Source: a virus. From it: 64,000 nucleotides of DNA. The stretch spans positions 1 to 64,000 of the IMG/VR virus record IMGVR_UViG_3300020220_003756; one strand, given 5' to 3'. The notes beneath the pieces were generated by a model. It saw only the letters and a list, made by a program, of their open reading frames with translations. It ran no database searches and was not told the DNA's origin. Positions within the stretch are counted from its first letter, which is position 1, and every line of letters starts with the position of its first letter. This document shows positions 1-64,000 of this stretch, piece after piece. Made by a program: the position numbers and the translations under genes.

Positions 1-108
1 TCTGCTGAATAGATTATTTAAAGCCAAAATTGCTAATCCAATGACGATCAGTGATACTGAAAATAATACCGATCCTACTAAAAAATTTACTGCTGATTGA
101 ATATCCAT
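1..108 (-). CDS. partial small membrane protein (runs off window edge)
   Basis: ATG at 108 reads MDIQSAVNFLVGSVLFSVSLIVIGLAILALNNLFSR with no stop; follows the 111..359 stop. Confidence 0.6.
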   Translation of the reverse strand, partial: MDIQSAVNFLVGSVLFSVSLIVIGLAILALNNLFSR

Positions 109-110
109 TT

Positions 111-359
111 TTATCCCCGATTTAACTCGGCCCAAGTTAGAAACTGTTTAAAAGCATTATACACGGTTTCTGCTTCTTTGTCATCCACAGGAACCTTGAT
201 ACCTCGAACATAGAACCCATCTGGCGCCACACGCATCATTTCGCATCCGCCTGCGATCATAGTGAGGCTATTTTGGTGCTGCTCATATTCTGGATCAATA
301 CCGATGTTAACATTGGTACTAGCAATAGGATAGTTTGGTTGATAATTAAAATTATTCAC
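111..359 (-). CDS. hypothetical phage protein
   Basis: 82 aa ORF in a tightly packed minus-strand operon. Confidence 0.6.
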   Translation of the reverse strand: MNNFNYQPNYPIASTNVNIGIDPEYEQHQNSLTMIAGGCEMMRVAPDGFYVRGIKVPVDDKEAETVYNAFKQFLTWAELNRG

Positions 360-582
360 TGCTCAGCCCTCCAAACAGCAGTTCTCGTTCCGTCATGTAT
401 GCCACAGGTTTCAGCCAACCGTTGTTGATACATTCCTGTAGAACTACCTTGTATTCTGCGGGACAGCGATCTGAGATCTCAAATCCTGCTCTGGTAGCCA
501 TAAAAAACTCATCCTGGATTTGGAATCTGGGATCATCTTGGCGGATGGTCCGGATCTGGCTTTTACGAGTTTTGATATTCAT
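352..582 (-). CDS. hypothetical phage protein
   Basis: 76 aa, overlaps both neighbours. Confidence 0.65.
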   Translation of the reverse strand: MNIKTRKSQIRTIRQDDPRFQIQDEFFMATRAGFEISDRCPAEYKVVLQECINNGWLKPVAYMTERELLFGGLSSE

Positions 583-1030
583 TTTCTTTCGCCAATTTGC
601 ACATCAGTTGAAAATGTTCGTAGGCACGACGCACAGATTCATGCGCCATGAGTTTATCTGCTTCAGCCATCATAGCCTTGACACCTGCTTCCGCTACATC
701 ACGCATGGCGGGTCTGCGTAGGCTACGGGCTTCGTCGCCCCATACAGCGATGAGATTGTTCCAGGCATCTCGCTCTGCTTCAGTCATCGCACGACGGGTC
801 GGCTGTATCTCGTCCGCCTTGACCATGGCGGTACAGACCGCATCTTCCGCCACACGACCGGCAGCGATCATAGCCGCATAGGCAGGGTCGATGTTAAAAC
901 GCCGGCTGGAACCACCGGGGTACGACATGACCAGATGAGTACCTTTGGGGAAACTGTCTAACCAATCGTTGTCGTACTCTGCCACGGGAACATATCGTCG
1001 TCCCTGCTTTTCGTAGTAAGTTTTTTTCAT
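563..1030 (-). CDS. hypothetical phage protein
   Basis: 155 aa, ATGA-coupled to the upstream gene. Confidence 0.75.
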   Translation of the reverse strand: MKKTYYEKQGRRYVPVAEYDNDWLDSFPKGTHLVMSYPGGSSRRFNIDPAYAAMIAAGRVAEDAVCTAMVKADEIQPTRRAMTEAERDAWNNLIAVWGDEARSLRRPAMRDVAEAGVKAMMAEADKLMAHESVRRAYEHFQLMCKLAKENEYQNS

Positions 1031-1830
1031 AGTTCAATGACTTTCTCCGGATCCCATCCGGTATCTTCGCTCCAACCATTGGTCTGATGGTAACCACGAG
1101 GATTACACACAACACGACAATCACCCACCATATAGTCAAAACAATGATGCGTATGTCCATGCGTCCAAAGTTTGATCTGAGGATGATCTAACATGATGTC
1201 GGTAAGATCGCTGTGGTAAGCACCGTTCATGATATGATCGTTGCCGTACATCTCGTGACAACTTAGATGGCTAGGGGTATGATGACCAACTACCACTACT
1301 CGCTTATCTTGATTTTCTTTAGCGATCAGTTCGATATATTGACGAGTCTCGAGGTGACGATCAGCGGTACGAGACGGTTTCAATTTAGTATAACCTAATC
1401 CATCATCGGTAATAGCACGAAAATCGTTCATCATATCACGGACCGCGTGTAGAGTCAAGGGATCGCCACGGTTCATATCCGTCCAAAGCGTGCCTCCTAT
1501 GAACACCACATCATCTATGATTTTGGTTTCACGCTCGAGGAAGTAGATGTTATCGTGGACCGAACAGGCCGCACGTAGATTGTCTATGCTCTTTGACCAG
1601 TAGCCACCATAGAACTCGTGGTTGCCAGCGATGTAGATCACGTGGGGGAATTGGAAACTGCATCGCTTGAGGAAATCTCTGAAACGGACGCCTAGTTCGC
1701 TTTCGGGCTTTAAAACTTTCTCAGCCAGCATGATATCACCTCCGAGGATCAACACATCCGCATTTTGGGTGTTTTTGATGTTGATGTCGGAGAATTCTAG
1801 ATGTAGATCAGATACTAATTGTATTTTCAT
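1027..1830 (-). CDS. calcineurin-like metallophosphoesterase
   Basis: motifs SDLH, GDI, GNHE, GHH, HGHTH, NPRGY. Confidence 0.93.
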   Translation of the reverse strand: MKIQLVSDLHLEFSDINIKNTQNADVLILGGDIMLAEKVLKPESELGVRFRDFLKRCSFQFPHVIYIAGNHEFYGGYWSKSIDNLRAACSVHDNIYFLERETKIIDDVVFIGGTLWTDMNRGDPLTLHAVRDMMNDFRAITDDGLGYTKLKPSRTADRHLETRQYIELIAKENQDKRVVVVGHHTPSHLSCHEMYGNDHIMNGAYHSDLTDIMLDHPQIKLWTHGHTHHCFDYMVGDCRVVCNPRGYHQTNGWSEDTGWDPEKVIEL

Positions 1831-1836
1831 ACTAAT

Positions 1837-1865
1837 ATTATACTATCAGTATGTTAGATTGTCAA
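1837..1865 (-). promoter_or_regulatory. consensus sigma70 promoter, probably leaderless transcript
   Basis: TTGACA-17 bp-TATAAT, then 6 nt to ATG at 1830. Confidence 0.85.
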
Positions 1866-1954
1866 CTAAAGAGATCCGATGATTCTGTAAGGAAGATACC
1901 AAAATTCCAAAGAAAAACGCACCCAATTATCGAACCAAATTTCCCAGGGAGTCA

Positions 1955-2281
1955 TCATTGACCACTTAGTGGACGAAAACCTTCACCTACGGCTACGACG
2001 CAATACATATCTTTGGTAAATCGTTCAACGATAGTCCAAGACTGTGTTTTTGGGTTGACGAATATGACTAGGTTGTTTTTTACCAAACCTACTCCAGGCA
2101 GGTCTCTCATCGAAACTCCGCCAGCGAAACTCAGTTCTTCGAACTCTGTAATGGTCTGGGTGATACCTCGTTTATCTACGCACATCAGGCTGGTAGGAAA
2201 CTGAGTTATCTCACTGGCTGTTGAAGGGTGGATTATGCCCGCAGTCAAGGCTATTAGTGTTAAGATTTTTTTCAACATCAC
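1955..2281 (-). CDS. secreted hypothetical protein
   Basis: N-terminal signal peptide, AAGGAG SD, upstream TAAATA. Confidence 0.75.
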   Translation of the reverse strand: MMLKKILTLIALTAGIIHPSTASEITQFPTSLMCVDKRGITQTITEFEELSFAGGVSMRDLPGVGLVKNNLVIFVNPKTQSWTIVERFTKDMYCVVAVGEGFRPLSGQ

Positions 2282-2315
2282 TGCGCTCCTTTTTCAAACC
2301 ACAGTATTATTTAAC

Positions 2316-2342
2316 AAAAAAGCCCGGATAATCCGGGCTTTT
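2316..2342. terminator. bidirectional intrinsic terminator
   Basis: AAAAAAGCCCGGATAATCCGGGCTTTT; near-identical hairpin at 26810-26828. Confidence 0.85.
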
Positions 2343-2364
2343 CATGATCGACTATTATCTGCTT

Positions 2365-2877
2365 TTATTTTCCCGCCAGCGGATTATCCACAGCTTCTTT
2401 GATCTTCTTTTCGAGATCTGCTTTTTGATTACGCATCTCGCGATCTACTTCTTTGCGTGTATCACGGAGCTCGTTCCGCATGTCTTTGACATCTGCCAGT
2501 GTTTCTCTCTGTAGTTGTTTTGAGCTACGCTCTACTGATTCTACTACACCTTCTAGCCTGCGGATATCCTGTTTTAAATCATTTTTGATTTCGTTGGTAA
2601 ATTGCATAGTCTTTTCGGTGTTTTGTACAGCCAACTCTATCTTCTTGTTGAGTTCGGATAGATCTGGAGCCACATAGGTCTGTATGGCTTCTTTCATTGA
2701 CATGTAGTCTTTGTACACTTCGAAGGCACCCCAAAGACCACCTAGCACCGATGATAGGATACCGCCTGCTATCATTAGTTTAGCAGGAGTGAAATTGTAT
2801 CCTCCTATCGAGATCACTGTGTTAGGGTCGACTGCGGCTTCTAGTTTGTCTACTTGTTCGTCGATGTTTTTTGACAT
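2365..2877 (-). CDS. membrane-anchored coiled-coil protein
   Basis: one TM helix plus long coiled coil; start revised to MSKNIDEQ (TAATG coupling, GGAG SD). Confidence 0.8.
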   Translation of the reverse strand: MSKNIDEQVDKLEAAVDPNTVISIGGYNFTPAKLMIAGGILSSVLGGLWGAFEVYKDYMSMKEAIQTYVAPDLSELNKKIELAVQNTEKTMQFTNEIKNDLKQDIRRLEGVVESVERSSKQLQRETLADVKDMRNELRDTRKEVDREMRNQKADLEKKIKEAVDNPLAGK

Positions 2878-3014
2878 TATTTCTCTCCTTTCCAAAACCC
2901 CCACGGGTCATGTATTTTCTTTTCTACTTGTTTAGGTTCTCGATAGTACCATACAGCCACCGATGTCAGCACTAAAATTTCTAACAGATAAAAAACCATA
3001 AACGCCTCAAACAT
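2877..3014 (-). CDS. 45 aa single-TM protein (not in ORF track)
   Basis: MFEAFMVFYLLEILVLTSVAVWYYREPKQVEKKIHDPWGFWKGEK; fills the gap exactly, TAATG coupling. Confidence 0.65.
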   Translation of the reverse strand: MFEAFMVFYLLEILVLTSVAVWYYREPKQVEKKIHDPWGFWKGEK

Positions 3015-3015
3015 A

Positions 3016-5376
3016 TCACTGTCCTATGTTATACTGCTGATCGACCATGCGCTGATGTAATCTATCAGAGCCTAGCCCTCTGAGAGCGGCAGCGTTATCC
3101 ACGTTTCTCTGCCCTCTGTAAATCTCTCTGCTGGTATAGAACTGGCTGTCTTTCAACTGTGAATTTAGATAGGTATTGAAATCTGCTGGTGCTGCTGCCA
3201 GTGTGCTCATATCTGCTCCGCCTTCCATACCTTCTACAGCACCGCCTCGTCGAACACTAGGTCCGGTTGGTGGCTGTGATCCCGGCACTTCATTGGTTTT
3301 GGTATTATTGTTGGCCTGTAGATTTAGATTATTCTGCGAAGAGGATCTTTCAGATGTTCTAGATTCTTCTGAAGAATCTTGACTCACACCTATAGGACGG
3401 AATCCCTGTAGGGTGATGCCAGTGCCCAAACCTGCCGCTTCGCTCACAGACTGGTCCAACTGTGAAATTTCAACTGCTTCTTGCGCACGAGACTCTGCTA
3501 GTCTAGTAGCAGCAGCGGCTGCCGATCTAGCCACGGCCACGGCCCTAGGATTAGACTGTTTTTTCTCTTCTTCCTTTTTGGTTTCTTGTTTTTCAGCATC
3601 CTTGGCTGCTTCTTTGATAGATTCTTTGGCTGATCCAGTCTGACCGGTTGGGGCAGATATTTCTCCAGTAGTCGATAGTTCTACTCCGCCAGCATCTACC
3701 ACTACTGTAGATTCATTCCTAGTTGGATCTGCTACGATCAGAGAACTGGTCGTCGAAGGCTGTTCTACGACCGCGATCTTGGATTCTACGGCGGTAGAGG
3801 GAGAATTCTGGAGTACGAAGGCAGCGGCATATCCCGGACATTGGCTGTTGTAAAGAGCATTTAGTTGGCATTGTTGATCGAAGTATGCCTGTGCATATCC
3901 CGGACAACTTTCATTGTATAGAGGATTCAGACTGCACTGTTGATTGAAATAAGCCTGTGCATATCCCGGACAACTTTCATTGTATAGAGAATTCAGGCTG
4001 CACTGTTGATTGAAATAAGCCTGCTGATATCCTGGACACGAAGCGCTGTACAGAGTGTTTATAGAACACTGTTGAGTTAAGTATGCTGCGGCATATCCGG
4101 GACAGCCGCTGTCGTACAGAGCACTCGTGCTACATTGTTGGTCGTAATAGGCCTGTGCATATCCGGGACAGGTCTGATCATATAACGGATTAGCAGAACA
4201 TTGTTGTTGAAAGAAAGCTTCTGCATAACCAGTACAGCTAACACTAAACAAAGGATTCATCACGCATTGATCTGGAGTATATCTAGCATTGACATAGATA
4301 TTTTGTATTTCTGCATTGTCCCAAGTTTGACCTTGTATTGAAAAATTTCCTAAACTTAAACTATTTGTACTGTTGGGTAAATTGTATGAATATGATTTAC
4401 TTTGATAGCTATTGATATCATTGTAATCTCTGGTAACAGAATAAATGCTTTGACCCGCACTATCCGTAATATTAACAGTTGTTCTGGCCAAAGGATCTCT
4501 TTTATCTAAACATAATATCAACCAAACAGCACAATACGGATCATTGCTTTTTACATCGTAGCCCCAATTAAATCCATGTACTTTTACTCCCAAGCCACCA
4601 TGTTGTAGTGCTGTGCTTATGGCTATGATTTCATTGAAAGACTGCCCCCAGCTTATCGATGGATTACTGCCCATCAAATTGCCTGATGTAACTATGTCAT
4701 TGAATCCCGGACAACTGCTAGAATACAACGGATTGGCTACACAAGGATCTACAGAGTATTTTAATCTTACATCTACGTCTTTGATCTGCGGACCGTAATA
4801 TCCTGCCCACCAACGATCATCTTTACCGGTTAAACTGAGATTTAAACTACCTAGAGACAAGGGATTATATTGAACTCCAAAATTCTGTACACCACTGACA
4901 TTGGTCCAACCGGCGGTTGTCTGAGGCATGTTGTAATTATAACTGTGTAGTACAGCGCCTGTGTTACTTCTTATATTGATGTTGGCAGATAATGTACCTC
5001 TACTGAAGTCTTGATTGAGGTAATTCCAACTGTAGGTATATCCATCAACTAATACGCCAGAACCTGCGTTAGCAAAGGCAACAGGTATTGACGTAGAATA
5101 AGATACAGTACCTTGATTATAGCCAAACATCCATGTGCCAGTAGCGGGATTAAATCCTGGTACATTGCCACCAGAAGTTCCGCCACCGTTTGAATTAGTA
5201 CCGACAAATGATCCAGACCAGGATGCACCCTGAGCGGCATATCCACCAGGCGGCGGATTAGCATCAGTATAGATTAGATTACCTGTGGTGGGATCTATCT
5301 GCTGTGCGTTAGAATATTGCGAAAAGCAAAGCACCAAGCAAAGCGCCGAAGCCAGTTTTCTTATAGAAGTCATCAC
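3016..5376 (-). CDS. large secreted protein with duplicated beta-rich domain and Cys repeats
   Basis: signal peptide; two similar domains each ending in DxCxxNPLxSxSCxG; 7 tandem 22-aa repeats. Confidence 0.85.
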   Translation of the reverse strand: MMTSIRKLASALCLVLCFSQYSNAQQIDPTTGNLIYTDANPPPGGYAAQGASWSGSFVGTNSNGGGTSGGNVPGFNPATGTWMFGYNQGTVSYSTSIPVAFANAGSGVLVDGYTYSWNYLNQDFSRGTLSANINIRSNTGAVLHSYNYNMPQTTAGWTNVSGVQNFGVQYNPLSLGSLNLSLTGKDDRWWAGYYGPQIKDVDVRLKYSVDPCVANPLYSSSCPGFNDIVTSGNLMGSNPSISWGQSFNEIIAISTALQHGGLGVKVHGFNWGYDVKSNDPYCAVWLILCLDKRDPLARTTVNITDSAGQSIYSVTRDYNDINSYQSKSYSYNLPNSTNSLSLGNFSIQGQTWDNAEIQNIYVNARYTPDQCVMNPLFSVSCTGYAEAFFQQQCSANPLYDQTCPGYAQAYYDQQCSTSALYDSGCPGYAAAYLTQQCSINTLYSASCPGYQQAYFNQQCSLNSLYNESCPGYAQAYFNQQCSLNPLYNESCPGYAQAYFDQQCQLNALYNSQCPGYAAAFVLQNSPSTAVESKIAVVEQPSTTSSLIVADPTRNESTVVVDAGGVELSTTGEISAPTGQTGSAKESIKEAAKDAEKQETKKEEEKKQSNPRAVAVARSAAAAATRLAESRAQEAVEISQLDQSVSEAAGLGTGITLQGFRPIGVSQDSSEESRTSERSSSQNNLNLQANNNTKTNEVPGSQPPTGPSVRRGGAVEGMEGGADMSTLAAAPADFNTYLNSQLKDSQFYTSREIYRGQRNVDNAAALRGLGSDRLHQRMVDQQYNIGQ
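3811..4272 (-). repeat. 7 x 66-bp coding tandem repeat (QQCxxNxLYxxxCPGYxxAYxx)
   Basis: GCATATCCCGGACA recurs at 3827, 3893, 3959 with period 66. Confidence 0.92.
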
Positions 5377-6103
5377 CCTTTATCACCTCAGGTTTTGGAA
5401 CTTTGTCGGGATTGTTGGTCCAGGCAACTTTGGCCTTATCTCCGATCATGCCTTCGTAAGGACAAGGCGTGCCAGCGTTCCACATGGCATCAAACACTCT
5501 GCGGTCTTGACATAAGGTTGCCACAGCGGCCACTTTCATGCCCATGTCATATAGAGTCTTGGCGTTTTTCAATCTTTCGCAGTTCATATCACGGACCGTG
5601 CCGCCTGAACTGACTCCAAGGATCTGTGTCTGTACAGCACCGCTGGTGCCAACTGTACATAGATCGTTGTTGCCTCCGCTCATCATAGCAGGTGCTATAG
5701 CAGTCGGGGGAGGTTGTTCTATCTTTTGATTTATGGTCGAATCGTTGATATTACGATTAGTCATATCTCCAGAATTGATATTACGATTGGTATTATCGCT
5801 GGTGCTGGTGTTGTTATTATTGTTAGTATTCGTGTTAGCGCTGGTCGTATGACCAGTATTGACATTGTTGTTGGTATTAGTACTGGTACTAGTGCTGACG
5901 TTGTTATTGTTGTTTGTATTGGTACTAACACTGTTAACGGTAGTTTCGTTAATATTGGTGTTTGTATTGGTGCTGGTGCTGTTAACTGTGCTCGTTGATG
6001 TGCTGTTATTATTGGTGTTAACAGTGGTCGCATCTTGGGCCACAGCAATGCTAGGGATAGAAAACAATCCCGCAACAATGCTCGTTATTATAACTTTTTT
6101 CAT
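5309..6103 (-). CDS. secreted Asn/Thr-rich protein with Cys domain and C-terminal anchor
   Basis: signal peptide, NTNNNNN low-complexity tract, DLC...NCERLK...LCQD...GTPCP, hydrophobic C-terminus. Confidence 0.85.
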   Translation of the reverse strand: MKKVIITSIVAGLFSIPSIAVAQDATTVNTNNNSTSTSTVNSTSTNTNTNINETTVNSVSTNTNNNNNVSTSTSTNTNNNVNTGHTTSANTNTNNNNNTSTSDNTNRNINSGDMTNRNINDSTINQKIEQPPPTAIAPAMMSGGNNDLCTVGTSGAVQTQILGVSSGGTVRDMNCERLKNAKTLYDMGMKVAAVATLCQDRRVFDAMWNAGTPCPYEGMIGDKAKVAWTNNPDKVPKPEVIKGDDFYKKTGFGALLGALLFAIF

Positions 6104-6107
6104 TCTA

Positions 6108-6148
6108 TTCGCTCCCGGGTTGGGTTGTATATTATTTAACGGAGCGAA
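6108..6148 (-). promoter_or_regulatory. late promoter inside an SD-sequestering hairpin
   Basis: inverted repeat TTCGCTCC (6108-6115) / GGAGCGAA (6141-6148) encloses TAAATA (6133-6138). Confidence 0.65.
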
Positions 6149-6169
6149 CTAAAGAATTATCAGCTGTGA

Positions 6170-7552
6170 TTATGAAGGATCAAATGCGAATGTGTAACGA
6201 CCATTAGTACCGGTTGAATAGTAAACCTTGCTGGCATCTAGAGATATCTTGCCTTTAAAGTTAGGAGGATATAATGCATCAAAACCTGTGACAGCGACAT
6301 CATTACCTTGTTTGGCAGTTTGAGTATAGATTTGCACGATAGGAGACGAGTTGACTAATTTAATACAGGTGTCTCCAAACCCCTTAATTTTGTTTACTTC
6401 TGATGCCATATCCTCAGCGATGACCGATAATACTTGATAACCTATATTATATCTAGGATTCTTTTTGTCTGCTTTTTTCCTACTGGCATAGGATTCTAGA
6501 ACAGATTGATATTGAGGATAGGCGTTGAAGTCCGGTGGGTTTTTAGCGATCAGATCTTTGATGATCGGCTGAAGAGCAACGACGTCCGGTTTTTTTAATT
6601 CTTCGGCAATAGCGAACGGTCCATTAACAGACGACGCTTCCGCGACTATTTTGATTATGGCTATAGCTTCTGGGTTGTTTGTTATTAAAGATTGGTCTTG
6701 CTGCTTTTCTATGACTTTGATTCCGTCATAGATGTTTTTTATACTAGCTTTTGCTCCGTCCTTACCTTTGCTGGATATTCCTAGTGTTATTCCTGTTGGC
6801 AATTCTATTTCACTATCGACCAATCCGCTGGTTTTCTGATTCGAAAACTTGATAGTTCCAGACCAAGGCGCATTGTTGTTTAAAGTTTCCCTCGCTTCTT
6901 CGGAACCTGGTGTTTTAATTAAGCCGACCAACAATGCTATAGGAGCGAGTACTTCACCAAAATCATCTCTGATTGCAGTTTCTTTTTCAGCCATACCTTT
7001 GAACATCGGTAATTGACCTCGTAATATTACAGCGGCATCGGCTGCCAATGGTTGTCCGTTTGGTGATGCAGATAGTTCTTTGATCAGTGCCTGTGGTGTT
7101 GCAAATTTTGAACCAGGTGCAAAAATATCTAATGGTTTCATTTTATAACTAGATTTAAGGCTAGAAGCCTTTTGCAATTGATAATTACCAGGAAGACCGT
7201 CGTTCTTCCATTGTCCTGTCATGTCATTGGTAATTTGTTTGAAATATCTAGCAAAATATACCATCTTGTTGGTCTTGGTATCTTTGAACTCTAGAACAGC
7301 CACTGCCCGCATAGAATTATCTTGATTGTTTACAAACACTACATTCGGATAGTTTTTCTTTAGTTGCTCGACCCCCGCATCTAATTCTTCTTTGGTCTTA
7401 TAGGCACCAGGTTGGCTTGGTATATAAGCGACCTGTTGGAATTCGATTTCCTGCCCTTGCGGATTGACAAACTTGTCACCTCTATCTCTGTACAAGAGAC
7501 CTCGGGCTTTTTCTAAAAGTATTGATTCAGATAAAAATTCAAATGCTCGCAT
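6170..7552 (-). CDS. hypothetical protein, probable virion/internal protein
   Basis: start revised to MRAFEFLSE, 5 nt after TAAATA. Confidence 0.8.
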   Translation of the reverse strand: MRAFEFLSESILLEKARGLLYRDRGDKFVNPQGQEIEFQQVAYIPSQPGAYKTKEELDAGVEQLKKNYPNVVFVNNQDNSMRAVAVLEFKDTKTNKMVYFARYFKQITNDMTGQWKNDGLPGNYQLQKASSLKSSYKMKPLDIFAPGSKFATPQALIKELSASPNGQPLAADAAVILRGQLPMFKGMAEKETAIRDDFGEVLAPIALLVGLIKTPGSEEARETLNNNAPWSGTIKFSNQKTSGLVDSEIELPTGITLGISSKGKDGAKASIKNIYDGIKVIEKQQDQSLITNNPEAIAIIKIVAEASSVNGPFAIAEELKKPDVVALQPIIKDLIAKNPPDFNAYPQYQSVLESYASRKKADKKNPRYNIGYQVLSVIAEDMASEVNKIKGFGDTCIKLVNSSPIVQIYTQTAKQGNDVAVTGFDALYPPNFKGKISLDASKVYYSTGTNGRYTFAFDPS

Positions 7553-7560
7553 TAGAGTAT

Positions 7561-8247
7561 TTATCGTATTTCTGGGAACAGACAATCCTGGATAAACACA
7601 CGGACATCTTTTTCTGACAGACCCAGGCTGACCATGACTCTAGGTGTGTGCGGATTCTGCTTTTGGTTCTGTGCGTAATAGTTTTGTTCGAATGTATTGT
7701 CTGTGATGGTCCATGCAGTGTCCATAACTGTGGCAGTATAGTTATATACGCACTTTTCTGCTAGCTCTCGGATCTGTGCCAGTTCGGTTTCGTCCTGTAC
7801 ATTGCCCGCGGCCACCATCGAGGGACTGAATATGCGCTGAGCCCAATCTGGCAGAGCACGTTCTTTTCGCCACTCTAGGCTAGCTACTTCTTCTGCGAAC
7901 CATTCGCACATAGGATGTTCACGATCTGAGGTAGGTGAATAATCTACGAAACAGCCCGTGATCTTGTTTTTACCTGCGATGACATCAAATCCGAATATAG
8001 GAGCAGGATTGTTTGTGTGTGGAAATACGCAACAGTGCATCATCCACAGTCCCTTGGTTTCTCGGGCGTCGACTACGTCTACGTGTGCCCTTCGATAGAA
8101 TGTTCCAGTCCACACTCTATTGACCCAACCGGGCTGATTGAATCTGTCCATACCCGGTTCGAATATTTCTAATCCTGTCCGAGAAAAATGATTTATGAAT
8201 AGATCTTGTATCTCAATCAGCGTCTGCCAGACATTACTGTTTGACAT
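7561..8247 (-). CDS. pcyX: ferredoxin-dependent bilin reductase, PcyX/PcyA-like
   Basis: RRAHVD...MMHCC...PIFGFDVIAG...DYSP and NQKQNPHT; directly downstream of heme oxygenase. Confidence 0.85.
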   Translation of the reverse strand: MSNSNVWQTLIEIQDLFINHFSRTGLEIFEPGMDRFNQPGWVNRVWTGTFYRRAHVDVVDARETKGLWMMHCCVFPHTNNPAPIFGFDVIAGKNKITGCFVDYSPTSDREHPMCEWFAEEVASLEWRKERALPDWAQRIFSPSMVAAGNVQDETELAQIRELAEKCVYNYTATVMDTAWTITDNTFEQNYYAQNQKQNPHTPRVMVSLGLSEKDVRVFIQDCLFPEIR

Positions 8248-8773
8248 ACTGCATCATCTCTTCAAAAAATCTAGCAGCGTATCCGAAACATAATTTTGCT
8301 TCGTCAGCCATCGAGTCGTCGACTTTGGCACGTATCTTTGTTTTTAAATCATCGACGTTCTCGAATTGATAATATTTTCCGCTGCCTGGGATTCTTTTAG
8401 CGATCATCTGACCGCCAGCTAGATCTCCCATATGTCTGACATAGATATGGGACATTAGTTTTCTAACATCATCTTTGATACTGATGATATATTTTGTATA
8501 ATCTTTAACTACTGGACACAGTGCTGGTGCAACTTCACCTTTCCATAGTTCTTCGAAATCTGTTCGGATCGCTTTGCTACGTAAAATTCCCGGAACATCG
8601 TTTAAAATTCCGTGAGGCATAGTACAGACCTCTAATATTTCATACATAGGAAATTGATTATATAGATACGTCGCGTATAATTGAGGATCGATATCACCTT
8701 TAAACAAAATTTTAACAAATGGTCTTGTTTCGGCGAATTTGTGTTCTTCGTAAGTAAGTTCTTTTAGGCTCAT
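8234..8773 (-). CDS. hemO: heme oxygenase
   Basis: TxEEHxxAE heme ligand and HIYVRHMGDLAGGQ distal-helix motif. Confidence 0.92.
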   Translation of the reverse strand: MSLKELTYEEHKFAETRPFVKILFKGDIDPQLYATYLYNQFPMYEILEVCTMPHGILNDVPGILRSKAIRTDFEELWKGEVAPALCPVVKDYTKYIISIKDDVRKLMSHIYVRHMGDLAGGQMIAKRIPGSGKYYQFENVDDLKTKIRAKVDDSMADEAKLCFGYAARFFEEMMQYVKQ

Positions 8774-8784
8774 AATATATGTAT

Positions 8785-9045
8785 TTAATCTTTAAGCCTT
8801 AACAAAAAAAATAATAAATCTTTTTCGTCATTTAATTTCAGAATATATTCTCGATCAGTCCTTTGATAATTCCATTTTTTTCCCAGTGGTCCTAGGCTTT
8901 CTTCAAAAAATTGCAACATCTTTTTTCGACCTCGGGTACCATTAGATTCAGATACTGGACGCCTGTCTCTAAAATGCACCCAAAATCCGAATCTACGGGC
9001 TCCGGTTGATTTATATTTTAATAATTTAACATCATCGAATGTCAT
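8785..9045 (-). CDS. hypothetical protein
   Basis: 86 aa, ATGA-coupled to clpS. Confidence 0.65.
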   Translation of the reverse strand: MTFDDVKLLKYKSTGARRFGFWVHFRDRRPVSESNGTRGRKKMLQFFEESLGPLGKKWNYQRTDREYILKLNDEKDLLFFLLRLKD

Positions 9046-9344
9046 TGTTCCATTTCTAAAGTAATTTGCAAAGGAAAACCATGACTGCGAGCTAATGTGG
9101 TAGATTCGATTCCTTTTGTTTCTGCTATCTCGTGCGTATAAACACCTACTACCGCGCTGCCTGTTTGATGTATTTCTAAAGTTAAATTTTTAGCAGTGGT
9201 TTCGTCGTGTCTAAAAATCTGAGTTAACAGATCGATAACGAACTCCATCGGCGTTTTATCATCGTTCAAAAATATAACTTTCCACATTTTCGGAGGTTGT
9301 AGACTAGTTGTTATTTTTTCGTCGATTTGTGCATCTATAGACAT
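9042..9344 (-). CDS. clpS: Clp protease adaptor ClpS
   Basis: PKMWKVIFLNDDKTPMEFV...IHQTG...GFPL. Confidence 0.95.
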   Translation of the reverse strand: MSIDAQIDEKITTSLQPPKMWKVIFLNDDKTPMEFVIDLLTQIFRHDETTAKNLTLEIHQTGSAVVGVYTHEIAETKGIESTTLARSHGFPLQITLEMEQ

Positions 9345-9359
9345 CTTTTCTCCCGAGTT

Positions 9360-9383
9360 GAGTTCGGAGTCTCCCCCGAACTC
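9360..9383. terminator. hairpin between hsp20 and clpS
   Basis: GAGTTCGG...CCGAACTC 8-bp stem; no clear U tract. Confidence 0.45.
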
Positions 9384-9396
9384 TGTGACTAATACT

Positions 9397-9834
9397 TTAT
9401 TTGATTTCGACGATATCGATTACTCGAGGTTTCATTTCTTCTGGAATTTCTCGCTCGATTCTGATCTGTAGAATACCGTTTTTAATAGTTGCGCTGACGA
9501 TTTTCATATGTTCAGCGAGAGTAAACTTACGCTCGAAATCTCTAAGAGCCAACCCTCTATGTAAAAACTCTACTGTAACATCATCGTTCTTATCTCTTTC
9601 GCCAATGATGGTAAGTTCGTTTTGTTCTACAGTGACCTTGATTTCGTCTTTTTCGAAGCCAGTGACAGCCATCTCGATCTCGTAGAGATTTTCCTGTAGT
9701 TTGGCTACATTGTATGGAGGATAATTATTGCTGATCTGGTTGGAGAATCGACGCTCCATGTCATCGAAAATCCTATCAAAGCCAACTAATGCTCTGTTTA
9801 ATGCCTGTGTGTCAAAACGTTGTAATTGTGTCAT
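9397..9834 (-). CDS. small heat shock protein (Hsp20/IbpA family)
   Basis: NYPPYNV, FLHRGLAxRxFxRxFTLAE, NGIL motifs. Confidence 0.95.
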   Translation of the reverse strand: MTQLQRFDTQALNRALVGFDRIFDDMERRFSNQISNNYPPYNVAKLQENLYEIEMAVTGFEKDEIKVTVEQNELTIIGERDKNDDVTVEFLHRGLALRDFERKFTLAEHMKIVSATIKNGILQIRIEREIPEEMKPRVIDIVEIK

Positions 9835-9840
9835 TTTAAA

Positions 9841-9860
9841 ATCTCCTTAAAAAGTAAGAT
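9841..9860 (-). promoter_or_regulatory. ROSE-like RNA thermometer hairpin (hsp20)
   Basis: AUCUU-A-CUU-UUU-AAG-GAGAU pairs over the SD; perfect TATAAATA upstream at 9912-9919. Confidence 0.7.
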
Positions 9861-9944
9861 AAGTTTGGGCCCTATGCCCTTGTGCTGAACCCATATAGGT
9901 GTCCTGCAACATATTTATATTTTACTGTCTCTGTCTGTGCGAGT

Positions 9945-9967
9945 CAATGGGGGACTGGCCCCCATTG
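9945..9967. terminator. GC-rich hairpin after groEL
   Basis: CAATGGGGG-ACTGG-CCCCCATTG. Confidence 0.6.
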
Positions 9968-9972
9968 GATCA

Positions 9973-11896
<1,924 letters not shown>

Positions 11897-11903
11897 TCGT
11901 ATT

Positions 11904-11923
11904 TTCTCCTTATAAAGTAAGAT
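11904..11923 (-). promoter_or_regulatory. ROSE-like RNA thermometer hairpin (groES)
   Basis: ATCTTACTTTATAAGGAGAA. Confidence 0.7.
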
Positions 11924-11952
11924 TAACGAGGGACCCGATGGTGTCCCTATTA

Positions 11953-13845
11953 TTAATTCTTGGTTTCTGTGTATGTAGCATCGACTACATTATCATCCTG
12001 TGATTCCGGATTGGGTTTTTCTGCTTGTTCTTTAGCAGTACGTTTTTCCAAAAGAATCTTCATCGCAGGATAAACTTTTTCTAGTTCAGATTTAATCTTA
12101 TCTGTGTCATCCCCTTTGACTGCTTGTTCAACTGAGGCAACAGCAGATTCGATTTCTGATTTTTCTGAGTCTGTGAGTGTGTCTTTAAATTCCTCTACGT
12201 CACGTTTTACTTCATATACAGTAGATTCTGCTTGATTCCGTGCTTCTATTAATTCTCTGGCTTTTTTGTCTGCATCAGCATTGGCTTCGGCTTCTTTGAT
12301 CATTTTTTCGATTTCTTCTTTGCTAAGACCAGAGTCAGACTTAATCGTGATCTTATTTTCTTTTCCTGTGCCTTTGTCTTTGGCAGAGATGTGCATGATG
12401 CCATTAGCATCGATGTCGAAAGTAACTTCGATCTGTGGCATACCTCTACGTGCCGGTGCGATTCCTTCGAGGTTGAATTCGCCTAGCATTTTGTTATGTT
12501 GAACTAACTCTCTTTCTCCCTGGAATACCTTGATAGTTACAGCAGGTTGATTGTCTTCTGCGGTGGAAAATGTCTGCTGCCCCTTAGTAGGAATAGTGGT
12601 ATTTTTTTGGATGATCTTGGCCATCACACCGCCCAATGTCTCGATACCGAGGCTCAGCGGAGTGACATCTAGCAGAAGAACATCTGTTCGATCACCGCCT
12701 AGCACAGCACCTTGTACTGCGGCACCAACTGCTACCGCTTCGTCGGGGTTAACGTCTTTACGAGGAGCCTTGCCGAACAATTTCTCGACTTCTTCCTGGA
12801 CCTTAGGCATACGGGTCTGACCGCCAACGAGGATGACTTCATCGATGTCTGCAGCCGTAACAGCAGCATCCTTCATAGCGATGCGGCAGGGTTCTAGGCT
12901 GCGTTGGATAAGATCCTCAACTAGGCTTTCTAGTTTAGACCTAGAAATCTTAACTACTAGATGTTTCGGACCAGACGCATCTGCGGTTACATAAGGTAAG
13001 TTAACTTCTGTCTGAGCGCTGTTCGACAGTTCGATCTTGGCTTTTTCTGCAGCATCTTTAAGACGTTGCAATGCTAGGACGTCGTTCTTGAGATCTACAC
13101 CGTTTTCTTTCTTAAACTCATCGACCAAGAAATCCATGATACGTTGATCAAAGTCTTCGCCTCCCAGGAATGTATCACCATTAGTCGACAACACTTCGAT
13201 CTGCTTGTCACCGTCGACATTTGCGATTTCAATGATCGAAACGTCAAATGTACCGCCTCCTAGATCATACACGGCGATTTTTCGATCTTTCTTATCAGTT
13301 TTATCAACACCATAAGCCAGCGCGGCCGCTGTAGGTTCGTTGATGATACGCAGAACTTCTAGACCAGCGATCTGTCCAGCATCTTTGGTTGCCTGTCTTT
13401 GACTGTCATTGAAGTAAGCAGGAACTGTGATAACTGCTTTGGTAACAGTTTCGCCTAGATAATCTTCTGCGGTCTTCTTCATCTTGCGAAGGACTTCAGC
13501 AGAGATTTGGGGCGGTGCTAGTTCTTTGCCCTGTGCTCGAACCCATGCATCTCCGTTTTTAGATTCCATAATTTCGTATGGCATTAAATCGATATCTTTT
13601 TGTACAGCCTGTTCTTTGAACTTGCGACCGATCAACCGTTTGGCTGCATAAATGGTGTTTTTGGGATTAGTTACGGCCTGTCTTTTAGCGCTGGCTCCGA
13701 CCAGGATTTCGTTTTCTGTGTAGGCAACGATGCTAGGTGTAGTGCGAGCACCTTCTGAATTTTCGATTACTTTGGATTTTCCTGCCTCGATGATGGCCAC
13801 GCACGAATTGGTGGTTCCGAGGTCAATACCGATGATCTTAGACAT
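11953..13845 (-). CDS. dnaK: chaperone DnaK (Hsp70)
   Basis: [25 protein letters not shown]. Confidence 0.99.
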
Positions 13846-13849
13846 ACAT

Positions 13850-13869
13850 ATCTCCTTATAAAGTAAGAT
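13850..13869 (-). promoter_or_regulatory. ROSE-like RNA thermometer hairpin (dnaK)
   Basis: ATCTTACTTTATAAGGAGAT. Confidence 0.7.
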
Positions 13870-13950
13870 CTATTTTTTAGGCTCTATGCCCTGAAAATTG
13901 CCCTAATAGTGGTACAATTTACGATTTTATTTATCTCTGAGATTATACAG

Positions 13951-14052
13951 CTAGATAAAAATATTTACGATACCTACGATGTAGATCACAGTGATCACAG
14001 CCTGGACGATGAATAGGCTATGTTTCCGCCAAATTACAGCCTGCATGACCCA
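13951..14052 (-). pseudogene. 3' fragment paralogous to the 14270..14512 membrane protein
   Basis: WVMQAVIWRKHSLFIVQAVITVIY vs WAIQAIMWRKWSLLTVQTVITVIY; homology starts exactly at the 27-bp repeat. Confidence 0.7.
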
Positions 14053-14254
14053 GCTGACGATCTCTGTCAGCGTATTCTCGATCTCGGTTGGCTCTCCACC
14101 ATTCAAGATACAGATTCCAATCGCCGCCAAACTTTTCACGCTTGACAATTTCTGTGATTTCGATGCAGGGCATGATTTCGGTATTGGGCAGCAGGGCTCT
14201 TGATGCTGCCCAATCACAATGCCAAAAAATTACTAGAACAGCAGCCAAATTCAT
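14018..14254 (-). CDS. hypothetical protein, C-terminus probably altered at the repeat junction
   Basis: 78 aa; EYADRDRQL is encoded by the 27-bp repeat. Confidence 0.5.
   Translation of the reverse strand: MNLAAVLVIFWHCDWAASRALLPNTEIMPCIEITEIVKREKFGGDWNLYLEWWRANRDREYADRDRQLGHAGCNLAET
14052..14078. repeat. 27-bp direct repeat, copy 1
   Basis: AGCTGACGATCTCTGTCAGCGTATTCT, identical to 17579-17605; contains GCTGAC-N7-GTCAGC. Confidence 0.95.
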
Positions 14255-14269
14255 GACTGTTAATATCCT

Positions 14270-14512
14270 TCATGTTAATATACTCTTGATCAAGGGCGGC
14301 AAATAGATCACTGTGATCACTGTCTGTACAGTGAGAAGACTCCACTTGCGCCACATGATGGCCTGTATGGCCCAACCTAGATTGGAAACAAACAGGAACC
14401 ATATATTTAGTGGATAGATATTCATAGAAGTCAAAACCGCACCTACTATTAGGATTGCGGTTATTGACCACTCAAACCAGAATTGCCAGGGTTTTCTAAT
14501 CCATTCGATCAC
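14270..14512 (-). CDS. small three-TM membrane protein
   Basis: 80 aa, hydrophobic, ATGA-coupled to the VUT gene. Confidence 0.75.
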   Translation of the reverse strand: MIEWIRKPWQFWFEWSITAILIVGAVLTSMNIYPLNIWFLFVSNLGWAIQAIMWRKWSLLTVQTVITVIYLPPLIKSILT

Positions 14513-15210
14513 TTCATGGCCCTAGCTTCTTCACGCCATGGTGCAAGACTGACCAAAGGTGTCAGTGCCAAGATCACTCCTAGTTTGAACAGGGTGCTGC
14601 CGCTCACGATCCTAGCGATGGCCTTGTTGAGATCCATGGCATCACCACCCAACAGCGGAGGAATAAACACAAAGGCAAACAGTACAAATAAAACAGCATC
14701 CACTGGCAAGCTGACTAGGTTGCTGACAAATGTTCTTGCCCACGAACCCCAGTCACGTTCCCACAGCACTTGATACACCCAGGTGTTGACCCACTGGCTG
14801 ACCACAGTGGCGATTTCTGAACCGATCACTATGCCCAGGCTCATCTTCCACACAGCATCAAAGTTCACACTGGGTCTAAATGCCGGAGCAGGAATAAAGG
14901 TCATGGCATACATGAATGCTGCCACAGCAAGATTCAAGACCACACCTATTAGAATCACTCGTTGCACCACAGCAGCACCGGCCAGTTTGTGCAACATGTC
15001 TCTGACCACAAACACCACAGCAAATAGCATGGCGCCGGCAGGTGTCACTACCCAACCAAAATCCAGGAACTTGGCAGCAGCAAAGTCTGCCACGGTCATG
15101 GCCATGATTAGAGTGGCACTCAAACCAATGATCCAGTACAGTGTTCGGTTGTCCAGTTCGATCAAAGGTCGATCAAAGAACTTATCGTTCAAGTTAGTTA
15201 CTACACTCAT
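14509..15210 (-). CDS. VUT/YhhQ-family (queuosine precursor) transporter
   Basis: multi-TM; AAKF..FG..VTPAG...RD, VSQWVN, SNLVS..VD..LF pattern. Confidence 0.8.
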   Translation of the reverse strand: MSVVTNLNDKFFDRPLIELDNRTLYWIIGLSATLIMAMTVADFAAAKFLDFGWVVTPAGAMLFAVVFVVRDMLHKLAGAAVVQRVILIGVVLNLAVAAFMYAMTFIPAPAFRPSVNFDAVWKMSLGIVIGSEIATVVSQWVNTWVYQVLWERDWGSWARTFVSNLVSLPVDAVLFVLFAFVFIPPLLGGDAMDLNKAIARIVSGSTLFKLGVILALTPLVSLAPWREEARAMK

Positions 15211-15231
15211 TTCAGTCTCCTCTTTAAAAAA

Positions 15232-15885
15232 TTAAAATTTTGCATGATCACTCTGTCTTTCTTGGTAGTGATCACAGATGTCTGTGAACATGCATTGATC
15301 GCATTTGGGTGATCTGGCACGGCAGATATACTTGCCGTGATCTATCAACCATTCATGAGCACCCCAGCGATACTGATCAGGGGTATCCTGCTCTAATGTT
15401 TCTGCGGTCTTGTGTTCTGCTTTTGTATTTGCTATGCCCAGTCTGTTGCTGATACGATGCACATGGGTGTCCACGGCGATAGCAGGTTCATTGAACACAA
15501 AACGCATCATGATGTCTGTGCTTTTGCGACCCACGCCTGCCAACTGCATCAACTGCTTTCTATCATTGGGCACTGTGCCGGCATGACGATCCAACAGTTG
15601 CTGACTCATCAACTTCAGATTCTTGGCCTTGTTGTTGTACATACCAGCAGGCCGTATTAATTGTTTTAATTTGTCTATGTCCAGGGATAGGATTTCTTCC
15701 GGAGTTTCAGCATGAGCGAATAAGTTAGCGCAGGCTTCAGCGGTGCGTTCATCTTTAGTCTGGGCACTCAGTGTCACACCCACCAGACTCTTGAACGCAT
15801 TGTTGTAGATTTTTTCCCGCGGCGGATTATTTGGCACAGGATTTTGTGCGTGAAATCGTTCGTAGACTGTGACTATTTTAGACAT
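15232..15885 (-). CDS. nth: endonuclease III (HhH-GPD glycosylase, 4Fe-4S)
   Basis: LSAQT, LAGVGRKS, VDTHVHR, C-x6-C-x2-C-x5-C. Confidence 0.95.
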   Translation of the reverse strand: MSKIVTVYERFHAQNPVPNNPPREKIYNNAFKSLVGVTLSAQTKDERTAEACANLFAHAETPEEILSLDIDKLKQLIRPAGMYNNKAKNLKLMSQQLLDRHAGTVPNDRKQLMQLAGVGRKSTDIMMRFVFNEPAIAVDTHVHRISNRLGIANTKAEHKTAETLEQDTPDQYRWGAHEWLIDHGKYICRARSPKCDQCMFTDICDHYQERQSDHAKF

Positions 15886-16351
15886 TGGCCGCTTGTAGTT
15901 TCTTTTTATTGGCTACTGCCCAGTTGCCTCTCAGTGCAAAATAAAGTCCACCAATCCATAGGCTGAAGTGCAAGTAGTCAGAGAGAATAAAAGCCCATAG
16001 ACTTTCAGGCTTGAGCACTACCCAGATCACTCCGGTCATCACGCAACACATGACCAGGCCGCAGAATCTAGTGAGTGCATCTCCCAGTTCGGCAACATAG
16101 GGCAAGTCCCGAATCTTAGCCACAGTGGCTAATCCTCCCGCCAGTAGACCAACACCGGCTAGTATTTCACCAAAGACCACGAACCACCATACCAAGGCCG
16201 GCAGACCAAATGCTGCTCCACCCGCAGGATCAAATGGCATCTTGGCCAAGCCCTGTGTGATAAACACCACGGCCAAAGGTATTCGCAACAGCAGGTTGCT
16301 CCAGTCAAAGTCTGGCAATGTGTGCCAATAATTTTTTAGAACCAGTTTCAT
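15878..16351 (-). CDS. DoxX-family membrane protein
   Basis: LLRIPLAVVFITQGLAK...GE; start revised to MKLVL (AAGGA SD). Confidence 0.8.
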   Translation of the reverse strand: MKLVLKNYWHTLPDFDWSNLLLRIPLAVVFITQGLAKMPFDPAGGAAFGLPALVWWFVVFGEILAGVGLLAGGLATVAKIRDLPYVAELGDALTRFCGLVMCCVMTGVIWVVLKPESLWAFILSDYLHFSLWIGGLYFALRGNWAVANKKKLQAANV

Positions 16352-16364
16352 AATATGTTTCCTT

Positions 16365-16889
16365 TCAAATGCGACGGCAAATAGAGACCGCACCGCGCGA
16401 TCCCAGGTCAATCAACTTTACCCATAATTTCAATGCAGGGTTGATGGATCTAACACGCGACCCAGCATCATGCTTGTGATGCACTTCGTCGGCCTGGCAT
16501 TTTTTAAGTACGACTACCAGATCGTTGTGTTCGGGATAGGAAGATAACTGATCAATCTGTTGTTGATAATGATGGTCCACAAAAGTTTCCACAGCTTGTA
16601 TGGTAGCATACACTGTATTGCGTCCAAATAGAGCTGGCACAGCACCAGTGAGCCAACCTGCTATTCGCCAAGGAATCTGCAGACGACTTTGCTGTGACAC
16701 ATGTACCAGGGACTCCATCATTCTTAAATGCTGTCGTTCCACAGCTCCATGTGCATCAGCAAACTCCAACAATTCGGGGTCTTCCCGCCACAGGGCCACT
16801 GCTTTTATACCCCGATAGATTTCTACCGCTCCAACTTCACCTGCATGATCAGAGCGTAATTCCTGATTGATGTAGTTACTGATTGACAC
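16365..16889 (-). CDS. coq7: demethoxyubiquinone hydroxylase (Coq7/Clk-1 di-iron family)
   Basis: LRSDHAGExGA..IY, ExxH, VETFVDHHY, DExHH. Confidence 0.9.
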   Translation of the reverse strand: MSISNYINQELRSDHAGEVGAVEIYRGIKAVALWREDPELLEFADAHGAVERQHLRMMESLVHVSQQSRLQIPWRIAGWLTGAVPALFGRNTVYATIQAVETFVDHHYQQQIDQLSSYPEHNDLVVVLKKCQADEVHHKHDAGSRVRSINPALKLWVKLIDLGSRGAVSICRRI

Positions 16890-16890
16890 T

Positions 16891-17187
16891 TTACTTCAGT
16901 GTAGCAGTATAGGCCGCGATGTTTTTAATATCGGCTGGAGATAGTTGTGCAGCAAAGCCCCACATCAACTGACTCTGTGCGCCAATCTGTTGCTTGTTTT
17001 TGTAGGCAGTGAGTTTCCTCTCAATGTCTGCCGCTGGCTGGCCGGCCAACTTGGGACCTGCACCACCTTGACCTTGTGCGCCGTGACAGGCCACACAGGT
17101 AGCGTACTTGACTTTGCCTTGGGCCGCATCTTGTGCCATGGCTGGTACGCTTAACGCGACCAAACTTGCAAAAATAAATGATTTCAT
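16891..17187 (-). CDS. periplasmic monoheme cytochrome c (c553/c4-like)
   Basis: signal peptide, CVACH, PKLAGQ, distal Met. Confidence 0.93.
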   Translation of the reverse strand: MKSFIFASLVALSVPAMAQDAAQGKVKYATCVACHGAQGQGGAGPKLAGQPAADIERKLTAYKNKQQIGAQSQLMWGFAAQLSPADIKNIAAYTATLK

Positions 17188-17197
17188 TTTGTTTCCT

Positions 17198-17371
17198 TTA
17201 AACAATTAAATTTACTAACATTAATAATGATAACACAAACACTAGAGTTATTACAAGCCCCGCAACAACCAATACCACAGGATTAAGTTGTTCAGCGTCC
17301 TGTTCATATTCGGATCTTTTTCTGATGCCCAGAAAAGACCACATCACTGCCCGAATTGTTCTTAACCACAT
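17198..17371 (-). CDS. DUF2970-like small membrane protein (not in ORF track)
   Basis: MWLRTIRAVMWSFLGIRKRSEYEQDAEQLNPVVLVVAG... Confidence 0.75.
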   Translation of the reverse strand: MWLRTIRAVMWSFLGIRKRSEYEQDAEQLNPVVLVVAGLVITLVFVLSLLMLVNLIV

Positions 17372-17378
17372 ATTGGAA

Positions 17379-17555
17379 TCACTGCTCGCCCCAACTGACT
17401 CTCAACCAAACACGTTCATGCACATAAAAGATTATGGTATGTATGATGGCCAGAGCTATGGCCCCTTGCCAGCCTGCAAAAGGTATGGTTATTAACATGG
17501 CGATCAGTCTCCAACTGACTGCTCTAGCCCAGGTGCGTGTTTTGGTTTCTGTCAT
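17379..17555 (-). CDS. DUF2061-like small membrane protein (not in ORF track)
   Basis: MTETKTRTWARAVSWR...FYVHERVWLRVSWG. Confidence 0.8.
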   Translation of the reverse strand: MTETKTRTWARAVSWRLIAMLITIPFAGWQGAIALAIIHTIIFYVHERVWLRVSWGEQ

Positions 17556-17578
17556 TTGCTTTTGTTTTCAAACTGTGT

Positions 17579-17605
17579 AGCTGACGATCTCTGTCAGCGT
17601 ATTCT
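17579..17605. repeat. 27-bp direct repeat, copy 2
   Basis: identical to 14052-14078; TAAATA immediately upstream (17615-17620). Confidence 0.95.
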
Positions 17606-17617
17606 GGATCACAGTAT

Positions 17618-17980
17618 TTAGATACTCGCTGCCTTCTCGGCTCGTTCTTCATCACTCATCTCAGAATCTCTCTGGGCACGATCCGATTGTCGCAGTTGAT
17701 CATATTTTGGTCGATCGGGATACTGTTTCTGCACAGTCTTGATCACCAACCAAGTTATGAACGCCATGCTGACGATGGCCATGTGTCCAAACACATTGTA
17801 TCCCAGATACCACATCTCGCCCGCATATAATGAAAACGCCAGGGCCCAAAAACAGGCCAGCATGATGCTGGCGATGTATTTGATCTGCATGGGAGCATTT
17901 CTCATACCATTGAAGTTGGGATCCAGCAATTGATAGAAAGTCCTAAACAGTAATCGCAAAAATTTGTATAGTCCGTACAT
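17618..17980 (-). CDS. two-TM membrane protein, copy A
   Basis: near-identical to 45794..46156. Confidence 0.85.
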   Translation of the reverse strand: MYGLYKFLRLLFRTFYQLLDPNFNGMRNAPMQIKYIASIMLACFWALAFSLYAGEMWYLGYNVFGHMAIVSMAFITWLVIKTVQKQYPDRPKYDQLRQSDRAQRDSEMSDEERAEKAASI

Positions 17981-17990
17981 GATTATCCTC

Positions 17991-18125
17991 TCATTGACAC
18001 ACAGAATCGTAATACTTGCAGAAGAAAAAATGCCATGCGAGATGTTGGTCCCTCACAGACCATAGGCCTGCTGTGATCAGGGCAACGATGCCACATATTG
18101 CGGCGAATATTATGTAAACCTTCAT
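17991..18125 (-). CDS. 44 aa membrane peptide, copy A (not in ORF track)
   Basis: MKVYIIFAAICGIVALITAGLWSVRDQHLAWHFFFCKYYDSVCQ; conserved paralog at 46167..46301; GAGGAG SD. Confidence 0.8.
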   Translation of the reverse strand: MKVYIIFAAICGIVALITAGLWSVRDQHLAWHFFFCKYYDSVCQ

Positions 18126-19180
18126 TTTATCTCCTCTAGAGTGAACTTCTCCTTCAATATCTGACAGGCACGATTCAATGCGTGAACACGATCACTTCTG
18201 CTTTCCTTCGTGATGATTACATCAGCCGCGCAATGACAAATGTTTTTATTACAAATTATCTTTTCTTTAGGCCAGTCAAATCCTGTAACTATATTTCCTA
18301 GATGACCGCCAACTTCACAATTTGCACGTTGCACTCTTCCGTCATGTAAAACAAATAAACTTTCTAATCCTATAGAGCATTCCCATCCGAAAAAATTATT
18401 TGATTTAGTTTTTTCTAGATCCGATTGTATGTTTAAAGAAAAAAATTCTTGAGATCCATCATCATATAACACATTTGATTTTGTTTTGTTCATTCGATGA
18501 TTAGTTAATTTTTTTAGTTTCGGATCTCCGAAGACTATAGGCGTGTTTTTTAAAAAATCTAATTGTTCGTCAGTGTAAGATGCATCAAAATAATTAATTC
18601 CCGTACCAAAGTCAGGTAATATTCTTACCACTTCGATAGTAAAAGGTTCAGATGCTAACAAAGCCTTTTCATACATTCTAACGCATCTATCCCAATTTCT
18701 GGGATGCATCATTATTCTTAATGTAACATAGGATTTGTGAGATAATTTTGATAACTTATCAATAAATTCGTCCTCTTCCTCTTCTGATATTACAAATTCT
18801 GAATGATAGCTTACGCTTATAGAACAAAATTTATAAGCTATATCTTTCCAATAATCCCAAGAACGTACAAGATTTGTAGTCACATGCACAGTTCCGCCTT
18901 TATCATAAATGGTGTCAACTAAATCTTTAAAAAAAGGACTTACTGTAGGTTCTCCGCCTGAAAGACTGCAGTGGACATAAGAGAATTTTTCAAAGCACCG
19001 ATCTAAAAAAGGCTTTACATGTTTCCAATCGTAGTGATGATTTTTGCCGCCATGCACAATTTCAGGACAATAACTACAATGATAGGTACAAATATTATTT
19101 AAAAGCCAGGTAAGAAAAAGTCCAGGAGAAGTTTTTTCTATCTTTATTATTTTTTTACCGTTATAGATTATTGGATTCAT
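18122..19180 (-). CDS. radical SAM protein with SPASM/twitch-like C-terminus
   Basis: CTYHCSYC, GGEP, C-terminal Cys cluster; visibly AT-rich. Confidence 0.9.
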   Translation of the reverse strand: MNPIIYNGKKIIKIEKTSPGLFLTWLLNNICTYHCSYCPEIVHGGKNHHYDWKHVKPFLDRCFEKFSYVHCSLSGGEPTVSPFFKDLVDTIYDKGGTVHVTTNLVRSWDYWKDIAYKFCSISVSYHSEFVISEEEEDEFIDKLSKLSHKSYVTLRIMMHPRNWDRCVRMYEKALLASEPFTIEVVRILPDFGTGINYFDASYTDEQLDFLKNTPIVFGDPKLKKLTNHRMNKTKSNVLYDDGSQEFFSLNIQSDLEKTKSNNFFGWECSIGLESLFVLHDGRVQRANCEVGGHLGNIVTGFDWPKEKIICNKNICHCAADVIITKESRSDRVHALNRACQILKEKFTLEEIK

Positions 19181-19197
19181 AATTTAACCTAATATAA

Positions 19198-19222
19198 TCT
19201 AGTTCTTGAATTCGTTCGTTCA
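19198..19222 (-). repeat. 25-bp orphan copy of an MNERIQEL gene start
   Basis: TCTAGTTCTTGAATTCGTTCGTTCA identical to 45536-45560. Confidence 0.85.
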
Positions 19223-19272
19223 CGGTTGTTTTCCTTTCTTTTATTTTAAAAATACATCGTTGATTGCTTAAT

Positions 19273-19860
19273 TTATCTCTGTTTTGCCAGTGGTGTGAAC
19301 AATTTTCCATCCATGCTGCTTGCAGATCTCAATTTCTTAAACACATTTTGTACACCCACTGCCTGATTCCAAGCATCTTCTAGCGCATGATGTTTCAGCA
19401 CAGGTGGCCGCTGCGGATCTATACCGAGATCGAACAATGTGCGTGTATCCCTGACTTCCCAAAAACTCCAAGGGATGGCTTTCCCGATCTTGCGGAAAAG
19501 GTGTTCGCAGATTATGACATCAAATCCTGCCCCATGGCTCCAAACCCGTTTCGCTCCCCAGCAGAATTTGTATAGTTGATTCATAGCATCAACGATATTG
19601 ATTCTGCCTTCAGGATCGAATGCTTCTTCCTGTGCTGCCTTACTTTGATTTGCCCACCAGTCTAGGGTAGATTGGCTTACGGTGCAACCTATGCGATCAC
19701 AACTATCTAAGTCTACTTTAACATAAAACTTTTCACAAGATGGTTCAGATATATCGTCACCGAATGGATCAAATTTGACTGCGCCAATCGTTAAAATAGT
19801 TGCTGTGGGGAGAACATCTAAGGTCTCCATGTCGATCATGATATCAGTAAGTGCGGTCAT
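19273..19860 (-). CDS. DEDDh 3'-5' exonuclease (Rv2179c-like)
   Basis: MIDMET, FD, RDTRT, HHALEDA. Confidence 0.9.
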   Translation of the reverse strand: MTALTDIMIDMETLDVLPTATILTIGAVKFDPFGDDISEPSCEKFYVKVDLDSCDRIGCTVSQSTLDWWANQSKAAQEEAFDPEGRINIVDAMNQLYKFCWGAKRVWSHGAGFDVIICEHLFRKIGKAIPWSFWEVRDTRTLFDLGIDPQRPPVLKHHALEDAWNQAVGVQNVFKKLRSASSMDGKLFTPLAKQR

Positions 19861-19866
19861 GCTGCT

Positions 19867-19895
19867 ATTATACTTTCTATTATCGTTTAAGTCAA
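19867..19895 (-). promoter_or_regulatory. sigma70 promoter, leaderless
   Basis: TTGACT-17-TATAAT-6-ATG. Confidence 0.8.
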
Positions 19896-20920
19896 ATATT
19901 ATTTTTTACAAATACATCATTGATTTGTCGATTGACCCGGATAAATGTAGTGCATTTCGATAGCTGTTTTAGGGTCGGGGCGCCTACATAAGTACAGGCA
20001 CTGCGGAGTCCCCCCAGCAGATCTAGCACTGTGTTTTTTACTAGACCTTTGTATTTTACTTCTACTGTGCGTCCTTCTGAACTTCTATATTCAGCAACGC
20101 CGCCGCTATGCTTATTCATTGCTGTGTCCGAACTCATGCCGTAAAAGGTAACTAGGCCGTCCTTGACTTCGCCACCGCCTTCGTCGTGGCCGGCTAACAT
20201 CCCACCCAGCATGACGAAGTCTGCGCCTGCGCCAAATGCCTTAGCCACATCGCCTGGGCAAGTGCAGCCACCATCAGCAACGATATGGGCGCCGAGCCCA
20301 TGGGCCGCATCACTGCACTCAATGATCGCAGAAAGTTGCGGGTAGCCAACTCCAGTCTGTATCCTAGTCGTGCATACCGATCCCGGTCCGATTCCAACTT
20401 TGACGATGTCGGCTCCCCGTAAAATAAGTTCTTGGGTCATATCAGCAGTGACCACATTACCGGCGATGATGGTTTTGTCTGGCCAGGCGTCACGGACGTC
20501 TGCGACATAATCACCGAATGTTTCGCTGTAGCCGTTGGCTACGTCGATGCAGACGAAACGGATCTCTGGATAGGCATTGATTATTCGGCTCAGTCTTTGG
20601 AAATCTCGTTCGCCAGTGCCGGTGCTGACAGCGAAACAATTGCCGCTGTACTCAGTGGCTAAGTCAAACAGGTCCTCTTCGTCGTAAGACTTTACCAAAC
20701 AGGTAAACATACTATGCCCGGAAAGAGTCTTAGCCATTTCGATCGTACCTACTCCATCCATGTTGGCAGCCATTATGGGAACGCCCGTCCATTCTTGACT
20801 GCTGTGACGGAATTTATAAGTTCTGGAAAGTTCTACTTCTTTTCGGCTGCTTAAAGTAGAACGTTTGGGACGGATCAACACATCACGAAAGTCTAATTTG
20901 ACTTCGTCTTCGATACGCAT
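19892..20920 (-). CDS. guaC: GMP reductase
   Basis: [41 protein letters not shown]. Confidence 0.97.
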
Positions 20921-20932
20921 TTGATACCTTTC

Positions 20933-21172
20933 TTAGAAAAGTTTTGCCGGAAGTTGTTGTTCTCTTAATTTTTTACGCCATCTTGCTTTGGCAGCAGATT
21001 TTTTCCGTTTACGAATACTGGTTGGTTTTTCGTAAAATTCATGTTTTCTAAGATCATCTAAAATATTAGAATCTTCGATTTTTTTCTTGAAACGCCTGAG
21101 GGCCTGGTTAATGTTTTCGTTTTCTTTGAAAACAACCGTCCTTCCCTGTAATTGATTGTTAAATTGTTTCAT
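20933..21172 (-). CDS. rpsU: ribosomal protein bS21
   Basis: ENINQALRRFKKK...EFYEKPT..RKRKK..A..R. Confidence 0.92.
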   Translation of the reverse strand: MKQFNNQLQGRTVVFKENENINQALRRFKKKIEDSNILDDLRKHEFYEKPTSIRKRKKSAAKARWRKKLREQQLPAKLF

Positions 21173-21548
21173 TATTTTCCATTCTAAAAGTAAGCAATTC
21201 TACAACATCTTCGACTGAGTATATAGCAGATTTGTTAATTTTATTCAATTTTTTTAATGTGCCAAAGTAATAAGAATTTCGTTGGGCAGCAAAATATCCT
21301 ACCATGGTATCATCGAGAGAGTCTGCATTAAAGATTATAAAGTCGCTTTTGAGTTTTTTGTCTAATATCCAATCTATTGAATCGGTAGGTCTAGCGGAAT
21401 ACACTACTATGTTTCCCACTTTGTTGAGACGGAGTAAACTTTCTGAAATTATTTGGGTTTGATTTTCTGTAAGATCATAGATTAAAAATCTAAAACTATC
21501 TGGTAAAAAATCATCCGGAACAGTGACTATGATTACATGGTCAGACAT
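21159..21548 (-). CDS. hypothetical protein
   Basis: 129 aa in operon. Confidence 0.7.
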   Translation of the reverse strand: MSDHVIIVTVPDDFLPDSFRFLIYDLTENQTQIISESLLRLNKVGNIVVYSARPTDSIDWILDKKLKSDFIIFNADSLDDTMVGYFAAQRNSYYFGTLKKLNKINKSAIYSVEDVVELLTFRMENNETI

Positions 21549-21550
21549 CT

Positions 21551-23068
21551 TTAACCTTTTTTGATCCTTTGCCAGATAGTATTGTCATTTTGTTCGGCAT
21601 TTTGAATATAATCGGTCATTCTTCCTTGCTTCGTACTATCTGCTGCATTCCCTCTTTCTCCATCCATCTCGTTATCTTTTTTTTTAGATTCTGACTCTAC
21701 TAGATGATCTCCTGGGCGTTCGTTGGATTTTTGAAGTTGTTCTTGGGCCCATTTAGCTGCCTCCAACGCCGCTTCATCGTCACCGAAATCGGCTATAGGT
21801 TTAAGATAATCTTCCCAGGGCAATTTATCGATGATCCCTCTTTCTAGCAACATTCTTTGATGCTTGACGCTGTTCTTGATACCTTCGGATTTCCAGATTC
21901 TCATCGCTATTTTTTCTGTTTCTGCTGCCTGCTCTATAAGTTCTTCTTCTTTTTCTTCGTCGACGGCTCGTTCTGCCTCGGCGATCATTTCGTTCCATTC
22001 TTCTAACGGATCCTTTTTAGATTCTTCAGAAACTTTAGATTTGACTGGATCGGTTTCTATCTCCGCTATTTTTCTGTTGGCTTCTTCTGCAACATCATCT
22101 CCAGTCTGTGTTTCTGGATCTGTTTGTGGTTGTCCGCCACTTCCTTCATCAACTGATCCGATCGCGGACTGCTGTGATGGGGATGTTTCTTCTCTGTCGA
22201 CTTCCGATGGGGTGTCCTCTTGAACCAACTCATTTTTTCGCTCCTCTTCTTGTTGTCTGAACCATTGGAAACTGTATTGGCTAGACAATAGTAATACCAC
22301 TGCCAGGGGATCGAACACCAACACGATGGTTATAATCACCCAGGTTACTGCTCTTTCTAACATGTTCTGATCGGTCTGATCGCCATAGATCAGTTTGGCG
22401 ATATATTTGATTGGACCCACTTCGGCCTCGACCTTGCGCATCTCTGCCCGAACAGGTGCGATTTCTTCCTGTAGTTTTACGATTCGAGATTGCGCTTCTT
22501 CGATCTGCTTGGTCAATGTTTCTCGATCTCGAGATTGGCTACGGCGGATCTGCAGGCTGCGTTCTGCGGCACTGCGCACCTGTGTCGTACCATCTTTGAG
22601 TTTGATTTCTTGATCACCTGTGGCGATGACCCCAGTAACGGCTGCATCCATCTGTTTGATAACTGCCTGAGCGTTGGCTATGTTCTCACGCTCGATCTTG
22701 ATCTTTTCATCTGCCAGAGATATCTTGGCCTGTACATCACCGCTGACGATATTTTGATCCAGATGCGCCTTTGACAGATACCCGAATATGCCCAAAGACG
22801 TTATGATCATCAATATGGCGATAGCGGCTATGAGATATATCTTGATCAGACTAGGTGCCCGGTGCCAGTTCCATTTCAACCATACAGTGGCTACCAGTTT
22901 GCTGACTTCTAAGGCCACTCCCATTATGATGATGGACACGGCACTAGCGGCAAAAATAGAAACTAGGCCTGCCACCGAATACCACACTGCCACAGCAGAA
23001 ATTATCAATCCACTGAGCAATGTTAGATATGCTATTATCTTGTCAGATGTGCCATACGTATATTTCAT
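21551..23068 (-). CDS. membrane protein with coiled coil and acidic tail
   Basis: N-terminal TMs, TSLGIFGYLSKAH, EVGPIKYIA, VFDPLAV; A9 run near the 3' end. Confidence 0.85.
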   Translation of the reverse strand: MKYTYGTSDKIIAYLTLLSGLIISAVAVWYSVAGLVSIFAASAVSIIIMGVALEVSKLVATVWLKWNWHRAPSLIKIYLIAAIAILMIITSLGIFGYLSKAHLDQNIVSGDVQAKISLADEKIKIERENIANAQAVIKQMDAAVTGVIATGDQEIKLKDGTTQVRSAAERSLQIRRSQSRDRETLTKQIEEAQSRIVKLQEEIAPVRAEMRKVEAEVGPIKYIAKLIYGDQTDQNMLERAVTWVIITIVLVFDPLAVVLLLSSQYSFQWFRQQEEERKNELVQEDTPSEVDREETSPSQQSAIGSVDEGSGGQPQTDPETQTGDDVAEEANRKIAEIETDPVKSKVSEESKKDPLEEWNEMIAEAERAVDEEKEEELIEQAAETEKIAMRIWKSEGIKNSVKHQRMLLERGIIDKLPWEDYLKPIADFGDDEAALEAAKWAQEQLQKSNERPGDHLVESESKKKDNEMDGERGNAADSTKQGRMTDYIQNAEQNDNTIWQRIKKG

Positions 23069-23078
23069 GAACTATTAT

Positions 23079-23522
23079 TTATTGCTTCAACCATCGCCAA
23101 TTTGTGTGCGCATTATCAAAGCAGGCAGTCTGTGACAGGGTTTTTTCTACTCCGTAGGCGATCGCCTGAACATGCATCCTTCTGCAATAACCGGAACCAG
23201 TCGGCCAGGTCAACACCGGCCTAGCATAGCCGCTGGCATCGCCTCTATACCACTCAACCGTTTGACCGTTTTCAGCAAACATAACTGCATGCGTCAAGGC
23301 CTGATGATAAGCGGATTTTTGATCATCATCTAGTGTCTTGAAAAATCCAAAAGATACAGTTATAGCCTCATTGATAAATGATTCGCTTCGATATTCAAAG
23401 AATCTTGGATTGTTAATATCGTTGGCCTGAACAGTGCTAGCGACCAATAACATCGACAACTTCCCAACTACCATCAGGCTTTTGACAACTGATACCTTTG
23501 CGTTGGACATCATTTCCTCCAA
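23079..23522 (-). CDS. secreted surface-antigen-like protein
   Basis: ENGQTVEW...SG...GYCR...QTAC pattern; true start probably later. Confidence 0.65.
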   Translation of the reverse strand: MEEMMSNAKVSVVKSLMVVGKLSMLLVASTVQANDINNPRFFEYRSESFINEAITVSFGFFKTLDDDQKSAYHQALTHAVMFAENGQTVEWYRGDASGYARPVLTWPTGSGYCRRMHVQAIAYGVEKTLSQTACFDNAHTNWRWLKQ

Positions 23523-23757
23523 TCCTCATCCAATAAGTAAACTCACCGCAATACGGACTAAATCCGGCCCTTGATGCTGTTAATCTTTTGATCTGATCAT
23601 CCGTGCATTCTACCTGAGTTTTACTGTTAACACGTTCTCCATTTTGGGTTTCAATAGTTTGGCTAGTATGACAATACTGTGGCTTTTTCGCTGAAACCTT
23701 AGGTGCTGAAGAACACCCGACTAATAATAGGCCGGCTAATATGATAGCGATCTTCAT
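23437..23757 (-). CDS. lipoprotein
   Basis: lipobox LLVGC; 4 further Cys. Confidence 0.8.
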   Translation of the reverse strand: MKIAIILAGLLLVGCSSAPKVSAKKPQYCHTSQTIETQNGERVNSKTQVECTDDQIKRLTASRAGFSPYCGEFTYWMRIGGNDVQRKGISCQKPDGSWEVVDVIGR

Positions 23758-24245
23758 TACTGTGCCTTCGCAGACTTGGCTTCTTGCATCAATCTCTCAA
23801 AAGTTTCCAGAGGCATCTTGATCCGTACATAGGTATGCACACGGCTAGTAGCAGCCAATTGATAAGAATGCTTCTTGACTTCAAGATGCTCTCGGATCAC
23901 GGTATCTACCACTTTGTGCTCGACAAAAGTTCGAGTGTTGCGCTTGTCATTGGTGATGTCAATAGTGGTAGACGAGTTGACCGAACCGTTGATGCGTTCG
24001 GCGAAACCCTTGACAGCGAATGCATAGGCCTGTGCTTCTGCGGCCTGCTCATAGATGCTTTCTCCCATTCCGCAGGCATAGGCAAATTTGTCACGATTCC
24101 AGAACTTCCACCCTTCGGAGCCGATCTGTTCGCAATCAACATACCAATTAGGATGCGCTTTGGTATCACGGACTTCGATGGTTTTCATAGAAGAGCAGCC
24201 AGTGACTGCCGCAGCCATAATGCCGATTATAATTGCCTTTTTCAT
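23757..24245 (-). CDS. lipoprotein (LPP20-like)
   Basis: lipobox AVTGC; PxWY, CGMGES. Confidence 0.8.
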   Translation of the reverse strand: MKKAIIIGIMAAAVTGCSSMKTIEVRDTKAHPNWYVDCEQIGSEGWKFWNRDKFAYACGMGESIYEQAAEAQAYAFAVKGFAERINGSVNSSTTIDITNDKRNTRTFVEHKVVDTVIREHLEVKKHSYQLAATSRVHTYVRIKMPLETFERLMQEAKSAKAQ

Positions 24246-24280
24246 AATTACCTTTCTGTGTGTGAGTTACGACATTAATA

Positions 24281-24309
24281 ATTATAGCATCGCAGCCAAC
24301 CAAAGTCAA
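24281..24309 (-). promoter_or_regulatory. sigma70 promoter
   Basis: TTGACT-17-TATAAT. Confidence 0.8.
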
Positions 24310-24326
24310 CTACGGTGATTACCAAT

Positions 24327-24632
24327 CTACTTGAAGAAGATCAATGCCATCATCACGGCCTGGAGCATGAATCCAAAACCCAGGGTGACGATATTGAACA
24401 TGTCTCGTTTGGCAGCGGCTTTGGCGAACAGCAGGGCCAGTCCAAACCAAACCATCAAAACCAAATCCACCGCAGGCATCTTGTCAGTGATGCCTGCCAT
24501 CACTGCTAAGAAACTAGGTATAGTGGCCGAGTGTAAGACCAAAATGGCCACCCATTCTAGGCTCTCCGGGCTCAGCCGACTGAAATATCTTTTGAGACCG
24601 TCGCGGACCTTTTCTATGTCAAATGTTTTCAT
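24327..24632 (-). CDS. small membrane protein
   Basis: three TM segments; start revised to MKTF. Confidence 0.75.
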   Translation of the reverse strand: MKTFDIEKVRDGLKRYFSRLSPESLEWVAILVLHSATIPSFLAVMAGITDKMPAVDLVLMVWFGLALLFAKAAAKRDMFNIVTLGFGFMLQAVMMALIFFK

Positions 24633-25164
24633 TTGGTTTCCTGTAGAAGATGTGGGCTCCAATTTTAATTATCCTTTCTAGTTTCCAGTTAGGGCTGACG
24701 TAATCAGCATGATAATACAATGCTTTATTTAAGCTGTCAAGACGGAATCCTTCCAGGTAGACTTTTTTAGCCACTGCATAACTATCGGCATAGGCCTTAT
24801 CGTTGATCTTGCGATTTCTATGGTTAGCATCGCAGTACCAAGAGAACTGGCAGATAACCGTGGAAAAGATCACGGTCTTTTCGTAGACTACTCCGCATAC
24901 CGTTTTTGGAAATCTCGGATCCTTCACCCTGTTTAGTGTGACCTGAGCGACAGCTACTTTACCTTCGAACGGTTCGTATCCCGCTTCGCGATAGATGTTC
25001 AGAGCAAGACATTCTAGATCTTTTTCTATGCTCTCCGCAGATACAAATTGATATCCTTCTTGTCCGCTTAACTTTTGAAATTTCCATCCGGTTATCGAAC
25101 TTACTACAAACATCACCAACAACAGCGATACTGCTATACTACCCAATCTAAGAGATTGAAACAT
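24619..25164 (-). CDS. cell wall hydrolase (SleB/Hydrolase_2 family)
   Basis: CLALNIYREA, VAQVTLNRV, CQFSW, YYHADYV, HIFY; start revised to ATG 25164 with AAGGAGG SD. Confidence 0.92.
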   Translation of the reverse strand: MFQSLRLGSIAVSLLLVMFVVSSITGWKFQKLSGQEGYQFVSAESIEKDLECLALNIYREAGYEPFEGKVAVAQVTLNRVKDPRFPKTVCGVVYEKTVIFSTVICQFSWYCDANHRNRKINDKAYADSYAVAKKVYLEGFRLDSLNKALYYHADYVSPNWKLERIIKIGAHIFYRKPNENI

Positions 25165-25435
25165 TGTGTTCCTCCTTTCATTTGGTGTCACGATCTTCTG
25201 TGACATTACACTACAGGGAGTTAACTTCACGAGGCTCTATAAGAGAACCCTTGGTTCGTGTAGTCGTCTCCATCAGTTACGACACGCTGCCTTGCTGTTT
25301 ACAAGACTGCGCTTTCACCTTTGGCGAGCATGGCTTCCCGAATCTCACGGGTTTCTCATTGGCCAAGACTCGCGGGTCTGGACATTAAACTGGTTCGCTC
25401 CGTCCGGACCAACTATCTCAGTTTCTTGCGAAACG
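25165..25435 (-). ncRNA. candidate large structured RNA / 5' leader of the cell wall hydrolase
   Basis: ~270 nt with at least 8 stems, including a GCAA tetraloop hairpin; no credible ORF. Confidence 0.65.
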
Positions 25436-25481
25436 TTTAATATATATCGCATTTTACTGTCAGAGTGTAAAAAATACACGA

Positions 25482-25898
25482 TTATCGACGATTTTTGACA
25501 ATATTTACAACGAAATCTTCAAAAACTTTTTCCGGCCAGGTACTCTTTGCGTTATTAACCCAATGAGTGGTAAATCTCACATTGCCTTTTACATAGCCTT
25601 TATTGTTGTTGATTCTATCCAAACTCGCTCGATATGGGTTTTTGTCTTCTCTAGTTCCAGATTTTGTCTGCATTTTAATGCCGCTTACAGCACACAATCC
25701 GTTTTGTCGATGCCACAGTTTAACGAGATAATCTCGATCGAGATCAAAATCCCATCCGTTGTTTTTAGCCCGTTTAGCGCTGTCTTTTAAAATAGTCATT
25801 GATAACCAAGGACCGATATCATTATCGGCATTTTGAAATACTTTCTTTATGTACCGTTCTCTTTTATTGTCAATCAAAAATAGGGTGTTAAATGTCAT
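25482..25898 (-). CDS. putative HNH-like endonuclease
   Basis: QNGLCAVSG...SLDRINNNKGYVKGNV...VN. Confidence 0.7.
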   Translation of the reverse strand: MTFNTLFLIDNKRERYIKKVFQNADNDIGPWLSMTILKDSAKRAKNNGWDFDLDRDYLVKLWHRQNGLCAVSGIKMQTKSGTREDKNPYRASLDRINNNKGYVKGNVRFTTHWVNNAKSTWPEKVFEDFVVNIVKNRR

Positions 25899-25899
25899 T

Positions 25900-26289
25900 C
25901 TATCGCCTCATTTTAGAAATTTCAACTGCCTCTTCATCAGAAAAAATCGGCACAGCATTACTCTTGTGCATGGTACCAATGCCTTTGATCTTAGTGCCTG
26001 TATAGACTTTCTGTTCGGGCTTGGTGCAGGGACCAGCGGTAAATGGAAGGCTTTCGATCTTAGGTTGGTCGCTGCCTCGATAAGATCTAGGTGCAGGTTT
26101 CCAGGTATCCGCAGTCATGGCTCTGCGGCGCTTCTTTTCTTCTGATTCGATACCCCATTTTTTCTGTAGGGCCTTCCAAGATTCTTCCAATTCGCGAGCC
26201 TTGCGGGCTTCGTCGGAATTGCGGAACTGGCGTTTGCCCTTGCGTTTGCCTGTGGTGGATAACCAAGGGCCTTCTAGATGCATGCTCAA
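25900..26289 (-). CDS. conserved hypothetical phage protein
   Basis: MHLEGPWL...GIGTMHKSNAVPIF; sigma70 promoter TTGACA-17-TAGAAT at 26322-26350. Confidence 0.8.
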   Translation of the reverse strand: MSMHLEGPWLSTTGKRKGKRQFRNSDEARKARELEESWKALQKKWGIESEEKKRRRAMTADTWKPAPRSYRGSDQPKIESLPFTAGPCTKPEQKVYTGTKIKGIGTMHKSNAVPIFSDEEAVEISKMRR

Positions 26290-26346
26290 AAGATCCTCCT
26301 ATACAGTTAGATAATGCTAGTATTCTAGCATCTCTCCTAGAAGTTG

Positions 26347-26766
26347 TCAATCAAAATCTTTTTTGAGCGTTTCTGCCGTTTCGGGATCCAATTGAATCTC
26401 TTTTGGGGTATCGCCGAGATAGTAGCCAAAGTACACAGGAAATCCTGCTTGCCACAGTCTCCTTTCGTGTTGAGGCAATCTCCAGCACACATAGTCATCT
26501 GGTTTGACGATCGGTTCTTTAGGAGGCTCGTTGTAGGGGCGATTGAGTTCAGGTTCCGATCCTGCCCAGCCGCTGCTTCCTGGAAAGGCATAATTATATG
26601 GCCCGGTATCTACTCTAAAGTATAATTTTTTTGCTGCTTCTGGCAGCGATCCGAGCGACTTGTCATATTCTAATATTTTTGCCTCTAACACGATACCGTT
26701 ACCATAGAAACATTCATTGAATTCAAGTTTAAACAGGTCGCTCAATTCTAATTTTGTAGTAAGCAT
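26347..26766 (-). CDS. hypothetical protein
   Basis: 139 aa, GAGG SD. Confidence 0.65.
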   Translation of the reverse strand: MLTTKLELSDLFKLEFNECFYGNGIVLEAKILEYDKSLGSLPEAAKKLYFRVDTGPYNYAFPGSSGWAGSEPELNRPYNEPPKEPIVKPDDYVCWRLPQHERRLWQAGFPVYFGYYLGDTPKEIQLDPETAETLKKDFD

Positions 26767-26800
26767 ATAATCCTCTCTGACAAATATTAGTTATCTCTCT

Positions 26801-26828
26801 AAAAAAGAGAGCCCGGATAAACCGGGCT
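26801..26828 (-). terminator. intrinsic terminator after ahpD
   Basis: AGCCCGG-TTTAT-CCGGGCT followed by CTCTTTTTT. Confidence 0.8.
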
Positions 26829-26849
26829 AGAATACAACTATGTTTAAAA

Positions 26850-27365
26850 TTAATTTTGTAAAACTCTTGATACTGCGGTAATCACTGAGGCAATGCGGCC
26901 GATGTCACGAAGTTGTTCTACTGTATAGCCTTCCTTCTTTAGTGTTTCATAGTGTGCTTTGACGCAGAAATGACACTTACCTACGATCGAAGCCGATAAT
27001 GCGTATGCTTCGAATCTGGCCTTAGTAGTTCCGCCATGTGTAGCGATGGCATTCATACGTAACTGTGCCGGCAATCCGCTGAGTGATTCATCCTCGGCCA
27101 TTTCTACGTAAGGATACCAAACATTGTTCATGGCCATTAAACTGGCTGCGGTAATTGCGGCTTCGGATTCTCGTTGATCTGCGATCTGACTCTGCATCCA
27201 AGTCCATAGTTTTGAATTACCTGTGGCAAAAGCCGCCGCGAGAGCAACCGCTTCTGCTTCTTCCTGTGGCAGAGTAGAACGCTTGACTACGGCATCGATA
27301 TTGAGTCGTGTGTCCTTAGCGTAGTCAGGAATAGTATCCTTGATTTGATCTACCCATGCAGTCAT
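26850..27365 (-). CDS. ahpD: alkyl hydroperoxide reductase AhpD (CMD family)
   Basis: IPDYAKDTRLN, MAMNNVWY, SIVGKCHFCVKAH. Confidence 0.93.
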   Translation of the reverse strand: MTAWVDQIKDTIPDYAKDTRLNIDAVVKRSTLPQEEAEAVALAAAFATGNSKLWTWMQSQIADQRESEAAITAASLMAMNNVWYPYVEMAEDESLSGLPAQLRMNAIATHGGTTKARFEAYALSASIVGKCHFCVKAHYETLKKEGYTVEQLRDIGRIASVITAVSRVLQN

Positions 27366-27923
27366 TTAAGCCACCTTTAGTTTTTTGGTTTCTAATGTAT
27401 CTGCACCTACTTGACGGTTACACTCACAGAGTTCGCCAGTTTGTAGTGCATCAAGAATACGCAGAGTTTCTTCTGCGTTACGGCCAACGTTCAAGTTATT
27501 CACAGTAACATGCTGGATGACATTGTCTGGATCAACGATGAATGTTGCGCGAAGGGCCGCACCCGCCGGAACAAAGAACACGCCCAGTTGCTCAACAAGA
27601 CTCAGTTCACCGCGCTGTGTGTCAGCGAACTGAACGTGCTTGATCTTAGCAAGGTCGCTGTGTGCTTTCTGCCAGCCTAGTTTGCAGAACTCATTGTCTG
27701 TGCTTCCAGTCAGCAATACTGCATCACGGTCTGCGAAATCTTGTTGTAATTTATCATAGGCAACGATTTCTGTGGGGCAAACGAAAGTAAAGTCTTTTGG
27801 ATAGCATACGATAACTTTCCATTTACCTTCAAAAGACTTTTCAGTGATGTCAAAAAACTTATCACTACCTGGATTGATACCGGTCACTACAAATGCTTCT
27901 AATCTATCACCAATTGTTTTCAT
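27366..27923 (-). CDS. ahpC: peroxiredoxin AhpC
   Basis: PKDFTFVCPTE, RATFIVDP, GRN, LC. Confidence 0.96.
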   Translation of the reverse strand: MKTIGDRLEAFVVTGINPGSDKFFDITEKSFEGKWKVIVCYPKDFTFVCPTEIVAYDKLQQDFADRDAVLLTGSTDNEFCKLGWQKAHSDLAKIKHVQFADTQRGELSLVEQLGVFFVPAGAALRATFIVDPDNVIQHVTVNNLNVGRNAEETLRILDALQTGELCECNRQVGADTLETKKLKVA

Positions 27924-27997
27924 GTGTTTCTCCTTGTGTGTGTTGAAAACTTAGAACTATTTTACAATTTATTTAACCTATAGATCAAGAGATTTTA

Positions 27998-28045
27998 ATA
28001 GGTTTTTGTTATTATTTTCCTATGGAGTTCATAGGTAAAAACAAT
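27998..28045. promoter_or_regulatory. OxyR-like operator upstream of ahpC
   Basis: ATAG-N7-TTAT-N7-CTAT-N7-ATAG-N7-CAAT. Confidence 0.6.
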
Positions 28046-28104
28046 ATTGTGCGTACAAAATATGCACTGGACAAGTATATAACCAACGGTCAGTAGGGGT
28101 CAAG

Positions 28105-28130
28105 AAAAAAGTGGCCCGAAGGCCACTTTT
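28105..28130. terminator. intrinsic terminator of the tmRNA
   Basis: AAAAAAGTGGCC-CGAA-GGCCACTTTT (UUCG loop on the minus strand). Confidence 0.9.
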
Positions 28131-28417
28131 GGTATTTTGGGAAACAAGGCATACCAACCCCGTGGAGACTACGCCGCTAGGCGAGTTTCTCCAAAAAATG
28201 CGTCGTTTGCATTTATAGTTTTGCTTGATTTACAGTCATCGCCTACTGTGTTGCCGTCTCCGTTATCTCACCCTGTCGAAACCGGTCGGACCCCTCAGAA
28301 ACACACTGTACAGATATTAGCAATGGCCTCTGTGGGACGATCAGTGTGCTTTTGGTGGATCCGGGGGGAATCGAACCCCCGTCCAGAATGCCTTCACATC
28401 GAAGGATGTACAACAAT
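28131..28417 (-). ncRNA. ssrA: circularly permuted (two-piece) tmRNA, tag ANDAFFGETRLAA
   Basis: T-arm GGGGGTTCGATTCCCCC plus CGGATCCACCA (ends 28353) precedes 5' end GGGTCCG (28293); G3-U70 pair; tag frame 28210-28169; TAAATA at 28423-28428. Confidence 0.93.
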
Positions 28418-28425
28418 ACTGTTAT

Positions 28426-28683
28426 TTAACTATCTCTTGACTCTAATGTCAATACTTTTAGATTTAGTAACATGTTTTCTACTGTTAGTTTGGTTATAGT
28501 ACTTAGTAGAATGACTTTGTCATCGAACGTGTATTCGGGCTTGTCAAACATTTCTAATATGCTAGTCGCCACCATCTTATAGGCCTGTTCTTTGCCTACG
28601 GCCAATCTATCCCAAGGTATGGAATCCTGTCCTTCTACCTCTTGTGCTATATCTACTAGGAGATCTAGATCTACTTTATGCAT
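28426..28683 (-). CDS. hypothetical protein
   Basis: 85 aa in operon. Confidence 0.7.
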   Translation of the reverse strand: MHKVDLDLLVDIAQEVEGQDSIPWDRLAVGKEQAYKMVATSILEMFDKPEYTFDDKVILLSTITKLTVENMLLNLKVLTLESRDS

Positions 28684-28686
28684 AAA

Positions 28687-29331
28687 TTATTTGATTTCTA
28701 ATTGGTCTATGCTGGTACCAAATACGCCTTTGGGGAAAACGTTAAATGCTAGGCTATATCTGGTTTTGTCTGATAGATTTTCTGTGACAGAATGATATAA
28801 AAGGCTAGGAAATAATATCAAATCGCCGACTTGAGGATATATTCCCCAGGCATCGGCGTTGAATACATTTAATCGATCTTGATCACCGTGTTGTTGATAA
28901 TTGAATCCAATCTCAACCGTATCAGTCCAAAGGTTATAATAACTTTTATCTTTTTGGAACACTATGGCACCGCTTTGATCATAGACTTCGAGATAATAGA
29001 TTCCGCTTATGATGCTGTTAGAATGTCGATGAGAGCCTGCAAAATCATTCCTGTCGTGCCTATTGACCCAACTATTCTGTATCTCAAAGTTCAATCGATC
29101 ATCACAGTCTAATATCTGGTGGAGGAAATAATCAATGTGAGCCTGTATTTTTCCTCGAAGACCGACTAGTTCTGCCGAATCTAATATGCGTTTGTTTTCA
29201 GTGTAACTGCCATTTTCTGCAGGCATGCGAGAAAAGACCTGTGATTTTATAAAATTTAAATCATCGCTATCACGTTCTATATTAGACTGATACAAGGGAA
29301 TAGGAAACAACGGAGTAAGATTATGATTCAT
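28687..29331 (-). CDS. 2OG-Fe(II) oxygenase (TIGR02466-like)
   Basis: SWVN, HxHxNSxISG, FPSxLxHSV, RYSLAFN. Confidence 0.9.
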   Translation of the reverse strand: MNHNLTPLFPIPLYQSNIERDSDDLNFIKSQVFSRMPAENGSYTENKRILDSAELVGLRGKIQAHIDYFLHQILDCDDRLNFEIQNSWVNRHDRNDFAGSHRHSNSIISGIYYLEVYDQSGAIVFQKDKSYYNLWTDTVEIGFNYQQHGDQDRLNVFNADAWGIYPQVGDLILFPSLLYHSVTENLSDKTRYSLAFNVFPKGVFGTSIDQLEIK

Positions 29332-29975
29332 AGCGTAAGTTCGCTATTGCCTCCGCGACCAAAGACGCCTTTAGGAAACACGTTGAATGCTAGACTATAT
29401 CTTATTATATCAGATTCATTGATCAAAACGCTATGTGCCAACGTGCTGGGGAAAATCAATATGTCGTTGTGTGCGGGAATAAACACGCTGGCATCGGTGG
29501 TGAAATCGGTGGTTTCGTCGAAATCTATTCTGATAGTATCGTGCCACAAGGGTTTATATGATGGTTCTTTGTGGAAGGCTATACCCCCTGACCGTTCATC
29601 TACATTGAGATACATTACTCCGCTAATAAGACTATTGGCGTGTGTATGCATTGAACTGTAACCGCCTTTGACCACTTCATTGACCCACGATGTGGTTATC
29701 TGCCATGCTATGTCTTTTTGGCACTCTAAAATATTGAAGGCGAATGTGTCTACGTGATCCTGTACTTGCTTTTTCAGTCCAGAAAATTGTGGCAGGTCAA
29801 GGATATGCCGTTCTTTGGTTTCTTTATGCGTGATAAACTCGAGCATATACCTGTCATTGGTTTCCCATTCAAATCCGTTGGTTAATTTGTGATAGGTTAA
29901 AGTATCTACTCTGATCTTACTTCTATACACAGGAACAGGAAATAACTTGTGTACGGTATAATTTATCTGATCCAT
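29328..29975 (-). CDS. 2OG-Fe(II) oxygenase (TIGR02466-like), tandem paralog
   Basis: same motifs; shared RYSLAFNVFPKGVFG. Confidence 0.9.
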   Translation of the reverse strand: MDQINYTVHKLFPVPVYRSKIRVDTLTYHKLTNGFEWETNDRYMLEFITHKETKERHILDLPQFSGLKKQVQDHVDTFAFNILECQKDIAWQITTSWVNEVVKGGYSSMHTHANSLISGVMYLNVDERSGGIAFHKEPSYKPLWHDTIRIDFDETTDFTTDASVFIPAHNDILIFPSTLAHSVLINESDIIRYSLAFNVFPKGVFGRGGNSELTL

Positions 29976-30373
29976 CCTATCTTCTTTCCTGTGCTTTTTC
30001 GTTGATCGTATTCTGCAACACTACCTGGAAAACGCCAAGCCCATACAGCAACCAATGCCATAAACACAGCAGTGCTTAAAATACCAATAGGTTTGACACC
30101 GCCTGCCCACATCAACACAAGGCTCAGCGACATCATACCAATCATAAAGAATTTCATCTTTGTAGGGAACACACGTTTTTCGTTCCAGTTGGTGAGGAAT
30201 GGTCCAAACAGTCGATGATTATACAACCAACGATGCATGCGCTCGCTGCCTTTTGAAAAACAGTAGGCAGCGGCCACCACCCAGATGCTGTAAGGAAATC
30301 CCGGAGTCACCACGCCTACATAGGCTAAACCTAGGCAGAAGAATCCTAGGACGTTCCAAAATATTTTTTTCAT
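29963..30373 (-). CDS. YbaN/DUF454 membrane protein
   Basis: G..G...PG.P....AAYCFSKGSER.H.WL..H..FGP...W. Confidence 0.85.
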   Translation of the reverse strand: MKKIFWNVLGFFCLGLAYVGVVTPGFPYSIWVVAAAYCFSKGSERMHRWLYNHRLFGPFLTNWNEKRVFPTKMKFFMIGMMSLSLVLMWAGGVKPIGILSTAVFMALVAVWAWRFPGSVAEYDQRKSTGKKIGWIR

Positions 30374-30374
30374 A

Positions 30375-30638
30375 TCAATTTACGTTTACATTACCGCTGC
30401 CGGATGTCGCATGGCCGCAAGTGGCTATATCACCTGCTTTACATACGGGAATTCCGTTGGCAAACACATTGGCGCTGGCAGTGACCATCACTGGTGCTGC
30501 ATGAGGTCCTTTTCCATGGGGAATAACAGGAGCACCCAAAACCGTGACTGGAACCCCATTAGCAAACACTGTGGGAGCAAGGGCACCTACGATCGTGCCT
30601 CCTGCTTTGTCAACTCCTACTCTACTGATTCCAGGCAT
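30375..30638 (-). CDS. PAAR-family tail spike tip protein
   Basis: TVFANG.PV repeats, PH...PH, GD..TCGH...GS.NV. Confidence 0.9.
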   Translation of the reverse strand: MPGISRVGVDKAGGTIVGALAPTVFANGVPVTVLGAPVIPHGKGPHAAPVMVTASANVFANGIPVCKAGDIATCGHATSGSGNVNVN

Positions 30639-30640
30639 GA

Positions 30641-30934
30641 TTATCCCGCTATGGCTATGCCAGTGGTGCCTTGCGTATACTGGTTCGCGAATTCCTGTTC
30701 AGTGTTCACTATGACCATTACCGCAGATTTATCGATAGTAAGATCTTTTTCATGATCTACGGTAAACAAAAAAGGTACCATGCCCAATCCCTTAGGCCCA
30801 GCACTCAATGTCAATGGTTTTGAGATTTTATATCCGGTAGCAGTCGTTTCTACCAATTTGGCCAATATCTCTTCTCCGTTCACTAATTTTATCGTAACGA
30901 CTGATCCTTCGGTCAATCCTTTGTCAATTAACAT
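30641..30934 (-). CDS. conserved phage protein (Sm-like fold suspected)
   Basis: VVTIKLVNGEEILAK...Y...TTGI. Confidence 0.7.
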   Translation of the reverse strand: MLIDKGLTEGSVVTIKLVNGEEILAKLVETTATGYKISKPLTLSAGPKGLGMVPFLFTVDHEKDLTIDKSAVMVIVNTEQEFANQYTQGTTGIAIAG

Positions 30935-31163
30935 GTTTTTCCTTTGCGAAGTATGCTTTTAATTCTGTAAATCCACCTATCAATTTTTCATCTAAGAAAA
31001 TCTGCGGTAAGGTTCTTGCATTAGGTACTGCTTCGAGAAGTTCTTCGCGTGTGTAGCCATCACCGATTTTTCTTTCTTCAAATGCGATATCTTTCTGTGT
31101 CAGCAATGATTTGGCTTGATCACAGAACGTACAATTATATTTGCTCCAAACTACTGCTTTCAT
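30924..31163 (-). CDS. glutaredoxin
   Basis: CTFC, TLPQIF, IGGF; next to nrdAB. Confidence 0.93.
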   Translation of the reverse strand: MKAVVWSKYNCTFCDQAKSLLTQKDIAFEERKIGDGYTREELLEAVPNARTLPQIFLDEKLIGGFTELKAYFAKEKHVN

Positions 31164-31174
31164 CGTTTTCCTTT

Positions 31175-31345
31175 CTATGCCGAATAAACTGTTTTACCTT
31201 TGCTATCAACTACTCGTACCAATAATGCACCTGCACGTTTTTTTCTTAATGCTTCTGCGATGGCTGCGGATTCGTTGCTGAAAGAACTGGCATTCTTCCA
31301 AGAATCAAATGGGCTACGCATCTTATATTGTGCTTTGTAGTTCAT
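31175..31345 (-). CDS. 56 aa hypothetical protein (not in ORF track)
   Basis: MNYKAQYKMRSPFDSW...VRVVDSKGKTVYSA fills the nrdB-grx gap. Confidence 0.7.
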   Translation of the reverse strand: MNYKAQYKMRSPFDSWKNASSFSNESAAIAEALRKKRAGALLVRVVDSKGKTVYSA

Positions 31346-31347
31346 AA

Positions 31348-32448
31348 TTATATAGCCGGTAGCGACTCATAGTCAATATTTTCACTCATCACACCAATCA
31401 CATAATTGGTACTTTCGTTTTCTTGTAGAGCAGTTTGCTTCTTGCTGGTATCACTGTGTTTGTTGAACCAGGGAATAGGTGTAGTTCTTGGTGCTGCCTG
31501 CTGATATTTAATCCCAATTTCTTTTAGTGCGGTCAGGGCGGTATAATCTACGAAATCTTTGAGGATAGCAGCATTAAGTCCAATCACTGGACCTTTCTTG
31601 AACAGATAGTCGGCCCACTGTTTTTCCTCGACGATTACATCTGTGTACATTTTGTAGACTTCACTTTCGCACTCTTGTTTGGCTTCAACGAACCGCTCAT
31701 CTTCTTTGACCACCTGATTGATCAGATAAGCAGTCCACCCCTTGTGCAACAGTTCGTCTTGTAGGATCAGCCCGATGATATTGCCGTTACCGATGAAGAT
31801 CTTGTTCTCTACCATAGCGAGGCTAGTAGCGAAACTTACCATGAAGCGGAAGGCTTCTAGGGCGTATGAAGCGTTCAGTGCGAGCCAGATGGCCCGGATG
31901 TGTTCTTTTTCCGTGATCGTTTCACCCATCTCCTTGCGGCAGTTAACAAGGTGTAGGTCGTCGTAATATTTCCCCACACTTGAAGCCATATCCACGATTT
32001 CTTTAGTATCATGGATGGTATTAAAAACATCTTTAGGAACATTATAGATATTACGGATGATATGGCTATAACTGCGGCTATGGATATTCGTTTCAAAAAA
32101 GGTCCAATTGTAAACAAGGGCTTCTAACTCCGGTAATGAAACAACAGGGGTGAAGATTTGGCTAGGTCCTCTACCCTGTAGGCTATCCAATGCGGTCTGC
32201 CTTAATAGATTAGATGTGAAGATATGTTTGACAGCATCAGATGCATCCTTGAAATCCTGCGCATCTTTGGTGAGGCTGATCTCTTCAGGCTGCCAAAAAA
32301 ACCCTCTGGCGGTTGTTTCGAAATCTGAGATCTTTTTATATTTGACTTCTTCGAATCTCTGTATGGTCACGGGACCGGCAGGATCGAGAAACATTTTTCG
32401 ATTTAGATAATCTGTGGTGTGTGTTAAATCATATTGTGCTAAACTCAT
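31348..32448 (-). CDS. nrdB: ribonucleotide reductase class Ia beta subunit
   Basis: FFWQPEE, QTALDSLQG, ETNIHSRSY, LEAFRF, DELLH. Confidence 0.97.
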   Translation of the reverse strand: MSLAQYDLTHTTDYLNRKMFLDPAGPVTIQRFEEVKYKKISDFETTARGFFWQPEEISLTKDAQDFKDASDAVKHIFTSNLLRQTALDSLQGRGPSQIFTPVVSLPELEALVYNWTFFETNIHSRSYSHIIRNIYNVPKDVFNTIHDTKEIVDMASSVGKYYDDLHLVNCRKEMGETITEKEHIRAIWLALNASYALEAFRFMVSFATSLAMVENKIFIGNGNIIGLILQDELLHKGWTAYLINQVVKEDERFVEAKQECESEVYKMYTDVIVEEKQWADYLFKKGPVIGLNAAILKDFVDYTALTALKEIGIKYQQAAPRTTPIPWFNKHSDTSKKQTALQENESTNYVIGVMSENIDYESLPAI

Positions 32449-34784
32449 AATTTGCAGGCCTCGCAGTCTTCTTCTAATAATTCATTTGGTTCTATATGAT
32501 ACCCATTGATCTTTTCATGATATCCATTGATGCTCGGAATGTCTTCTTGTTTGGCACCAGATTTATTGATTAGACTGTAATAGAATGTTTTCAGTCCCCA
32601 TTTATGAGCCAACATTAAATTTTTAACGATCAATGTTGTTGGGACTTTTCGATCCGAAAAATGTGCTGGATTATAAAATGTATTGGTTGAAATGCTCTGA
32701 TCAACGTATGCTGACAATACTGCTGCAGTTTTGATATAGTGAACGCAATCTGATTGTTCCCACATCAATTGATATTTGTTTTTTAATTTATGATAGTCCG
32801 GGACTACCTGGGTGAAAGAACCTGCTTTTGATTCTTTGGTGGAGATCAAACTCATAGGCATCTCAATTCCGTTAGTGCTGTTAATGACCACCGAACTAGA
32901 TTCTACGGGTGCGATGGCCATCAATGTGGCATTACGAACGCCATGCTGTTTCATTTCTTTACGCAACGATTCCCAGTCTAATTCAGGCGTAAAATTAGTC
33001 AATTCATCGACACCTTTGCTTCTTAGTTCCCAAGGGAAAATACCTTGACCATAGCGAGTTTTATCGCTGTCTAAACAGCGGCCTCTTTCTTTGGCTAATT
33101 CTACAGTTGCCTCAGTTAGATAGTAGGCCTGATGCTCGATCCAACTTTTCACTTCTGCCAGAGCATCTTTCTCACCGTATTGTAACCCACGTTTAGCATG
33201 CCAGTAGGCGAGGTTGGTAACACCAATGCCTAGAGGCTGTATCTCATCGTTCGAGAGTTTGCTCTGTATCGACAAGAAGTCCTGGTAGTCAAGAATGTTA
33301 CACAGGCTACGCTGTAGGATACGACAGGCCCTACGCATGTCCTCTGGATTCCGGAACGATCCCCAGTTGATAGATCCCAGTGTACATAACGCTATGCGAC
33401 CATCTTCGTCGTCTAATCGCTTAAATGGACGTGTGGGTAATAGGATCTCACAGCACAGGTTACTTTGATAAATCGTATGGTATTCGGGATCAAATGGCCC
33501 CTGATTCATGACATTATCAATGAATACGAGATATATTCGACCTGTGTCTGTGCGTTCTTTCAGTATACCACCCTTGAAAACATCTTCAGCATTCATGACC
33601 TTTTTGCGCAGATCCCGACGCTTCTCATATTTCACATACAGTTCTTCGAATAAGTTCGAATCTTTGTAGAAGGCTTCATACAGGTCAGGAACTTCGTTGG
33701 GGTCAAAGAATGTTATATTTTCTCGGTTCTTGAATCTACGCCAAAAGAACGCTGACAATACGACACCGTAGTCCATGTGTCGGACACGAGTTTCTTCTGT
33801 ACCTTGGTTGTTCTTGAGTACGATTAAATCATCAAATTGGTGATGCCATATAGGATAGAATACGGTGGCTGAAGCGTTTCTGATGCCGCCTTGTGAGCAC
33901 GAACGTAGGTCGCCAAACCACTTCTTAAGAAATGGGATCATTCCGGTGTGCATGATCTCCCCACCTCTGATGGGACTACCCAGGGGGCGGAGGCGACCAA
34001 TCTCCAAACCGATGCCAGCTCGCTTGCTGGCATACTTGGCCATCATTTCACCACTAGCGAATATGCTATCAAGGTCATCATCGCTGCGAATAAGCACACA
34101 AGAACTAAATTGTTTGGTAGGAGTACCAAGCCCAGCAAGCACAGGGGTAGCCAAAGTAAAAAGACCATCACTAGCAGCATTATAATATTCCTTGATATAG
34201 CGCATACGAGCCGAATTTGGTTCTTCTTTATGGAACACTGTGGCTGCAGCGATCATGTAACGCACCTGTGGTGTTTCATAGATTTCTTTAGTGGCACGAT
34301 TGCGCACAAGATATTTTTCGATCAACTGTTCGATGGCTGCGTAACTATATTCTTCATCTTTACTATGATCAATAATCTCTTCCATCTTGTCCCATTCTTC
34401 TTCCGAATACCATTCAAGCAGTTCTGGAGTATACAGTCCTGTTTCGACATTACGTTTTACTATGTCATAGAGGCGGGGAGGTGTGTAGTCTCCATATACG
34501 TCCTTGCGCAACATGCTTAATCTCTGTTTGCCTGCTACAAATTGGTAGTTGGTATGGCCAACATCTGGATTATTTTCTACATCGATAAGGTCTACGATAG
34601 CCCTGAGAGTTATTCCGTCGACTTCTCTAGTAGTGATGCCATCATAAAAATGTAACTGAGCCTTGATTTCTATCATCGATTGGCTAACATCTGCGATGCC
34701 TTTACAAATTTTTGCCACCTGGGCCTGCCATTTCTCGATCATTAATGGCTCTTTTTTCCCATCTCTCTTAATCACTGTGATCAT
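32445..34784 (-). CDS. nrdA: ribonucleotide reductase class Ia alpha subunit
   Basis: ATP cone, FSSCVL, QSNLCCEI, KTFYY, C-terminal CEAC. Confidence 0.98.
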   Translation of the reverse strand: MITVIKRDGKKEPLMIEKWQAQVAKICKGIADVSQSMIEIKAQLHFYDGITTREVDGITLRAIVDLIDVENNPDVGHTNYQFVAGKQRLSMLRKDVYGDYTPPRLYDIVKRNVETGLYTPELLEWYSEEEWDKMEEIIDHSKDEEYSYAAIEQLIEKYLVRNRATKEIYETPQVRYMIAAATVFHKEEPNSARMRYIKEYYNAASDGLFTLATPVLAGLGTPTKQFSSCVLIRSDDDLDSIFASGEMMAKYASKRAGIGLEIGRLRPLGSPIRGGEIMHTGMIPFLKKWFGDLRSCSQGGIRNASATVFYPIWHHQFDDLIVLKNNQGTEETRVRHMDYGVVLSAFFWRRFKNRENITFFDPNEVPDLYEAFYKDSNLFEELYVKYEKRRDLRKKVMNAEDVFKGGILKERTDTGRIYLVFIDNVMNQGPFDPEYHTIYQSNLCCEILLPTRPFKRLDDEDGRIALCTLGSINWGSFRNPEDMRRACRILQRSLCNILDYQDFLSIQSKLSNDEIQPLGIGVTNLAYWHAKRGLQYGEKDALAEVKSWIEHQAYYLTEATVELAKERGRCLDSDKTRYGQGIFPWELRSKGVDELTNFTPELDWESLRKEMKQHGVRNATLMAIAPVESSSVVINSTNGIEMPMSLISTKESKAGSFTQVVPDYHKLKNKYQLMWEQSDCVHYIKTAAVLSAYVDQSISTNTFYNPAHFSDRKVPTTLIVKNLMLAHKWGLKTFYYSLINKSGAKQEDIPSINGYHEKINGYHIEPNELLEEDCEACKL

Positions 34785-34807
34785 CTATGTCTCTCGAAGT
34801 CTGATAT

Positions 34808-35233
34808 TTATGGCAATTCGTGTCCGGCCCAAATTTTGTCTGTGCGGATTTGATCAAATGATTTTCTATCATCAACACTGCGTGGAGTGAGATTTAGAAC
34901 ATGATTGTGATCTACTACTAGAAAAAATCTTTTATTATGTTTCTCTGGAAGCATAGACATATGTATCTCGCATTTGGTATCCATAAACCGCTGTGTTAAT
35001 TTCAAAGTATACAACATTCCTAGACAGATAGCAAGATCATCTAATTTGAGATCTAGAATCAGATGCCACGGATCAGGCCAATCGGCAGGATTTTTTGGAT
35101 CGAGATATGGATTAACGAACGGAGCACGGCTCCAGAGATCTGCAACACGGACCAAGGGTTCTTGATCCAATTCCAAACTATCTCTAAATCTTTTCCATTC
35201 GTTTAATCTATCTACGCCGTGTAGATCAAACAC
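34808..35233 (-). CDS. conserved hypothetical phage protein
   Basis: 141 aa; WPDPW, LGMLYTL. Confidence 0.75.
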   Translation of the reverse strand: MFDLHGVDRLNEWKRFRDSLELDQEPLVRVADLWSRAPFVNPYLDPKNPADWPDPWHLILDLKLDDLAICLGMLYTLKLTQRFMDTKCEIHMSMLPEKHNKRFFLVVDHNHVLNLTPRSVDDRKSFDQIRTDKIWAGHELP

Positions 35234-36818
35234 CGTAGGTGATAGAGTACGAAATAGTTCCTGTCGTGCCAGTTGACAAAGGATTCGTATATGACAACAG
35301 GATAGTTTCTAAACCGCTATCCCCGTTATTATCTCTTAATTCTACATTAAATTGAAAATTTGTCATAAGAATTCCCCCTGGATCTGTTATAAACGGAGTT
35401 GAATATGCGTAATTATCTGCGAAAGATATCGATCCTTGGTCGTCGGGAGTCATGATGATGATCTGCCCTGCCCTAGAATGAACGCCCAGATTCAATACAT
35501 AATCTATATAGGTATATCTATTGTAACCACTGAATACTGCCAACGGTCTAAAACTATCAGAAAGATAGATATCTGCATAATTCATATCAATCAGACTAGT
35601 TTTGCTTGAATTTAAGACTTCAACTTCGGCGCCTTTGGTAGCCACATTGGTAAATCCGCCTTGTTGATGTCTGTTGATCGAGCAGTCAACGACGATATTT
35701 GCATTGGATTGCCCGAATGATATTATATCTGTGATAGGAGTCGCTGCAGTATTGATTTCATTACCACAATTAATAAAAGAAGATCTTTGTATTTTAGTTC
35801 CAATACCATAGTTAGATACAAAACCTCTTGCAAATATTTCTTCAAATTTACAGCCGTTGATATTCCAGCGATTTCCCTGATTAGTTATCCCGTTGATTAA
35901 TATCCCTGTGTGTCCTACTGAGAACTGACAGTTCTCAAAATCTATGCGTGTGTCGTATATGGGCGGATTACTAGGATCCACAGTAATTTGATCTGATCTC
36001 ACTGACAAAAGATTTGATTCCCAAATACAGTCACGAAAGGTTATATCTGTTACTTTGGTTCCGGGCAAACTATTCTCCCACTTGACTGCAGCAGTCTGTG
36101 AAGATATAGATCCAGTGAATGCGTCCCCTAATTCATATTCTGAAACCCATTTAACATTTTCAAAGGTAGAATCGTATACTCCTGTAATGTCAGTTTGACC
36201 AACGCTTCGACTGATTGTTAAATCTTTTATTTTTACATTTTGAGGACGATTGCTGCTGGTAAATTCCGCAACTTCTTCGCCGTTGCTGCCAACGAACAAT
36301 ATGTTATTAGCGTTAAATTCTAATCTCGCTCCGTCTCTGGTTTCACCTTGTAATATAGCAGTACTGGGAATTCTAAGGTTTCCGGCGAATATGTAAACAC
36401 CGTTAGGTATATAGAGTATTTTTTTAAATCTACTATCGAGATTTCTAAATAACTCATTCATGGCATTCTCAAAAGCACTAGAATTGTCAGTGCTACCATC
36501 CGGTACTGCTCCGAAATCTAATACGCTGACATATTCGTCTAGTTTCGTTTGCAGAGATCTCGGAATGCTGAGAGAAATAGAAGGTTCCGGTTCTGCGAAT
36601 TGATAACTAGATGCTAATTCTAAGATATTATCGTGCTCTGTGAGGATTTTCGTATTACCCACATAAGGGGCACCTTCAGCAATTGAACCATTGCCTATAA
36701 ATAATTCTTGGCTGTCCACTGCCCATGCGAATTCTGCCGAACTTAATTGAGGGACACCTATTCCTGAATTTTTTTGGCCACGTCTGACCTGGATTTTTGA
36801 GATTTGCACAACGGCCAC
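35226..36818 (-). CDS. virion/tail-associated protein with pectate-lyase-like beta-helix
   Basis: MAVVQISKIQVRRG...ELFIG; VSVLDFGAVPDGSTD...LYIPNGVY; late promoter upstream. Confidence 0.8.
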   Translation of the reverse strand: MAVVQISKIQVRRGQKNSGIGVPQLSSAEFAWAVDSQELFIGNGSIAEGAPYVGNTKILTEHDNILELASSYQFAEPEPSISLSIPRSLQTKLDEYVSVLDFGAVPDGSTDNSSAFENAMNELFRNLDSRFKKILYIPNGVYIFAGNLRIPSTAILQGETRDGARLEFNANNILFVGSNGEEVAEFTSSNRPQNVKIKDLTISRSVGQTDITGVYDSTFENVKWVSEYELGDAFTGSISSQTAAVKWENSLPGTKVTDITFRDCIWESNLLSVRSDQITVDPSNPPIYDTRIDFENCQFSVGHTGILINGITNQGNRWNINGCKFEEIFARGFVSNYGIGTKIQRSSFINCGNEINTAATPITDIISFGQSNANIVVDCSINRHQQGGFTNVATKGAEVEVLNSSKTSLIDMNYADIYLSDSFRPLAVFSGYNRYTYIDYVLNLGVHSRAGQIIIMTPDDQGSISFADNYAYSTPFITDPGGILMTNFQFNVELRDNNGDSGLETILLSYTNPLSTGTTGTISYSITYGV

Positions 36819-36846
36819 GATTGTATCCTCTAACTTTATAGAGTAT

Positions 36847-37548
36847 TTATCTTAGGCTAGTGTAGTATTCCTCTACCTTGTTAAGCCACAGATCTTGGTA
36901 CTTGTTGAAGTCCGAGGGCCATAGATCAAACTGCTGGTATTCGCAGTTACGAGAGCACATAAACACATGTCCTTCGCGGATGTCTGTGCCGTAAACTTCA
37001 TTATGTGCTAGTATATAGGCTATCAGTTGTATTTTATAATCTTCCACCCACTCTTCTTTCTTGGGCTTGTTGGTCTGTTTATAATCTGCGATGCAGGGAT
37101 TATCCTCGTACACGGCTACTAGGTCAGTGGTCCCAGAATAGAGTCCTGGAAAGTAAAGGCTCTGCTCCATGGCCCATACTTCATTGATTTTAGACAGACC
37201 ATTAGAAATAATCACGTCCGCCATAGCATTAGCCTGGATATGAACAGGATTGTTGCCAGGTTGGCGTTGTATACCTGCAATGAATCTTTCTAGATTGCTG
37301 TGCATGGCTGTGCCTACTCCCGCGGCTTCTGTGGTAATCTGCCTAGCTTTCTCTTCTCCTATGCGTTTCTTCCATTCGTTTAACGCTGTCATATCTTTGG
37401 TGGCGCCGAGGATAGTCGTAACACTAGGAAGATGTTCTCCGTCGGGGGTTAGATAAACACGCTTGCGAGTCACAGGATCATTGATCTGCTGACAAGGCTT
37501 ATATTGGATTTTTTCGACGAACGGAGGCGGAGTGTGTTGTATTTGCAT
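36847..37548 (-). CDS. PD-(D/E)XK exonuclease
   Basis: PSVTTIL, GTAMH, E...YSGTTD...ADYK, Q..AY; promoter TTGACA-17-TAATAT at 37556-37584. Confidence 0.9.
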   Translation of the reverse strand: MQIQHTPPPFVEKIQYKPCQQINDPVTRKRVYLTPDGEHLPSVTTILGATKDMTALNEWKKRIGEEKARQITTEAAGVGTAMHSNLERFIAGIQRQPGNNPVHIQANAMADVIISNGLSKINEVWAMEQSLYFPGLYSGTTDLVAVYEDNPCIADYKQTNKPKKEEWVEDYKIQLIAYILAHNEVYGTDIREGHVFMCSRNCEYQQFDLWPSDFNKYQDLWLNKVEEYYTSLR

Positions 37549-37580
37549 CCTATATATATTACAGGATTATTTCGGAATTG

Positions 37581-37967
37581 TCAAATCTGAGGTGTCGTTT
37601 GGCTCTGTGATAATTGTCCCGCGGCCGCTGATGCCGCAGTTTTGTCTACGACATCCTGGCTGGTTTCTCCGCCTTGAGTAGGTTCTTGTTCTGCTGCATC
37701 TTTGGGCGCTCCGGGAACATTTAATTCCACACCTTTGTCGTTGAAATTCTTAACCAAATTTTGTATCGCAGGGCTGGCATCATACATGGCTTTGAATGTT
37801 TCATAATCTGCAGAGACTTCAAAGCCATTGCTGCGTAAGACCTGTTGTAACCCGTTCCAGTTTAATTTAGCAGGTGCTTTTTTAGAAGCAGCGCGACCTA
37901 TATAGTTACGAAGAACCATAACGAACTTGTCCACACCTTGGTCACCTGCGAATTCAAAAAATCTCAT
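37581..37967 (-). CDS. hypothetical protein (MRFFEF N-terminus)
   Basis: 128 aa, ATGA-coupled. Confidence 0.75.
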   Translation of the reverse strand: MRFFEFAGDQGVDKFVMVLRNYIGRAASKKAPAKLNWNGLQQVLRSNGFEVSADYETFKAMYDASPAIQNLVKNFNDKGVELNVPGAPKDAAEQEPTQGGETSQDVVDKTAASAAAGQLSQSQTTPQI

Positions 37968-38251
37968 CCTAGGCTCGCCAATTGTTTTCGAGTATCGGCC
38001 AACTGCTGTTCGAGTTGCTTGATCTGATCTTGCAGTTGTTTTTTTTGATCTTGCTGTTGTTTTGCTGCCAATGCTGCTTGTTTTGGATCTAAGCCACCGG
38101 GAGGTTGTCCGCTCTGCGGTGGGGTTTGACCTGGAGTGGGTCGTCCCGGTGCGGCCTGGCCTGGTGGGCTTCCGGGCGTTGGGGCGGGAGTTGGTGCCAG
38201 TTCTTTGACCTGTAAGAAATCGCCGACACTGATGATATCAGAAAATCTCAT
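37964..38251 (-). CDS. Pro/Gln-rich coiled-coil protein
   Basis: 95 aa, coupled on both sides. Confidence 0.7.
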   Translation of the reverse strand: MRFSDIISVGDFLQVKELAPTPAPTPGSPPGQAAPGRPTPGQTPPQSGQPPGGLDPKQAALAAKQQQDQKKQLQDQIKQLEQQLADTRKQLASLG

Positions 38252-39513
38252 TAGCCTGCTAATACTTTTAGTAAACGACTTTGATAGTTGATGCTTTCTC
38301 GCTGTTCGCGACCTGCGGCTTCAACTCCTCCTGCGGCTGGTTCTGCCGCGGCAAATTCATCGGCGGCTGGTTCTTCGGCTGGCATATTCATTTCATCTGG
38401 TGGTGCCGCGGCCATGTCGCCTTCGGCACCCGGTTCAGCACCTAGCATGCCTGCGGCTTGTTCTTCTCCTGTGAGTGCGCGAACGCCGGTTGATAGTGTT
38501 TCTCTCGCACTTTTTAAATTTTCGAGTGCTTGCTGGATGGCAGGTGCCACTGTAGAAATAAAATTCTTAGCCTGCTCTTGTCCCATCTCGTCACGGATCG
38601 AATCACCTAGCTGGAGCAAGGTATCATTCTCCATGCCAGAAAGTTCTTCAATCCAGCGGCCTACTCTGTCTACCATTGTCTTGGCTGTAACGATCGCACT
38701 GGCCTGTTGGATCTCGCCTTCTGTTACCTTAGTCATTTCATCTCCTTGATTGACTGATTCATTTTTTTCTTTGTTGTGTTGCTTCCATGCTGTCGCATAG
38801 GCGATCGAACGTTCTTTATCTGTTAGTTTTCCATCATCGGCATAGCCTTTCTTGATGTGCTTGACCATACGCTCGGCCTTGGCTCCTGGAGGCGCTTTTT
38901 CGATCTGGATACTTTCATAATCCTCGTCTGAACCGTGACCTGCTGACGCTAGAGCATAGCCGTCATCGGTCTCTCCACCTTCGTCTTCAGAATCATTGCC
39001 ACCGTGCTCATCAACTATCTTGTCCCACAGTATCTCGATCATCTTGTCGTAATCGTTGATGACATCGTTCATGCCTTTTGAGGCCAGCTCGTCTTTGACT
39101 TCATCCATCATGTTTTGTAGAACATCCGCCACATTTGGGCCCATTTCGCCTTCTAGTGCAGCGACAAGATCTTCTTCATCTCCTCTGTCTGCTAATGTCT
39201 GTAGATCTATATCGATCTCGCTCATACCTTCATCTACATCTGCTTCGATGATGTGTTCATCGCGTTCTGCGATCTCAGAGTTGATAGCATCCAGCATCCA
39301 TTGAGCCTGATGATAAGCATCATTTTCTAGATTTTCGTTAAACCCGCTCTGTCCACGGATCTGGCTTACCTGTGTGCGTAGTTTGTTGCGAGCATCATGC
39401 AGTTGTGCTAGATCAAAATTTTCTAGGTTGACGGTTTTTCCGAAAACTTTGAGTATGCTTTCGTTTAATCGCTTGCTTGATCTATTAATTTTAAAAAGGT
39501 CTGTGGTTTTCAT
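38251..39513 (-). CDS. acidic probable head-assembly/internal protein
   Basis: very acidic, MKTTDLF start, late promoter. Confidence 0.75.
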   Translation of the reverse strand: MKTTDLFKINRSSKRLNESILKVFGKTVNLENFDLAQLHDARNKLRTQVSQIRGQSGFNENLENDAYHQAQWMLDAINSEIAERDEHIIEADVDEGMSEIDIDLQTLADRGDEEDLVAALEGEMGPNVADVLQNMMDEVKDELASKGMNDVINDYDKMIEILWDKIVDEHGGNDSEDEGGETDDGYALASAGHGSDEDYESIQIEKAPPGAKAERMVKHIKKGYADDGKLTDKERSIAYATAWKQHNKEKNESVNQGDEMTKVTEGEIQQASAIVTAKTMVDRVGRWIEELSGMENDTLLQLGDSIRDEMGQEQAKNFISTVAPAIQQALENLKSARETLSTGVRALTGEEQAAGMLGAEPGAEGDMAAAPPDEMNMPAEEPAADEFAAAEPAAGGVEAAGREQRESINYQSRLLKVLAG

Positions 39514-39544
39514 ATTGTCCAATCCAGGATTATGTATTATTTAT

Positions 39545-39985
39545 TCAATCGTCTGCCAAAGTCTTAGCGATATTTTTAGATTTTTCTGCTCTATCTCTGC
39601 TTTCTATGTACCGAGAATACAGCATGTCAGCACGATCGTAATCTGGTTTTTCTAAGGCTTTTCTGTGCTGTGTGCGCAGTATCTGACTGTCGACGAACCA
39701 TTTTCCATATTCCTGATCTGCGGCATATATTTTTTGTATCTGGATAGAACTAGGATTCCTATAACATAGATTAGCTAATTTTATAGCCACTGCATTGAGG
39801 TAGACATTGACAAACAGCATTTGATCTCTTTTTTTGATGTGTTTTAAATTTCCTTCGCTGATTATCAAAACATCTCCGACTAATATTCCTTCATCAGTTT
39901 TTATGGGAAGGATTTGATCTGCCTGTATCAGTTTCTTCTGTGCAGAATTTATGAATCTATCTAGACGTTTAGAAATATCAGTCAT
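39545..39985 (-). CDS. hypothetical protein
   Basis: 146 aa. Confidence 0.7.
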   Translation of the reverse strand: MTDISKRLDRFINSAQKKLIQADQILPIKTDEGILVGDVLIISEGNLKHIKKRDQMLFVNVYLNAVAIKLANLCYRNPSSIQIQKIYAADQEYGKWFVDSQILRTQHRKALEKPDYDRADMLYSRYIESRDRAEKSKNIAKTLADD

Positions 39986-40008
39986 AAAAAAAAGGACCTA
40001 TGGTCCTT
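39986..40008 (-). terminator. intrinsic terminator
   Basis: AAGGACC-ATA-GGTCCTT followed by a T tract. Confidence 0.65.
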
Positions 40009-40026
40009 ATTTAAGTGGGAAGATCT

Positions 40027-40392
40027 TTAAAATCCAAACATCTGGACGATAGCTGCTAAATCTACATGGGCCGCCCATCCCAGGGCAGCGATAGCACCTA
40101 GTCCTAGATACATCCATCTATTTTTAAAATGCTCTATTTCTTCTATTTTCGCTGCCAACGCCGCGTGTGTTTTGCGATCCTCTTCGTGCAGAGAATTAGC
40201 ATGCTCGTAAAATCTATCTCTATTTGTACGGTATTCGGTAAGCATTTCTTCCATTTTACCGTCTAACAGATCTCTAGTACGATCGAGACAATCATGCATG
40301 TCTTTGACATCGATTTTGAGATCGTCAATCTTTTCATCTATGTGCTGTACTTTGGTTTCCAGCACGCTCACTCGTTCTGCTACTACGGCCAT
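40027..40392 (-). CDS. coiled-coil protein with C-terminal TM (holin/XhlA-like architecture)
   Basis: ERVSVLETKV coiled coil, TM tail, AAGGAG SD. Confidence 0.7.
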   Translation of the reverse strand: MAVVAERVSVLETKVQHIDEKIDDLKIDVKDMHDCLDRTRDLLDGKMEEMLTEYRTNRDRFYEHANSLHEEDRKTHAALAAKIEEIEHFKNRWMYLGLGAIAALGWAAHVDLAAIVQMFGF

Positions 40393-40489
40393 TCCGGCTC
40401 TCCTTAGGTTAAGTCAAGTGCTCGCTCCGAGCCATGTGCCTAAATTAAAGTCGCCTTAAATTTGCCTTTATAAAGTATATTTATCATGA

Positions 40490-40885
40490 TCACCGTGATT
40501 CACGTATCCAAATATTGATTTTAGAACCTCTAGTTTGGAACGCCGCAGGATCGATGATCGCTGTGTTATTTAGTCCGTCAACGACAGGCACACCATGGAG
40601 ATCTGTTTTCAATAATCCCACTGGATCATCTGCTGTGGCATAGACTAGATCTCGTTCAGTTTCGAATTCCCATATCCAATAGGCAGCATGACCCTCGGCT
40701 GGGTCAGGCAATCTACCGGTCTCCATACAAGGATCTTTGGTCCAATCTATATTGGCACGTATACCGAGGGCTTGGAGGAGGCTGTTGAAATTAGCCTGTT
40801 GTCCTAGTTTGATCTTATCCGTCTCTGATCGTGAGGCCCGGCTTCTGGTGATATCTACTAGGGTTATGATTCGGTAGCGTTCCAT
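40490..40885 (-). CDS. conserved hypothetical phage protein
   Basis: TLVDIT...QQANFNSLLQALGIR...WEFE; TAAATA upstream. Confidence 0.75.
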   Translation of the reverse strand: MERYRIITLVDITRSRASRSETDKIKLGQQANFNSLLQALGIRANIDWTKDPCMETGRLPDPAEGHAAYWIWEFETERDLVYATADDPVGLLKTDLHGVPVVDGLNNTAIIDPAAFQTRGSKINIWIRESR

Positions 40886-40908
40886 AATATGCTACTATTT
40901 ACAGAGAT

Positions 40909-40936
40909 AAAAAAAGAGCGGAATAAATCCGCTCTT
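40909..40936 (-). terminator. intrinsic terminator
   Basis: AAGAGCGGA-TTTAT-TCCGCTCTT plus T tract. Confidence 0.85.
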
Positions 40937-40960
40937 CCCTTCCCATCCCGAGGAATCTAA

Positions 40961-41371
40961 TTACTGTGCGTTAGCAAACAGAGGATAGCCTGTGGCTCTT
41001 GTTACTGTAGCACTACCTAAGTTCACAGAATTGACTGTACCAAGACCTTGCACTTCGTCTTCTAAGTGTGCAGCCAATGTTTCTGAGTTGGTACCGTCAT
41101 AGGTGTCAGTTCCGAACTCGCCCTCGATCATCACGTCGAACATACGGCCTGCGCCAGAACCATTTGTTCTTAGTGCGCTTACGCCTACGATTGTTGTGAT
41201 TCTAGACATTGCAGAAATGATTGCTTGAAACGCACCGCCTGGACCCATGTTGGCTGATGATAGGTCTACTGCTGCTACAATGTCAACAGTGTACTTGTCA
41301 ATGGTTTTACCTAAAAACGCACGACCACGTGTTGAGTCAATTGTTGGATTTACTTTTGTTACGACTGCCAT
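40961..41371 (-). CDS. probable abundant virion structural protein
   Basis: perfect TATAAATA (41449-41456), strong SD, own terminator, Ala/Gly/Thr-rich. Confidence 0.75.
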   Translation of the reverse strand: MAVVTKVNPTIDSTRGRAFLGKTIDKYTVDIVAAVDLSSANMGPGGAFQAIISAMSRITTIVGVSALRTNGSGAGRMFDVMIEGEFGTDTYDGTNSETLAAHLEDEVQGLGTVNSVNLGSATVTRATGYPLFANAQ

Positions 41372-41400
41372 GATATTTTCTCCTTATCTCTAATATCTCA

Positions 41401-41456
41401 GTCCCGCTCCGGGACCGGCAATTATGAGAATCGCCCGATTCTCATTAGTATTTATA
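41401..41456 (-). promoter_or_regulatory. late promoter plus two leader hairpins
   Basis: TATAAATA; ATGAGAATCG/CGATTCTCAT stem; GTCCC-GGAGC-GGGAC stem-loop. Confidence 0.75.
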
Positions 41457-41476
41457 GATTTTGGAAAAAAACGTGC

Positions 41477-42592
41477 TCAATCGGCTCTATATGGAGTCCA
41501 ACGATCTCTAGGCACTAATTTTACAGCATCATCGGTGCTCATGTAACCCTCACCCCCGGGCTTACCTCCTGTGTGAGCCACGATATCACCTTCAGCCTGG
41601 TCCAGTTCTCGTATAACTTCGTCTTTGGCTTTCATTAATTCTACTACCAGAGAAAACATTCCGTCCATCACGCCTGGATTGGTTTTGTCGAGGTCGGCGA
41701 TTTTTGCCTGCTTGCCGGTGCTTACTTTGCTGTTCTGCAGCCACTGGAAAAAACTAGCCGAATCGATTTTATCTAAGGCCTTGGCCTTAGATTGATTGTT
41801 GACGAAGGTATAAATGATAGTCTGTAGATCTCCTAGTCCAGAGACCGGAGCCAATAGTTTGTCTACTTTAGGACCGATCTGATTAGCCAACTTTTCGATA
41901 ACGCTGAGATTGTCGGCATTGACCGCAGGTTTCGTGGTCATATATGTTTGTCCAAACACCACCAGTTCTGGATTACCTGCGAATATTTCTGGCTCTGCGA
42001 AATCTTCACCTGATTTATCGCCGAAATATTCAAACACTTTATGTGCTGCCACTGCTACTTTAGCACCAGCGATGCGTCTTCCTATTTCACTCTGTCCCTT
42101 GACAGAATAGGTAGTCTGATTAGGAGTGAAACTCATCTTTCCATCAGCGCCATCGTAGGGTTTTCCGGGATGGAATAATATATCCCCGTACACATAGCCG
42201 CGGAAATCTGCGGGGGTAGCCTTTTCGAACACGGGCCACATCGCAGCCATATCACCAGCGAACTTCTCGCGCCAATCTTCGCCCTTGCCTCTGCTCATGA
42301 TGAAAGATTTAAGATCGTCTGGACTAGATGATTTACCTTCTTCACGACCCCAGTTGTTCTTGCCCACCATGCGGAATGTGCCGTCGTCATCACGACCCCA
42401 ATACACAGTGGGATTGCCATCCCACTTAATAGATATCTTTTTCTCTGGTTGGCTTAACCCTTTAAGAACTTCTACGGCACGTCGAGCGCCGTTGGGTTCC
42501 GTGAACACTAGATCTTCGAGATGATTGAACTCGCGGCCTACTTTCTTAGGAGCAGGCGCTTCGTTTTCTAATAGTAGTTCCCAGGCTCTCAT
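41477..42592 (-). CDS. KxDG-motif (ligase-like nucleotidyltransferase fold) phage protein
   Basis: HLEDLVF, SIKWDG, GDILF, GEGY, VKLV; start revised to MRAWELL. Confidence 0.7.
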   Translation of the reverse strand: MRAWELLLENEAPAPKKVGREFNHLEDLVFTEPNGARRAVEVLKGLSQPEKKISIKWDGNPTVYWGRDDDGTFRMVGKNNWGREEGKSSSPDDLKSFIMSRGKGEDWREKFAGDMAAMWPVFEKATPADFRGYVYGDILFHPGKPYDGADGKMSFTPNQTTYSVKGQSEIGRRIAGAKVAVAAHKVFEYFGDKSGEDFAEPEIFAGNPELVVFGQTYMTTKPAVNADNLSVIEKLANQIGPKVDKLLAPVSGLGDLQTIIYTFVNNQSKAKALDKIDSASFFQWLQNSKVSTGKQAKIADLDKTNPGVMDGMFSLVVELMKAKDEVIRELDQAEGDIVAHTGGKPGGEGYMSTDDAVKLVPRDRWTPYRAD

Positions 42593-43377
42593 TTTACGAT
42601 ATCTATGATTCTGCGCATCCAACCTATAGTGCCCGGTTGATAATTTTCTACCATTTCATTCTTGGGAAGTTCGATTCCCGAACGTCCTAGAGTTTCTCGG
42701 GCAGCCGCGACTAATTCTTCATAGTTGGGTAATTTTTTTATGTACGCGATGATATTTTCTACAGAACGTATATCTTTAACCGTGGCGGTCTTGCCTAGCA
42801 GGGTTTTTGCTATGGTATTCCAATCATCCCCTCCTGGAACTGTTTCGTCAGTTTCTACATTCATGAGACCAAATTTGGGGGAATATTTCATTCCTCTTGC
42901 CCTGGCAATGCTACTTAATAGTATATGACGATGTTCTCCGCGGAAAGGGCTATCTGGTCCGCTGCCTAGCATGCTACCTTGTTGGAATTTAGGATTGGCT
43001 GAAAACATGAAGTCTGTCTGCGCAAACCCGTTTGCAGGATCTCCGTTGATAGGAGTTTTTAAGTGTACATTATCTCCGCTCAATTTCACAGACTCTTTTC
43101 CGAATATAGTTCTCAGTTTGTCTGCGAATTCTGTCTTGTTGATTTCGTTGGCATCTACTGAAAGATCGAGGTCTCCGCTGTCGGCTTTGCGTCCCGTGGT
43201 ACCTAACCATTTGATAGGTACTCCTTCTTCATCCTTGTCAGTTGAAAAATCGACTGCTGTTTCCTTTTCTAGATAGGCGATAGTGGTAGGGATTTCTGAT
43301 CTAGTGATCCTGCGGGTCAGAGGCTGTTTATCCGCATCTTTAAATATGTTTCCTCCTTCGAATACATTATTCTTCAT
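42589..43377 (-). CDS. Pol-beta-superfamily nucleotidyltransferase-like protein
   Basis: LGTTGRKADSGDLDL (hG[ST]..DxD) and QTDFM third acid. Confidence 0.7.
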   Translation of the reverse strand: MKNNVFEGGNIFKDADKQPLTRRITRSEIPTTIAYLEKETAVDFSTDKDEEGVPIKWLGTTGRKADSGDLDLSVDANEINKTEFADKLRTIFGKESVKLSGDNVHLKTPINGDPANGFAQTDFMFSANPKFQQGSMLGSGPDSPFRGEHRHILLSSIARARGMKYSPKFGLMNVETDETVPGGDDWNTIAKTLLGKTATVKDIRSVENIIAYIKKLPNYEELVAAARETLGRSGIELPKNEMVENYQPGTIGWMRRIIDIVK

Positions 43378-43654
43378 TTTTGGATTCTTCTAATTTTCGT
43401 TTCTGTCTGCGATCTTCTGCGATCCTTCGCACTCCTCGCACGAATTTGCTGGGATCTTGACCCTTGACAGCATTTATCAATCTACGCTCTAGTTCGTGGG
43501 CCTGATCTGGTTCATAATGTTTATGGATGCTTTCTAATAGGTTGATAGCAGAGTTGATGATATTAGTGGCTCTGCTTTCGATTAAAGCGTCAGTGCTGCG
43601 CACTTCGGCTATGCTGTTTAATTCCTGTAGAATGCTTCTGGTTTTAAGTTTCAT
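43367..43654 (-). CDS. conserved hypothetical phage protein
   Basis: TRSILQEL...IESRA.NII.SAINL; both late and sigma70-like promoters upstream. Confidence 0.75.
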   Translation of the reverse strand: MKLKTRSILQELNSIAEVRSTDALIESRATNIINSAINLLESIHKHYEPDQAHELERRLINAVKGQDPSKFVRGVRRIAEDRRQKRKLEESKNEE

Positions 43655-43737
43655 ATAAGTCTCGACTATACGATGTATTTAACTGATTTGATATCAATAT
43701 TACAACATGTTTAATCTAATGTCAAATCTCAGTATTT

Positions 43738-43767
43738 TGTGCGGTCGCACATGTCTCAGTATAAATA
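43738..43767 (+). promoter_or_regulatory. TGTGCG-GT-CGCACA palindrome (PhaR-box-like) and TATAAATA promoter
   Basis: palindrome 43738-43751; TATAAATA 43760-43767. Confidence 0.55.
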
Positions 43768-43789
43768 CTGATACACAGGAGATACACAG

Positions 43790-43912
43790 ATGATCAAAAA
43801 CTTTTTCAAATCTTTCATAGATTTTATCACAGACGCACAAATGCGTAGAGCAGAGCAAGTCCTTGCCTACTACAAGAAAAATGGAACGCTAGGGGCTAGG
43901 GTATGGCGATGA
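43790..43912 (+). CDS. 40 aa hypothetical protein (not in ORF track)
   Basis: AGGAG SD; MIKNFFKSFIDFITDAQMRRAEQVL... Confidence 0.65.
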   Translation: MIKNFFKSFIDFITDAQMRRAEQVLAYYKKNGTLGARVWR

Positions 43913-44028
43913 AATGGATGATAGCTCTTTTTGATTCTATAATGCTGGCTAGAGAAGCAGTCACACTGACCCGACAGAACAAGTATGAAGAAGTGAGGAA
44001 ACTGATGCTAGGCGAGAAGCGTGTTTGA
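43909..44028 (+). CDS. 39 aa hypothetical protein (not in ORF track)
   Basis: ATGA overlap; MKWMIALFDSIMLAREAVTLTRQ... Confidence 0.6.
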   Translation: MKWMIALFDSIMLAREAVTLTRQNKYEEVRKLMLGEKRV

Positions 44029-44143
44029 ACGTTATCTAGCACTTTGGGATCCTTGGGTAGAATACTATTGCAAAGTAAGATTCGGTCCGAGTTGGCGTTG
44101 GTATTACCTCAATTGGGAAAATAACAGAGAATTTTTACCATAA
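44021..44143 (+). CDS. 40 aa Trp/Tyr-rich peptide (not in ORF track)
   Basis: GTG start overlapping the previous stop. Confidence 0.4.
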   Translation: MFERYLALWDPWVEYYCKVRFGPSWRWYYLNWENNREFLP

Positions 44144-44201
44144 ATAATCTTGTTTTACGAAAATAAAGATATATAATAGTAAGACACACACGGAGATCAT
44201 A

Positions 44202-44444
44202 ATGTTCACCCCAGAGTTTTTTATAGACATCATACAGAACACCAAACGCTCTGTATCCAGACGCATCATTCAAGACGAACAACTACAACGAATAGCAGAT
44301 CGTTATCTAGATGCACAGACAGATTTCGCCAAGATGATAGTGCTCAATGCCATCGATCTGGCTAAGTATTCTTTGGATCAATGCGGTCCTAAGAAGGAGC
44401 AGGCTTCACGGGCTCCCTACAAAGTAGAAAAAGAAGCCAACTAA
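44202..44444 (+). CDS. phasin-like small helical protein
   Basis: FIDIIQNTK...YLDAQTDFAK amphipathic pattern; GGAG SD. Confidence 0.55.
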   Translation: MFTPEFFIDIIQNTKRSVSRRIIQDEQLQRIADRYLDAQTDFAKMIVLNAIDLAKYSLDQCGPKKEQASRAPYKVEKEAN

Positions 44445-44469
44445 GACATACACACACAAGGAGAAAATT

Positions 44470-44748
44470 ATGTCAAATACATTTATTGTACCAGAAGTAA
44501 AAGCACCCGAAGTCAAGTTCAACAAGAACGGCTATGAGATCCGTACAGAGATCCTCAAAGAAGCCAAAGACATCGTTGCACAAGAGTTCACCTACAAATG
44601 GCAGGGTTGGGAAATGTCAGCCCAGCGCGATGACAAAACTGGTCAGATCGTTACCACAGTAGGTATGCCTGAATTTCCAGGTCTAGACAAAGTTCTAGAA
44701 ACTGCTGAAAAGATGTATGCTTTCGTTAATCAAGGTGTCAAGAAATAA
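44470..44748 (+). CDS. conserved hypothetical phage protein
   Basis: NKNGYEIR...MPEFPG...AEKMYAFV; AAGGAG SD. Confidence 0.8.
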   Translation: MSNTFIVPEVKAPEVKFNKNGYEIRTEILKEAKDIVAQEFTYKWQGWEMSAQRDDKTGQIVTTVGMPEFPGLDKVLETAEKMYAFVNQGVKK

Positions 44749-44777
44749 TATCGTCTGCGTAGCAGAATTATAGAATA

Positions 44778-44799
44778 GAAACCTCCTTCGGGAGGTTTC
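44778..44799. terminator. hairpin between convergent genes
   Basis: GAAACCTCC-TTCG-GGAGGTTTC. Confidence 0.8.
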
Positions 44800-44802
44800 G
44801 TC

Positions 44803-45108
44803 TTATTCAGCAGTAGACTTAAAATCGTTGTAAATCTTAACGATATCTAAAGTCGACGGATCGCTGTTTTTTTCTTTAGGCAATGGTAGATTTTGCCATT
44901 CGTCTTCTGTGATATCAGTGACGATCATTAGTTTGTATGGATGGCCGTCCGACCCGTATAGTGTGATAGTTTCTAAGCCTACTGCACCATCTGCGGCCTG
45001 TTCTAGTTTCTTTGCTAAGGCTCTAAGTCCTCTGCGTTCTGCTACGATATAGCCTGTGCCGTTAGGCTCTTTGTGTGGATATAGATGTACTCTGCTCATT
45101 GTTCTCAT
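44803..45108 (-). CDS. hypothetical protein
   Basis: 101 aa; ATGA-coupled to the displaced dnaE tail. Confidence 0.7.
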   Translation of the reverse strand: MRTMSRVHLYPHKEPNGTGYIVAERRGLRALAKKLEQAADGAVGLETITLYGSDGHPYKLMIVTDITEDEWQNLPLPKEKNSDPSTLDIVKIYNDFKSTAE

Positions 45109-45166
45109 TTTACATGTCTCACTTGATCTAGATTGAATTTCTTATGTTTATATACTGTAACATATT
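45105..45166 (-). pseudogene. displaced original 3' end of the dnaE-like gene
   Basis: encodes YVTVYKHKKFNLDQVRHVK*; 45127-45166 matches 46311-46350 at 35/40 nt. Confidence 0.85.
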
Positions 45167-45178
45167 TTTATCCTTTTG

Positions 45179-45337
45179 TTAGTAACGAAACGCACTGTCA
45201 GATCTATATTCGCATTTTGCTTTGACGATCCTAGTATCTTTAGCCACCACTGCCAGATCCGCTCGGCATTGAGCCTCCAATGCGTAAGCAGCGATCCTAG
45301 ATTCGGTAGGGGCATTGAAAGCCCAGACAACATACAT
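45179..45337 (-). CDS. 52 aa hypothetical protein (not in ORF track)
   Basis: MYVVWAFNAPTESRIAAY...; TAATG-coupled to the upstream gene. Confidence 0.5.
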   Translation of the reverse strand: MYVVWAFNAPTESRIAAYALEAQCRADLAVVAKDTRIVKAKCEYRSDSAFRY

Positions 45338-45561
45338 TATCCACATTCTCCAACTCCGAAATGTTCTTTAATCAAACTTGCCGCAAGGTCTTCATCAAAA
45401 GGAAAAGGTTCACCTTTCCATTTCTGTAAAACTTCGGCACATTCCCGCACAATCAACTCAGCGAACTTATGAGTATCAAAGTGTAATTGTCCGTCTACTA
45501 GAGCACCCTCTACACGATGGCTCCAGCATTGTTTTTCTAGTTCTTGAATTCGTTCGTTCAT
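45337..45561 (-). CDS. small phage protein, MNERI...KFAELIVREC...IKEHFGV type
   Basis: recognisable repeated small-protein pattern of large phages. Confidence 0.75.
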   Translation of the reverse strand: MNERIQELEKQCWSHRVEGALVDGQLHFDTHKFAELIVRECAEVLQKWKGEPFPFDEDLAASLIKEHFGVGECG

Positions 45562-45794
45562 GCGCTACTCCAGTCATTATTGGTAGTCTTTGGTTTGTTT
45601 TCTTCTTTTACTTGATCGATAAGTTTCTGTATAGGAAGTTCATGTGCAGGTTTGGGTTGTTTTCGATGTTGTATTTTTTTGTATATCTCTACAGGCACAG
45701 TCCATATGAGTATATAAATCAATAGACCCGTGCCTACAATCGGTCCCCAGACAAACATAAAAATCCATTTGAATATGTCAATTGCTTTGTCCAT
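45558..45794 (-). CDS. small membrane protein
   Basis: 78 aa, TM helix, coupled on both sides. Confidence 0.65.
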   Translation of the reverse strand: MDKAIDIFKWIFMFVWGPIVGTGLLIYILIWTVPVEIYKKIQHRKQPKPAHELPIQKLIDQVKEENKPKTTNNDWSSA

Positions 45795-46156
45795 CAGATA
45801 TTCTTAGCCAGTTTTTGTCGCTGTTCATCACTCATCTCGAAATCTCTTTGAGCACGATCCGGTTGACGCAGTTGATCATATTTTGGCCGTTCTGGATACT
45901 GTTTCTGCACAGTCTTGATCACCAACCAAGTTATGAACGCCATGCTGACGATGGCCATGTGTCCAAACACATTGTAGCCTAGATACCACATTTCACCAGC
46001 ATACAAGGTAAATGCCAGGGCCCAAAAACATGCTAGCATGATGCTGGCGATGTATTTGATCTGCATGGGAGCATTTTTCAAACCATTGAAGTTGGGATCC
46101 AACAGTTGCCAAAAGGTCCTAAACAGTAAGCGTAAAAATTTGTATAATCCGTACAT
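45794..46156 (-). CDS. two-TM membrane protein, copy B
   Basis: paralog of 17618..17980. Confidence 0.85.
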   Translation of the reverse strand: MYGLYKFLRLLFRTFWQLLDPNFNGLKNAPMQIKYIASIMLACFWALAFTLYAGEMWYLGYNVFGHMAIVSMAFITWLVIKTVQKQYPERPKYDQLRQPDRAQRDFEMSDEQRQKLAKNI

Positions 46157-46166
46157 GATTATCCTT

Positions 46167-46301
46167 TCAGTGACATTCGGAATCGTAATACTGGCAGAAC
46201 CAAAAATGCCATGCGAGATGTTGGTCCCTCACGGACCACAGTCCTGCTATGATAAGTGCAGTGATGCCGCATATGATGGCGGCGGCTATATAACCCCTCA
46301 T
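46167..46301 (-). CDS. 44 aa membrane peptide, copy B (not in ORF track)
   Basis: MRGYIAAAIICGITALIIAGLWSVRDQHLAWHFWFCQYYDSECH. Confidence 0.8.
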   Translation of the reverse strand: MRGYIAAAIICGITALIIAGLWSVRDQHLAWHFWFCQYYDSECH

Positions 46302-47965
46302 TTAATCTCCTCTAGAGTGAACTTCTTGTGCTTGTATACTGTAACATATTCCGAATTGTTTTTGTAGCCCAATCTGCCCGATCCCCATAAGATTGGATGA
46401 TCGTGGAATGAAATGGCATGAGGAACCACTACATCTAGATAACGACCGTTGCCCGTGCCCAGTGTGACGAATGTGATGTACTCTCGAGGTTTGGATTTGA
46501 ACACGCGATAGTTAGCGACCAATCCACAGAACTCTACAGATCCTGGTTTTCTTATCTCTTGGCACACAGGTATGAATCTCTCTGATCGCCAGCGGCCAGT
46601 CTTCATGAGATCGTCTACCTCACCGCCTTCACCTATGGCAGGCACAGCGCCCGCCAGTTTGGCTTCTTGATGATAGACCCAGCGAGCATATGATCCTTGG
46701 CAGTGTTTCAGTGCTGCCTGCCAGAACCGTTCCGGATTATGTGCCTTCTGATAGGCCAAGGCCCAGATCAATCTACCTAGATTTATCGCATGGGCACGAC
46801 ATAGGCCAAAATGGCTTAACTCTCGCAGGGCGGCAAACACATCGTCCTTGCGGGGATGATTACCTACCAACTGCATGAACTCAAACATCTTTTCTTCGTT
46901 CTTCTTGGCGAATGCTCTGCGCCACATGTCTGCGGTGTATTGGTCGCAGCCTAGGATCTCCGATATTAGTTCTATGGCATCATCCTCGAACACGATAGTT
47001 TCATCGAAGTTGTCTTTGGACCAGTCCTGGAAGAACGATGCTTTCCGGCGGCCCATGGTAGCCACAGGGCGTATCAGTGCTGTGCCTAGTACACAGTCGG
47101 CACGACTCTTAGGACGGATAGCACGGAACAGTCTCTTCATCGCCGGCGACTCTGCCTGTGTAACTCCTAGAACATCTCCACGGCTCAGCAATTCGGCAGT
47201 GGCTTCATCCTCTTCTGGATAGTCTAATAAGTCACGCTGTTCTATTTCCCACAGTTGGCTCAGTCCGCGATTGGCCAGTATATCTATCTTAAAATGCTCT
47301 AGGTCTTCTATCTCATATTTGTCTAGCAGGATTTGATTATCGCCGTTGATTAGACTCTTAGGTACTGAACGATCAAATATCAGTATGCCGCCACAGTGTT
47401 TTGATATGCAGCGTTTCTTGCCTAAAAGTTTATTGGCCAGACGCTGTGCTTCCTCTACGAAACTCTTGTCAATGACGTTTTCTAGTTTGAAGTTGCGTTT
47501 CAGCGTGCCTTTGGCACCATAGCGTTTGGCTGCTTCTCTCAGTGCAGATTTTTCTTTATAGGTCACATAGTTTGACACACGAGCACTCTGTCCTGGCCAG
47601 TGTTTGAATATGCGATTCATCACTGTTTCCTGCTGCCAATGTGGGAAATCTAAGTCGATGTCGGGTAGGTCATCGCGCTTGGGATTCATGAAGCGTGATA
47701 AGGGTATATGTTCTTTAATTGGATCTACATCAGATATATCTAACAGCCAACAGATCAAACTGCTGCCTGCAGATCCTCTGGTTATGTGGGGGATATCTCT
47801 AGTGAGATTCAGTATCTCTACTACTCGTAGAAAGTGTTTGGCGAAACCCAATCGTGCTATGATTTCTAGTTCTTCTGCTAGCCTATCTGCGTATGCTTGG
47901 CCTTGGGGTACGTCTCTGACAAACTTGCCTACCAGTGTTTCTAGTTCTTTGTATCTTGCTTCCAT
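46298..47965 (-). CDS. dnaE: compact family C DNA polymerase (DnaE-like, no PHP domain)
   Basis: RGSAGSSL, DLPDIDLDF, KHCGG, KIDIL, RAHA; only 555 aa. Confidence 0.88.
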   Translation of the reverse strand: MEARYKELETLVGKFVRDVPQGQAYADRLAEELEIIARLGFAKHFLRVVEILNLTRDIPHITRGSAGSSLICWLLDISDVDPIKEHIPLSRFMNPKRDDLPDIDLDFPHWQQETVMNRIFKHWPGQSARVSNYVTYKEKSALREAAKRYGAKGTLKRNFKLENVIDKSFVEEAQRLANKLLGKKRCISKHCGGILIFDRSVPKSLINGDNQILLDKYEIEDLEHFKIDILANRGLSQLWEIEQRDLLDYPEEDEATAELLSRGDVLGVTQAESPAMKRLFRAIRPKSRADCVLGTALIRPVATMGRRKASFFQDWSKDNFDETIVFEDDAIELISEILGCDQYTADMWRRAFAKKNEEKMFEFMQLVGNHPRKDDVFAALRELSHFGLCRAHAINLGRLIWALAYQKAHNPERFWQAALKHCQGSYARWVYHQEAKLAGAVPAIGEGGEVDDLMKTGRWRSERFIPVCQEIRKPGSVEFCGLVANYRVFKSKPREYITFVTLGTGNGRYLDVVVPHAISFHDHPILWGSGRLGYKNNSEYVTVYKHKKFTLEEIK

Positions 47966-47997
47966 ATCTGCCTCTCGTTGCCTTAGGCAGATATTTA
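47964..47997 (-). promoter_or_regulatory. late promoter overlapping an SD-sequestering hairpin
   Basis: ATATCTGCCT (47964-47973) / AGGCAGATAT (47985-47994); TAAATA 47992-47997. Confidence 0.7.
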
Positions 47998-48007
47998 TTG
48001 TGAAAGA

Positions 48008-48718
48008 TCAGTTGGTTTTTCTTATTTTGGCTAGATTGAAAAACTCTAAGATTAGTATATAGATCCATCCTATGTCTATTTCATACCAGCGTTGTTTGAA
48101 CTTAGCAGAGGCACCATCTGCGTGATGATTATTATGTAGTTCTTCACCACCTATCCATACAGCCCAAGGCCAAAGATTACGGCTAGTATCTTTGGTGTCT
48201 GTGTTGCGATATCCCCACCAATGGCTCAGTCCGTTGATAACTCCTGCTGCCCAGAAAGGTATCCACAGCATTTGAACACCCCAGACCACGAATCCCACAG
48301 GACCAAAAAGAGCAAGATCTATGATCAACATTATGAGAATCCCTAGGCGACTGTGTGGGGTGTATAAGTTTTCTTCTATCCAGTCGTTGGGCGTACCTGT
48401 GCCCAGTTCCTGTAGAAGTATTTTATTTTTTGCTGCTTTGACATAGAGCAAGGCACCACCAAACAGCACACGCCAGATACCACATATCTGAGGTGAGTGC
48501 GGATCTCCTTCTTGGTCGCTGCGTTGATGATGTTTACGATGTATGGCCACCCATTCTTTTGTGACCATGCCTGTGGTTAGCCATAACCAAAAACGCATAA
48601 AGTGTGCTACCGCAGGATGGAACTGCACTGCTCTGTGTGCCTGGCTACGATGTAGATACAGAGTAACACAGGCTATGGTGATTTGTACCATCACCAAGGT
48701 ATATATGATTGTTAACAT
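48008..48718 (-). CDS. membrane fatty acid (delta-9-like) desaturase
   Basis: His boxes HRSQAH, HRKHH, HNNHH. Confidence 0.95.
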   Translation of the reverse strand: MLTIIYTLVMVQITIACVTLYLHRSQAHRAVQFHPAVAHFMRFWLWLTTGMVTKEWVAIHRKHHQRSDQEGDPHSPQICGIWRVLFGGALLYVKAAKNKILLQELGTGTPNDWIEENLYTPHSRLGILIMLIIDLALFGPVGFVVWGVQMLWIPFWAAGVINGLSHWWGYRNTDTKDTSRNLWPWAVWIGGEELHNNHHADGASAKFKQRWYEIDIGWIYILILEFFNLAKIRKTN

Positions 48719-49344
48719 TAGTAGTTACCTGAGGCTAAAACTATTTTACAGATATGTTCCAGTCGCTCGATATGTTCGAAGGATCTCCATGGAGATTGAT
48801 CTATGGCTACAACCCCGTGACCTTTGATACCTACGATATCGTACTTAATCTCACCTGTAGTTTCATTTAAACCCAAGTTTTTGTGACACTGATCTCCTAG
48901 TTCCTGTGATATAGGAGGAACATCACCTACGTTCGTTGCTACCCTTGTATATCGACTAAGTTCTGGAAAATCTTTTACTAGTTCACTTAATTCTATACCG
49001 GCATGCATAGCGGCCACACAATAAGTCGGATGAAGGTGTGTTACAACTCTAACTTCATCTTTATGAATAGATTTTTGTAGTCCAAAATGTAAAGGCATTT
49101 CTCCTGTGGGCTTTAGTCCCTGTGAGATATCGCTGTAGGGCATCTCTTGCCATAATGTAACAGGACCTTTTAAAATTTTTATCTTCTTAAATTGGTCTGG
49201 TTGTAGTGTCTGTTTGCGAACACCACTGGGTGTGACATAAAAATGATCGCGGTCGTGATGACGGATACTGATATTACCATCACGACTCGTAATCCAATTA
49301 CGCTTATATGCCTCTACTAGAATATCACAGATAGTTTCTAACAT
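48718..49344 (-). CDS. class II aldolase/adducin family protein
   Basis: DGNIS, TPSG, E..LH, HLHP, HG. Confidence 0.9.
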   Translation of the reverse strand: MLETICDILVEAYKRNWITSRDGNISIRHHDRDHFYVTPSGVRKQTLQPDQFKKIKILKGPVTLWQEMPYSDISQGLKPTGEMPLHFGLQKSIHKDEVRVVTHLHPTYCVAAMHAGIELSELVKDFPELSRYTRVATNVGDVPPISQELGDQCHKNLGLNETTGEIKYDIVGIKGHGVVAIDQSPWRSFEHIERLEHICKIVLASGNY

Positions 49345-50642
49345 TAATGAAACTGTTCCTCTTCTGTGCTGCCTTTCAATGCCTGTGTTGAAGCATTTTT
49401 TTCTATAGTAGTAGTCACTCTATCGAAATATCCCGTACCTACTTCTCGCTGATGCTTGACTGCTTCAAATCCTCTGTCAGCGGCAGCGAACTCTTTCTCT
49501 TGTAGTTCCACAAATGCTGGCATGCCATCACGAGCATAGCCATAAGCCATATCAAACATATGGTAGTTAAGATTATGAAACCCAGCGAGTGTAATGAACT
49601 GGAACTTATAACCCATTGCTCCAAGCTCGCGCTGGAAACGGCTAATTGCGTCTGCATCTAGATTCTTCCTCCAATTAAATGATGGTGAACAGTTGTAGGC
49701 CAACATCTTGCCGGGATAGTGTCGGTGGATCTCTTCGGCAAACCTGCGTGCGAAATCAAGATCGGGTTTCCCTGTTTCACACCATACGAGATCTGCATAG
49801 GGGCAGTAGGCCAGTGCTCTGCTGACTGCTTGGTCGAATCCTGCTCGGGTTCTAAAGAAACCTTCCACAGTTCTTTCACCAGTAAGAAAAGGAACGTCGT
49901 TAGGATCAACATCGCTAGTGATAAGGTCACCAGCTTCGGCATCAGTACGAGCGATAACGAGAGTAGGCACGCCCAAGACATCAGCAGCGAGACGAGCGGC
50001 AACAAGTTTATTGACTGCTTCTCTGGTTGGTACAAGGACTTTTCCTCCCATATGTCCGCATTTCTTGACTGATGCTAACTGATCTTCGAAGTGTACTCCT
50101 GCAGCACCTGCTCGGATCATGGCTTTCATCAGTTCAAAAGCATTTAACACACCACCAAAGCCTGCTTCAGCATCAGCGACTATGGGTGCGAAGAAATCTC
50201 TATCTCCCGTCTGTTCCATCCACTGTATCTGATCTGCTCTGCGGAATGTGTTGTTTATTCTATTTACTACCGCAGGCACTGAATCTGCTGGGTATAGACT
50301 CTGATCTGGATACATCTCTCCTGCTAGATTAGCATCACCTGCTACCTGCCATCCGCTTAGATATATTGCTTTGAGTCCTGCTTTGACCTGCTGTAGGGCC
50401 TGCATGCCTGTTAGAGCACCTAGTGTATTGACATATGGCTCATCGTGCAAGAGTCGCCATAGTTTTTTGGCTTGATCGACAGCAAACTGATCTGGATAAA
50501 CTCGCGAACCTTGTAGATTTACTACATCCTCTGCTGTGTAGGGTCTTTTAACCCCACTCCATCTGTCATTGGTGGCCCATTCTTTTTGTAGACGATATGC
50601 CAGCCAACTTCTATCTGCTGTCTGTGAGTGTGTTGGTTCCAT
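49344..50642 (-). CDS. aceA: isocitrate lyase
   Basis: [33 protein letters not shown]. Confidence 0.98.
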
Positions 50643-50690
50643 TTTGCTTCTCCTAATTTGTGTCCAGTATTTATGGCAGAGCAGCAGAGG

Positions 50691-50719
50691 TTGACAAAAT
50701 CATTAACTGAGCATATAAT
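50691..50719 (+). promoter_or_regulatory. consensus sigma70 promoter, leaderless; divergent from the aceA late promoter
   Basis: TTGACA-17-TATAAT-6-ATG; minus-strand TAAATA at 50668-50673. Confidence 0.85.
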
Positions 50720-50725
50720 AACAAT

Positions 50726-51454
50726 ATGAAAAAAAGCATCGCAGCTCTGTCCATTTTAATTGCTTGTCAGAGTTGGGCACAACAATGGCACATCGAAGAA
50801 TCATGGAAATCTGCTGTTGTGCATGTACCAGGAAAATGGTTTTCTTCTAAATTGGAAAATGTAGAAGTAGAAAATCCCATGCCTGTGGTTATATACTTGC
50901 ATGGATGCTCTGGCATTTCTCAGACAGATCAAAGTTGGGCTCGAACATTAAAGGGCATGGGCTTCGTGGTGGTCATGCCCGATTCTTTAGCCATACCCGG
51001 TCGGCAAAGCAATTGCGATACTGTTAATAAAAAAACTAATCTAGGCAAAGTGAATGCTACAGAACTCCGTAGCCGAGAAGTCGAATACGCACTAAAACAA
51101 ATAAGACTCAAACCTTGGGCGGATCAAAGAAGAATCTTTATTATGGGACACAGCGAAGGCGCAGTAGGGGTTACGAGAGTCAACGACGAATTAATCAAAG
51201 GCATAGTGATATCAGGTTTCCCTTGTGTGCATGGCCTTTGGGCAGATAAAAATATTCCAGTTCTGGCGATAGGTTGGAGTGAGGATCCCTGGTTCGGTAA
51301 TAGATATAATCATCGACAGTGTATCGATCATTGGGGTGATCGATCAGATGCTACACAGATAGTTCTAGAAGGTAGAGGGCACGGAACTGCTGAAGAATCC
51401 AGGGCTATAGAAGGTGTCAAAAGTTTTTTTAAAAGGTTAATCAGTGAAAAATAA
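50726..51454 (+). CDS. secreted alpha/beta hydrolase (dienelactone hydrolase-like)
   Basis: signal peptide, LHGCSG, GHSEG nucleophile elbow, D and H of the triad. Confidence 0.85.
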   Translation: MKKSIAALSILIACQSWAQQWHIEESWKSAVVHVPGKWFSSKLENVEVENPMPVVIYLHGCSGISQTDQSWARTLKGMGFVVVMPDSLAIPGRQSNCDTVNKKTNLGKVNATELRSREVEYALKQIRLKPWADQRRIFIMGHSEGAVGVTRVNDELIKGIVISGFPCVHGLWADKNIPVLAIGWSEDPWFGNRYNHRQCIDHWGDRSDATQIVLEGRGHGTAEESRAIEGVKSFFKRLISEK

Positions 51455-52034
51455 AGTTATTTTAACAGACGCAGACGGTGTAATTTTGGATTGGGAGTAC
51501 GCCTTTGATATTTGGATGCAAGAACACGGTTTCCAAAAGCAAGACGGTGGACAGTTCATCTACAATATCGGTCGTCGATACGGCATCGATATGGAGCAGG
51601 GCAAGAAGCTGATTAAAATCTTTAACGAATCGGCATCTGTTGGATTCCTTCCTGCACTACGAGATTCGATGTATTATGTAAAACGACTGCACGAAGAGCA
51701 AGGTTATGTGTTCCACTGCATCACTAGCCTTAGCAAAAACGAAAACGCTCAAAAACTTCGCACGATGAATCTGCAGAAGCTGTTTGGCAAGACAGCCTTT
51801 GCACACTACATCTTCCTAGATACGGGTGAGGACAAAGACGGTGTCCTGCAGGATTACAAAGATTCTGGACTTTGGTGGATTGAGGACAAGATCACTAATG
51901 CAGAAACAGGATTGAATTTAGGATTGAAACCTTTGCTCATGGAACACGGGCATAATATGGATTACGATAACCCATTGATTCCTAGAGTAAAAAATTGGAA
52001 AGATATCTACGAAAGAATCGTAGACAGTGTTTAA
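51444..52034 (+). CDS. HAD-family phosphatase (5'-nucleotidase-like)
   Basis: DADGV, ITS, K, IEDK. Confidence 0.85.
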   Translation: MKNKVILTDADGVILDWEYAFDIWMQEHGFQKQDGGQFIYNIGRRYGIDMEQGKKLIKIFNESASVGFLPALRDSMYYVKRLHEEQGYVFHCITSLSKNENAQKLRTMNLQKLFGKTAFAHYIFLDTGEDKDGVLQDYKDSGLWWIEDKITNAETGLNLGLKPLLMEHGHNMDYDNPLIPRVKNWKDIYERIVDSV

Positions 52035-52137
52035 AGTTTTAAACTTTATACTTTTGTGCTTAGTGGTTTTTGGAATGTGCCTGCTGATCATTCCGATTAT
52101 TGGAATAGTGTTCGGCTTAATAAAAAGCTCACTTTAG
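52027..52137 (+). CDS. 36 aa hydrophobic peptide (not in ORF track)
   Basis: GTG overlapping the previous stop; MFKVLNFILLCLVVFGMCLLIIPIIGIVFGLIKSSL. Confidence 0.4.
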   Translation: MFKVLNFILLCLVVFGMCLLIIPIIGIVFGLIKSSL

Positions 52138-52221
52138 GATGCCATTCCGGGGCACGACTCCCATAACATCCACGCCAGCAGCCGGCGACACCTATGTAAC
52201 GATAACGTCCTAAGGTAGGTG
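52122..52221 (-). ncRNA. candidate ~100-nt structured RNA
   Basis: closing stem UUAGGA-C-GUUAU / AUGGC-A-UCCUAA, inner stems CGCCGG/CUGGCG and GGG/CCC, ends in U5. Confidence 0.6.
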
Positions 52222-52659
52222 TTAGTTGCACCAACTTTGTTTTGCATCACCGTAGTATTCACGGGCTAGTCCGTTGGCGATCAAACCTTGGCGCACACTC
52301 TGTCCATTGACCGTGATGTCACCTAGCACTCGTCCACCGAACTTGTCCCAACCGTATAAGGTGACCTGTATCTTACCTCCCTGTTGTATCAGCTGTGTGG
52401 TCCACTTGCTGGCCATCTGTGCTCGCTGGTCCTCCTGCGGGCACTGGGCACGGTGTCCTTTCTCTGGGGTATCCACACCAAAAATCCTGACAGCCAGTTC
52501 TGGCTTTAGGGGTGCTGGTAGGAAGGGTGCGGCAATCACGATGGTGTCGCCGTCTGATACTCTAATGACCTGCGCATCGTAGGTCGCAGAGTTCTTGGGC
52601 ATCTTCTGCGCCAGGGCGATCATTGGTACTGCCAGTAATAATAGTAGTAGTTTTTTCAT
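52222..52659 (-). CDS. secreted thermonuclease (SNase family)
   Basis: signal peptide, DGDT, VRIFGVDTPE, DKFGGRVL. Confidence 0.93.
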   Translation of the reverse strand: MKKLLLLLLAVPMIALAQKMPKNSATYDAQVIRVSDGDTIVIAAPFLPAPLKPELAVRIFGVDTPEKGHRAQCPQEDQRAQMASKWTTQLIQQGGKIQVTLYGWDKFGGRVLGDITVNGQSVRQGLIANGLAREYYGDAKQSWCN

Positions 52660-52674
52660 GATATTTCCTTTTTG

Positions 52675-53325
52675 TTATTTATTCTTAGTCCAGAAGCCCA
52701 GGCGTTCTCCAGCAGGGCTGGCATACCACGAATATCCCTGGGGATTCGCGAGACTGTCCCCTCGCCAGACGGGTATTATTTCGTCCGATCCATGATTCGC
52801 GAAATCATCGTTCCAGCGCAGATGCACTTCTATGGCTTTGGTACCTATGTATTCTACATTGACCCAGGCTGCCTGTGTTTCTAGTCCTTTTAGAAAACTC
52901 GGAAACGGTAATCTATCTGATACCTTAGACCAGCGGCTGAACCTATCTAGCCTGTCGGGATCGTTCCGGAATCCCTCCACGGTGAGTTCCTGCTGTCCCC
53001 AGTGATAGTCTACAGAGATGTGCCTGCCCACAAGCACTTCGCTCCAGAAATATCCGTCTGGTACTACTCCATCGTCACCTCGATGCATGAACATTTTTTG
53101 GGCGCCTCGGCTCATCATCCTTATATTAGTGATGGGACGCACGATATAATAACCGTCTCGGGGTACAGGTATACCTGCGGGAGCAGCCATTATGTCCTGC
53201 TTACGGGCTACGATCAGTTTGTCGTAGATCCAAAGCCAATCGCGAGGACAGCGATTCCACACGTCTCTGTCACTGACCTGATCCACGGTCTGTTTCTTTG
53301 AACTGATAGAACCAATTGGTATCAC
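52675..53325 (-). CDS. hypothetical protein (possible ATP-grasp-like)
   Basis: WIYDKL, YIVRP, SVDY, NVEY...IEVHLR; true start probably GTG 53286. Confidence 0.7.
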   Translation of the reverse strand: MIPIGSISSKKQTVDQVSDRDVWNRCPRDWLWIYDKLIVARKQDIMAAPAGIPVPRDGYYIVRPITNIRMMSRGAQKMFMHRGDDGVVPDGYFWSEVLVGRHISVDYHWGQQELTVEGFRNDPDRLDRFSRWSKVSDRLPFPSFLKGLETQAAWVNVEYIGTKAIEVHLRWNDDFANHGSDEIIPVWRGDSLANPQGYSWYASPAGERLGFWTKNK

Positions 53326-53923
53326 CGCCCGTGCTCCATTTGCTGACGTTCTCCACTGACCATATATCTGCGGGGATCTTGAAATCTGGTGTTTTCAGTT
53401 CATTGGGCACGAGACTGACATCATACCATAGGCAGCGATTGTTGGGTTGGCAGGCAAACTGTCCATTGTCTAGTTTGATAAAATTATAGCTCTTGTGTTC
53501 CTGCGCTCCTTCCGTGAATGTGACATCCAGCCTGTTGTGGTCGGGCGCAGCGAAGTCTATGGTGAACAGATAGTTGCCCAGATGAAACTTGCGATCCTTG
53601 CCATAATATTTGACCTTGAGTCCACGGAGATTTGATTTCTCTATGACTGCCATATCGTAGCCTAGGCAGTCCCAGATCTGGAGATTATCCAAGGGCAAAT
53701 ATTCAGACACGGGCTTCCACACGAACGCTGAGATGGGCAGTTTGTCGTAGAGCGCACCGTAGTCTGTGAGCATACATTCTATGCGGAAGGCCTGTCCTTT
53801 GATCGCTTTGGCTGTGATCCAGAAGCAGGGTTCTAGTTCACCCTGTCGCCTTTCCTGATTGTAAAGGAACTCCGCACGGACGAAACACTTCACGGGAGGT
53901 ATGTTGGCTACTAGGAAAGTCAT
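53270..53923 (-). CDS. conserved hypothetical phage protein
   Basis: ANIPP, YDKLPISAF, WDC, EHK, LDNGQFACQPNNR. Confidence 0.8.
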   Translation of the reverse strand: MTFLVANIPPVKCFVRAEFLYNQERRQGELEPCFWITAKAIKGQAFRIECMLTDYGALYDKLPISAFVWKPVSEYLPLDNLQIWDCLGYDMAVIEKSNLRGLKVKYYGKDRKFHLGNYLFTIDFAAPDHNRLDVTFTEGAQEHKSYNFIKLDNGQFACQPNNRCLWYDVSLVPNELKTPDFKIPADIWSVENVSKWSTGGDTNWFYQFKETDRGSGQ

Positions 53924-54096
53924 TACAACCTACCTATTTCGACTCTTTCTTCAGTTTCAGCACAATTAGGACAACTGCATTCTGTACAGTCACAGTCGTC
54001 AGTCATGCAACTGTTTCCGCAGTGTTGGGTACAGCCGCATCGACATTTTGCTTGCAATTTGAAATATGCTTCGTTGTCGTCTATGAAGTTTTCCAT
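53923..54096 (-). CDS. metallothionein-like Cys-rich 57 aa protein (not in ORF track)
   Basis: CRCGCTQHCGNSCMTDDCDCTECSCPNC (10 Cys); AAGGAG SD; TAATG-coupled to the next gene. Confidence 0.8.
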   Translation of the reverse strand: MENFIDDNEAYFKLQAKCRCGCTQHCGNSCMTDDCDCTECSCPNCAETEERVEIGRL

Positions 54097-54138
54097 AATT
54101 TATCGCTCCTTCAATTCTAATCCCTGCAAACTTTCTCA

Positions 54139-56250
54139 TCATGCGTGTTCCTGCCAAGTTACAGTTCCTGTGGCTTGACCGTCGGCCACAGAGCTTATAG
54201 CGGCCAAACACCATATATCTGACACGCCAGCTAATGTTCTACCTAATTGTTGACTAAAATCAATTTCGTTGCCCATGGATAGACTGCCACCTCTAGTTGG
54301 GCCTATAAACATACCCTGATCTATCACAGTGCCCCCAGTAAGTGCAGTGGCTGATAAGTCATATTCGACTGAACTATCTGCTCCTGCTGACTGGAAACTT
54401 GCTCCAGTTAAAGTAGGATTTAGAATAATTCTATATGAATAATTTGCATCATTCAGTCCAAGCACTTCAAATTTAGCTGGAACTACAACTGCATCTAAAA
54501 ACTGACTTTTTAATCTAATATTTATTAACGGTCGGTAAATTGAATCGCTTAGATTTTTTCCAGACAAACTATTTCCTATGGATCTAGGTATACTGCGATT
54601 TACGTATCCGCCCTCAGAAATAACCGTGCTACAAATAACCTGCATAGCAGTGTACTCTGATACTTCTCTTTCCGATTCGTCAACTAACAGTTCATATCTT
54701 ACAGGCAAGGTAGCAGTGGTCATGTAAACCAAAGCTAGATTTCCAGCATGATGGAATGTATGACATACTATGAAGTTACCGTCGATTACAAAACCAGTTC
54801 TAACTGATCCAACTCCTAGCCATTCTAAATCGCACCACCATATCTGTGCTTTAGTTACGTTTAGTGTTTTTCCGCTGGCACCTGTGCCATCAAGCTTGTC
54901 TCCATTCCAGCTACTTTGCGGAATTTTCTCTGTGCTGTCGTCTACAGAGCCTGTTGTGTACTTACGTATGACTATGTTCTTTATGGTGTCATTAGTTTCA
55001 AAATACACTCCGTTCTCTGTGCCAAAGAATCCAACACGTTGCGTTACACCTATTGTTGGATTGTTCATTACAAAGGATGCCATTACCAAAAGACTTTTAC
55101 CTGGTTGGTAACTGAACACCCTCTTGCTTTCTCTGACACAGGTTCCACCGGCACTTGTGGACATGGTGATTGTGCTAGTAAATGCATCAAATGTGATCGA
55201 ACCAGAGGATGTAGTTGATTCACTCCATTTTAGAGGATCATCTCTATATCTCAGAGCACCATCAAACAAGGTGTAAGGATCGCTAACACGAAGCCGGGCT
55301 ACAGCATCTAGGTTAGTGCCAGTGATAGTGGTTTCCGTAGTGCCCGTTATAGGTAGAGGATTAATGCTTGATACTGTTTGCCCATCTAAAGTTAAGGAAA
55401 CTTGTCCTATAATGCTAAGACTACTTTCGCCGCAGTTCTGTATCTCTAAACAGGTATTAGTGATGTTTACATCTAATGTAGTGTCTACGCAGTTCTGCAC
55501 TCCTATACAGGTGTTGCGGAGATCTACGGGGAATGGATTTTCTACAGTGACCGCCACACCTTCAACGGTGATATTTCCAGAAACACTTAACACCCCATCT
55601 GTGCCGCAATTCGTCACAGGTATACAGGTGCCTTCTGGAAAGGCTACTATCAACGGATTCAAATCTGACACTGGCAGACCTTCTAGGCCAGTTTCTATCT
55701 TTACTATTCCTACTACGCTGAGACTGCCTTCTCCACAGTTTTGTATAGATATACAGTCGTCGCCTAGAGTCACTGGTAAAGGATTGTTGTTCGCCACAGG
55801 CAATTCGTTGATAAGGATTATAGAATTAGCATTGGTGTTTAACCTGGTACCGTCGCAGTTCATGACCTTGAGGCAGGTGTCTGTGATGTCTACTGGTATG
55901 GGATTGCCCGTGGCCAGCGGTAGTCCTCCTACCAGCAATCCCACGTTGCCGCTAATCACCCAGGGGCTTGTGCCCTGATAGACCGTGCCCTGTATGGCCA
56001 GCGTGTTGCCGGAATCCGTCTTCACACTGACTTCTGGCATCGAGTTGATATCTACAGGTGGCATTGAAACAACATTAATATTAGTATCAATATTGATATC
56101 ACCTTGTACAATGATATTACCTTGGAAGTTAGAAATTACCCTCAGCGCAGGTTCGCCCGTGCTCAGGTAATCCATAGCGGTATGGAGGTCTGAAACATTG
56201 GGCTCCCAACTGTGTTGGTAGTTGGTTGAATTGGGATTCATTATTCCCAT
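54139..56250 (-). CDS. large beta-rich probable virion protein with internal repeats
   Basis: ~40-aa NP.PV...C-x5-C repeats; C-domain DAVARLRVS...YQPGKS...WNGDKLDG...EWLGVG. Confidence 0.8.
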   Translation of the reverse strand: MGIMNPNSTNYQHSWEPNVSDLHTAMDYLSTGEPALRVISNFQGNIIVQGDINIDTNINVVSMPPVDINSMPEVSVKTDSGNTLAIQGTVYQGTSPWVISGNVGLLVGGLPLATGNPIPVDITDTCLKVMNCDGTRLNTNANSIILINELPVANNNPLPVTLGDDCISIQNCGEGSLSVVGIVKIETGLEGLPVSDLNPLIVAFPEGTCIPVTNCGTDGVLSVSGNITVEGVAVTVENPFPVDLRNTCIGVQNCVDTTLDVNITNTCLEIQNCGESSLSIIGQVSLTLDGQTVSSINPLPITGTTETTITGTNLDAVARLRVSDPYTLFDGALRYRDDPLKWSESTTSSGSITFDAFTSTITMSTSAGGTCVRESKRVFSYQPGKSLLVMASFVMNNPTIGVTQRVGFFGTENGVYFETNDTIKNIVIRKYTTGSVDDSTEKIPQSSWNGDKLDGTGASGKTLNVTKAQIWWCDLEWLGVGSVRTGFVIDGNFIVCHTFHHAGNLALVYMTTATLPVRYELLVDESEREVSEYTAMQVICSTVISEGGYVNRSIPRSIGNSLSGKNLSDSIYRPLINIRLKSQFLDAVVVPAKFEVLGLNDANYSYRIILNPTLTGASFQSAGADSSVEYDLSATALTGGTVIDQGMFIGPTRGGSLSMGNEIDFSQQLGRTLAGVSDIWCLAAISSVADGQATGTVTWQEHA

Positions 56251-56253
56251 TGA

Positions 56254-56676
56254 TTAACTCCAGGGTCTACCGTTGACTGCTCCGCCCGGGTTGGGATTAT
56301 CTACCACCGAGTTACCTACATATTTGGTTGGTAGATCTGTAAGGGTATAGGTGCTTCTTGGATTACCGTCTGCTGCTCTAGTAGCCGCGGCAATTTCTAA
56401 TTTTTGTATCTGTCTATCTTCTTTGGTACCTACTTGATTTGGAGTGCAAAGCACAGTGTCTCCATCTACTATGCCTAGAGTAGTCAGTGAGGTACTGCTG
56501 TCTCCATATACAGTATCATTTATTGCAGGGTTATTTAATAAACTGATTTTGTAATAGTCAGTGGGTAGCCCTTCATCGGCAGCGATAGCGATAATCAATT
56601 GATCTATGGTGATCGTCAATGCCACTGTGACATCACGTTTTCTGCTGGTAAGCCCTATATAGTATATTGTGGCCAT
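56254..56676 (-). CDS. ubiquitin-like (beta-grasp) domain protein
   Basis: ungapped by-eye alignment of aa 4-44 to ubiquitin 3-43 (11 identities, EGLPTD vs EGIPPD); SL..LGI.DGDTV. Confidence 0.7.
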   Translation of the reverse strand: MATIYYIGLTSRKRDVTVALTITIDQLIIAIAADEGLPTDYYKISLLNNPAINDTVYGDSSTSLTTLGIVDGDTVLCTPNQVGTKEDRQIQKLEIAAATRAADGNPRSTYTLTDLPTKYVGNSVVDNPNPGGAVNGRPWS

Positions 56677-56966
56677 TAAATACTCCCATGAATTCTTATG
56701 CTGTTGCCTCTGATATCATCAACATGTTTGGGTTTGTTTGGACCGCCGCCTGCGGCTGTGGTCACTGCTTCAATGCTGGCATATTCTTCTTTGGGAGTAT
56801 TGGAGTATTCTGTCTCTTCTCTATTGTCGTTTAGATCTACGATCTGGCGGAATCTACGCATGTCATCATCATAGAACTGTTCAGCAGGCACGGGTTCATC
56901 AGCTCGAACTTGATCTTTGCCGTCGATGATATCTAAGATACCTCGTATAAGTTCTGATATCCTCAT
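56676..56966 (-). CDS. hypothetical protein (MRISEL N-terminus)
   Basis: 96 aa, coupled on both sides. Confidence 0.75.
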   Translation of the reverse strand: MRISELIRGILDIIDGKDQVRADEPVPAEQFYDDDMRRFRQIVDLNDNREETEYSNTPKEEYASIEAVTTAAGGGPNKPKHVDDIRGNSIRIHGSI

Positions 56967-57277
56967 TGTATGCCGCCTAGTTGTTTGATACGTGCTAATT
57001 CATCAACTTCTGCGGTTTCAGCATACTTGTTGGCTTTCATATAATCACGTGCAGTATCTAGATAGTCCATGGCTTTGACGATCTTGGCCTGTACCCATTC
57101 TGGCAAGTTTTCGTCCGCATGGATGATACTGTATAATTCTTTAGCAGCATCGTTGATAGTTCTTAAATCGTCTTTGGCCATATCACCTTCACGATCGTAT
57201 TCGCCTTTGTTGTACTCTGCATCAGGATCTACTGGACCGTGATCTTCGTTGGTTTCGCTGTTTACAATATTTGACAT
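56963..57277 (-). CDS. conserved hypothetical phage protein
   Basis: EGDMAK...LPEWVQAKI..A.DYL; GAGG SD. Confidence 0.75.
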   Translation of the reverse strand: MSNIVNSETNEDHGPVDPDAEYNKGEYDREGDMAKDDLRTINDAAKELYSIIHADENLPEWVQAKIVKAMDYLDTARDYMKANKYAETAEVDELARIKQLGGIQ

Positions 57278-57296
57278 GGTATTATCCTCGGTCTAA

Positions 57297-57314
57297 TATT
57301 TATCGGGTTAAATA
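57297..57314. promoter_or_regulatory. back-to-back late promoters
   Basis: TATTTA 57297-57302 (minus) and TAAATA 57309-57314 (plus), 7 nt before the hemA ATG. Confidence 0.7.
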
Positions 57315-57321
57315 ACTTTGT

Positions 57322-58530
57322 ATGATAAACAAAGAGCCCTTCAAACACCTAATACGTGACTTAAAAGATTCAGGAAAATACAGAGTTTTCAACGACATTT
57401 TGCGTGAAAACGGTAAATTCCCCAGCGCCATATGGTATGGCCCTTATGCTATCAAGAATATCGTAAACTGGTGCTCTAACGATTATCTGGGTATGGGGCA
57501 GCACAAGGTAGTTATAGATGCTATGAAAACTGCTTTAGAAATGACTGGCGCAGGTTCTGGGGGTACTAGGAACATAGGCGGTACCAGCCATTATCATGTG
57601 GCCTTAGAGCACGAACTGGCCCAACTGCATAATAAAACCGGAGCATTGCTGTTTAGTTCGGCGTATGTGGCCAATGAATGGTCCATGATAGCCCTGAGCA
57701 AGATAGTGCCAAATATTCAGTTTATATCTGACAGTAACAATCACAATAGCCTTATCGTTGGCATACAACATAGTCGGGCACCTAAACAGATATTCCATCA
57801 TAATGATATGCAGGATTTAGAAGATAAACTAGCAGCATCTAGGCTAGCGGGATTTAATCCCTGTGTGGTTTTTGAATCGATATATTCCATGGATGGAGAT
57901 GTTTCACCTATTAGAGAAATCTGCGATCTAGCAGACAAATATCAGGCCATAACTTACATAGATGAAGTTCACGCTGTGGGCATGTATGGCGACCACGGAG
58001 CCGGCAAAGTAGAAGAACTAGGTTTAGAAGATCGCATTGATTTTGTCAACGGTACATTGGGCAAAGCATTCGGTGTCCAAGGTGGATATATCGCTGCTGA
58101 CAAAGACATAATCGATACCATAAGATCAGTTGCCGCTGGGTTTATATTCACTACCAGTATAAGTCCTGTACTCTGTGCAGGAGCATTGGCCAGTGTGCGT
58201 TTCCTCAAAGAACACGATGAGGTGAGAAAAAAGCATCAAGAACGAGCGAGAAAATTAAAGACTCGCTTATCGGAAAATGGAATCCATGTTATGGAATGTT
58301 CTACCACACATATCGTTCCTGTTTTAGTGGGTGAAGCAAAGAAGTGTAAACAGATCAGCGATGATCTATTAAATCAATATAATATATATGTACAGCCGAT
58401 TAATTATCCTACTGTTGACGTTGGGACTGAACGGTTGCGCTTTAGTCCTACTCCATTCCATGACGAGGCAATGATAGAGGACTTGATCACTGCGCTCAAA
58501 GACGTGTTCAGTAAAAACGATTTAACTTAA
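57322..58530 (+). CDS. hemA: 5-aminolevulinate synthase (Shemin/C4 pathway)
   Basis: [44 protein letters not shown]. Confidence 0.96.
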
Positions 58531-59383
58531 GATATTCCCAATAAAGATCTATACCCTGCCAAGGTTCTAGAAATGTATCTACATCTACGCCTGCTGACTG
58601 TAATTTAGAAATGTCTGCCCTAGTATCTGTTTGATATTGCAGTTTTAGATCATCGGGCATAGGTATAAATTGTTTGTTACCTTGTCCTTTACATTTTAAA
58701 ACTATGTTTGCCACCTTATCAAAGTCAACGCTTTCTCCTGTGCCTAGATCGTATGTTCCGGGTTGGTAATTTTGTATGAAATGGTAAATTGTTTTACAAA
58801 CATCTTCTACCCAAACAAAGTCTCTACGATACTGGTCGCTTCTTTCGAATATTCGTAATGTGTTAGACTGCTCTATTTGATCAAACCAATGCATGATAGT
58901 CGATGCCATACGACCTTTATGATATTCATTAGGTCCGTAAACATTGAACAATCTTAATGTTACTGCAGAAATTTCATTTTCGCTTACGGATTTACTAAAA
59001 GCATATTGATTAAGCGGTCCTTGGCCGTTGCCGTAAACTGCTGCTGAACTGGCGAAGATGAATGGAATATTATTTGTAGCACAGAATTCATTCCATATGC
59101 GTGTGCTCTGTACATTAGTCTTGTAAATTTTTAACCAATCGGTTTCTAATGTGTTAGAATTGGCTCCAAGATGTATTACACAATCTATATCCTTGGGATT
59201 GAGATTTACTTTTTCGTAAACACTATGAGGATAGATACTGCGAAACTTTTTATTAATTAAATTCCTAAATTGCAGTGGTTCTGATAGATCATCAAATAGA
59301 ATTATATCAGTAATCTTTAGTTTATTCAGATATCCCAACATCACGGATCCTATGAACCCGCCGGCTCCAGTTAATATTATCAT
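58508..59383 (-). CDS. hldD: ADP-L-glycero-D-manno-heptose 6-epimerase
   Basis: [44 protein letters not shown]. Confidence 0.92.
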
Positions 59384-60159
59384 TTAATTTCCTCTAGTCT
59401 AGGAGCATATACTCCAAAATGTTGTACAGTGATTCCCGCAGCACAATTAGCAAAATCTATGGCCATCGAGTGATCATGTGATCGAAGAAACTCGAAGGCA
59501 AATGCAGATAAAAACGTGTCTCCTGCACCCGTGACATCTACCACTTCGACCTGGGGACAACTGTAGACGGTTTCGTGTTTGGGGTCTCGGCCTGTTTTAT
59601 ACATAGCGCCCCTGCTGCCTAAGGTGACTATGAGTCGATCGTTTATGCTCCAACGATTGTTGTATTCTAGTTCGTTGATCTTGACGTATATGCCGTGGAA
59701 ACAGGCCAGGTCTGGTTTCTTGGTATCCATAAAAATAGGACCTTGGAAACTTTTCCTGATCTTCTCTACTAGGTCATAGGTCACTGTGCCTTTGTTATAA
59801 TCGCTGATGACCACGGCATCATAGACGTCTGGCATGTCTGTGACGAACTCTATAGGAGTTGATGCTACATCGTGATCTATCCTAACTATCTGTTGACGGC
59901 TGCGTAGATCCACTATCCTAGTTTTCGTAGAAGTTTCGCTGTGTAGATAGTTTATTTCGCAGCCTAATGCTTCTAAATTACGTAGAACATTGCCGGCCAT
60001 GCCTGGCTTGCGCTCTTCGTGACTAAACTTGAAAACAGGCACAGGTGCTTCAGGACTGATCCGATCAACGGTACCATATTGGTAAACGTCCTCGCAGTCA
60101 TCCCCGATTAATAATATCTTGTATTTTGTTTGTGGTTGAGTATCGTTCGAGTCTGTCAT
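59380..60159 (-). CDS. heptose-7-phosphate kinase (HldE kinase domain/HldA)
   Basis: RISPEAPVPV, SDYNKG, DVTGAGDT. Confidence 0.93.
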   Translation of the reverse strand: MTDSNDTQPQTKYKILLIGDDCEDVYQYGTVDRISPEAPVPVFKFSHEERKPGMAGNVLRNLEALGCEINYLHSETSTKTRIVDLRSRQQIVRIDHDVASTPIEFVTDMPDVYDAVVISDYNKGTVTYDLVEKIRKSFQGPIFMDTKKPDLACFHGIYVKINELEYNNRWSINDRLIVTLGSRGAMYKTGRDPKHETVYSCPQVEVVDVTGAGDTFLSAFAFEFLRSHDHSMAIDFANCAAGITVQHFGVYAPRLEEIK

Positions 60160-60502
60160 AGAATCTTATTTCTTTGCAGTGTTCTGCACCAATGATCGTC
60201 TTGCCTCTGTAATCGCTGCCTTTGACCATTATGTCAGGAGCATAGTTTTTTATCAGCGTTTCTAGTTCTCGATCTGAATCAAATATTTCTACTCGATCTA
60301 CATATTTGAGAGCAAATAAAAAACTACAACGTTCGTATTCATTGTGGACAGGACGAGTTGGTCCTTTTAACTCTTGTATTCTGCGATCTGTATCTGTTAA
60401 CACTAAGACATAGCTCTGAGGGAAAGATCTAGCATATTCTAACAGTCGAATATGGCCTAGATGTAATATATCAAAACTTCCATTGACTATGACTTTGGTC
60501 AT
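60098..60502 (-). CDS. heptose-1-phosphate adenylyltransferase (HldC/RfaE domain II)
   Basis: NGSFDILHLGH, LKGPTRP, VKGSDY, YSTT. Confidence 0.93.
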   Translation of the reverse strand: MTKVIVNGSFDILHLGHIRLLEYARSFPQSYVLVLTDTDRRIQELKGPTRPVHNEYERCSFLFALKYVDRVEIFDSDRELETLIKNYAPDIMVKGSDYRGKTIIGAEHCKEIRFYDRLERYSTTNKIQDIINRG

Positions 60503-61116
60503 GATAAACTTTCTACAAACTGTGCGAGATCGTCGAATATCTGTGTCTGTCTTTTTAAATCTCTATGTGCATATCTGTTCAATTCTTTTTCGGTTTCTGA
60601 TCCATATCCGGTTCTGACCAAGATAGGTTGTGCGCCGACGTTAACGGCTGCTTTTAGATCTTTGATCTTATCGCCTACATAATATCCTTCTTTGAACTTG
60701 ATATCTTTGATTTCTCGTTCGCAGCGTTTGAACATTCCTGTATTGGGTTTGGCAAATGGGTCTTCTTTGCGGCTGCTGGCAGAATAATAGATAGCATCTA
60801 TGCTAAAACAGCCGGCCTCTCCTAGCAGTTTTAACATGTGTTCGTGGAGAGCATCAACCTGTTCTGGTGTGTAAATACCTTTTTCGATACCTCCTTGATC
60901 GGTGATGATAGCGATTTTATAGCCTTTGCGTCTTAGAGTAGCGATAGCATCTAAACTTCCGGGAATAGGATCAAAATCTTCGATTTTATAGCAGTATGTT
61001 CCCAAGTCGCGATTAATGACACCATCTCGGTCTAGCCCTATCACGCACTTTGTTCGGAACTCGCCGCCGGTCCAAATTATCTTAGGCTGATTGTTGTTCG
61101 GTGGGCTTGGCTGCAC
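60499..61116 (-). CDS. gmhB: D,D-heptose 1,7-bisphosphate phosphatase
   Basis: LDRDGVIN, ITDQGGI, KPNTGM, VGD, VRTGYG. Confidence 0.9.
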   Translation of the reverse strand: MQPSPPNNNQPKIIWTGGEFRTKCVIGLDRDGVINRDLGTYCYKIEDFDPIPGSLDAIATLRRKGYKIAIITDQGGIEKGIYTPEQVDALHEHMLKLLGEAGCFSIDAIYYSASSRKEDPFAKPNTGMFKRCEREIKDIKFKEGYYVGDKIKDLKAAVNVGAQPILVRTGYGSETEKELNRYAHRDLKRQTQIFDDLAQFVESLS

Positions 61117-61480
61117 TTTGGCTGTCTCCGGGGATGATCCTATAATTGTCTTCTACTGAATCAGGAGTACTGACTTCGAATAACATGCTGTTATCTTCCA
61201 GCGCGATAAGTTGATGGGGCATTAAGGGCGGGTTGCGCCATACATCACCTTCTTTGAGTATCTTCTCTGCATAGGTAGCAGTCGATGTATCGCAATAGAT
61301 CAATTTGAAACTGCCAGCGTTGATAAACCAAGTTTCATCTTTTTCTTTGTGAAAATGCATGCTAAACTTGGCTCCCTTCTTTTCAAAAACTAGGATCTTC
61401 CCGGCATATTTGTCGTTGGTGGCCCAGATTATCTCATAACCCCACCCTTTATCTATTTTTCCTTGTAATCTCTGTGTCAT
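61082..61480 (-). CDS. cupin, sugar isomerase-like
   Basis: [27 protein letters not shown]. Confidence 0.85.
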
Positions 61481-62067
61481 GGTCGTTTCTCGATAATCTT
61501 ATCGATAAGTCCGTAGTCCAATGCTTCCTGCGCTGTCATGAACTTATCTCTCTCCATGTCTGCGGTCAATTGTTCGAAACTCTTACCTTTGCTGTTATGC
61601 TTGACATAGATATCGGTGAGGGTCTTTTTCATTTTTAGTATTTCTTCGACCTGTATGGCCATATCCGTGGCCTGGCCTCGGGCACCTCCGCTGGGCTGAT
61701 GTATCATATGGCGAGCATTAGGCAGCATAGAACGCTTACCTGCGGTACCTGCGGTCGATAACAAACTGCCCATGCTGCAGGCCTGTCCCATCACGTAAGT
61801 GGCTATGTCACATTTAACAAATTGCATGACATCGTAGATGCTCATTCCTGCGGTAACTACGCCGCCCGGACTGTTGATAAAAAGATTGATGTCTTTATCT
61901 GGATTTTCACTTTCTAAAAACAATATCTGCGCCACGATGAGATTGGCCATATAATCTTCGATGGGACCATTTAACATAATGATCCGCTCTTTGAGCAATC
62001 TGCTATAGATATCAAAAGCACGTTCACCTTTCGATGTGCTTTCTACTACGACTGGAACTAGGTTCAT
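61477..62067 (-). CDS. clpP: ATP-dependent Clp protease proteolytic subunit
   Basis: [30 protein letters not shown]. Confidence 0.97.
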
Positions 62068-62157
62068 ATGATTCCTTTTACTTTATTTTATGTCAATTTG
62101 CTTGACTGTACAAGCAAACTGAGTGTAACATAGATCGTATTAAATACACAAGACATC

Positions 62158-62667
62158 ATGACAACTTTAGTTCTCAATGCGGATGCCCAACCCACTAGCC
62201 TGCTGCCGTTGTCCACGGTAGATTGGCAGGAAGCCATCCGCTATCTGGTTTTAGATAAAGTCACAGTTATGGCCTGGTACGAAGACTGGGTCGTTCATAG
62301 TGCCTCTTGGAGCACTAGGGTTCCTGCTGTGATCATGCTCAAGGAATACCAGAAGCCCAAAAATTATGCCCGATTAAGCAAACGAAATGTGTTTCTGCGA
62401 GACTTATATAAATGCCAATACTGCGGCGTAAACTGCAATGGCGCAGATGCTACTCTGGATCATGTCCTGCCTTTAAGTCGGGGTGGTAAAAATTCTTGGC
62501 TCAATCTCACCACTGCCTGCAAACCCTGCAACTATCGCAAGGCCAATCAAGTCAAGATGAAGCCTAAAACTGCACCCCACAAACCCGATTTTTGGGAATT
62601 GGCAGAGAAGCGGCGCCAGTTAGGTTTTCAATATGCCCATCCTAGTTGGGGTGACTTCTTAGGTTGA
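62158..62667 (+). CDS. HNH endonuclease
   Basis: RD...CQYCG, TLDHVLP..GG...W.N....C..CN..K. Confidence 0.93.
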   Translation: MTTLVLNADAQPTSLLPLSTVDWQEAIRYLVLDKVTVMAWYEDWVVHSASWSTRVPAVIMLKEYQKPKNYARLSKRNVFLRDLYKCQYCGVNCNGADATLDHVLPLSRGGKNSWLNLTTACKPCNYRKANQVKMKPKTAPHKPDFWELAEKRRQLGFQYAHPSWGDFLG

Positions 62668-62692
62668 CTACTACTCACGAGTGTGTTAAAAT
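62664..62692 (+). promoter_or_regulatory. sigma70 promoter
   Basis: TTGACT-17-TAAAAT. Confidence 0.7.
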
Positions 62693-62717
62693 TATCATAT
62701 CTTACAAGGAGTAATAA

Positions 62718-63272
62718 ATGAGTACCATTATCAACGATATGAAAAATTTTGATTGGCAAAAGGTTGTGGATTACGGTAATAATCTAGATGAATTGAATGA
62801 CGCACAATTAAGATTCGTCAAAGGTCGAGCAGTCGAATTGGCTATTGAAAAATTCGCCGACGGTGATTTGAAATATGTAGGTGAGCGTCATAAAGATTAT
62901 GTATGGCCGAAACATAACGTAGATGTTGAAGCGAAAAGTCAATTTAGTAGCGAAATGTTTGATAGAAAAGGTGACCTCAAACAAGAGTTTGATATTAAGA
63001 TTAACAACTCAAACGGGACTAACAAGAAAACAGTATTAGATCCTGCGGATGTAGCAGACTACGTTCTAGTGATAAGAAAAGACGGTGCATTTGTCTTGGA
63101 CAGACAGACAGTAATTTCTAACAGCAAAGGAGACGGCGACGGATTCGTGTGTACGGTAACTAAGAATCAAATAACGCCTCTCACAGGAAAAATTACAGCG
63201 AATCCAATCCCCGCCAGTAACATTAAAGCAGGTATAGACAGAGTCCTAAGAGAAAGTCTAGACAGTTTGTAA
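62718..63272 (+). CDS. putative restriction-endonuclease-like PD-(D/E)XK protein
   Basis: E...KD(x10)EAK pattern; adjacent to a DNA methyltransferase. Confidence 0.55.
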   Translation: MSTIINDMKNFDWQKVVDYGNNLDELNDAQLRFVKGRAVELAIEKFADGDLKYVGERHKDYVWPKHNVDVEAKSQFSSEMFDRKGDLKQEFDIKINNSNGTNKKTVLDPADVADYVLVIRKDGAFVLDRQTVISNSKGDGDGFVCTVTKNQITPLTGKITANPIPASNIKAGIDRVLRESLDSL

Positions 63273-63310
63273 TCCGTTAAATAAACAACAAAGGCAAATT
63301 AAAGGCACAT

Positions 63311-64000
63311 ATGAAATATCAAGTATACAATCAATCCTGCATCGAGGGCATGCGTGAGCATGTCAAGGACGATTTCGTGGACCTAATCTTCACAGATCCT
63401 CCTTATGGTATCGACGGTGACGGACTTGACATCCATTATCACAGAGATGAAAGCAACGTAGTTCCCGGATACGTCGATGTTCCATTAGATCAATATCAAC
63501 AGTTTAGCCAAGATTGGATCCGCGAGTGTGAACGGGTTCTTCGACCGGGCGGATCTATCTATATCGTTTCTGGGTATACCAATCTGCATCACATCTTGAA
63601 CGCCCTGCACAGCACCGGGCTGGAAGAAGTGAATCATCTTATAGCCAAATATACCTTTGGAGTCAATGCAACTAAGAAATGGATCTCTAGCCATTATCAT
63701 ATCCTATTTTGGCAAAAGCCTGACAAAGGCTCGCAGAAACGCACCTTCAATCACTTGTACAAATGGTCGGATAACAAAGACAGTTATAACGATCGACTGA
63801 GCGTACAGGATATGCCTCGTGACTATAAACCAGGACAGATCAAAAACAAGAATCAACTCAGCGAAGACTTTATCGAAAAGTTTATTCTGTACAGTTCCAA
63901 TCGAGGTGATACTGTGCTGGACTGTTTCGGTGGTGGTTTCACCACAGCCCGAACTGCGCTACGATTTGGTAGAAAGTTTGTGGGATTTGAACTGAATCAA
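63311..64000 (+). CDS. N6A/N4C DNA methyltransferase, beta class (partial, runs off window)
   Basis: open from ATG 63311: DLIFTDPPY ... RVLRPGG ... VLDCFGGGFTT ... FVGFE. Confidence 0.93.
   Translation, partial: MKYQVYNQSCIEGMREHVKDDFVDLIFTDPPYGIDGDGLDIHYHRDESNVVPGYVDVPLDQYQQFSQDWIRECERVLRPGGSIYIVSGYTNLHHILNALHSTGLEEVNHLIAKYTFGVNATKKWISSHYHILFWQKPDKGSQKRTFNHLYKWSDNKDSYNDRLSVQDMPRDYKPGQIKNKNQLSEDFIEKFILYSSNRGDTVLDCFGGGFTTARTALRFGRKFVGFELNQ

Follow-up and report, generated by a model that had tools for sequence, protein, structure and literature searches.

The 64,000 nt of viral DNA analysed here (the window) encode an isocitrate lyase (ICL), a 5-aminolevulinate synthase (ALAS), a heme oxygenase and a bilin reductase, and the locus raises the question of whether a phage runs these enzymes as one tetrapyrrole pathway, as an earlier note had proposed, or whether ICL stands apart from the heme genes. 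We consider it probable that the window derives from a freshwater jumbo phage of a likely betaproteobacterial host with the C5 route to 5-aminolevulinate (ALA), and that this phage carries the known tetrapyrrole gene set as a 'broken cassette', with ICL separate from it. The contig is that of a phage and encodes virion proteins, an endolysin, DNA polymerase III alpha and ribonucleotide reductase. It measures 73.5 kb, represents only ~21% of the whole phage genome and is syntenic with viral records of 350–400 kb; CheckV rates relatives of 353–400 kb as 98–100% complete and G000 as 21% complete. The window itself covers ~20%, about a fifth, of a freshwater jumbo phage genome of roughly 350–400 kb. 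Its tetrapyrrole genes, which like the ICL and cytochrome c genes look intact, are as follows.

57322..58530, plus strand: 5-aminolevulinate synthase (viral AlaS, 402 aa; TIGR01821, 573 bits)
8234..8773, minus strand: heme oxygenase (179 aa, short; PF01126, 59.7 bits versus 23)
7561..8247, minus strand: PcyX-type ferredoxin-dependent bilin reductase (228 aa; PF05996, 55.2 bits versus 31)

The identification of hemA as an ALAS gene holds: the protein exceeds the cut-off of the curated equivalog TIGR01821 (338.55) by a wide margin, its best matches among solved structures are the ALAS structures 7x98 and 2bwn, and in the alignment to 2bwn Lys248 (within GTLGKAFGV), His142, Asp214 and His217 (R. 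capsulatus numbering) are identical, the last three of which we take to be active-site residues. Assignments as KBL (320 bits, cut-off 460), BioF (309 bits, cut-off 426) and SPT (at most 229 bits, cut-offs at least 500) were rejected. The site of the heme-feedback residue His342 is occupied by Lys341, and no Cys follows residue 342. As judged from its sequence, the protein appears to match the description of vAlaS, a phage-encoded enzyme that lacks the heme-feedback residues His342 and/or Cys400; the PLP-binding lysine K248 is named in the available parts of PMC11480375. ALAS was found in 92 IMG/VR contigs, 20 contigs carrying exactly the protein of the window, and in no GenBank phage; marine IMG/VR loci are 63–65% identical to it, and one of them shares its metagenome number with a table in PMC11480375.

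The hemO-pcyX pair is likewise genuine, and its two genes form an operon with a 14-nt overlap. The heme oxygenase matches solved structures at E 6e-11 and keeps the proximal His (His11, in EEHK) and the GDLAGGQ distal-helix motif (alignment: 5kzl, HO-2). For the reductase, the best structural match is PcyX 5owg (237 bits, E 2.4e-69), with PcyA at 62 bits (E 4.8e-16), and the residues aligned to Asp55, His69 and Asp86 of PcyX are kept as D/H/D in AHVDVVD, MMHCC and GFDVIAG, an assignment that would rest on a numbering offset of eight residues relative to PcyX. His69 and Asp86 are presumably key residues of PcyX. Asp55 is named in the available parts of PMC11480375. Because these residues are kept, the bilin product is predicted to be phycoerythrobilin; the tested freshwater CB_2 reductase of that study (available in part) is PcyA and not PcyX, so that the product in the window has the standing of a prediction. 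A ferredoxin gene for heme oxygenase and PcyX was found neither on the contig nor in five large relatives, and neither a phytochrome nor another protein that binds bilins could be recognised beside the operon of the window.

The same hexamer precedes the tetrapyrrole genes and ICL.

57309..57314, plus strand: TAAATA, 7 nt before the ALAS ATG
57297-57302: second TAAATA copy in opposite orientation, facing the ORF at 56963-57277
8782..8787, minus strand: TAAATA, 8 nt upstream of the ATG of the heme oxygenase gene
50668..50673, minus strand: TAAATA, 25 nt upstream of the ATG of ICL, with an AGGAG ribosome-binding site after the motif

The claim that TAAATA stands before aceA, hemA and hemO-pcyX is thus confirmed. 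Across the window the hexamer is not enriched overall (43 observed versus 51 expected). On the contig, 23 of the 50 copies fall, in sense orientation, within the 40 nt upstream of one of 113 ORFs, a 17-fold enrichment that places TAAATA first among all upstream hexamers, above Shine-Dalgarno words. Of 51 distinct sequences upstream of ALAS in relatives, 39 keep the motif (37 of those 39 at 4–8 nt before the ATG); for the heme oxygenase gene the count is 21 of 59. Genes for ribonucleotide reductase and polymerase likewise have [A/T]TAAATA ahead of them. T4-type late promoters have the sequence TATAAATA at about -10 of late genes and are read by a gp55-type sigma factor. We infer that TAAATA is a promoter, or a late promoter; the timing of expression is likewise presumptive.

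The presence of ALAS, hemO and pcyX in aquatic phages is already published and is not new. In its available parts, Wegner et al. (2024, Nat Commun 15:8783; PMC11480375) reports the activity of homologous vAlaS, vHemO and vPcyA/X, with CB_2 vAlaS among those tested, E. coli complementation, the same model as the one preferred here, and the idea that ALAS spares tRNA-Glu, there proposed for non-alphaproteobacterial hosts. The viral set of that paper, as far as available, and the window have in common an ALAS without heme-feedback residues and an adjacent hemO/bilin-reductase pair at another site in the large genome of an aquatic phage, and its Supplementary Data 1 lists freshwater phages of 325–342 kb and 40–42% GC with all three genes outside a cassette. 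The paper names alpha- and gammaproteobacterial methanotrophs and pelagiphages, whereas the window hints at a betaproteobacterial host, and the word 'betaproteobacteria' occurs zero times in the paper. In the available parts of Chen et al. (2020, bioRxiv 10.1101/2020.02.13.942896), ho1 adjoins a pcyX-like gene and huge freshwater phages are shown to encode ALAS, as in the window; their link is to methanotrophs, and pmoC, present in some of them, was not seen on the contig of the window. The Pelagibacter phage Mosig EXVC030M also has hemO beside the reductase gene, and the two reductases are 50.7% identical, but Mosig is a 141 kb marine SAR11 phage. The same three functions also occur together in one cellular genome, the hemO-pcyA-alaS island of Bradyrhizobium sp. 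ORS278 (per the available parts of PMC11480375), where they lie beside a phytochrome gene; none was recognised next to the operon of the window.

ALAS and hemO-pcyX are 49 kb apart in the window and need not act jointly. It is possible, if rather unlikely, that they are independent helper modules that share a genome with no intended flux between them, ALAS maintaining heme for respiratory or other heme proteins, and heme oxygenase and PcyX either stripping iron from pre-existing host heme or yielding a signalling or antioxidant bilin. The distance fits such a separation, as does the separate TAAATA motif of each module; bilin reductases occur in 369 IMG/VR contigs compared with the 92 for ALAS, Mosig has hemO-pcyX while ALAS is seen in no GenBank phage record, and hemO, linked to pcyX in 80 of 80 related loci alongside ClpS and Hsp20, is part of a constant neighbourhood with ClpS, Hsp20 and DnaK rather than ALAS. 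Furthermore, porphyrin build-up by vAlaS was not lowered by co-expressed phage heme oxygenase and bilin reductase, according to the available parts of PMC11480375. Against independence, ALAS, present in 21 of 31 lineage records of at least 62 kb, occurs in five of the six records with a bilin reductase and a completeness of at least 70%, and in all three with a completeness of at least 98%; the two modules are inherited together in the lineage, and this part of the co-occurrence that the earlier note proposed as a check stands. Marine relatives hold all three genes in a single cassette (PMC11480375, available in part), and one 400 kb relative encodes five further heme-synthesis genes, HemB, HemC, HemE, HemF and HemH, for which we found no report from such a phage in the literature searched.

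We therefore retain the broken cassette as the preferred reading, in which enzyme activities are presumed from homology to tested relatives. The viral ALAS, which lacks the known heme-feedback residues, would supply ALA to the host heme pathway independently of glutamyl-tRNA. The products of the hemO-pcyX operon would convert heme to biliverdin, Fe2+ and CO, and PcyX would reduce biliverdin to a bilin, predicted to be phycoerythrobilin; any flux from ALAS to heme oxygenase would be part of this proposal.

A tmRNA gene on the contig bears on the identity of the host, which probably obtains its ALA through the C5 route.

28106..28466, minus strand: two-piece (permuted) betaproteobacterial-type tmRNA (RF01850, RF04321, ARAGORN)

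It scores 171.5 bits against RF01850 (beta_tmRNA; gathering score 84) over model positions 1–331, the full model, and 139.8 bits against RF04321 (tmRNA_permuted), in agreement with ARAGORN. ICL is 75–78% identical to Burkholderiales ICL and nested among Burkholderiales in a quick tree. Together, the two-piece beta-type tmRNA and an ICL that derives from Burkholderiales suggest that the host is betaproteobacterial, and a host from the Burkholderiales that uses the C5 route is plausible on these sequences. Both genes could also stem from a bacterium other than the host: beta_tmRNA was above the cut-off in none of the 42 genomes bearing the nearest ICL. The statement that betaproteobacteria normally use the C5 route and not ALAS is supported: ALAS was above the cut-off in 0 of 42 and in 0 of three candidate-host bacterial genomes, the latter three all possessing GtrR (glutamyl-tRNA reductase).

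The only link in the earlier note that is new relative to published work is that ICL feeds ALAS. ICL lies in a cassette of three genes.

49344..50642, minus strand: isocitrate lyase (432 aa; NF011645, 767 bits versus 562)
48718..49344, minus strand: class II aldolase/adducin-family protein, immediately downstream of ICL (PF00596, 93.6 bits)
48008..48718, minus strand: DesA-family fatty acid desaturase, final gene of the ICL cassette (NF049918, 411 bits versus 400)

The aceA assignment is secure, with KKCGH, which we take to be the isocitrate lyase catalytic motif, at residue 193; the class II aldolase protein reached no NCBIfam equivalog cut-off. We regard it as very improbable that ICL provides succinate for succinyl-CoA and glyoxylate for glycine as the two ALAS substrates, the resulting heme passing on to heme oxygenase and PcyX. 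Proximity and co-presence speak for such a pipeline: the distance between ICL and ALAS is 6.7 kb in the window and at most 10 kb in nine of 80 ALAS loci, both ICL types lie within 7–11 kb of ALAS in several relatives, which could hint at a link, and ALAS is present in seven of the eight ICL-bearing records of the lineage. This last count is uninformative because ALAS is nearly universal in the lineage, and we read the ICL-ALAS region as a variable island. ICL itself occurs in eight of 31 lineage records and in none of the three near-complete ALAS-bearing relatives. Among 25 ICL-bearing phage records of at least 85 kb, one has ALAS and none a bilin reductase, and the three of these 25 with a completeness of at least 91% have neither (0/3 each). 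ICL has other conserved partners: of 80 viral ICL loci, 33 have the desaturase at most 6 kb from ICL and 19 have the class II aldolase (16 of these within 650 nt of ICL), compared with one locus that has ALAS nearby. In the window, ICL is encoded on the strand opposite to that of ALAS, and of the eight genes between the two, one encodes a virion protein. A phage gene leading from succinate to succinyl-CoA or from glyoxylate to glycine, such as succinyl-CoA synthetase or glyoxylate aminotransferase, was not found on the contig. The direct source of succinyl-CoA is 2-oxoglutarate dehydrogenase, which the ICL branch bypasses. ICL and the ALAS/bilin-reductase genes are distributed independently, an outcome that the earlier note had itself named as refuting, and the proposed link between ICL and ALAS fails on this test, as does the part of the co-occurrence check that included ICL.

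An absence of malate synthase would favour the use of ICL products by ALAS, and none (PF01274) was found on the 73.5 kb contig (~21% of the genome), where the glyoxylate-shunt pair aceBA is accordingly not seen, or in the other seven ICL-bearing records of the lineage; it is present in four of 33 ICL-bearing records, all with a distant ICL type. In its available parts, a study of ICL in phages of at least 200 kb (bioRxiv 10.1101/2025.02.27.640493) describes freshwater ones that, like the contig, lack malate synthase, whereas a marine viral genome carries an aceBA operon (PMC5332604, available in part). The link between ICL, class II aldolase and a DesA-type desaturase does not appear in the available parts of these two accounts of phage ICL. 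We favour ICL as lying outside the tetrapyrrole set, in a separate mobile ICL/class II aldolase/desaturase cassette that would have been acquired from Burkholderiales and would most likely divert TCA-cycle flux into the glyoxylate branch with the help of host malate synthase.

That ICL, ALAS, cytochrome c and tmRNA are bacterial DNA misassembled onto a phage contig is hardly credible: all four are strongly host-like and the contig is metagenome-derived, but phage genes flank each of them, the phage's own TAAATA motif precedes both ALAS and ICL, the syntenic 350–400 kb viral records and the 20 contigs with the exact protein hold the same ALAS, and contigs from four of four lake metagenome runs tile the ICL-ALAS stretch (46000–62000) with at most six differing letters per piece shown, where all four runs may be source samples. 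The stretch was found in none of the RNA runs.

The earlier note had also mentioned a cytochrome c.

16891..17205, minus strand: small periplasmic class I c-type cytochrome (PF00034, PF13442)

The gene is real, and its membership in the set is not supported: none of the 80 related hemO-pcyX loci has a homologue within 10 kb and none is present in G020, and the cytochrome is a strain-specific add-on. Its product has a signal peptide, a CVACH motif and a distal Met, and translation more likely begins at the ATG at 17187.

We identified all five genes of the pipeline proposed in the earlier note, in which isocitrate lyase (ICL, aceA) feeds 5-aminolevulinate synthase (ALAS, hemA) and heme passes to a heme oxygenase and PcyX-type bilin reductase operon (hemO-pcyX), with a cytochrome c also present. 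Profile scores, motifs and aligned residues establish that these genes are real:

57322–58530, plus strand: ALAS, TIGR01821 at 573 bits against a cut-off of 338.55
49344–50642, minus strand: ICL, NF011645 at 767 bits against 562, KKCGH present
8234–8773, minus strand: heme oxygenase, proximal His and GDLAGGQ motif kept
7561–8247, minus strand: bilin reductase, 237 bits for PcyX (5owg) against 62 bits for PcyA
16891–17205, minus strand: cytochrome c with a signal peptide and a CVACH motif

The models for glycine C-acetyltransferase (KBL), BioF and serine palmitoyltransferase all remain below their own cut-offs on the window's ALAS, whose top solved relatives are the bacterial ALAS entries 7x98 and 2bwn and in whose alignment Lys248, His142, Asp214 and His217 are unchanged. 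The heme oxygenase and bilin reductase genes overlap by 14 nt, and the residues of the reductase aligned with Asp55, His69 and Asp86 are kept. At the heme-feedback position His342 the window's ALAS carries Lys341, and it has no C-terminal cysteine; absence of the feedback residues has been reported for many viral AlaS proteins (Wegner et al. 2024, PMC11480375). Among GenBank phages we found no ALAS, the best matches (35%) being KBL or BioF proteins, some of which sit in records resembling bacterial contamination.

The window is the first 64 kb of a 73,530-base viral record, has a GC content of 41–46% and carries nearly all of its genes on the minus strand. Phage markers occur throughout, including the virion proteins phrog_1645 (54139–56250) and phrog_14154, an endolysin, exonucleases, a DNA polymerase III alpha fragment, ribonucleotide reductase and DNA ligase. 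Whole-record searches showed that its gene order recurs in IMG/VR records of 353,123, 363,943 and 399,796 bases, for which CheckV gives a completeness of 98–100%; the window's record is given 21%. A large complement of proteostasis and stress genes resembling those of hosts (ClpS, Hsp20, GroEL, GroES, DnaK, ClpP, ribosomal protein S21 and AhpC/AhpD) lies at 9042–13845, 61477–62067, 20933–21172 and 26850–27923.

We determined the distribution of these genes in IMG/VR, where relatives of ALAS occur in 92 stretches and those of the bilin reductase in 369, and analysed the best 80 of each. In the reductase set (best 80 of 369 loci), genes for heme oxygenase, ClpS and Hsp20 occur in 80/80, DnaK in 78/80 and cytochrome c in none (0/80). 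The 160 best loci derive from 153 distinct contigs; those of 62 kb or more, 31 records in all, were searched as the lineage set. ALAS is present in 21 of the 31, in 5/6 records that are at least 70% complete and in 3/3 that are at least 98% complete; ICL is present in eight of the 31, in 0/6 and in 0/3, respectively. It follows that ALAS and hemO-pcyX travel together in the window's lineage, and that ICL does not travel with them.

Searches starting from ICL gave the corresponding picture. Its relatives occupy 121 IMG/VR stretches, and we searched all 25 with a contig of at least 85 kb, four of them classed as provirus by IMG/VR. ALAS exceeds its cut-off in 1/25, a record belonging to the window's own lineage, and the bilin reductase in 0/25; both are at 0/3 in those at least 91% complete. 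ICL and the ALAS-to-bilin genes are thus distributed independently, an outcome that the earlier note itself named as refuting its proposal, and we drop the idea that ICL feeds ALAS. ICL and cytochrome c are passengers unrelated to the ALAS-to-bilin axis, and the result removes an unsupported link from these genes to ICL. Biochemically, ICL routes carbon around 2-oxoglutarate dehydrogenase, the enzyme that supplies succinyl-CoA directly; on the contig we found neither a succinyl-CoA synthetase nor an aminotransferase besides ALAS. Malate synthase was not found on the window's contig and occurs in 4/33 ICL-bearing records, all with a distant ICL type.

ICL belongs to a cassette of its own:

48008–50642, minus strand: ICL, class II aldolase and DesA-type desaturase, three genes whose stops and starts abut

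The conserved neighbours of ICL are the desaturase, found no more than 6 kb away in 33 of 80 loci, and the aldolase, found in 19 and usually directly downstream of ICL; ALAS lies at that range in one. The aldolase of the cassette reaches no NCBIfam equivalog. The same cassette recurs in huge phages that lack ALAS and bilin reductase. The window's ICL is 75–78% identical to Burkholderiales enzymes, and a quick tree pairs it with another phage ICL (SH-aLRT 99), the pair being nested in a Burkholderiales-dominated group (support 89–90); a second phage ICL type (58–61% identical) forms a long separate branch.

The surroundings of cytochrome c and ALAS contain further gene sets. An island on the minus strand (14509–17371) comprises a queuosine-precursor transporter, endonuclease III, DoxX, a COQ7-like di-iron hydroxylase, cytochrome c and DUF2970. 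G020, the 399,796-base relative of the window, lacks this island, and only the transporter gene is seen among related loci (1/80); the island appears to be a respiratory or quinone set of recent acquisition. ALAS is directly adjoined by convergent ADP-heptose pathway genes (58508–61480, minus strand) encoding an HldD-like epimerase, split HldE kinase and adenylyltransferase, GmhB and a cupin, all below equivalog cut-offs. A DUF454 (YbaN-like) membrane gene (29963–30373, minus strand) lies 27 kb from ALAS in the window, about 900 nt from it in G020 and 2–2873 nt from it in 23 of the best 80 of 92 ALAS loci.

Searches for partners of the bilin branch covered ferredoxins and bilin-binding proteins. 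No Fer2 match was obtained in five large relatives or on the contig. A 217-aa protein (53270–53923) labelled ferredoxin by PHROG was rejected, having no Pfam match to E 1 and no cluster-like Cys pattern. The open reading frames that flank the operon (6170–7585, 5309–6103, 3016–5376 and 8785–9045) gave no family to E 1 as bilin-binding candidates, and Atlas matches for the first are viral hypothetical clusters only.

The TAAATA motif, said in the earlier note to precede aceA, hemA and hemO as a promoter, is not enriched in the window overall (43 observed, 51 expected). It occurs 50 times on the contig, 23 times within the 40-nt sense-upstream stretches of 113 ORFs, at 22 of these ORFs; this is a 17-fold enrichment that ranks first among all hexamers (other A4T2 permutations, 1–12). 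The distance to the ATG is 8 nt for hemO, 7 nt for ALAS and 25 nt, followed by AGGAG, for ICL. In relatives, the motif is kept upstream of ALAS in 39/51 distinct sequences, almost always 4–8 nt from the ATG, and upstream of hemO in 21/59. It is similar to the core of the T4 late promoter. The motif itself is real and a candidate promoter; because it is also found ahead of ribonucleotide reductase and polymerase genes, a late role is no more than possible. At many starts (for example 7558–7563, 8782–8787 and 23076–23081) TAAATA lies only 3–11 nt from the ATG with no Shine-Dalgarno sequence after it; if it is a -10-like element, those mRNAs would have little or no leader. In the intergenic region upstream of ALAS there are two divergent copies (57297–57314), both conserved.

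The window probably belongs to a phage of a betaproteobacterium. It encodes one RNA bearing on the host:

28106–28466, minus strand: two-piece betaproteobacterial-type tmRNA, 171.5 bits against a gathering score of 84

Its tag is ANDAFFGETRLAA. By BLAST this tmRNA was not found in G020 or in 160 related viral loci, and it is therefore an accessory gene of the window's strain. In an even sample of 151 genomes from the GTDB order around one ICL donor, three reach the cut-off of the beta_tmRNA model, and another of the sample, G099, matches only below it. The nearest counterpart of the phage tmRNA (identity 81% over 105 nt, 85% over 48 nt) is that of a 2.0 Mb genome, at a locus with 40% GC. All three tmRNA-positive genomes encode glutamyl-tRNA reductase (3/3) and none ALAS (0/3). 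We also searched 42 of the 80 genomes with the nearest cellular ICL, chosen by title and comprising mostly Burkholderiales and two Lysobacterales; ALAS and beta_tmRNA exceed their cut-offs in 0/42 each, so tmRNA and ICL do not single out the same named genomes. The G020 ferrochelatase is 60–64% identical to its nearest named proteins, from Oxalobacteraceae and Burkholderiaceae. From these results, a betaproteobacterial host using the tRNA-Glu-dependent C5 route is likely but unproven. The host premise of the earlier note is reasonable. A viral mimic of the dimerisation domain of glutamyl-tRNA reductase was rejected, PF00745 being found in 0/32 records of the lineage.

As a viral gene set, the ALAS-to-bilin axis is already known. 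Wegner et al. (2024, PMC11480375) described viral alaS that either stands alone or accompanies hemO and pcyA/X, in one cassette or a broken one, tabulated freshwater phages of 325–342 kb and 40–42% GC whose three genes all lie outside any cassette, and proposed that in non-alphaproteobacterial hosts viral AlaS frees tRNA-Glu for translation. Our case fits this model because ALAS is missing from the candidate hosts, which possess the C5 route, and the window adds one more freshwater example to the published helper-gene class. In three further sources, ho1, a pcyX-like gene and ALAS are listed in huge freshwater phages (Chen et al. 2020, bioRxiv 10.1101/2020.02.13.942896), ICL is reported in 98 huge phages, the freshwater ones without malate synthase (2025 preprint, bioRxiv 10.1101/2025.02.27.640493), and a marine aceBA phage was described in 2017 (PMC5332604). 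The terms 'isocitrate', 'ferrochelatase' and 'hemB' do not occur in PMC11480375.

In the complete relative G020 (37% GC), the span from hemO-pcyX past ribonucleotide reductase up to ALAS is syntenic with the window, and the genome encodes additional heme-synthesis enzymes, all far over Pfam cut-offs (coordinates in G020):

7980–8981: HemB
21812–22684: HemF
272081–273184: HemE, adjoining HemC
273181–274194: HemC
293247–294329: HemH (ferrochelatase)

They are scattered, each with phage genes around it (helicase, primase, ligase, ClpP, homing endonuclease). None of the five was found in two other complete genomes or in two that are 72–75% complete, and HemJ and HemY were found in 0/5 genomes searched. 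HemD gave only a 19-bit match in G020, below cut-off, to uroporphyrinogen-III synthase; this match (337220–337333, plus strand) falls in an open frame of 190 aa, located 2 kb from hemO-pcyX, that may be a divergent HemD. Close IMG/VR relatives of G020 HemH and HemB are limited to G020 itself; a wider protein collection holds about nine metagenome clusters 69–93% identical to its ferrochelatase, on other metagenome contigs. We found no paper on phage HemB, C, E, F or H, and PMC11480375 has 0 mentions of them. The lineage spans a gradient from ALAS alone up to six heme-synthesis genes, which speaks for selection on heme supply itself; G020 is a concrete genome in which this can be tested. A tentative and rather doubtful reading is that ALAS serves in this lineage as the gateway to a heme-synthesis programme run by the phage, and not as a lone helper. 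If it were true, the remaining 80% of the window's genome could carry further heme steps, and the bilin branch would recycle or signal a flux driven by the phage itself.

In metagenomes, the nine-kb stretch from ICL to ALAS (49344–58530) is present near word-for-word (share 0.98–1.00) in 20 of 23 listed runs. All 20 are labelled lake-water metagenomes, no RNA run is listed for this stretch, and the 20 are not independent support because all are flagged as possible source samples. Contigs of the runs compared (4/4) tile 46000–62000 with few differences. In run X2, two contigs diverge into unlike sequence exactly at the ICL–aldolase junction (49345–49346); this points to coexisting strain variants that differ in the gene at one side of the border.

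Follow-up and report, generated by a model that had tools for sequence, protein, structure and literature searches.

The pair of perfect 27-bp direct repeats that bracket a 3.5-kb block of genes upstream of dnaK in an uncultured freshwater jumbo phage is best explained, with a probability that we put at about 0.7, as a scar that general, short-homology or illegitimate recombination left while modules were replaced one after another within a gene island at this place. The window analysed is the whole stretch of 64,000 nt, positions 1 to 64,000 of IMG/VR record IMGVR_UViG_3300020220_003756, and its features are collected in Table 1. According to this explanation, the boundary between the small gene orf78 and the gene for DUF2061 is present twice, each time by half. 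The left copy keeps the upstream side (orf78, then the repeat), fused to the cut resident DUF6552 gene at a 3-nt microhomology (joint J2). In the right copy the downstream side is kept (the repeat, then DUF2061), and joint J1 connects it with the end of orf120. Because each copy keeps one half of the orf78/DUF2061 boundary, the repeat is the 27-nt overlap of the two joints, one of which lies 7 nt ahead of a short stretch able to form a hairpin and the other 1 nt past it. The joints may have been made by the general recombination and repair of the phage, and selection for one intact copy per gene would account for their common position at one gene boundary. At low frequency, the copies might now recombine with each other and loop out 3.5 kb. 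The native adjacency of orf78 and DUF2061, the two non-native joints, the breakpoints relative to the sister phage L112 and the mosaicism of the block are demonstrated at the level of sequence comparison.

Table 1. Features of the repeat-bounded block and its surroundings (window coordinates).
Feature	Positions	Strand	Remarks
DUF6552 remnant, resident gene	13951-14054	-	Last 33 codons and stop; these codons differ at one place from the complete 79-aa gene in L112
orf78, small gene of a rare family	14018-14254	-	Native C-terminal tail lost; 10 out-of-frame codons from the DUF6552 remnant instead
Left repeat copy	14052-14078	-	Codons EYADRDRQL, with which the orf78 coding sequence natively ends; J2 forms the outer edge
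Replacement segment, 5175 bp	14055-19229	-	Stands for 838 bp of sister L112
DUF6552-like 80-aa membrane protein, incoming allele	14270-14512	-	PF20189, E 2.8e-5, under the curated cut-off
Vut_1 (YhhQ-like) transporter, incoming allele	14509-15210	-	DNA 79% identical to the resident allele of L112
Endonuclease III (HhH-GPD)	15232-15885	-	Directly after orf120 in L003, after DoxX in L088
DoxX family membrane protein	15878-16351	-	Copy in L088 97% identical (aa)
COQ7-like di-iron hydroxylase	16365-16889	-	Copy in L088 98% identical (aa)
Small cytochrome c	16891-17205	-	Domain match
DUF2970 protein	17198-17371	-	Domain match
DUF2061-like 58-aa membrane protein	17379-17555	-	E 0.0013, under the curated cut-off; directly after orf78 in L119/L121
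Right repeat copy	17579-17605	-	Leftover of the 3' end of orf78, not coding; joint J1 at its upstream edge
orf120 membrane protein	17618-17980	-	In five relatives, with different downstream genes in each
Low-GC 352-aa ORF, putative radical SAM (label of the sequence-only reading)	18122-19180	-	GC 0.31-0.37; also in L120
Gene-start copy, 25 nt exact	19198-19222	-	Matches the beginning of the 45560 gene (MNERIQEL...), family D6

The 27-mer AGCTGACGATCTCTGTCAGCGTATTCT occurs exactly twice on the + strand, with its copies 3527 bp apart, and an exact search of the window bears out what had been noticed from the letters, namely perfect direct repeats containing GCTGAC and GTCAGC around 7 nt. A third copy is absent from the window even when up to 3 mismatches are allowed, and none of 100 shuffles gave two matches. 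A search of the whole 73,530-bp record for the 19-nt core of the palindrome, at up to 2 mismatches, finds the same two copies only, while GCTGAC-N7-GTCAGC with up to 1 mismatch has 2 matches, both of them the repeats, at 0.11 expected. Beyond the 27-mer, the copies still agree at 7 of the next 10 nt, and the resulting 37-nt family stands at 92%. IMG/VR holds no exact match to a 25-mer or 23-mer of the repeat, and in JGI metagenomes the 23-mer lies on 4 contigs, two of which belong to the genome of the window and two of which (L119 and L121) carry a native orf78-DUF2061 joint. The repeat pair is not a dispersed family; it has two copies.

The origin of the repeat is revealed by these two relatives, between which identity is 99.87% across 3811 nt. 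In both, Vut_1, DUF6552 (98% aa between the L121 copy and the incoming DUF6552-like protein), orf78 (89% aa) and DUF2061 (97% aa) form a single run, and the TGA stop of orf78 overlaps the GTG start of DUF2061. The block ends that the sequence-only reading had taken to be once joined are indeed joined there, orf78 leading directly into DUF2061. Its further proposal that the orf78 frame would continue across the junction stood in part: readthrough of the right copy yields EYADRDRQLHSLKTKANDRNQNTHLG* as claimed, but this is not the native reading, as the relatives end in ...RRLQQFENKSK* and the right copy carries a 1-nt deletion relative to L119 and L121 that shifts the frame. Moreover, orf78 looks like a real gene. 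Compared with L119 it has 16 differences in 199 nt, distributed over codon positions as 5, 2 and 9, with 7 synonymous and 5 non-synonymous codons in its frame (2/11 and 0/12 in the other two), and three database clusters of 76-80 aa all have the ending ...RDRRLQQFENK[SN]K. The repeat is the last conserved coding stretch of orf78, whose native place is directly upstream of DUF2061. In the window the start codon of DUF2061 lies 23 nt downstream of the right copy, and J1 lies 12 nt past the stop of orf120.

The two window copies are identical at 27 of 27 positions and have derived bases in common, both reading CAG and CTA against CGG and TTA in L119 and L121. In protein terms the window has RQL, and RRL stands in L119 as well as in all three database proteins. 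The palindrome's 3' arm reads GTCAGC in the window and GTCGGT in L119/L121. The flank next to orf78 diverges from L119 by 0%, that towards DUF2061 by about 6-8%. Copies so alike, with derived bases in common, speak for one duplication in a single lineage, or for gene conversion, and less for two acquisitions unrelated to each other; a circular or tandem intermediate fits them as well.

The second line of evidence is provided by the sister L112, in which Exo and DnaK are 100% identical (aa) to those of the window and the flanks match at 96.5% and 98.2% nt. Its order is exo, Vut_1, intact DUF6552 and dnaK, with no copy of the 27-bp repeat. With breakpoints at window positions 19230 and 14054, 5175 bp of the window replace 838 bp of L112, which comprise Vut_1 and the first 46 codons of DUF6552, and only a single edge of this replacement touches a repeat copy. 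At J2, homology to L112 (98.2%) starts from 14054, the shared microhomology is GCT, the last 3 bases on the coding strand, and resident DUF6552 is cut after codon 46 of 79. The truncated paralog noticed outside the left repeat is real: positions 13951-14052 encode the last 33 codons of DUF6552 and depart at a single place from the complete gene of L112. The right breakpoint falls within the leader preceding the start of Vut_1, in sequence shared with L112. That the repeats mark recombination joints, as had been supposed, holds in the form of J1 and J2, both recognized by comparison with relatives.

What these joints are not, in all probability, is the product of site-specific integration. The sequence-only reading had seen attL and attR sites at which a site-specific recombinase, of the tyrosine or another type, used a 6-7-6 core to integrate a gene circle, and perfect direct repeats holding an inverted repeat with a 7-bp spacer do resemble such cores in geometry and in their position at both ends of a block. 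Tyrosine-recombinase cores such as the lambda att core, loxP, dif and integron attC have arms of about 9-13 bp, whereas the arms here measure merely 6 bp, the 3' arm is unconserved in L119/L121 and the site lies within coding sequence of orf78. Only two copies exist anywhere searched, and the core was not reused at other events. The checks that this reading had itself proposed came out against it. L112 lacks 5175 bp instead of the repeat-bounded 3527 bp, which the reading had taken as the integrating unit, and it has no site copy; neither the 73.5-kb record nor, for exact matches, IMG/VR holds further repeats; and neither an empty site nor a circle joint with the variants of the window was found, on the 4 JGI contigs with the 23-mer in the case of the empty site and among the contig joints of 4 runs in the case of both, where rare products would be invisible in contigs. 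Profiles PF00589 and PF00239 gave no match in the record, which covers 21% of the genome and to that extent leaves room for such a gene, nor in the records of 5 relatives, among them one of 353 kb (98% complete) and one of 383 kb (100% complete), and the record contains no Y1 transposase. Coding origin, arm divergence, the mismatch with L112 and recombinase absence from these records speak against the att-site identity, and we regard this model as highly improbable.

Misassembly is very unlikely to be the source of the repeats. A chimeric contig passing twice through a shared 27-mer might be suspected, as both copies are spanned by the window's own record alone and several strains related to one another occur together in these runs. 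But each repeat context is bridged independently. JGI contig L122 corresponds to window 11419-15879 at 99.6% and L120 to 20662-16212 at 99.8%, and the link from DoxX to endonuclease III that joins these two contigs is present in the relative L088 too. Logan contigs, which are built with 31-letter words and thus longer ones than the repeat, cover 13846-14562 (X1, record 1) and 17423-17675 (X19, record 14, and X20, record 30) with 0 differences. Each of the 4 runs has even depth over the block and covers 30 of 30 bins. An assembly artefact is hardly conceivable.

Compared with the relatives, in which orf78 and DUF2061 are natively adjacent, the genes of the block stand in circularly permuted order, and a one-step origin by a circle would explain it. 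Such a 3.5-kb circle or longer-than-unit concatemer, running from DUF2061 through orf78 and closed at the native joint, could have been re-inserted by general homologous or illegitimate recombination without a dedicated enzyme. The identity of the two copies and their common derived bases agree with this, and T4-type phages make and package such circles from short repeats (PMC2839356). However, the contigs of 4 runs hold no junction carrying the variants of the window; the one joint that goes back (in X20) has L119-type letters, with 8 differences in 154 nt where L119 itself has 9, and L119 is a linear phage contig of 10.8 kb. Entry by recombination of repeat with repeat would furthermore need a target with a 27-nt fragment of orf78 between orf120 and the cut DUF6552, the empty site that was sought above in vain. 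Since this target must pre-exist, the circle needs the same two illegitimate joints plus one extra step, and we consider it unlikely.

Two joints lie on either side of one palindrome, and the hairpin could have a part in them as a place where breaks occur preferentially. One version, which we rate as rather doubtful, has the hairpin serve as a preferred site of breaks or strand switches, at which the cassette from DUF2061 through orf78 re-enters after circulating as a circle or longer-than-unit copy. If true, the cassette would pass between freshwater jumbo phages that occur together and would be a counterpart, in coding sequence, of PeSL mini-circles, and the circular permutation, the identical copies with derived bases and three recombination boundaries near the palindrome would be explained together. 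In a second version the repeat would be a selected cis element, either an RNA hairpin controlling expression of DUF2061 or orf78, or a break hotspot created as the target of a nuclease that recognizes sequence or structure. Both joints and the edge of the tract identical to L119 lie a few bases from the palindrome, the two stem bases changed in L119 would still pair as G-U in RNA, and the record has one HNH endonuclease gene, at 62158-62667. Yet RNA folds around the repeat are no better than those of shuffles (z -1.5, -0.9 and -1.0), the minimum-energy fold of L119 leaves the hairpin unused, neither copy (14052-14078 or 17579-17605) has a promoter-like or terminator-like site, no other copy exists in the window and the HNH gene is 45 kb away. 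Selection on the repeat itself appears very unlikely.

Serial module replacement is further in line with the composition of the block and the variability of its location. Parts of the block are found separately and with other neighbours in L003, L088, L119/L121 and L004-L007, as expected of a mosaic. Endonuclease III follows orf120 directly in L003 and DoxX in L088; COQ7, DoxX and endonuclease III match L088 at 91% nt up to 15248, where the match ends, and L119 has unrelated genes after DUF2061. A paralog of orf120 is located at 45794-46156. The nearest bacterial relatives of COQ7, in Comamonadaceae, are 54-56% identical (aa), and a second cassette gene was present within 5 kb of bacterial COQ7 at 0 of 78 loci. 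The cargo (COQ7, cytochrome c, DoxX, endonuclease III and Vut_1) was built gene by gene inside phages and not by capture of a host operon. Among 80 relatives, the gap upstream of dnaK to the nearest conserved gene is at most 150 nt in 38, 151-500 nt in 25 and more than 500 nt in 6, while 11 gave no value, and this space is a variable island in the phage family. The same island contains a further scar, a duplication of about 510 bp including orf120, and the 25-nt gene-start copy is a second gene-end scar, at its upstream edge.

These comparisons give a base-level view of how an island of accessory genes is assembled in an uncultured freshwater jumbo phage, as a near-identical sister and a second relative fix every joint of a serial replacement of modules at gene boundaries without integrase. 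They also advise caution, since direct repeats that are perfect and have dyad symmetry inside them may be nothing but gene ends left over, and not necessarily att sites.

Among known systems, the PeSL of T4-type phages, which mediate modular shuffling in hyperplastic regions, are presented by Arbiol et al. (2010, PMC2839356) as dispersed, intergenic cassettes of strong promoter and terminator stem-loop, for whose circles a homology of <50 bp is said to suffice. Set against that description, the phage studied here shares a large lytic-type genome, a variable region and gene turnover at short stem-loop repeats that needs no dedicated recombinase and may pass through circles, and the location in a variable island fits. 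It differs in having two coding-derived copies without promoter-like or terminator-like site instead of many dispersed ones, and no mini-circle is seen in contigs, in which rare forms are invisible. The UCS (unconventional circularizable structure), as characterized in PMC7843796, is a segment bracketed by direct repeats, without recombinase gene and able to circularise. A block between direct repeats and the absence of a recombinase gene are found here as well; the long repeats and demonstrated circle described there for the UCS contrast with 27 bp and contigs without a circle. Illegitimate or homology-facilitated recombination at phage mosaic joints leaves duplicated gene ends beside inserted genes. 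The present case resembles such scars in its sharp breakpoints against the sister, of which one falls in sequence common to both and the other within a resident gene, at a microhomology of 3 nt, in the truncated gene remnants that were cast off and stayed, and in the absence of a mobility gene. It differs from them in that the duplicate is the overlap of the two halves of a former boundary and not the end of a gene adjacent to the insertion, and it is because of this overlap that the block looks circularly permuted.

The two 27-bp direct repeats are, in our reading, the scar of general recombination, to which we assign a probability of roughly 0.7. As the sequence-only reading had described, the repeats are perfect; exactly two copies occur, 3527 bp apart and with no third in the record, and their occurrence is not due to chance (two matches in none of 100 shuffles). 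The whole window holds only six families of direct repeats (14-nt seed, 20-nt minimum length). Exact-pattern scans of IMG/VR with a 25-mer and a 23-mer of the repeat gave no match, and no DNA match to 13900-17700 was found among GenBank phages. All genes around the repeats lie on the minus strand according to ORF calls and Pfam, including a 352-aa ORF which the sequence-only reading, and not a family search, labelled radical SAM. Elsewhere in the window, a 786-aa ORF encodes a repeat-domain protein: it contains six tandem 66-nt repeats, with 61-85% identity to the first of them.

Features of the repeat region and of related segments of the window
Feature	Coordinates	Strand	Placement
Exonuclease-like ORF, 195 aa	19273-19860	-	first in transcription order
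Low-GC ORF, 352 aa	18122-19180	-	second in transcription order
orf120	17618-17980	-	followed by right repeat
Right repeat copy, 27 bp	17579-17605		
DUF2061, DUF2970, cytochrome c, COQ7, DoxX, endonuclease III, Vut_1, DUF6552-like, orf78		-	after right repeat, in this transcription order
Left repeat copy, 27 bp	14052-14078		after orf78
DUF6552 remnant, dnaK, groES, groEL		-	after left repeat
25-nt gene start	19198-19222 and 45536-45560		full gene starts at 45560 (MNERIQEL...)
Duplication, ~510 bp	17640-18150 and 45818-46326		
40-nt gene-end motif	45127-45166 and 46311-46350		
27-nt AT-rich motif	19239-19265 and 19899-19925		
786-aa ORF	3016-5376		
Six tandem 66-nt repeats	3848-4243		inside 786-aa ORF
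HNH ORF, 169 aa	62158-62667	+	

What the repeat consists of was indicated by a scan of JGI metagenome contigs for its inner 23-mer, which gave four contigs. Two of these (L120, 99.8%; L122, 99.6%) represent the window's own genome, and the other two, L119 and L121, come from one relative, with 99.87% identity between them across 3811 nt. We give almost no credence to the idea that the repeats are an assembly artefact. In L119 and L121, Vut_1, DUF6552 (98% aa), orf78 (89% aa) and DUF2061 (97% aa) are contiguous, and orf78 encodes 76 aa with the tail REYADRDRRLQQFENKSK before a TGA stop that overlaps the GTG start of DUF2061. The 16 differences in 199 nt between the orf78 of the window and that of L119 are distributed over the codon positions as 5, 2 and 9, and comprise 7 synonymous and 5 non-synonymous codons in the orf78 frame against 2/11 and 0/12 in the other frames. 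Homologues form three clusters of 76-80 aa in a collection of 5.8 billion proteins, the tail being common to all, and a protein query of IMG/VR returned 21 pattern-matching stretches with no confirmed relative among them. Judged by these comparisons, orf78 behaves as a gene. Its native position directly before DUF2061 in L119/L121, together with its gene-like substitutions, identifies the repeat as the 3' end of its coding sequence. Native joints are thus those from orf78 to the repeat and from the repeat to DUF2061, and two are non-native: J1, on the orf120 side of the right repeat, at the repeat's upstream edge and 12 nt past the orf120 stop, and J2, where the left repeat meets the DUF6552 remnant. 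The peptide through which orf78 was proposed to read on in frame after circularisation is present, but it is not the native reading, because the orf78 remnant at the right copy carries a 1-nt deletion relative to L119.

Comparison with the nearest sister, L112, places only one of the two breakpoints at a repeat. Its exonuclease and DnaK proteins are 100% identical to those of the window, its two flanks have 96.5% (2771 nt) and 98.2% (5060 nt) identity to the window, and its gene order is exo, Vut_1, an intact 79-aa DUF6552 and dnaK. Window positions 14055-19229 (5175 bp) stand in place of L112 positions 9997-10834 (838 bp); the sisters thus differ by another unit than the repeat-bounded block, which had been taken for the integrated element. 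Upstream, the breakpoint (19230) falls within the leader that immediately precedes the Vut_1 start, 1.6 kb past the right repeat; downstream, it coincides at 14054 with the left repeat's outer edge, and of this repeat L112 shares only the last three coding-strand bases, GCT. The truncated paralog noticed outside the left repeat is indeed there and is the remnant of the resident DUF6552, with 33 codons and one difference from L112. Contigs of the metagenome runs X2 and X19 contain L112-type joints (Vut_1 start to 19230), in which the letters between the two sides are, by eye, the reverse complement of the L112 Vut_1 start.

The repeats sit in a variable island and not in the stable backbone. 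A DnaK search of IMG/VR gave more than 560 related stretches, with contigs of up to 383 kb among the best 80 kept, and the source lineage is therefore a large family of uncultured jumbo phages. The closest relatives share the gene order S21, GMP reductase, exonuclease, dnaK, and their DNA homology upstream of dnaK ends at window 13935-13944. Among the best 80 of the >560 loci, dnaK is separated from the closest conserved gene upstream of it by <=150 nt in 38, by 151-500 nt in 25 and by >500 nt (maximum 6.8 kb) in 6, with 11 loci lacking an assigned value; this spread and the 5.4 kb found in the window are what locate the repeats within the island. DnaK proteins filed under GenBank phages match with at most 68% identity, and we suspect that some of them are host DNA filed as phage. 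The nearest bacterial relatives of COQ7 are from Comamonadaceae (Hydrogenophaga, Limnohabitans; 54-56% aa), which gives, from COQ7 similarity only, a weak hint that this family may be the host group.

The block itself is mosaic. In five relatives orf120 is followed by different genes in each, in the phage relative L003 directly by endonuclease III; another relative, L088, matches COQ7-DoxX-EndoIII at 91% nt, the match ending at 15248. Vut_1 and a DUF6552-like small membrane gene form a conserved pair, found in this order in 20 of 30 phage loci (L089-L118), often with overlapping stop and start. Capture of the block as a host operon was rejected, a second cassette gene lying within 5 kb in none of 78 bacterial COQ7 loci. 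Further pieces of genes occur in the island: an exact 25-nt gene start, with GTG where the full gene has ATG, is placed between the downstream leader of the exonuclease-like ORF and the low-GC ORF and looks like a cast-off from an earlier occupant. Besides orf120, which is intact in both copies, the ~510-bp duplication (88-90% identical) includes a small upstream ORF and the final codons of the preceding gene. The two copies of a 40-nt gene-end motif are 88% identical, and its letters recur in an X20 contig that departs from the window sequence at 18150; joints may form repeatedly at this gene end in this phage. A 27-nt AT-rich motif (85%) is found on either side of the exonuclease-like ORF: one copy is downstream, within what is the Vut_1 leader in L112, and the other is upstream, at the 3' end of GMP reductase. 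The motif may represent a promoter or a further duplicated gene end, and allowing <=3 mismatches gave no additional copy. At this tolerance the promoter-like motif preceding the island occurs nowhere else and is therefore not a dispersed family resembling PeSLs, the short stem-loop cassettes of T4-type phages.

The 6-7-6 dyad is present inside the repeat, and it had been taken to mark a tyrosine recombinase core. This reading of the repeat as a true att site is not supported and is highly improbable: neither PF00589 nor PF00239 was found in the record (73,530 bases; CheckV completeness 21%) or in that of any of five relatives (two of these records being 98% and 100% complete), and L119/L121 do not preserve the 3' arm of the dyad. 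Neither Y1 transposase nor GIY-YIG matched in the record. Its one HNH gene (PF01844, E 1.4e-14), 45 kb from the repeats and one of only three plus-strand ORFs of at least 100 aa from 58.5 kb to the window end, may be a free-standing homing endonuclease. That the dyad serves as a functional hairpin has a similarly slim chance; neither the two copies nor L119 gave an RNA fold significantly better than shuffles (z -1.5, -0.9 and -1.0), and no promoter-like or terminator-like site was found at either copy.

Joints across window 13600-19400 were sought in contigs only, from 4 of the 20 lake metagenome runs containing the stretch. No repeat-to-repeat deletion joint is listed in the contigs of these 4/20 runs; contigs drop rare variants and are silent on rare excision. 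The only circle-like joint, in a 261-nt contig of X20, connects 17423-17576 to 14056-14155 through 7 other letters. These letters are the reverse complement of L119 at the same place, and the contig differs from the window at 8 of 154 nt where L119 itself differs at 9; the contig is therefore from an L119-type phage, a linear genome with 10 kb of unrelated phage genes after DUF2061, and the excised circle was rejected. Three island types coexist in X1, X2, X19 and X20, namely the window type, the L112 type (downstream leader of the exonuclease-like ORF straight to the Vut_1 start) and the L119 type (orf78 to DUF2061). A joint in X1 from 13875 to 19349, its shorter side only 30 letters, is a weak hint of an island-less form. 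Past DUF2061, L119 carries (520-10826) a run of accessory genes as well as the start of a >1500-aa protein; by eye, the genes include a KdsA-like aldolase, two paralogous 230-aa genes, a superoxide-dismutase-like and an IscA-like gene, and some have homologues near dnaK in more distant relatives.

Under general recombination, the minimal account would be that J1 and J2 both arose by illegitimate or short-homology recombination at the orf78/DUF2061 boundary, the one 7 nt ahead of the palindrome and the other 1 nt past it, and that the 27 nt are where they overlap. If selection favoured one intact copy of each gene, both joints would be held at the same boundary, and their closeness would for this reason not be a strong coincidence. 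The two copies are identical, with derived bases in common (CAG and CTA against CGG and TTA in relatives), which argues against two wholly independent acquisitions and fits gene conversion, a duplication in a single lineage, or an intermediate of circular or tandem form. A further route considered was tandem duplication with two later deletions; like two separate acquisitions and a circle, it requires the same two illegitimate joints. A circle or concatemer made by general recombination accommodates the identical copies and their common derived bases, yet we hold it unlikely, as a Campbell step between the repeats would still need J1 and J2 and add one step, and the empty site it requires was not found in the contigs of the 4/20 runs or in the JGI 23-mer contigs. 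Such an intermediate resembles the PeSL mini-circles described in PMC2839356 or the unconventional circularizable structures described in PMC7843796.

Follow-up and report, generated by a model that had tools for sequence, protein, structure and literature searches.

Phages and islands that enter the 3′ ends of tRNA, tmRNA or protein genes carry a replacement end. One study reportedly found integron gene cassettes in phage genomes, and Comeau et al. are said to have described, in 2014, PeSL-mediated modular shuffling and mini-circles in T4-type phages. The part of Arbiol et al. (2010, PMC2839356) that is used here describes PeSL-mediated modular shuffling in T4-type phages together with PeSL mini-circles of 400–1400 bp. 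C-terminal displacement that leaves orphan 3′ ends is described for Rhs, CDI and T6SS effector loci in the sections of Kirchberger et al. (2017, PMC5361080) considered here, and homology-facilitated illegitimate recombination (HFIR) is used below as defined in the relevant section of PMC3240628.

The locus compared with these systems comes from a roughly 330-kb lake-water jumbo phage; the window, i.e., the whole stretch of 64,000 nucleotides that was analysed, represents approx. 21% of that genome (CheckV). Five small accessory genes, c1 to c5, form a block of 1.2 kb in the 3′ end of the phage DNA polymerase gene dnaE, and all genes of this dnaE-cargo-g101 locus lie on the minus strand (Table 1).

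Table 1. Features of the dnaE-cargo-g101 locus and of the second leader copy (positions in the window).
Feature	Position	Strand	Basis or detail
Second copy: 29-nt leader, c1′ (17991–18125) and c2′ (17618–17980), 88% identity	17618..18150	-	sequence comparison
Radical-SAM gene, last 8 residues (KFTLEEIK, then stop) encoded by leader	18122..19180	-	sequence comparison
Terminator-like hairpin, bidirectional, closing the dnaE-cargo-g101 unit	44778..44799	.	hairpin scan
g101, 101 aa, conserved partner downstream of dnaE	44803..45108	-	ORF; without known family
Orphan resident dnaE tail, K-YVTVYKHKKFNLDQVRHVK and stop, after in-frame TAA	45105..45167	-	sequence, blastn
Right copy of 40-nt repeat	45127..45166	-	exact core 45151–45166
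c5 3′ flank up to core joint	45167..45178	-	AAGGA ribosome-binding site 7 nt before out-of-frame ATG in core
c5, 55 aa, start is the conserved ATG at c4 end	45179..45346	-	ORF
c4, 74 aa	45337..45561	-	multi-copy viral small-protein family
c3, 78 aa, one hydrophobic segment	45558..45794	-	ORF, hydropathy
c2, 120 aa, two hydrophobic segments	45794..46156	-	ORF, hydropathy
c1, 44 aa, one hydrophobic segment	46167..46301	-	ORF, hydropathy, dN/dS
Imported dnaE tail (..YKHKKFTLEEIK, then stop), with GGAG ribosome-binding site and ATGA overlap for c1	46298..46334	-	sequence
Left copy of 40-nt repeat	46311..46350	-	exact 16-nt core 46335–46350
DnaE-like DNA polymerase III alpha core, 555 aa, palm and fingers, mosaic	46298..47965	-	Pfam, PHROG
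Approximate recombination breakpoint within dnaE, gene nt ~972–993	46970..46995	-	sliding identity, maximum chi-square, blastn of halves

The first-pass annotation had read the block as an integrative element that rebuilds dnaE and leaves the old tail behind, and its description of the sequence is borne out. The ORFs and the repeat search show the dnaE ending and, 1184 bp away, an orphan tail that is still ATGA-coupled to the next gene; the direct repeats are identical at 35 of 40 nt, and four of the five differences are synonymous, the other changing T to N. The two copies, the sole repeat reported there, share an exact 16-nt core that occurs exactly twice in the 64-kb window when up to two mismatches are allowed (0.02 occurrences expected; at least two in 0 of 100 shuffles). 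The DnaE-like protein ends in YVTVYKHKKFTLEEIK (in a longer form, ...EYVTVYKHKKFTLEEIK), and the TGA of its gene overlaps the ATG of c1; likewise, the TGA of the orphan, behind YVTVYKHKKFNLDQVRHVK, overlaps the ATG of g101. The orphan is letter-for-letter the same as the live dnaE tails of two relatives, L001 and L026, i.e., the old 3′ end has been kept. The incoming DNA does rebuild dnaE, in that it supplies a functional-looking replacement tail, the nearest relative of which is the tail of L006, ending in FTLEDIR. This 'restoring' tail is another lineage's dnaE tail, which moves with the first cargo gene, c1. Between 44300 and 48100 (3.8 kb), 5 promoter-like sites were found vs. 7.9 expected, i.e., no enrichment, and 8 terminator-like hairpins vs. 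2.9 expected, four of them within the cargo and none at either repeat; the repeat search reported no inverted repeats or attC-like hairpins at either repeat or junction.

Comparison with the ancestral empty site shows the 1.2-kb block to be a genuine insertion. Among 58 related viral loci in which both dnaE and g101 are readable, dnaE abuts or overlaps g101 in 52, and in four loci (L001, L002, L010 and L026) dnaE ends in the exact orphan tail, ATGA-coupled to g101, which is the empty-site allele that the first-pass annotation had proposed to look for. Beyond the insert, blastn matches to L026 (98.7%) and L001 (97.0%) set in again precisely at the core (position 45166). Direct repeats with an identical core that flank the insert in the manner of attL and attR, an incoming copy that completes the target and exact empty sites in relatives are also features of elements that integrate into the 3′ ends of genes. 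The remaining six of the 58 loci carry other cargo at the same place, namely EndoIII-like genes (three), BPL_N-like genes (two) and a 267-aa gene (one); the dnaE/g101 junction, which takes up such different cargoes, is thus a hot spot for insertions in general. Similar scars, from mirror-image insertions, are seen elsewhere: in L012, a duplicated 5′ end of g101 flanks the 267-aa gene, and in L128, a duplicated 5′ part of a downstream gene flanks c5.

The polymerase gene itself is a mosaic. The DnaE-like ORF matches DNA_pol3_alpha (2e-40) and DNA_pol3_finger (2.3e-14) in Pfam and a DNA polymerase in PHROG; the PHP domain has zero matches across the window's record, i.e., the DnaE-like core is without PHP. 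Differences from L001 rise along the gene (10/500, 26/450, 56/350 and 64/317), and the maximum chi-square value of 127.7 at columns 972–993 was reached in 0 of 1000 permutations. By blastn, the 5′ 980 nt share 96.2% identity with L001, and the best match of the 3′ 688 nt is L006 at 86%, with nothing closer; no donor lineage with a dnaE 3′ end more than 95% identical to that of the window was found. The last ~690 nt of dnaE are thus foreign, with a breakpoint near nt 980, and the assignment of the two halves to different relatives provides the homologous upstream anchor that HFIR-type displacement requires.

The five cargo ORFs are tightly coupled and fill the space between the repeats. None of them has a Pfam or PHROG match, and neither a recombinase nor a nuclease domain was seen among them, in agreement with the earlier remark that the cargo includes no integrase. 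The dN/dS of c1 is well below 1 against both L129 and the second copy, and relatives of c1 occur in L082, L128, L129 and L130; for c5, which has five metagenome relatives, dN/dS is about 0.25. Homologues of c2 lie directly upstream of dnaE in L009, L013, L014, L016, L023 and L050, and the family of c4 has termini that are conserved at the nucleotide level. Cargo genes are found in shuffled order in other phages (L081 and L083 are reordered), L128 is without c3 and c4, and L127 keeps only the first 24 nt of c4. With a cargo that varies and a leader of 51, 29 or 0 nt, the block does not have the constant ends and content of a discrete element.

The variable leader is the length of dnaE tail that moves with c1. 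The last 29 nt of the imported tail (46298–46326) are found again at 18122–18150, where they form the C-terminus of a radical-SAM gene and, together with the c1 and c2 that follow, match over 17642–18150 at 88% identity; compared with a 95%-identical relative, L116, the last 24 residues of this gene differ. The leader is fused to two unrelated genes, dnaE and radical-SAM; in L082, c1 follows a different gene again, to which it is ATGA-coupled with a leader of 0 nt.

An identical joint between c5 and the core occurs in four of the five metagenome contigs that hold c5 (L126, L127, L129 and L130), each time within its own context. It is followed in L127 by an L006-type tail, then nth and g101; in L129 and L130, the leader sequences of which differ slightly, by the FTLEEIK tail and then c1, c2 and c3, i.e., in permuted order; and in L126 by only 24 nt of tail and then the remnant of a c4-family gene end. 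In L129, the 4 kb upstream of c5 hold small unrelated ORFs and none of c1 to c4. Extra core copies are always linked to c5, never otherwise, which fits a single origin followed by spread. The c5 of the window differs from that of L126 at 2 of 165 nt, yet the tails beyond the core differ; exchange at the core is therefore recent, perhaps frequent, as for a hot or targeted site. If the L128 flank, which has no core, is taken as the pre-joint state, the microhomology at the joint is at most about 2 nt, which supports neither side.

It is probable that the cassette was imported by general homologous recombination, in which dnaE would be the long homology arm and the core in the orphan tail the short one, and without a dedicated integrase. 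A foreign patch of ~1.8 kb, comprising the final ~690 nt of dnaE from another lineage, together with that lineage's own C-terminal tail, and the coupled c1 to c5, would have been set in an L001/L026-like backbone by exchange between co-infecting relatives. The left crossover would lie within dnaE near nt 980 and the right crossover in the 16-nt block (EYVTVY codons), where good conservation ends and the variable tail follows; the latter would have been possible because the donor already had an orphan dnaE-tail fragment just after c5. This fragment, presumably the scar of one older illegitimate joint between the c5 flank and the core, would serve as a short right-hand homology arm and make the cargo movable into any dnaE allele, whatever lies downstream. 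The 'rebuilt' gene end would be a by-product: the tail would act as the translational-coupling leader of c1 (ribosome-binding site and ATGA) and travel with it, and the resident tail may be retained as an orphan because the translation-initiation region of g101 lies in it. From the sequences compared, we infer in which order the events took place, that homologous recombination of the phage or host was used and what the orphan does; the reading of the 1.8-kb patch as a single event rests on parsimony, because the donor lineage was not found. Against this import, mosaicism is common in the group, and the breakpoint in dnaE may have arisen independently of the insertion; furthermore, 16 identical bases are short for a RecA-type right-hand crossover, and both the recent exchange at the core and the permuted order in L129 and L130, just as a circle or tandem array of the unit would give, count against it.

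Such an import resembles the HFIR-type C-terminal displacement at Rhs, CDI and T6SS loci in several respects: homology in the conserved 5′ part of a gene anchors the incoming DNA, a new 3′ end arrives together with new genes behind it, the former 3′ end is shifted downstream and survives as an orphan, and serial events pile up remnants, as in L126. It differs in that the target is a replicative polymerase and not a polymorphic toxin, immunity genes are absent, no more than 20 codons are displaced, and the orphan would be kept for the translation start of g101 and not as a reservoir of alternative tips.

A chimeric contig joined via the repeat would give the same arrangement, and when contigs of four public lake-metagenome runs were compared with the window as independent assemblies, unitigs in three of the four did break at both repeat copies. 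Such an artefact is scarcely credible: a 16-nt shared core is too short to mislead assemblers, and both junctions are bridged in run X14, with 0 differing letters, by one contig that joins g101, the orphan, c5, c4 and c3 (44300–45811) and another that joins c1, the new tail and dnaE (46202–47300), although none of the contig pieces listed for the four runs spans the whole insert. Moreover, 84–96% of the window's sampled words are present in twenty lake-water runs, and L127 independently has the same right junction. Homing, in which a nuclease would cut the empty dnaE/g101 junction and repair from a filled donor would copy the cargo with a dnaE co-conversion tract, draws on the likeness of the one-sided ~690-nt foreign tract beside the insert to such a tract. 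However, the insert holds no homing endonuclease ORF by the Pfam and PHROG searches of c1 to c5, GIY-YIG (PF01541) has 0 matches in the window's record, and homing by itself would leave both the orphan tail and the different continuations of one joint unexplained, which makes it very improbable. It is also improbable that a recombinase acting in trans, encoded by the host or at another phage locus, moves a site-specific cassette with the 16-nt core as its attachment site (the earlier idea without an integrase in the cargo), although the identical joint position in five contexts, the direct-repeat flanks and the exact empty sites would be expected of one. Phage_integrase (PF00589) has 0 matches in the window's record and in the records of five relatives, including genomes of 337 kb (complete) and 320 kb (93% complete), and Resolvase (PF00239) has 0 matches in the window's record and these two near-complete genomes (G000, G001 and G002); both near-complete genomes do carry a RecA-family (RecA-like) gene. 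No tyrosine or serine recombinase is borne by the element itself, and one elsewhere in this particular genome is possible because the record is only about 21% complete. Furthermore, the left end and the cargo vary, attC-like hairpins and inverted repeats are absent at the repeats, and extra cores that are always c5-linked point to one historical joint and not to a reusable site. In its variable ends and content, in the exchange of the adjacent 690 nt of the target gene and in the lack of an integrase in the cargo, record or near-complete relatives, the locus differs from 3′-end integrative elements. It resembles integron cassettes in that promoterless small ORFs in one orientation are stacked behind a fixed point; however, the cassette ends have no attC-like inverted repeats, and the integron integrase (IntI) is absent because there is no PF00589 match. 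Thus, of the earlier interpretation as an integrative element, the true insertion, the empty site and the replacement tail stand, whereas a discrete, site-specific element that restores its target does not agree with the missing recombinase, the foreign dnaE beyond the repeat, the variable tail and cargo, and mirror-image insertions that duplicate other gene ends.

An integrase-less mini-circle is unlikely. A 1184-bp unit (core, FTLEEIK tail and c1 to c5) would loop out between the flanking repeats and, through one Campbell-type crossover at the core, enter other dnaE alleles in the manner of PeSL mini-circles of T4-type phages, the repeat being a coding gene end here. Each of the four junction types of such a scheme is seen: there are empty sites (L001 and L026, with L006 as the second allele), the two filled junctions (the window, and L127 for the second allele) and, in two contigs, L129 and L130, a permuted junction in which the c5-core joint leads to the tail and c1. 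Such a permuted junction is exactly what a circular form or a tandem array of the unit would produce; other explanations exist. The exchange at the core looks recent, the unit lies inside the 400–1400 bp range given for PeSL mini-circles in the cited part of PMC2839356, and a dedicated recombinase would be unnecessary, as described there. However, a single core crossover would leave the upstream dnaE recipient-type, yet ~690 nt are foreign; the exact repeat is only 16 nt; L129, with its unrelated ORFs upstream of c5, is neither a simple circle nor a tandem copy; and no contig joint in the four runs skips the 1184 bp between the repeats, although contigs cannot reveal rare forms. Back-joints within the cargo are present in these contigs, e.g., from 46150 back to 45344 in X1. 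The likeness to PeSL systems, as that part of the paper presents them, lies in small ORFan cassettes that are gained, lost and swapped among close relatives in hyperplastic regions, in units of about 0.4–1.4 kb, in recombination at short repeated junction sequences without an integrase, as is found here, and in crossovers between a ribosome-binding site or ATG and neighbouring motifs. In contrast to the intergenic early promoter/stem-loop terminator modules described there, the repeats here are coding gene ends (dnaE tail, c4-family termini) that also act as leaders for translational coupling. In addition, the C-terminus of an essential gene is overwritten here, and mini-circles are reported there for T4-type phages, whereas here only assembled contigs were read and no circles were observed. 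A broader and rather doubtful proposal is that the 1184-bp unit is a true mobile cassette, autonomous-looking but enzyme-less, whose attachment site would be the last conserved codons of the polymerase gene, which would cycle via a circle or tandem (the L129/L130 junction), and whose portable end would overwrite the C-terminus of the gene it lands behind (DnaE, radical-SAM). Gene ends that serve as coupling leaders, such as the dnaE tail and the c4-family termini, would then be recombination signals driving mobility and, if so, the coding-sequence counterpart of PeSLs or attC sites.

The locus is an unusually clean natural record of small accessory gene gain in uncultured jumbo phages: metagenomes yield the empty site, two filled alleles, the scar and the shuffled cassettes. 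It shows that an essential gene can have its 3′ end overwritten without harm and that short coding leaders, moving with cassettes, turn into C-termini of unrelated proteins. For annotation, it serves as a warning that a short orphan gene end between phage genes is a scar of recombination and not a gene. If exchange at the core is frequent or proceeds via circles, the PeSL/mini-circle idea would be extended beyond T4-type phages and to coding repeats.

The DnaE-like gene ends in EYVTVYKHKKFTLEEIK, its TGA being shared with the ATG of a 44-aa ORF (c1), whereas the resident tail is left as an orphan behind the cargo, where its TGA overlaps the ATG of g101, the gene downstream of dnaE. All genes of the dnaE-cargo-g101 region are encoded on the minus strand. 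The first-pass annotation, which had described the dnaE end, the orphan tail and the repeat that they share, was accurate, as the ORFs, the 35/40 repeat and the ATGA overlap were all confirmed. A repeat search returned one 40-nt direct repeat (45127-45166 and 46311-46350, 35/40 identical, spacing 1184), and four of the five positions at which its copies differ are synonymous. The exact 16-nt core of this repeat, searched for across the 64-kb window with up to two mismatches allowed, has two occurrences, compared with 0.02 expected, and 0 of 100 shuffles contained two or more. Of Pol III alpha, the DnaE-like protein comprises the palm and fingers alone (positions 362-828 of the 1190 in the PHROG profile), and no PHP domain was found across the 73.5-kb record; the remaining polymerase parts may be encoded elsewhere or may be absent.

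Features of the dnaE-cargo-g101 region of the window and of related loci (L numbers; viral or metagenome contigs)
Feature	Position	Strand	Description
DnaE-like gene	46298-47965	minus	555 aa; Pfam DNA_pol3_alpha 2e-40, DNA_pol3_finger 2.3e-14
Orphan tail	45105-45167	minus	K-YVTVYKHKKFNLDQVRHVK and stop; in frame, preceded by TAA
g101	44803-45108	minus	101 aa; ORF without Pfam or PHROG family
c1	46167-46301	minus	44 aa
c2	45794-46156	minus	120 aa
c3	45558-45794	minus	78 aa
c4	45337-45561	minus	74 aa
c5	45179-45346	minus	55 aa
c5 joint, L127			c2, c3, c4 remnant, c5, then core, L006-type tail FTLEQIR, EndoIII-like gene, g101 (97% identical)
c5 joint, L129 and L130			c5, then core, FTLEEIK tail, then c1, c2, c3
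c5 joint, L126			c4, c5, then core and 8 nt of tail (24 nt of dnaE tail in all)
c5 without core, L128	530-830		c5 flanked by two copies of another gene's 5' part, one truncated and one full
EndoIII-like (HhH-GPD) gene			at dnaE/g101 junction of L004, L006, L024
BPL_N-like gene			at dnaE/g101 junction of L009, L016
267-aa gene with flanking g101 5'-end repeat, L012	2534-3469		at dnaE/g101 junction; no Pfam family

Five tightly coupled small ORFs (c1 to c5) lie between the two repeat copies. Neither they nor g101 match any Pfam or PHROG family, which bears out the claim that the cargo includes no integrase. Hydrophobic segments are present in c1, c2 and c3, and dN/dS against relatives is well below 1 for c1, c2 and c5. 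In the ESM Atlas, c4 falls only among unnamed viral clusters, and none of the 20 pattern matches to c5 in viral contigs was a true relative.

A scan of viral contigs with DnaE yielded 80 loci, with a readable dnaE end in 78 and a g101 homologue in 58, and in 52 of these 58 dnaE abuts or overlaps g101. The predicted empty-site allele was found: dnaE ends exactly in YVTVYKHKKFNLDQVRHVK, with the ATGA overlap, at four loci (L001, L002, L010 and L026). The orphan of the window is, letter for letter, the tail of L001 and L026, whose g101 proteins are 98% and 99% identical to that of the window, respectively, and the blastn match to L026 (98.7%) and L001 (97.0%) starts precisely at 45166, where the right repeat begins. 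Because of these empty-site loci, the identical tails and the point at which identity restarts, the empty state is taken as ancestral, and the window carries an insertion. The dnaE/g101 junction is a general insertion hot spot, and other cargo separates the two genes in 6 of the 58 loci. One of these, L012, mirrors the window in that a direct repeat of the g101 5' end (23 nt exact, about 45 nt imperfect) brackets the cargo; here the orphan is an upstream 5' fragment of g101 (35 aa), which is frame-drifted and still ATGA-coupled to dnaE.

The foreign DNA extends beyond the insert. Along dnaE, the differences between the window and L001 number 10/500, 26/450, 56/350 and 64/317, and at sites that discriminate L001 from L006 the window follows L001 up to columns 972-993 and then mostly L006 (maximum chi-square 127.7 for the breakpoint, a value reached in 0 of 1000 permutations). 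The 5' 980 nt of dnaE share 96.2% identity with L001, and for the 3' 688 nt neither a match above 86% (L006) nor a donor lineage was found among the fetched loci. A patch of approx. 1.8 kb, running from dnaE nt ~980 through c5, is therefore foreign within a backbone like L001/L026 on either side. A crossover confined to the core would not result in such a pattern. The new tail, FTLEEIK, most resembles the one that dnaE naturally has in L006 (FTLEDIR), and, as the mostly synonymous differences show, it evolved as a coding dnaE end in another lineage.

Part of this tail is found a second time in the window: positions 17642-18150 are 88% identical to 45818-46326, a stretch spanning the last 29 nt of the tail, c1 and c2. 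At this second site, the 29 nt encode KFTLEEIK, the end of a 352-aa radical-SAM gene that is ATGA-coupled to the c1 copy, whereas L116, a relative with 95% identity to this gene, ends in ITKESRNV. The last 24 residues (18122-18193) differ from L116; eight derive from the c1 leader, and the 16 ahead of these, SDRVHALNRACQILKE, are perhaps the end of yet another gene. Within the leader lie a GGAG box and the stop codon that overlaps the c1 start. The leader thus appears to be carried along with c1 as its translation-initiation region, and the length carried varies between events (51, 29 or 0 nt), with c1 in L082 being ATGA-coupled to another gene without any leader. The exact leader pattern gave no matches in viral contigs. 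Just upstream of the radical-SAM gene, 19198-19222 is a 25-nt exact copy of the c4 start (45536-45560) and constitutes the 5' remnant of a c4-family gene; in parallel, a 24-nt c4 start alone is retained in L127.

Scanning metagenomes for c5 returned five contigs, four of which (L126, L127, L129 and L130) contain an identical joint between the c5 flank and the core; the continuations differ, and extra core copies were linked to c5 in every case and occurred nowhere else. L127 is a filled version of the second allele. Scars are stacked behind c5 at 917-1020 of L126, where the tail is followed by ~60 nt of a c4-family 3' end and then by the ATGA start of the next gene. In L128, the truncated copy consists of 30 codons followed by KR and a stop, the gene being membrane-protein-like and homologous to window 15878-16411, and this locus represents a third insertion flanked by a diverged gene-end duplication.

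CheckV puts the completeness of the record, a viral contig of 73.5 kb, at 21%, with approx. four-fifths of the phage's own genome lying outside the record. Two relatives with 82-83% identical DnaE have genomes of 337 kb, with terminal repeats and 100% completeness, and 320 kb, with 93% completeness, and therefore the window is a jumbo phage fragment. No DNA match to 44000-48000 was found among 50,697 deposited phage genomes, and at the protein level the best DnaE match to a deposited record reaches 37%, the closest relative at isolate level being only 25-37% identical. The window also contains a set of host-like metabolic genes that is dense for a phage (16365-20920 and 48008-50642), encoding isocitrate lyase, class II aldolase, a fatty-acid desaturase, COQ7, cytochrome c, an IMPDH/GMP-reductase family protein, a radical-SAM enzyme and an Rv2179c-like exoribonuclease. 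Between 84 and 96% of the sampled words of the stretch are present in 20 lake-water metagenome runs. In contigs of four of these public runs, no joint skipping the 1184 bp was seen, a result that does not address rare forms, and no single listed piece covers the whole insert. One contig from run X4 agrees with the dnaE tail as far as 46308, beyond which it becomes an LEDIR allele whose downstream sequence is different; thus, an L006-type allele is present alongside the filled allele in this lake run. Contigs of run X1 contain back-joints inside the cargo (46057 to 45521, and 46150 to 45344 across three extra letters), which may stem from relatives with a shuffled order, from paralogous repeats or from rearranged forms. 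The cargo has a greater summed contig depth than its flanks; as the sum pools relatives, it was not counted as evidence.

Plain recombinational import between co-infecting relatives is the most economical reading of the insertion, and we consider it reasonably probable. The long left homology arm would be dnaE itself, and at the right end the conserved EYVTVY codons of the tail would provide the last stretch of identity. The donor would already have carried the orphan tail fragment behind c5, and this fragment would have been made once, by an illegitimate joint. The gene-end fragments beside cargo in L012 and L128, together with the remnant pile in L126, fit homology-facilitated illegitimate recombination, a process that is defined in PMC3240628 and that PMC5361080 proposes as the origin of the orphan 3' ends of Rhs and T6SS loci. 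A RecA-family gene is present in both near-complete relative genomes. A keyword search of open-access text found no description of a dnaE-tail duplication of this kind, which is not proof of absence.

A more directed process is favoured by the same joint lying beside different tails, though c5 is near-identical in the window and L126, and by the permuted junction in L129 and L130. This junction is as expected of a circular or tandem form, but in L129 the 4 kb upstream of c5 hold unrelated small ORFs, which argues against a simple circle or tandem copy there. Passage through a mini-circle is possible, if rather doubtful. The closest phage precedent comes from T4-type phages, in which PeSL-mediated shuffling involves mini-circles (PMC2839356); however, PeSL repeats are promoter/terminator modules, whereas those of the window are coding leaders. 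Promoter-like sites are not enriched (5 vs. 7.9 expected), and terminator-like hairpins number 8 vs. 2.9 expected in shuffles, with four within the cargo, none at a repeat and the best-formed one after g101 (44778-44799). Action of a site-specific recombinase in trans seems improbable: no tyrosine integrase was found in the record itself or in those of five relatives, no resolvase-type recombinase in the two near-complete relative genomes, and no inverted repeats at the junctions. Homing is very improbable, and no GIY-YIG match was found in the record. A GIY-YIG nuclease identity, suggested by eye for a 113-aa ORF of L129, was dropped, as the ORF has no Pfam match. That the arrangement is an assembly artefact is scarcely credible, the same right junction being seen independently in L127.

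The cargo is not a single element but a set of cassettes that are shuffled. Homologues of c2 lie directly upstream of dnaE in six loci, and the order is c3, c4-like, c2 in L081, c4, c2 in L083, and c1, c2, EndoIII-like gene in L082. Across the fetched loci, the c4 family has 53 distinct full-length copies, with tandem arrays of up to nine, often ATGA-overlapping neighbours and the pattern MNERI...FAELIV...HFGVEE (e.g., L101, L109 and L110). At the DNA level, the ~15 nt at the start and the ~27 nt at the end of the gene are near-invariant, although the proteins are just 32-68% identical, and these termini have the look of junctions at which cassettes are swapped by recombination. The c5 copies of the window and L126 differ at 2/165 nt and the adjoining c4 copies at 62/222, which places a mosaic boundary at the c4 end.

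For the phage, the DnaE C-terminus is now three residues shorter and changed at six positions, which is probably neutral, as dnaE tails differ widely among relatives. The coupling of g101 to dnaE termination appears to have been lost in the window. The c5 flank holds an AAGGA box 7 nt ahead of an out-of-frame ATG within the core; this ATG opens an 11-codon frame whose end lies 19 nt short of the g101 start, and the frame may hand ribosomes to g101.
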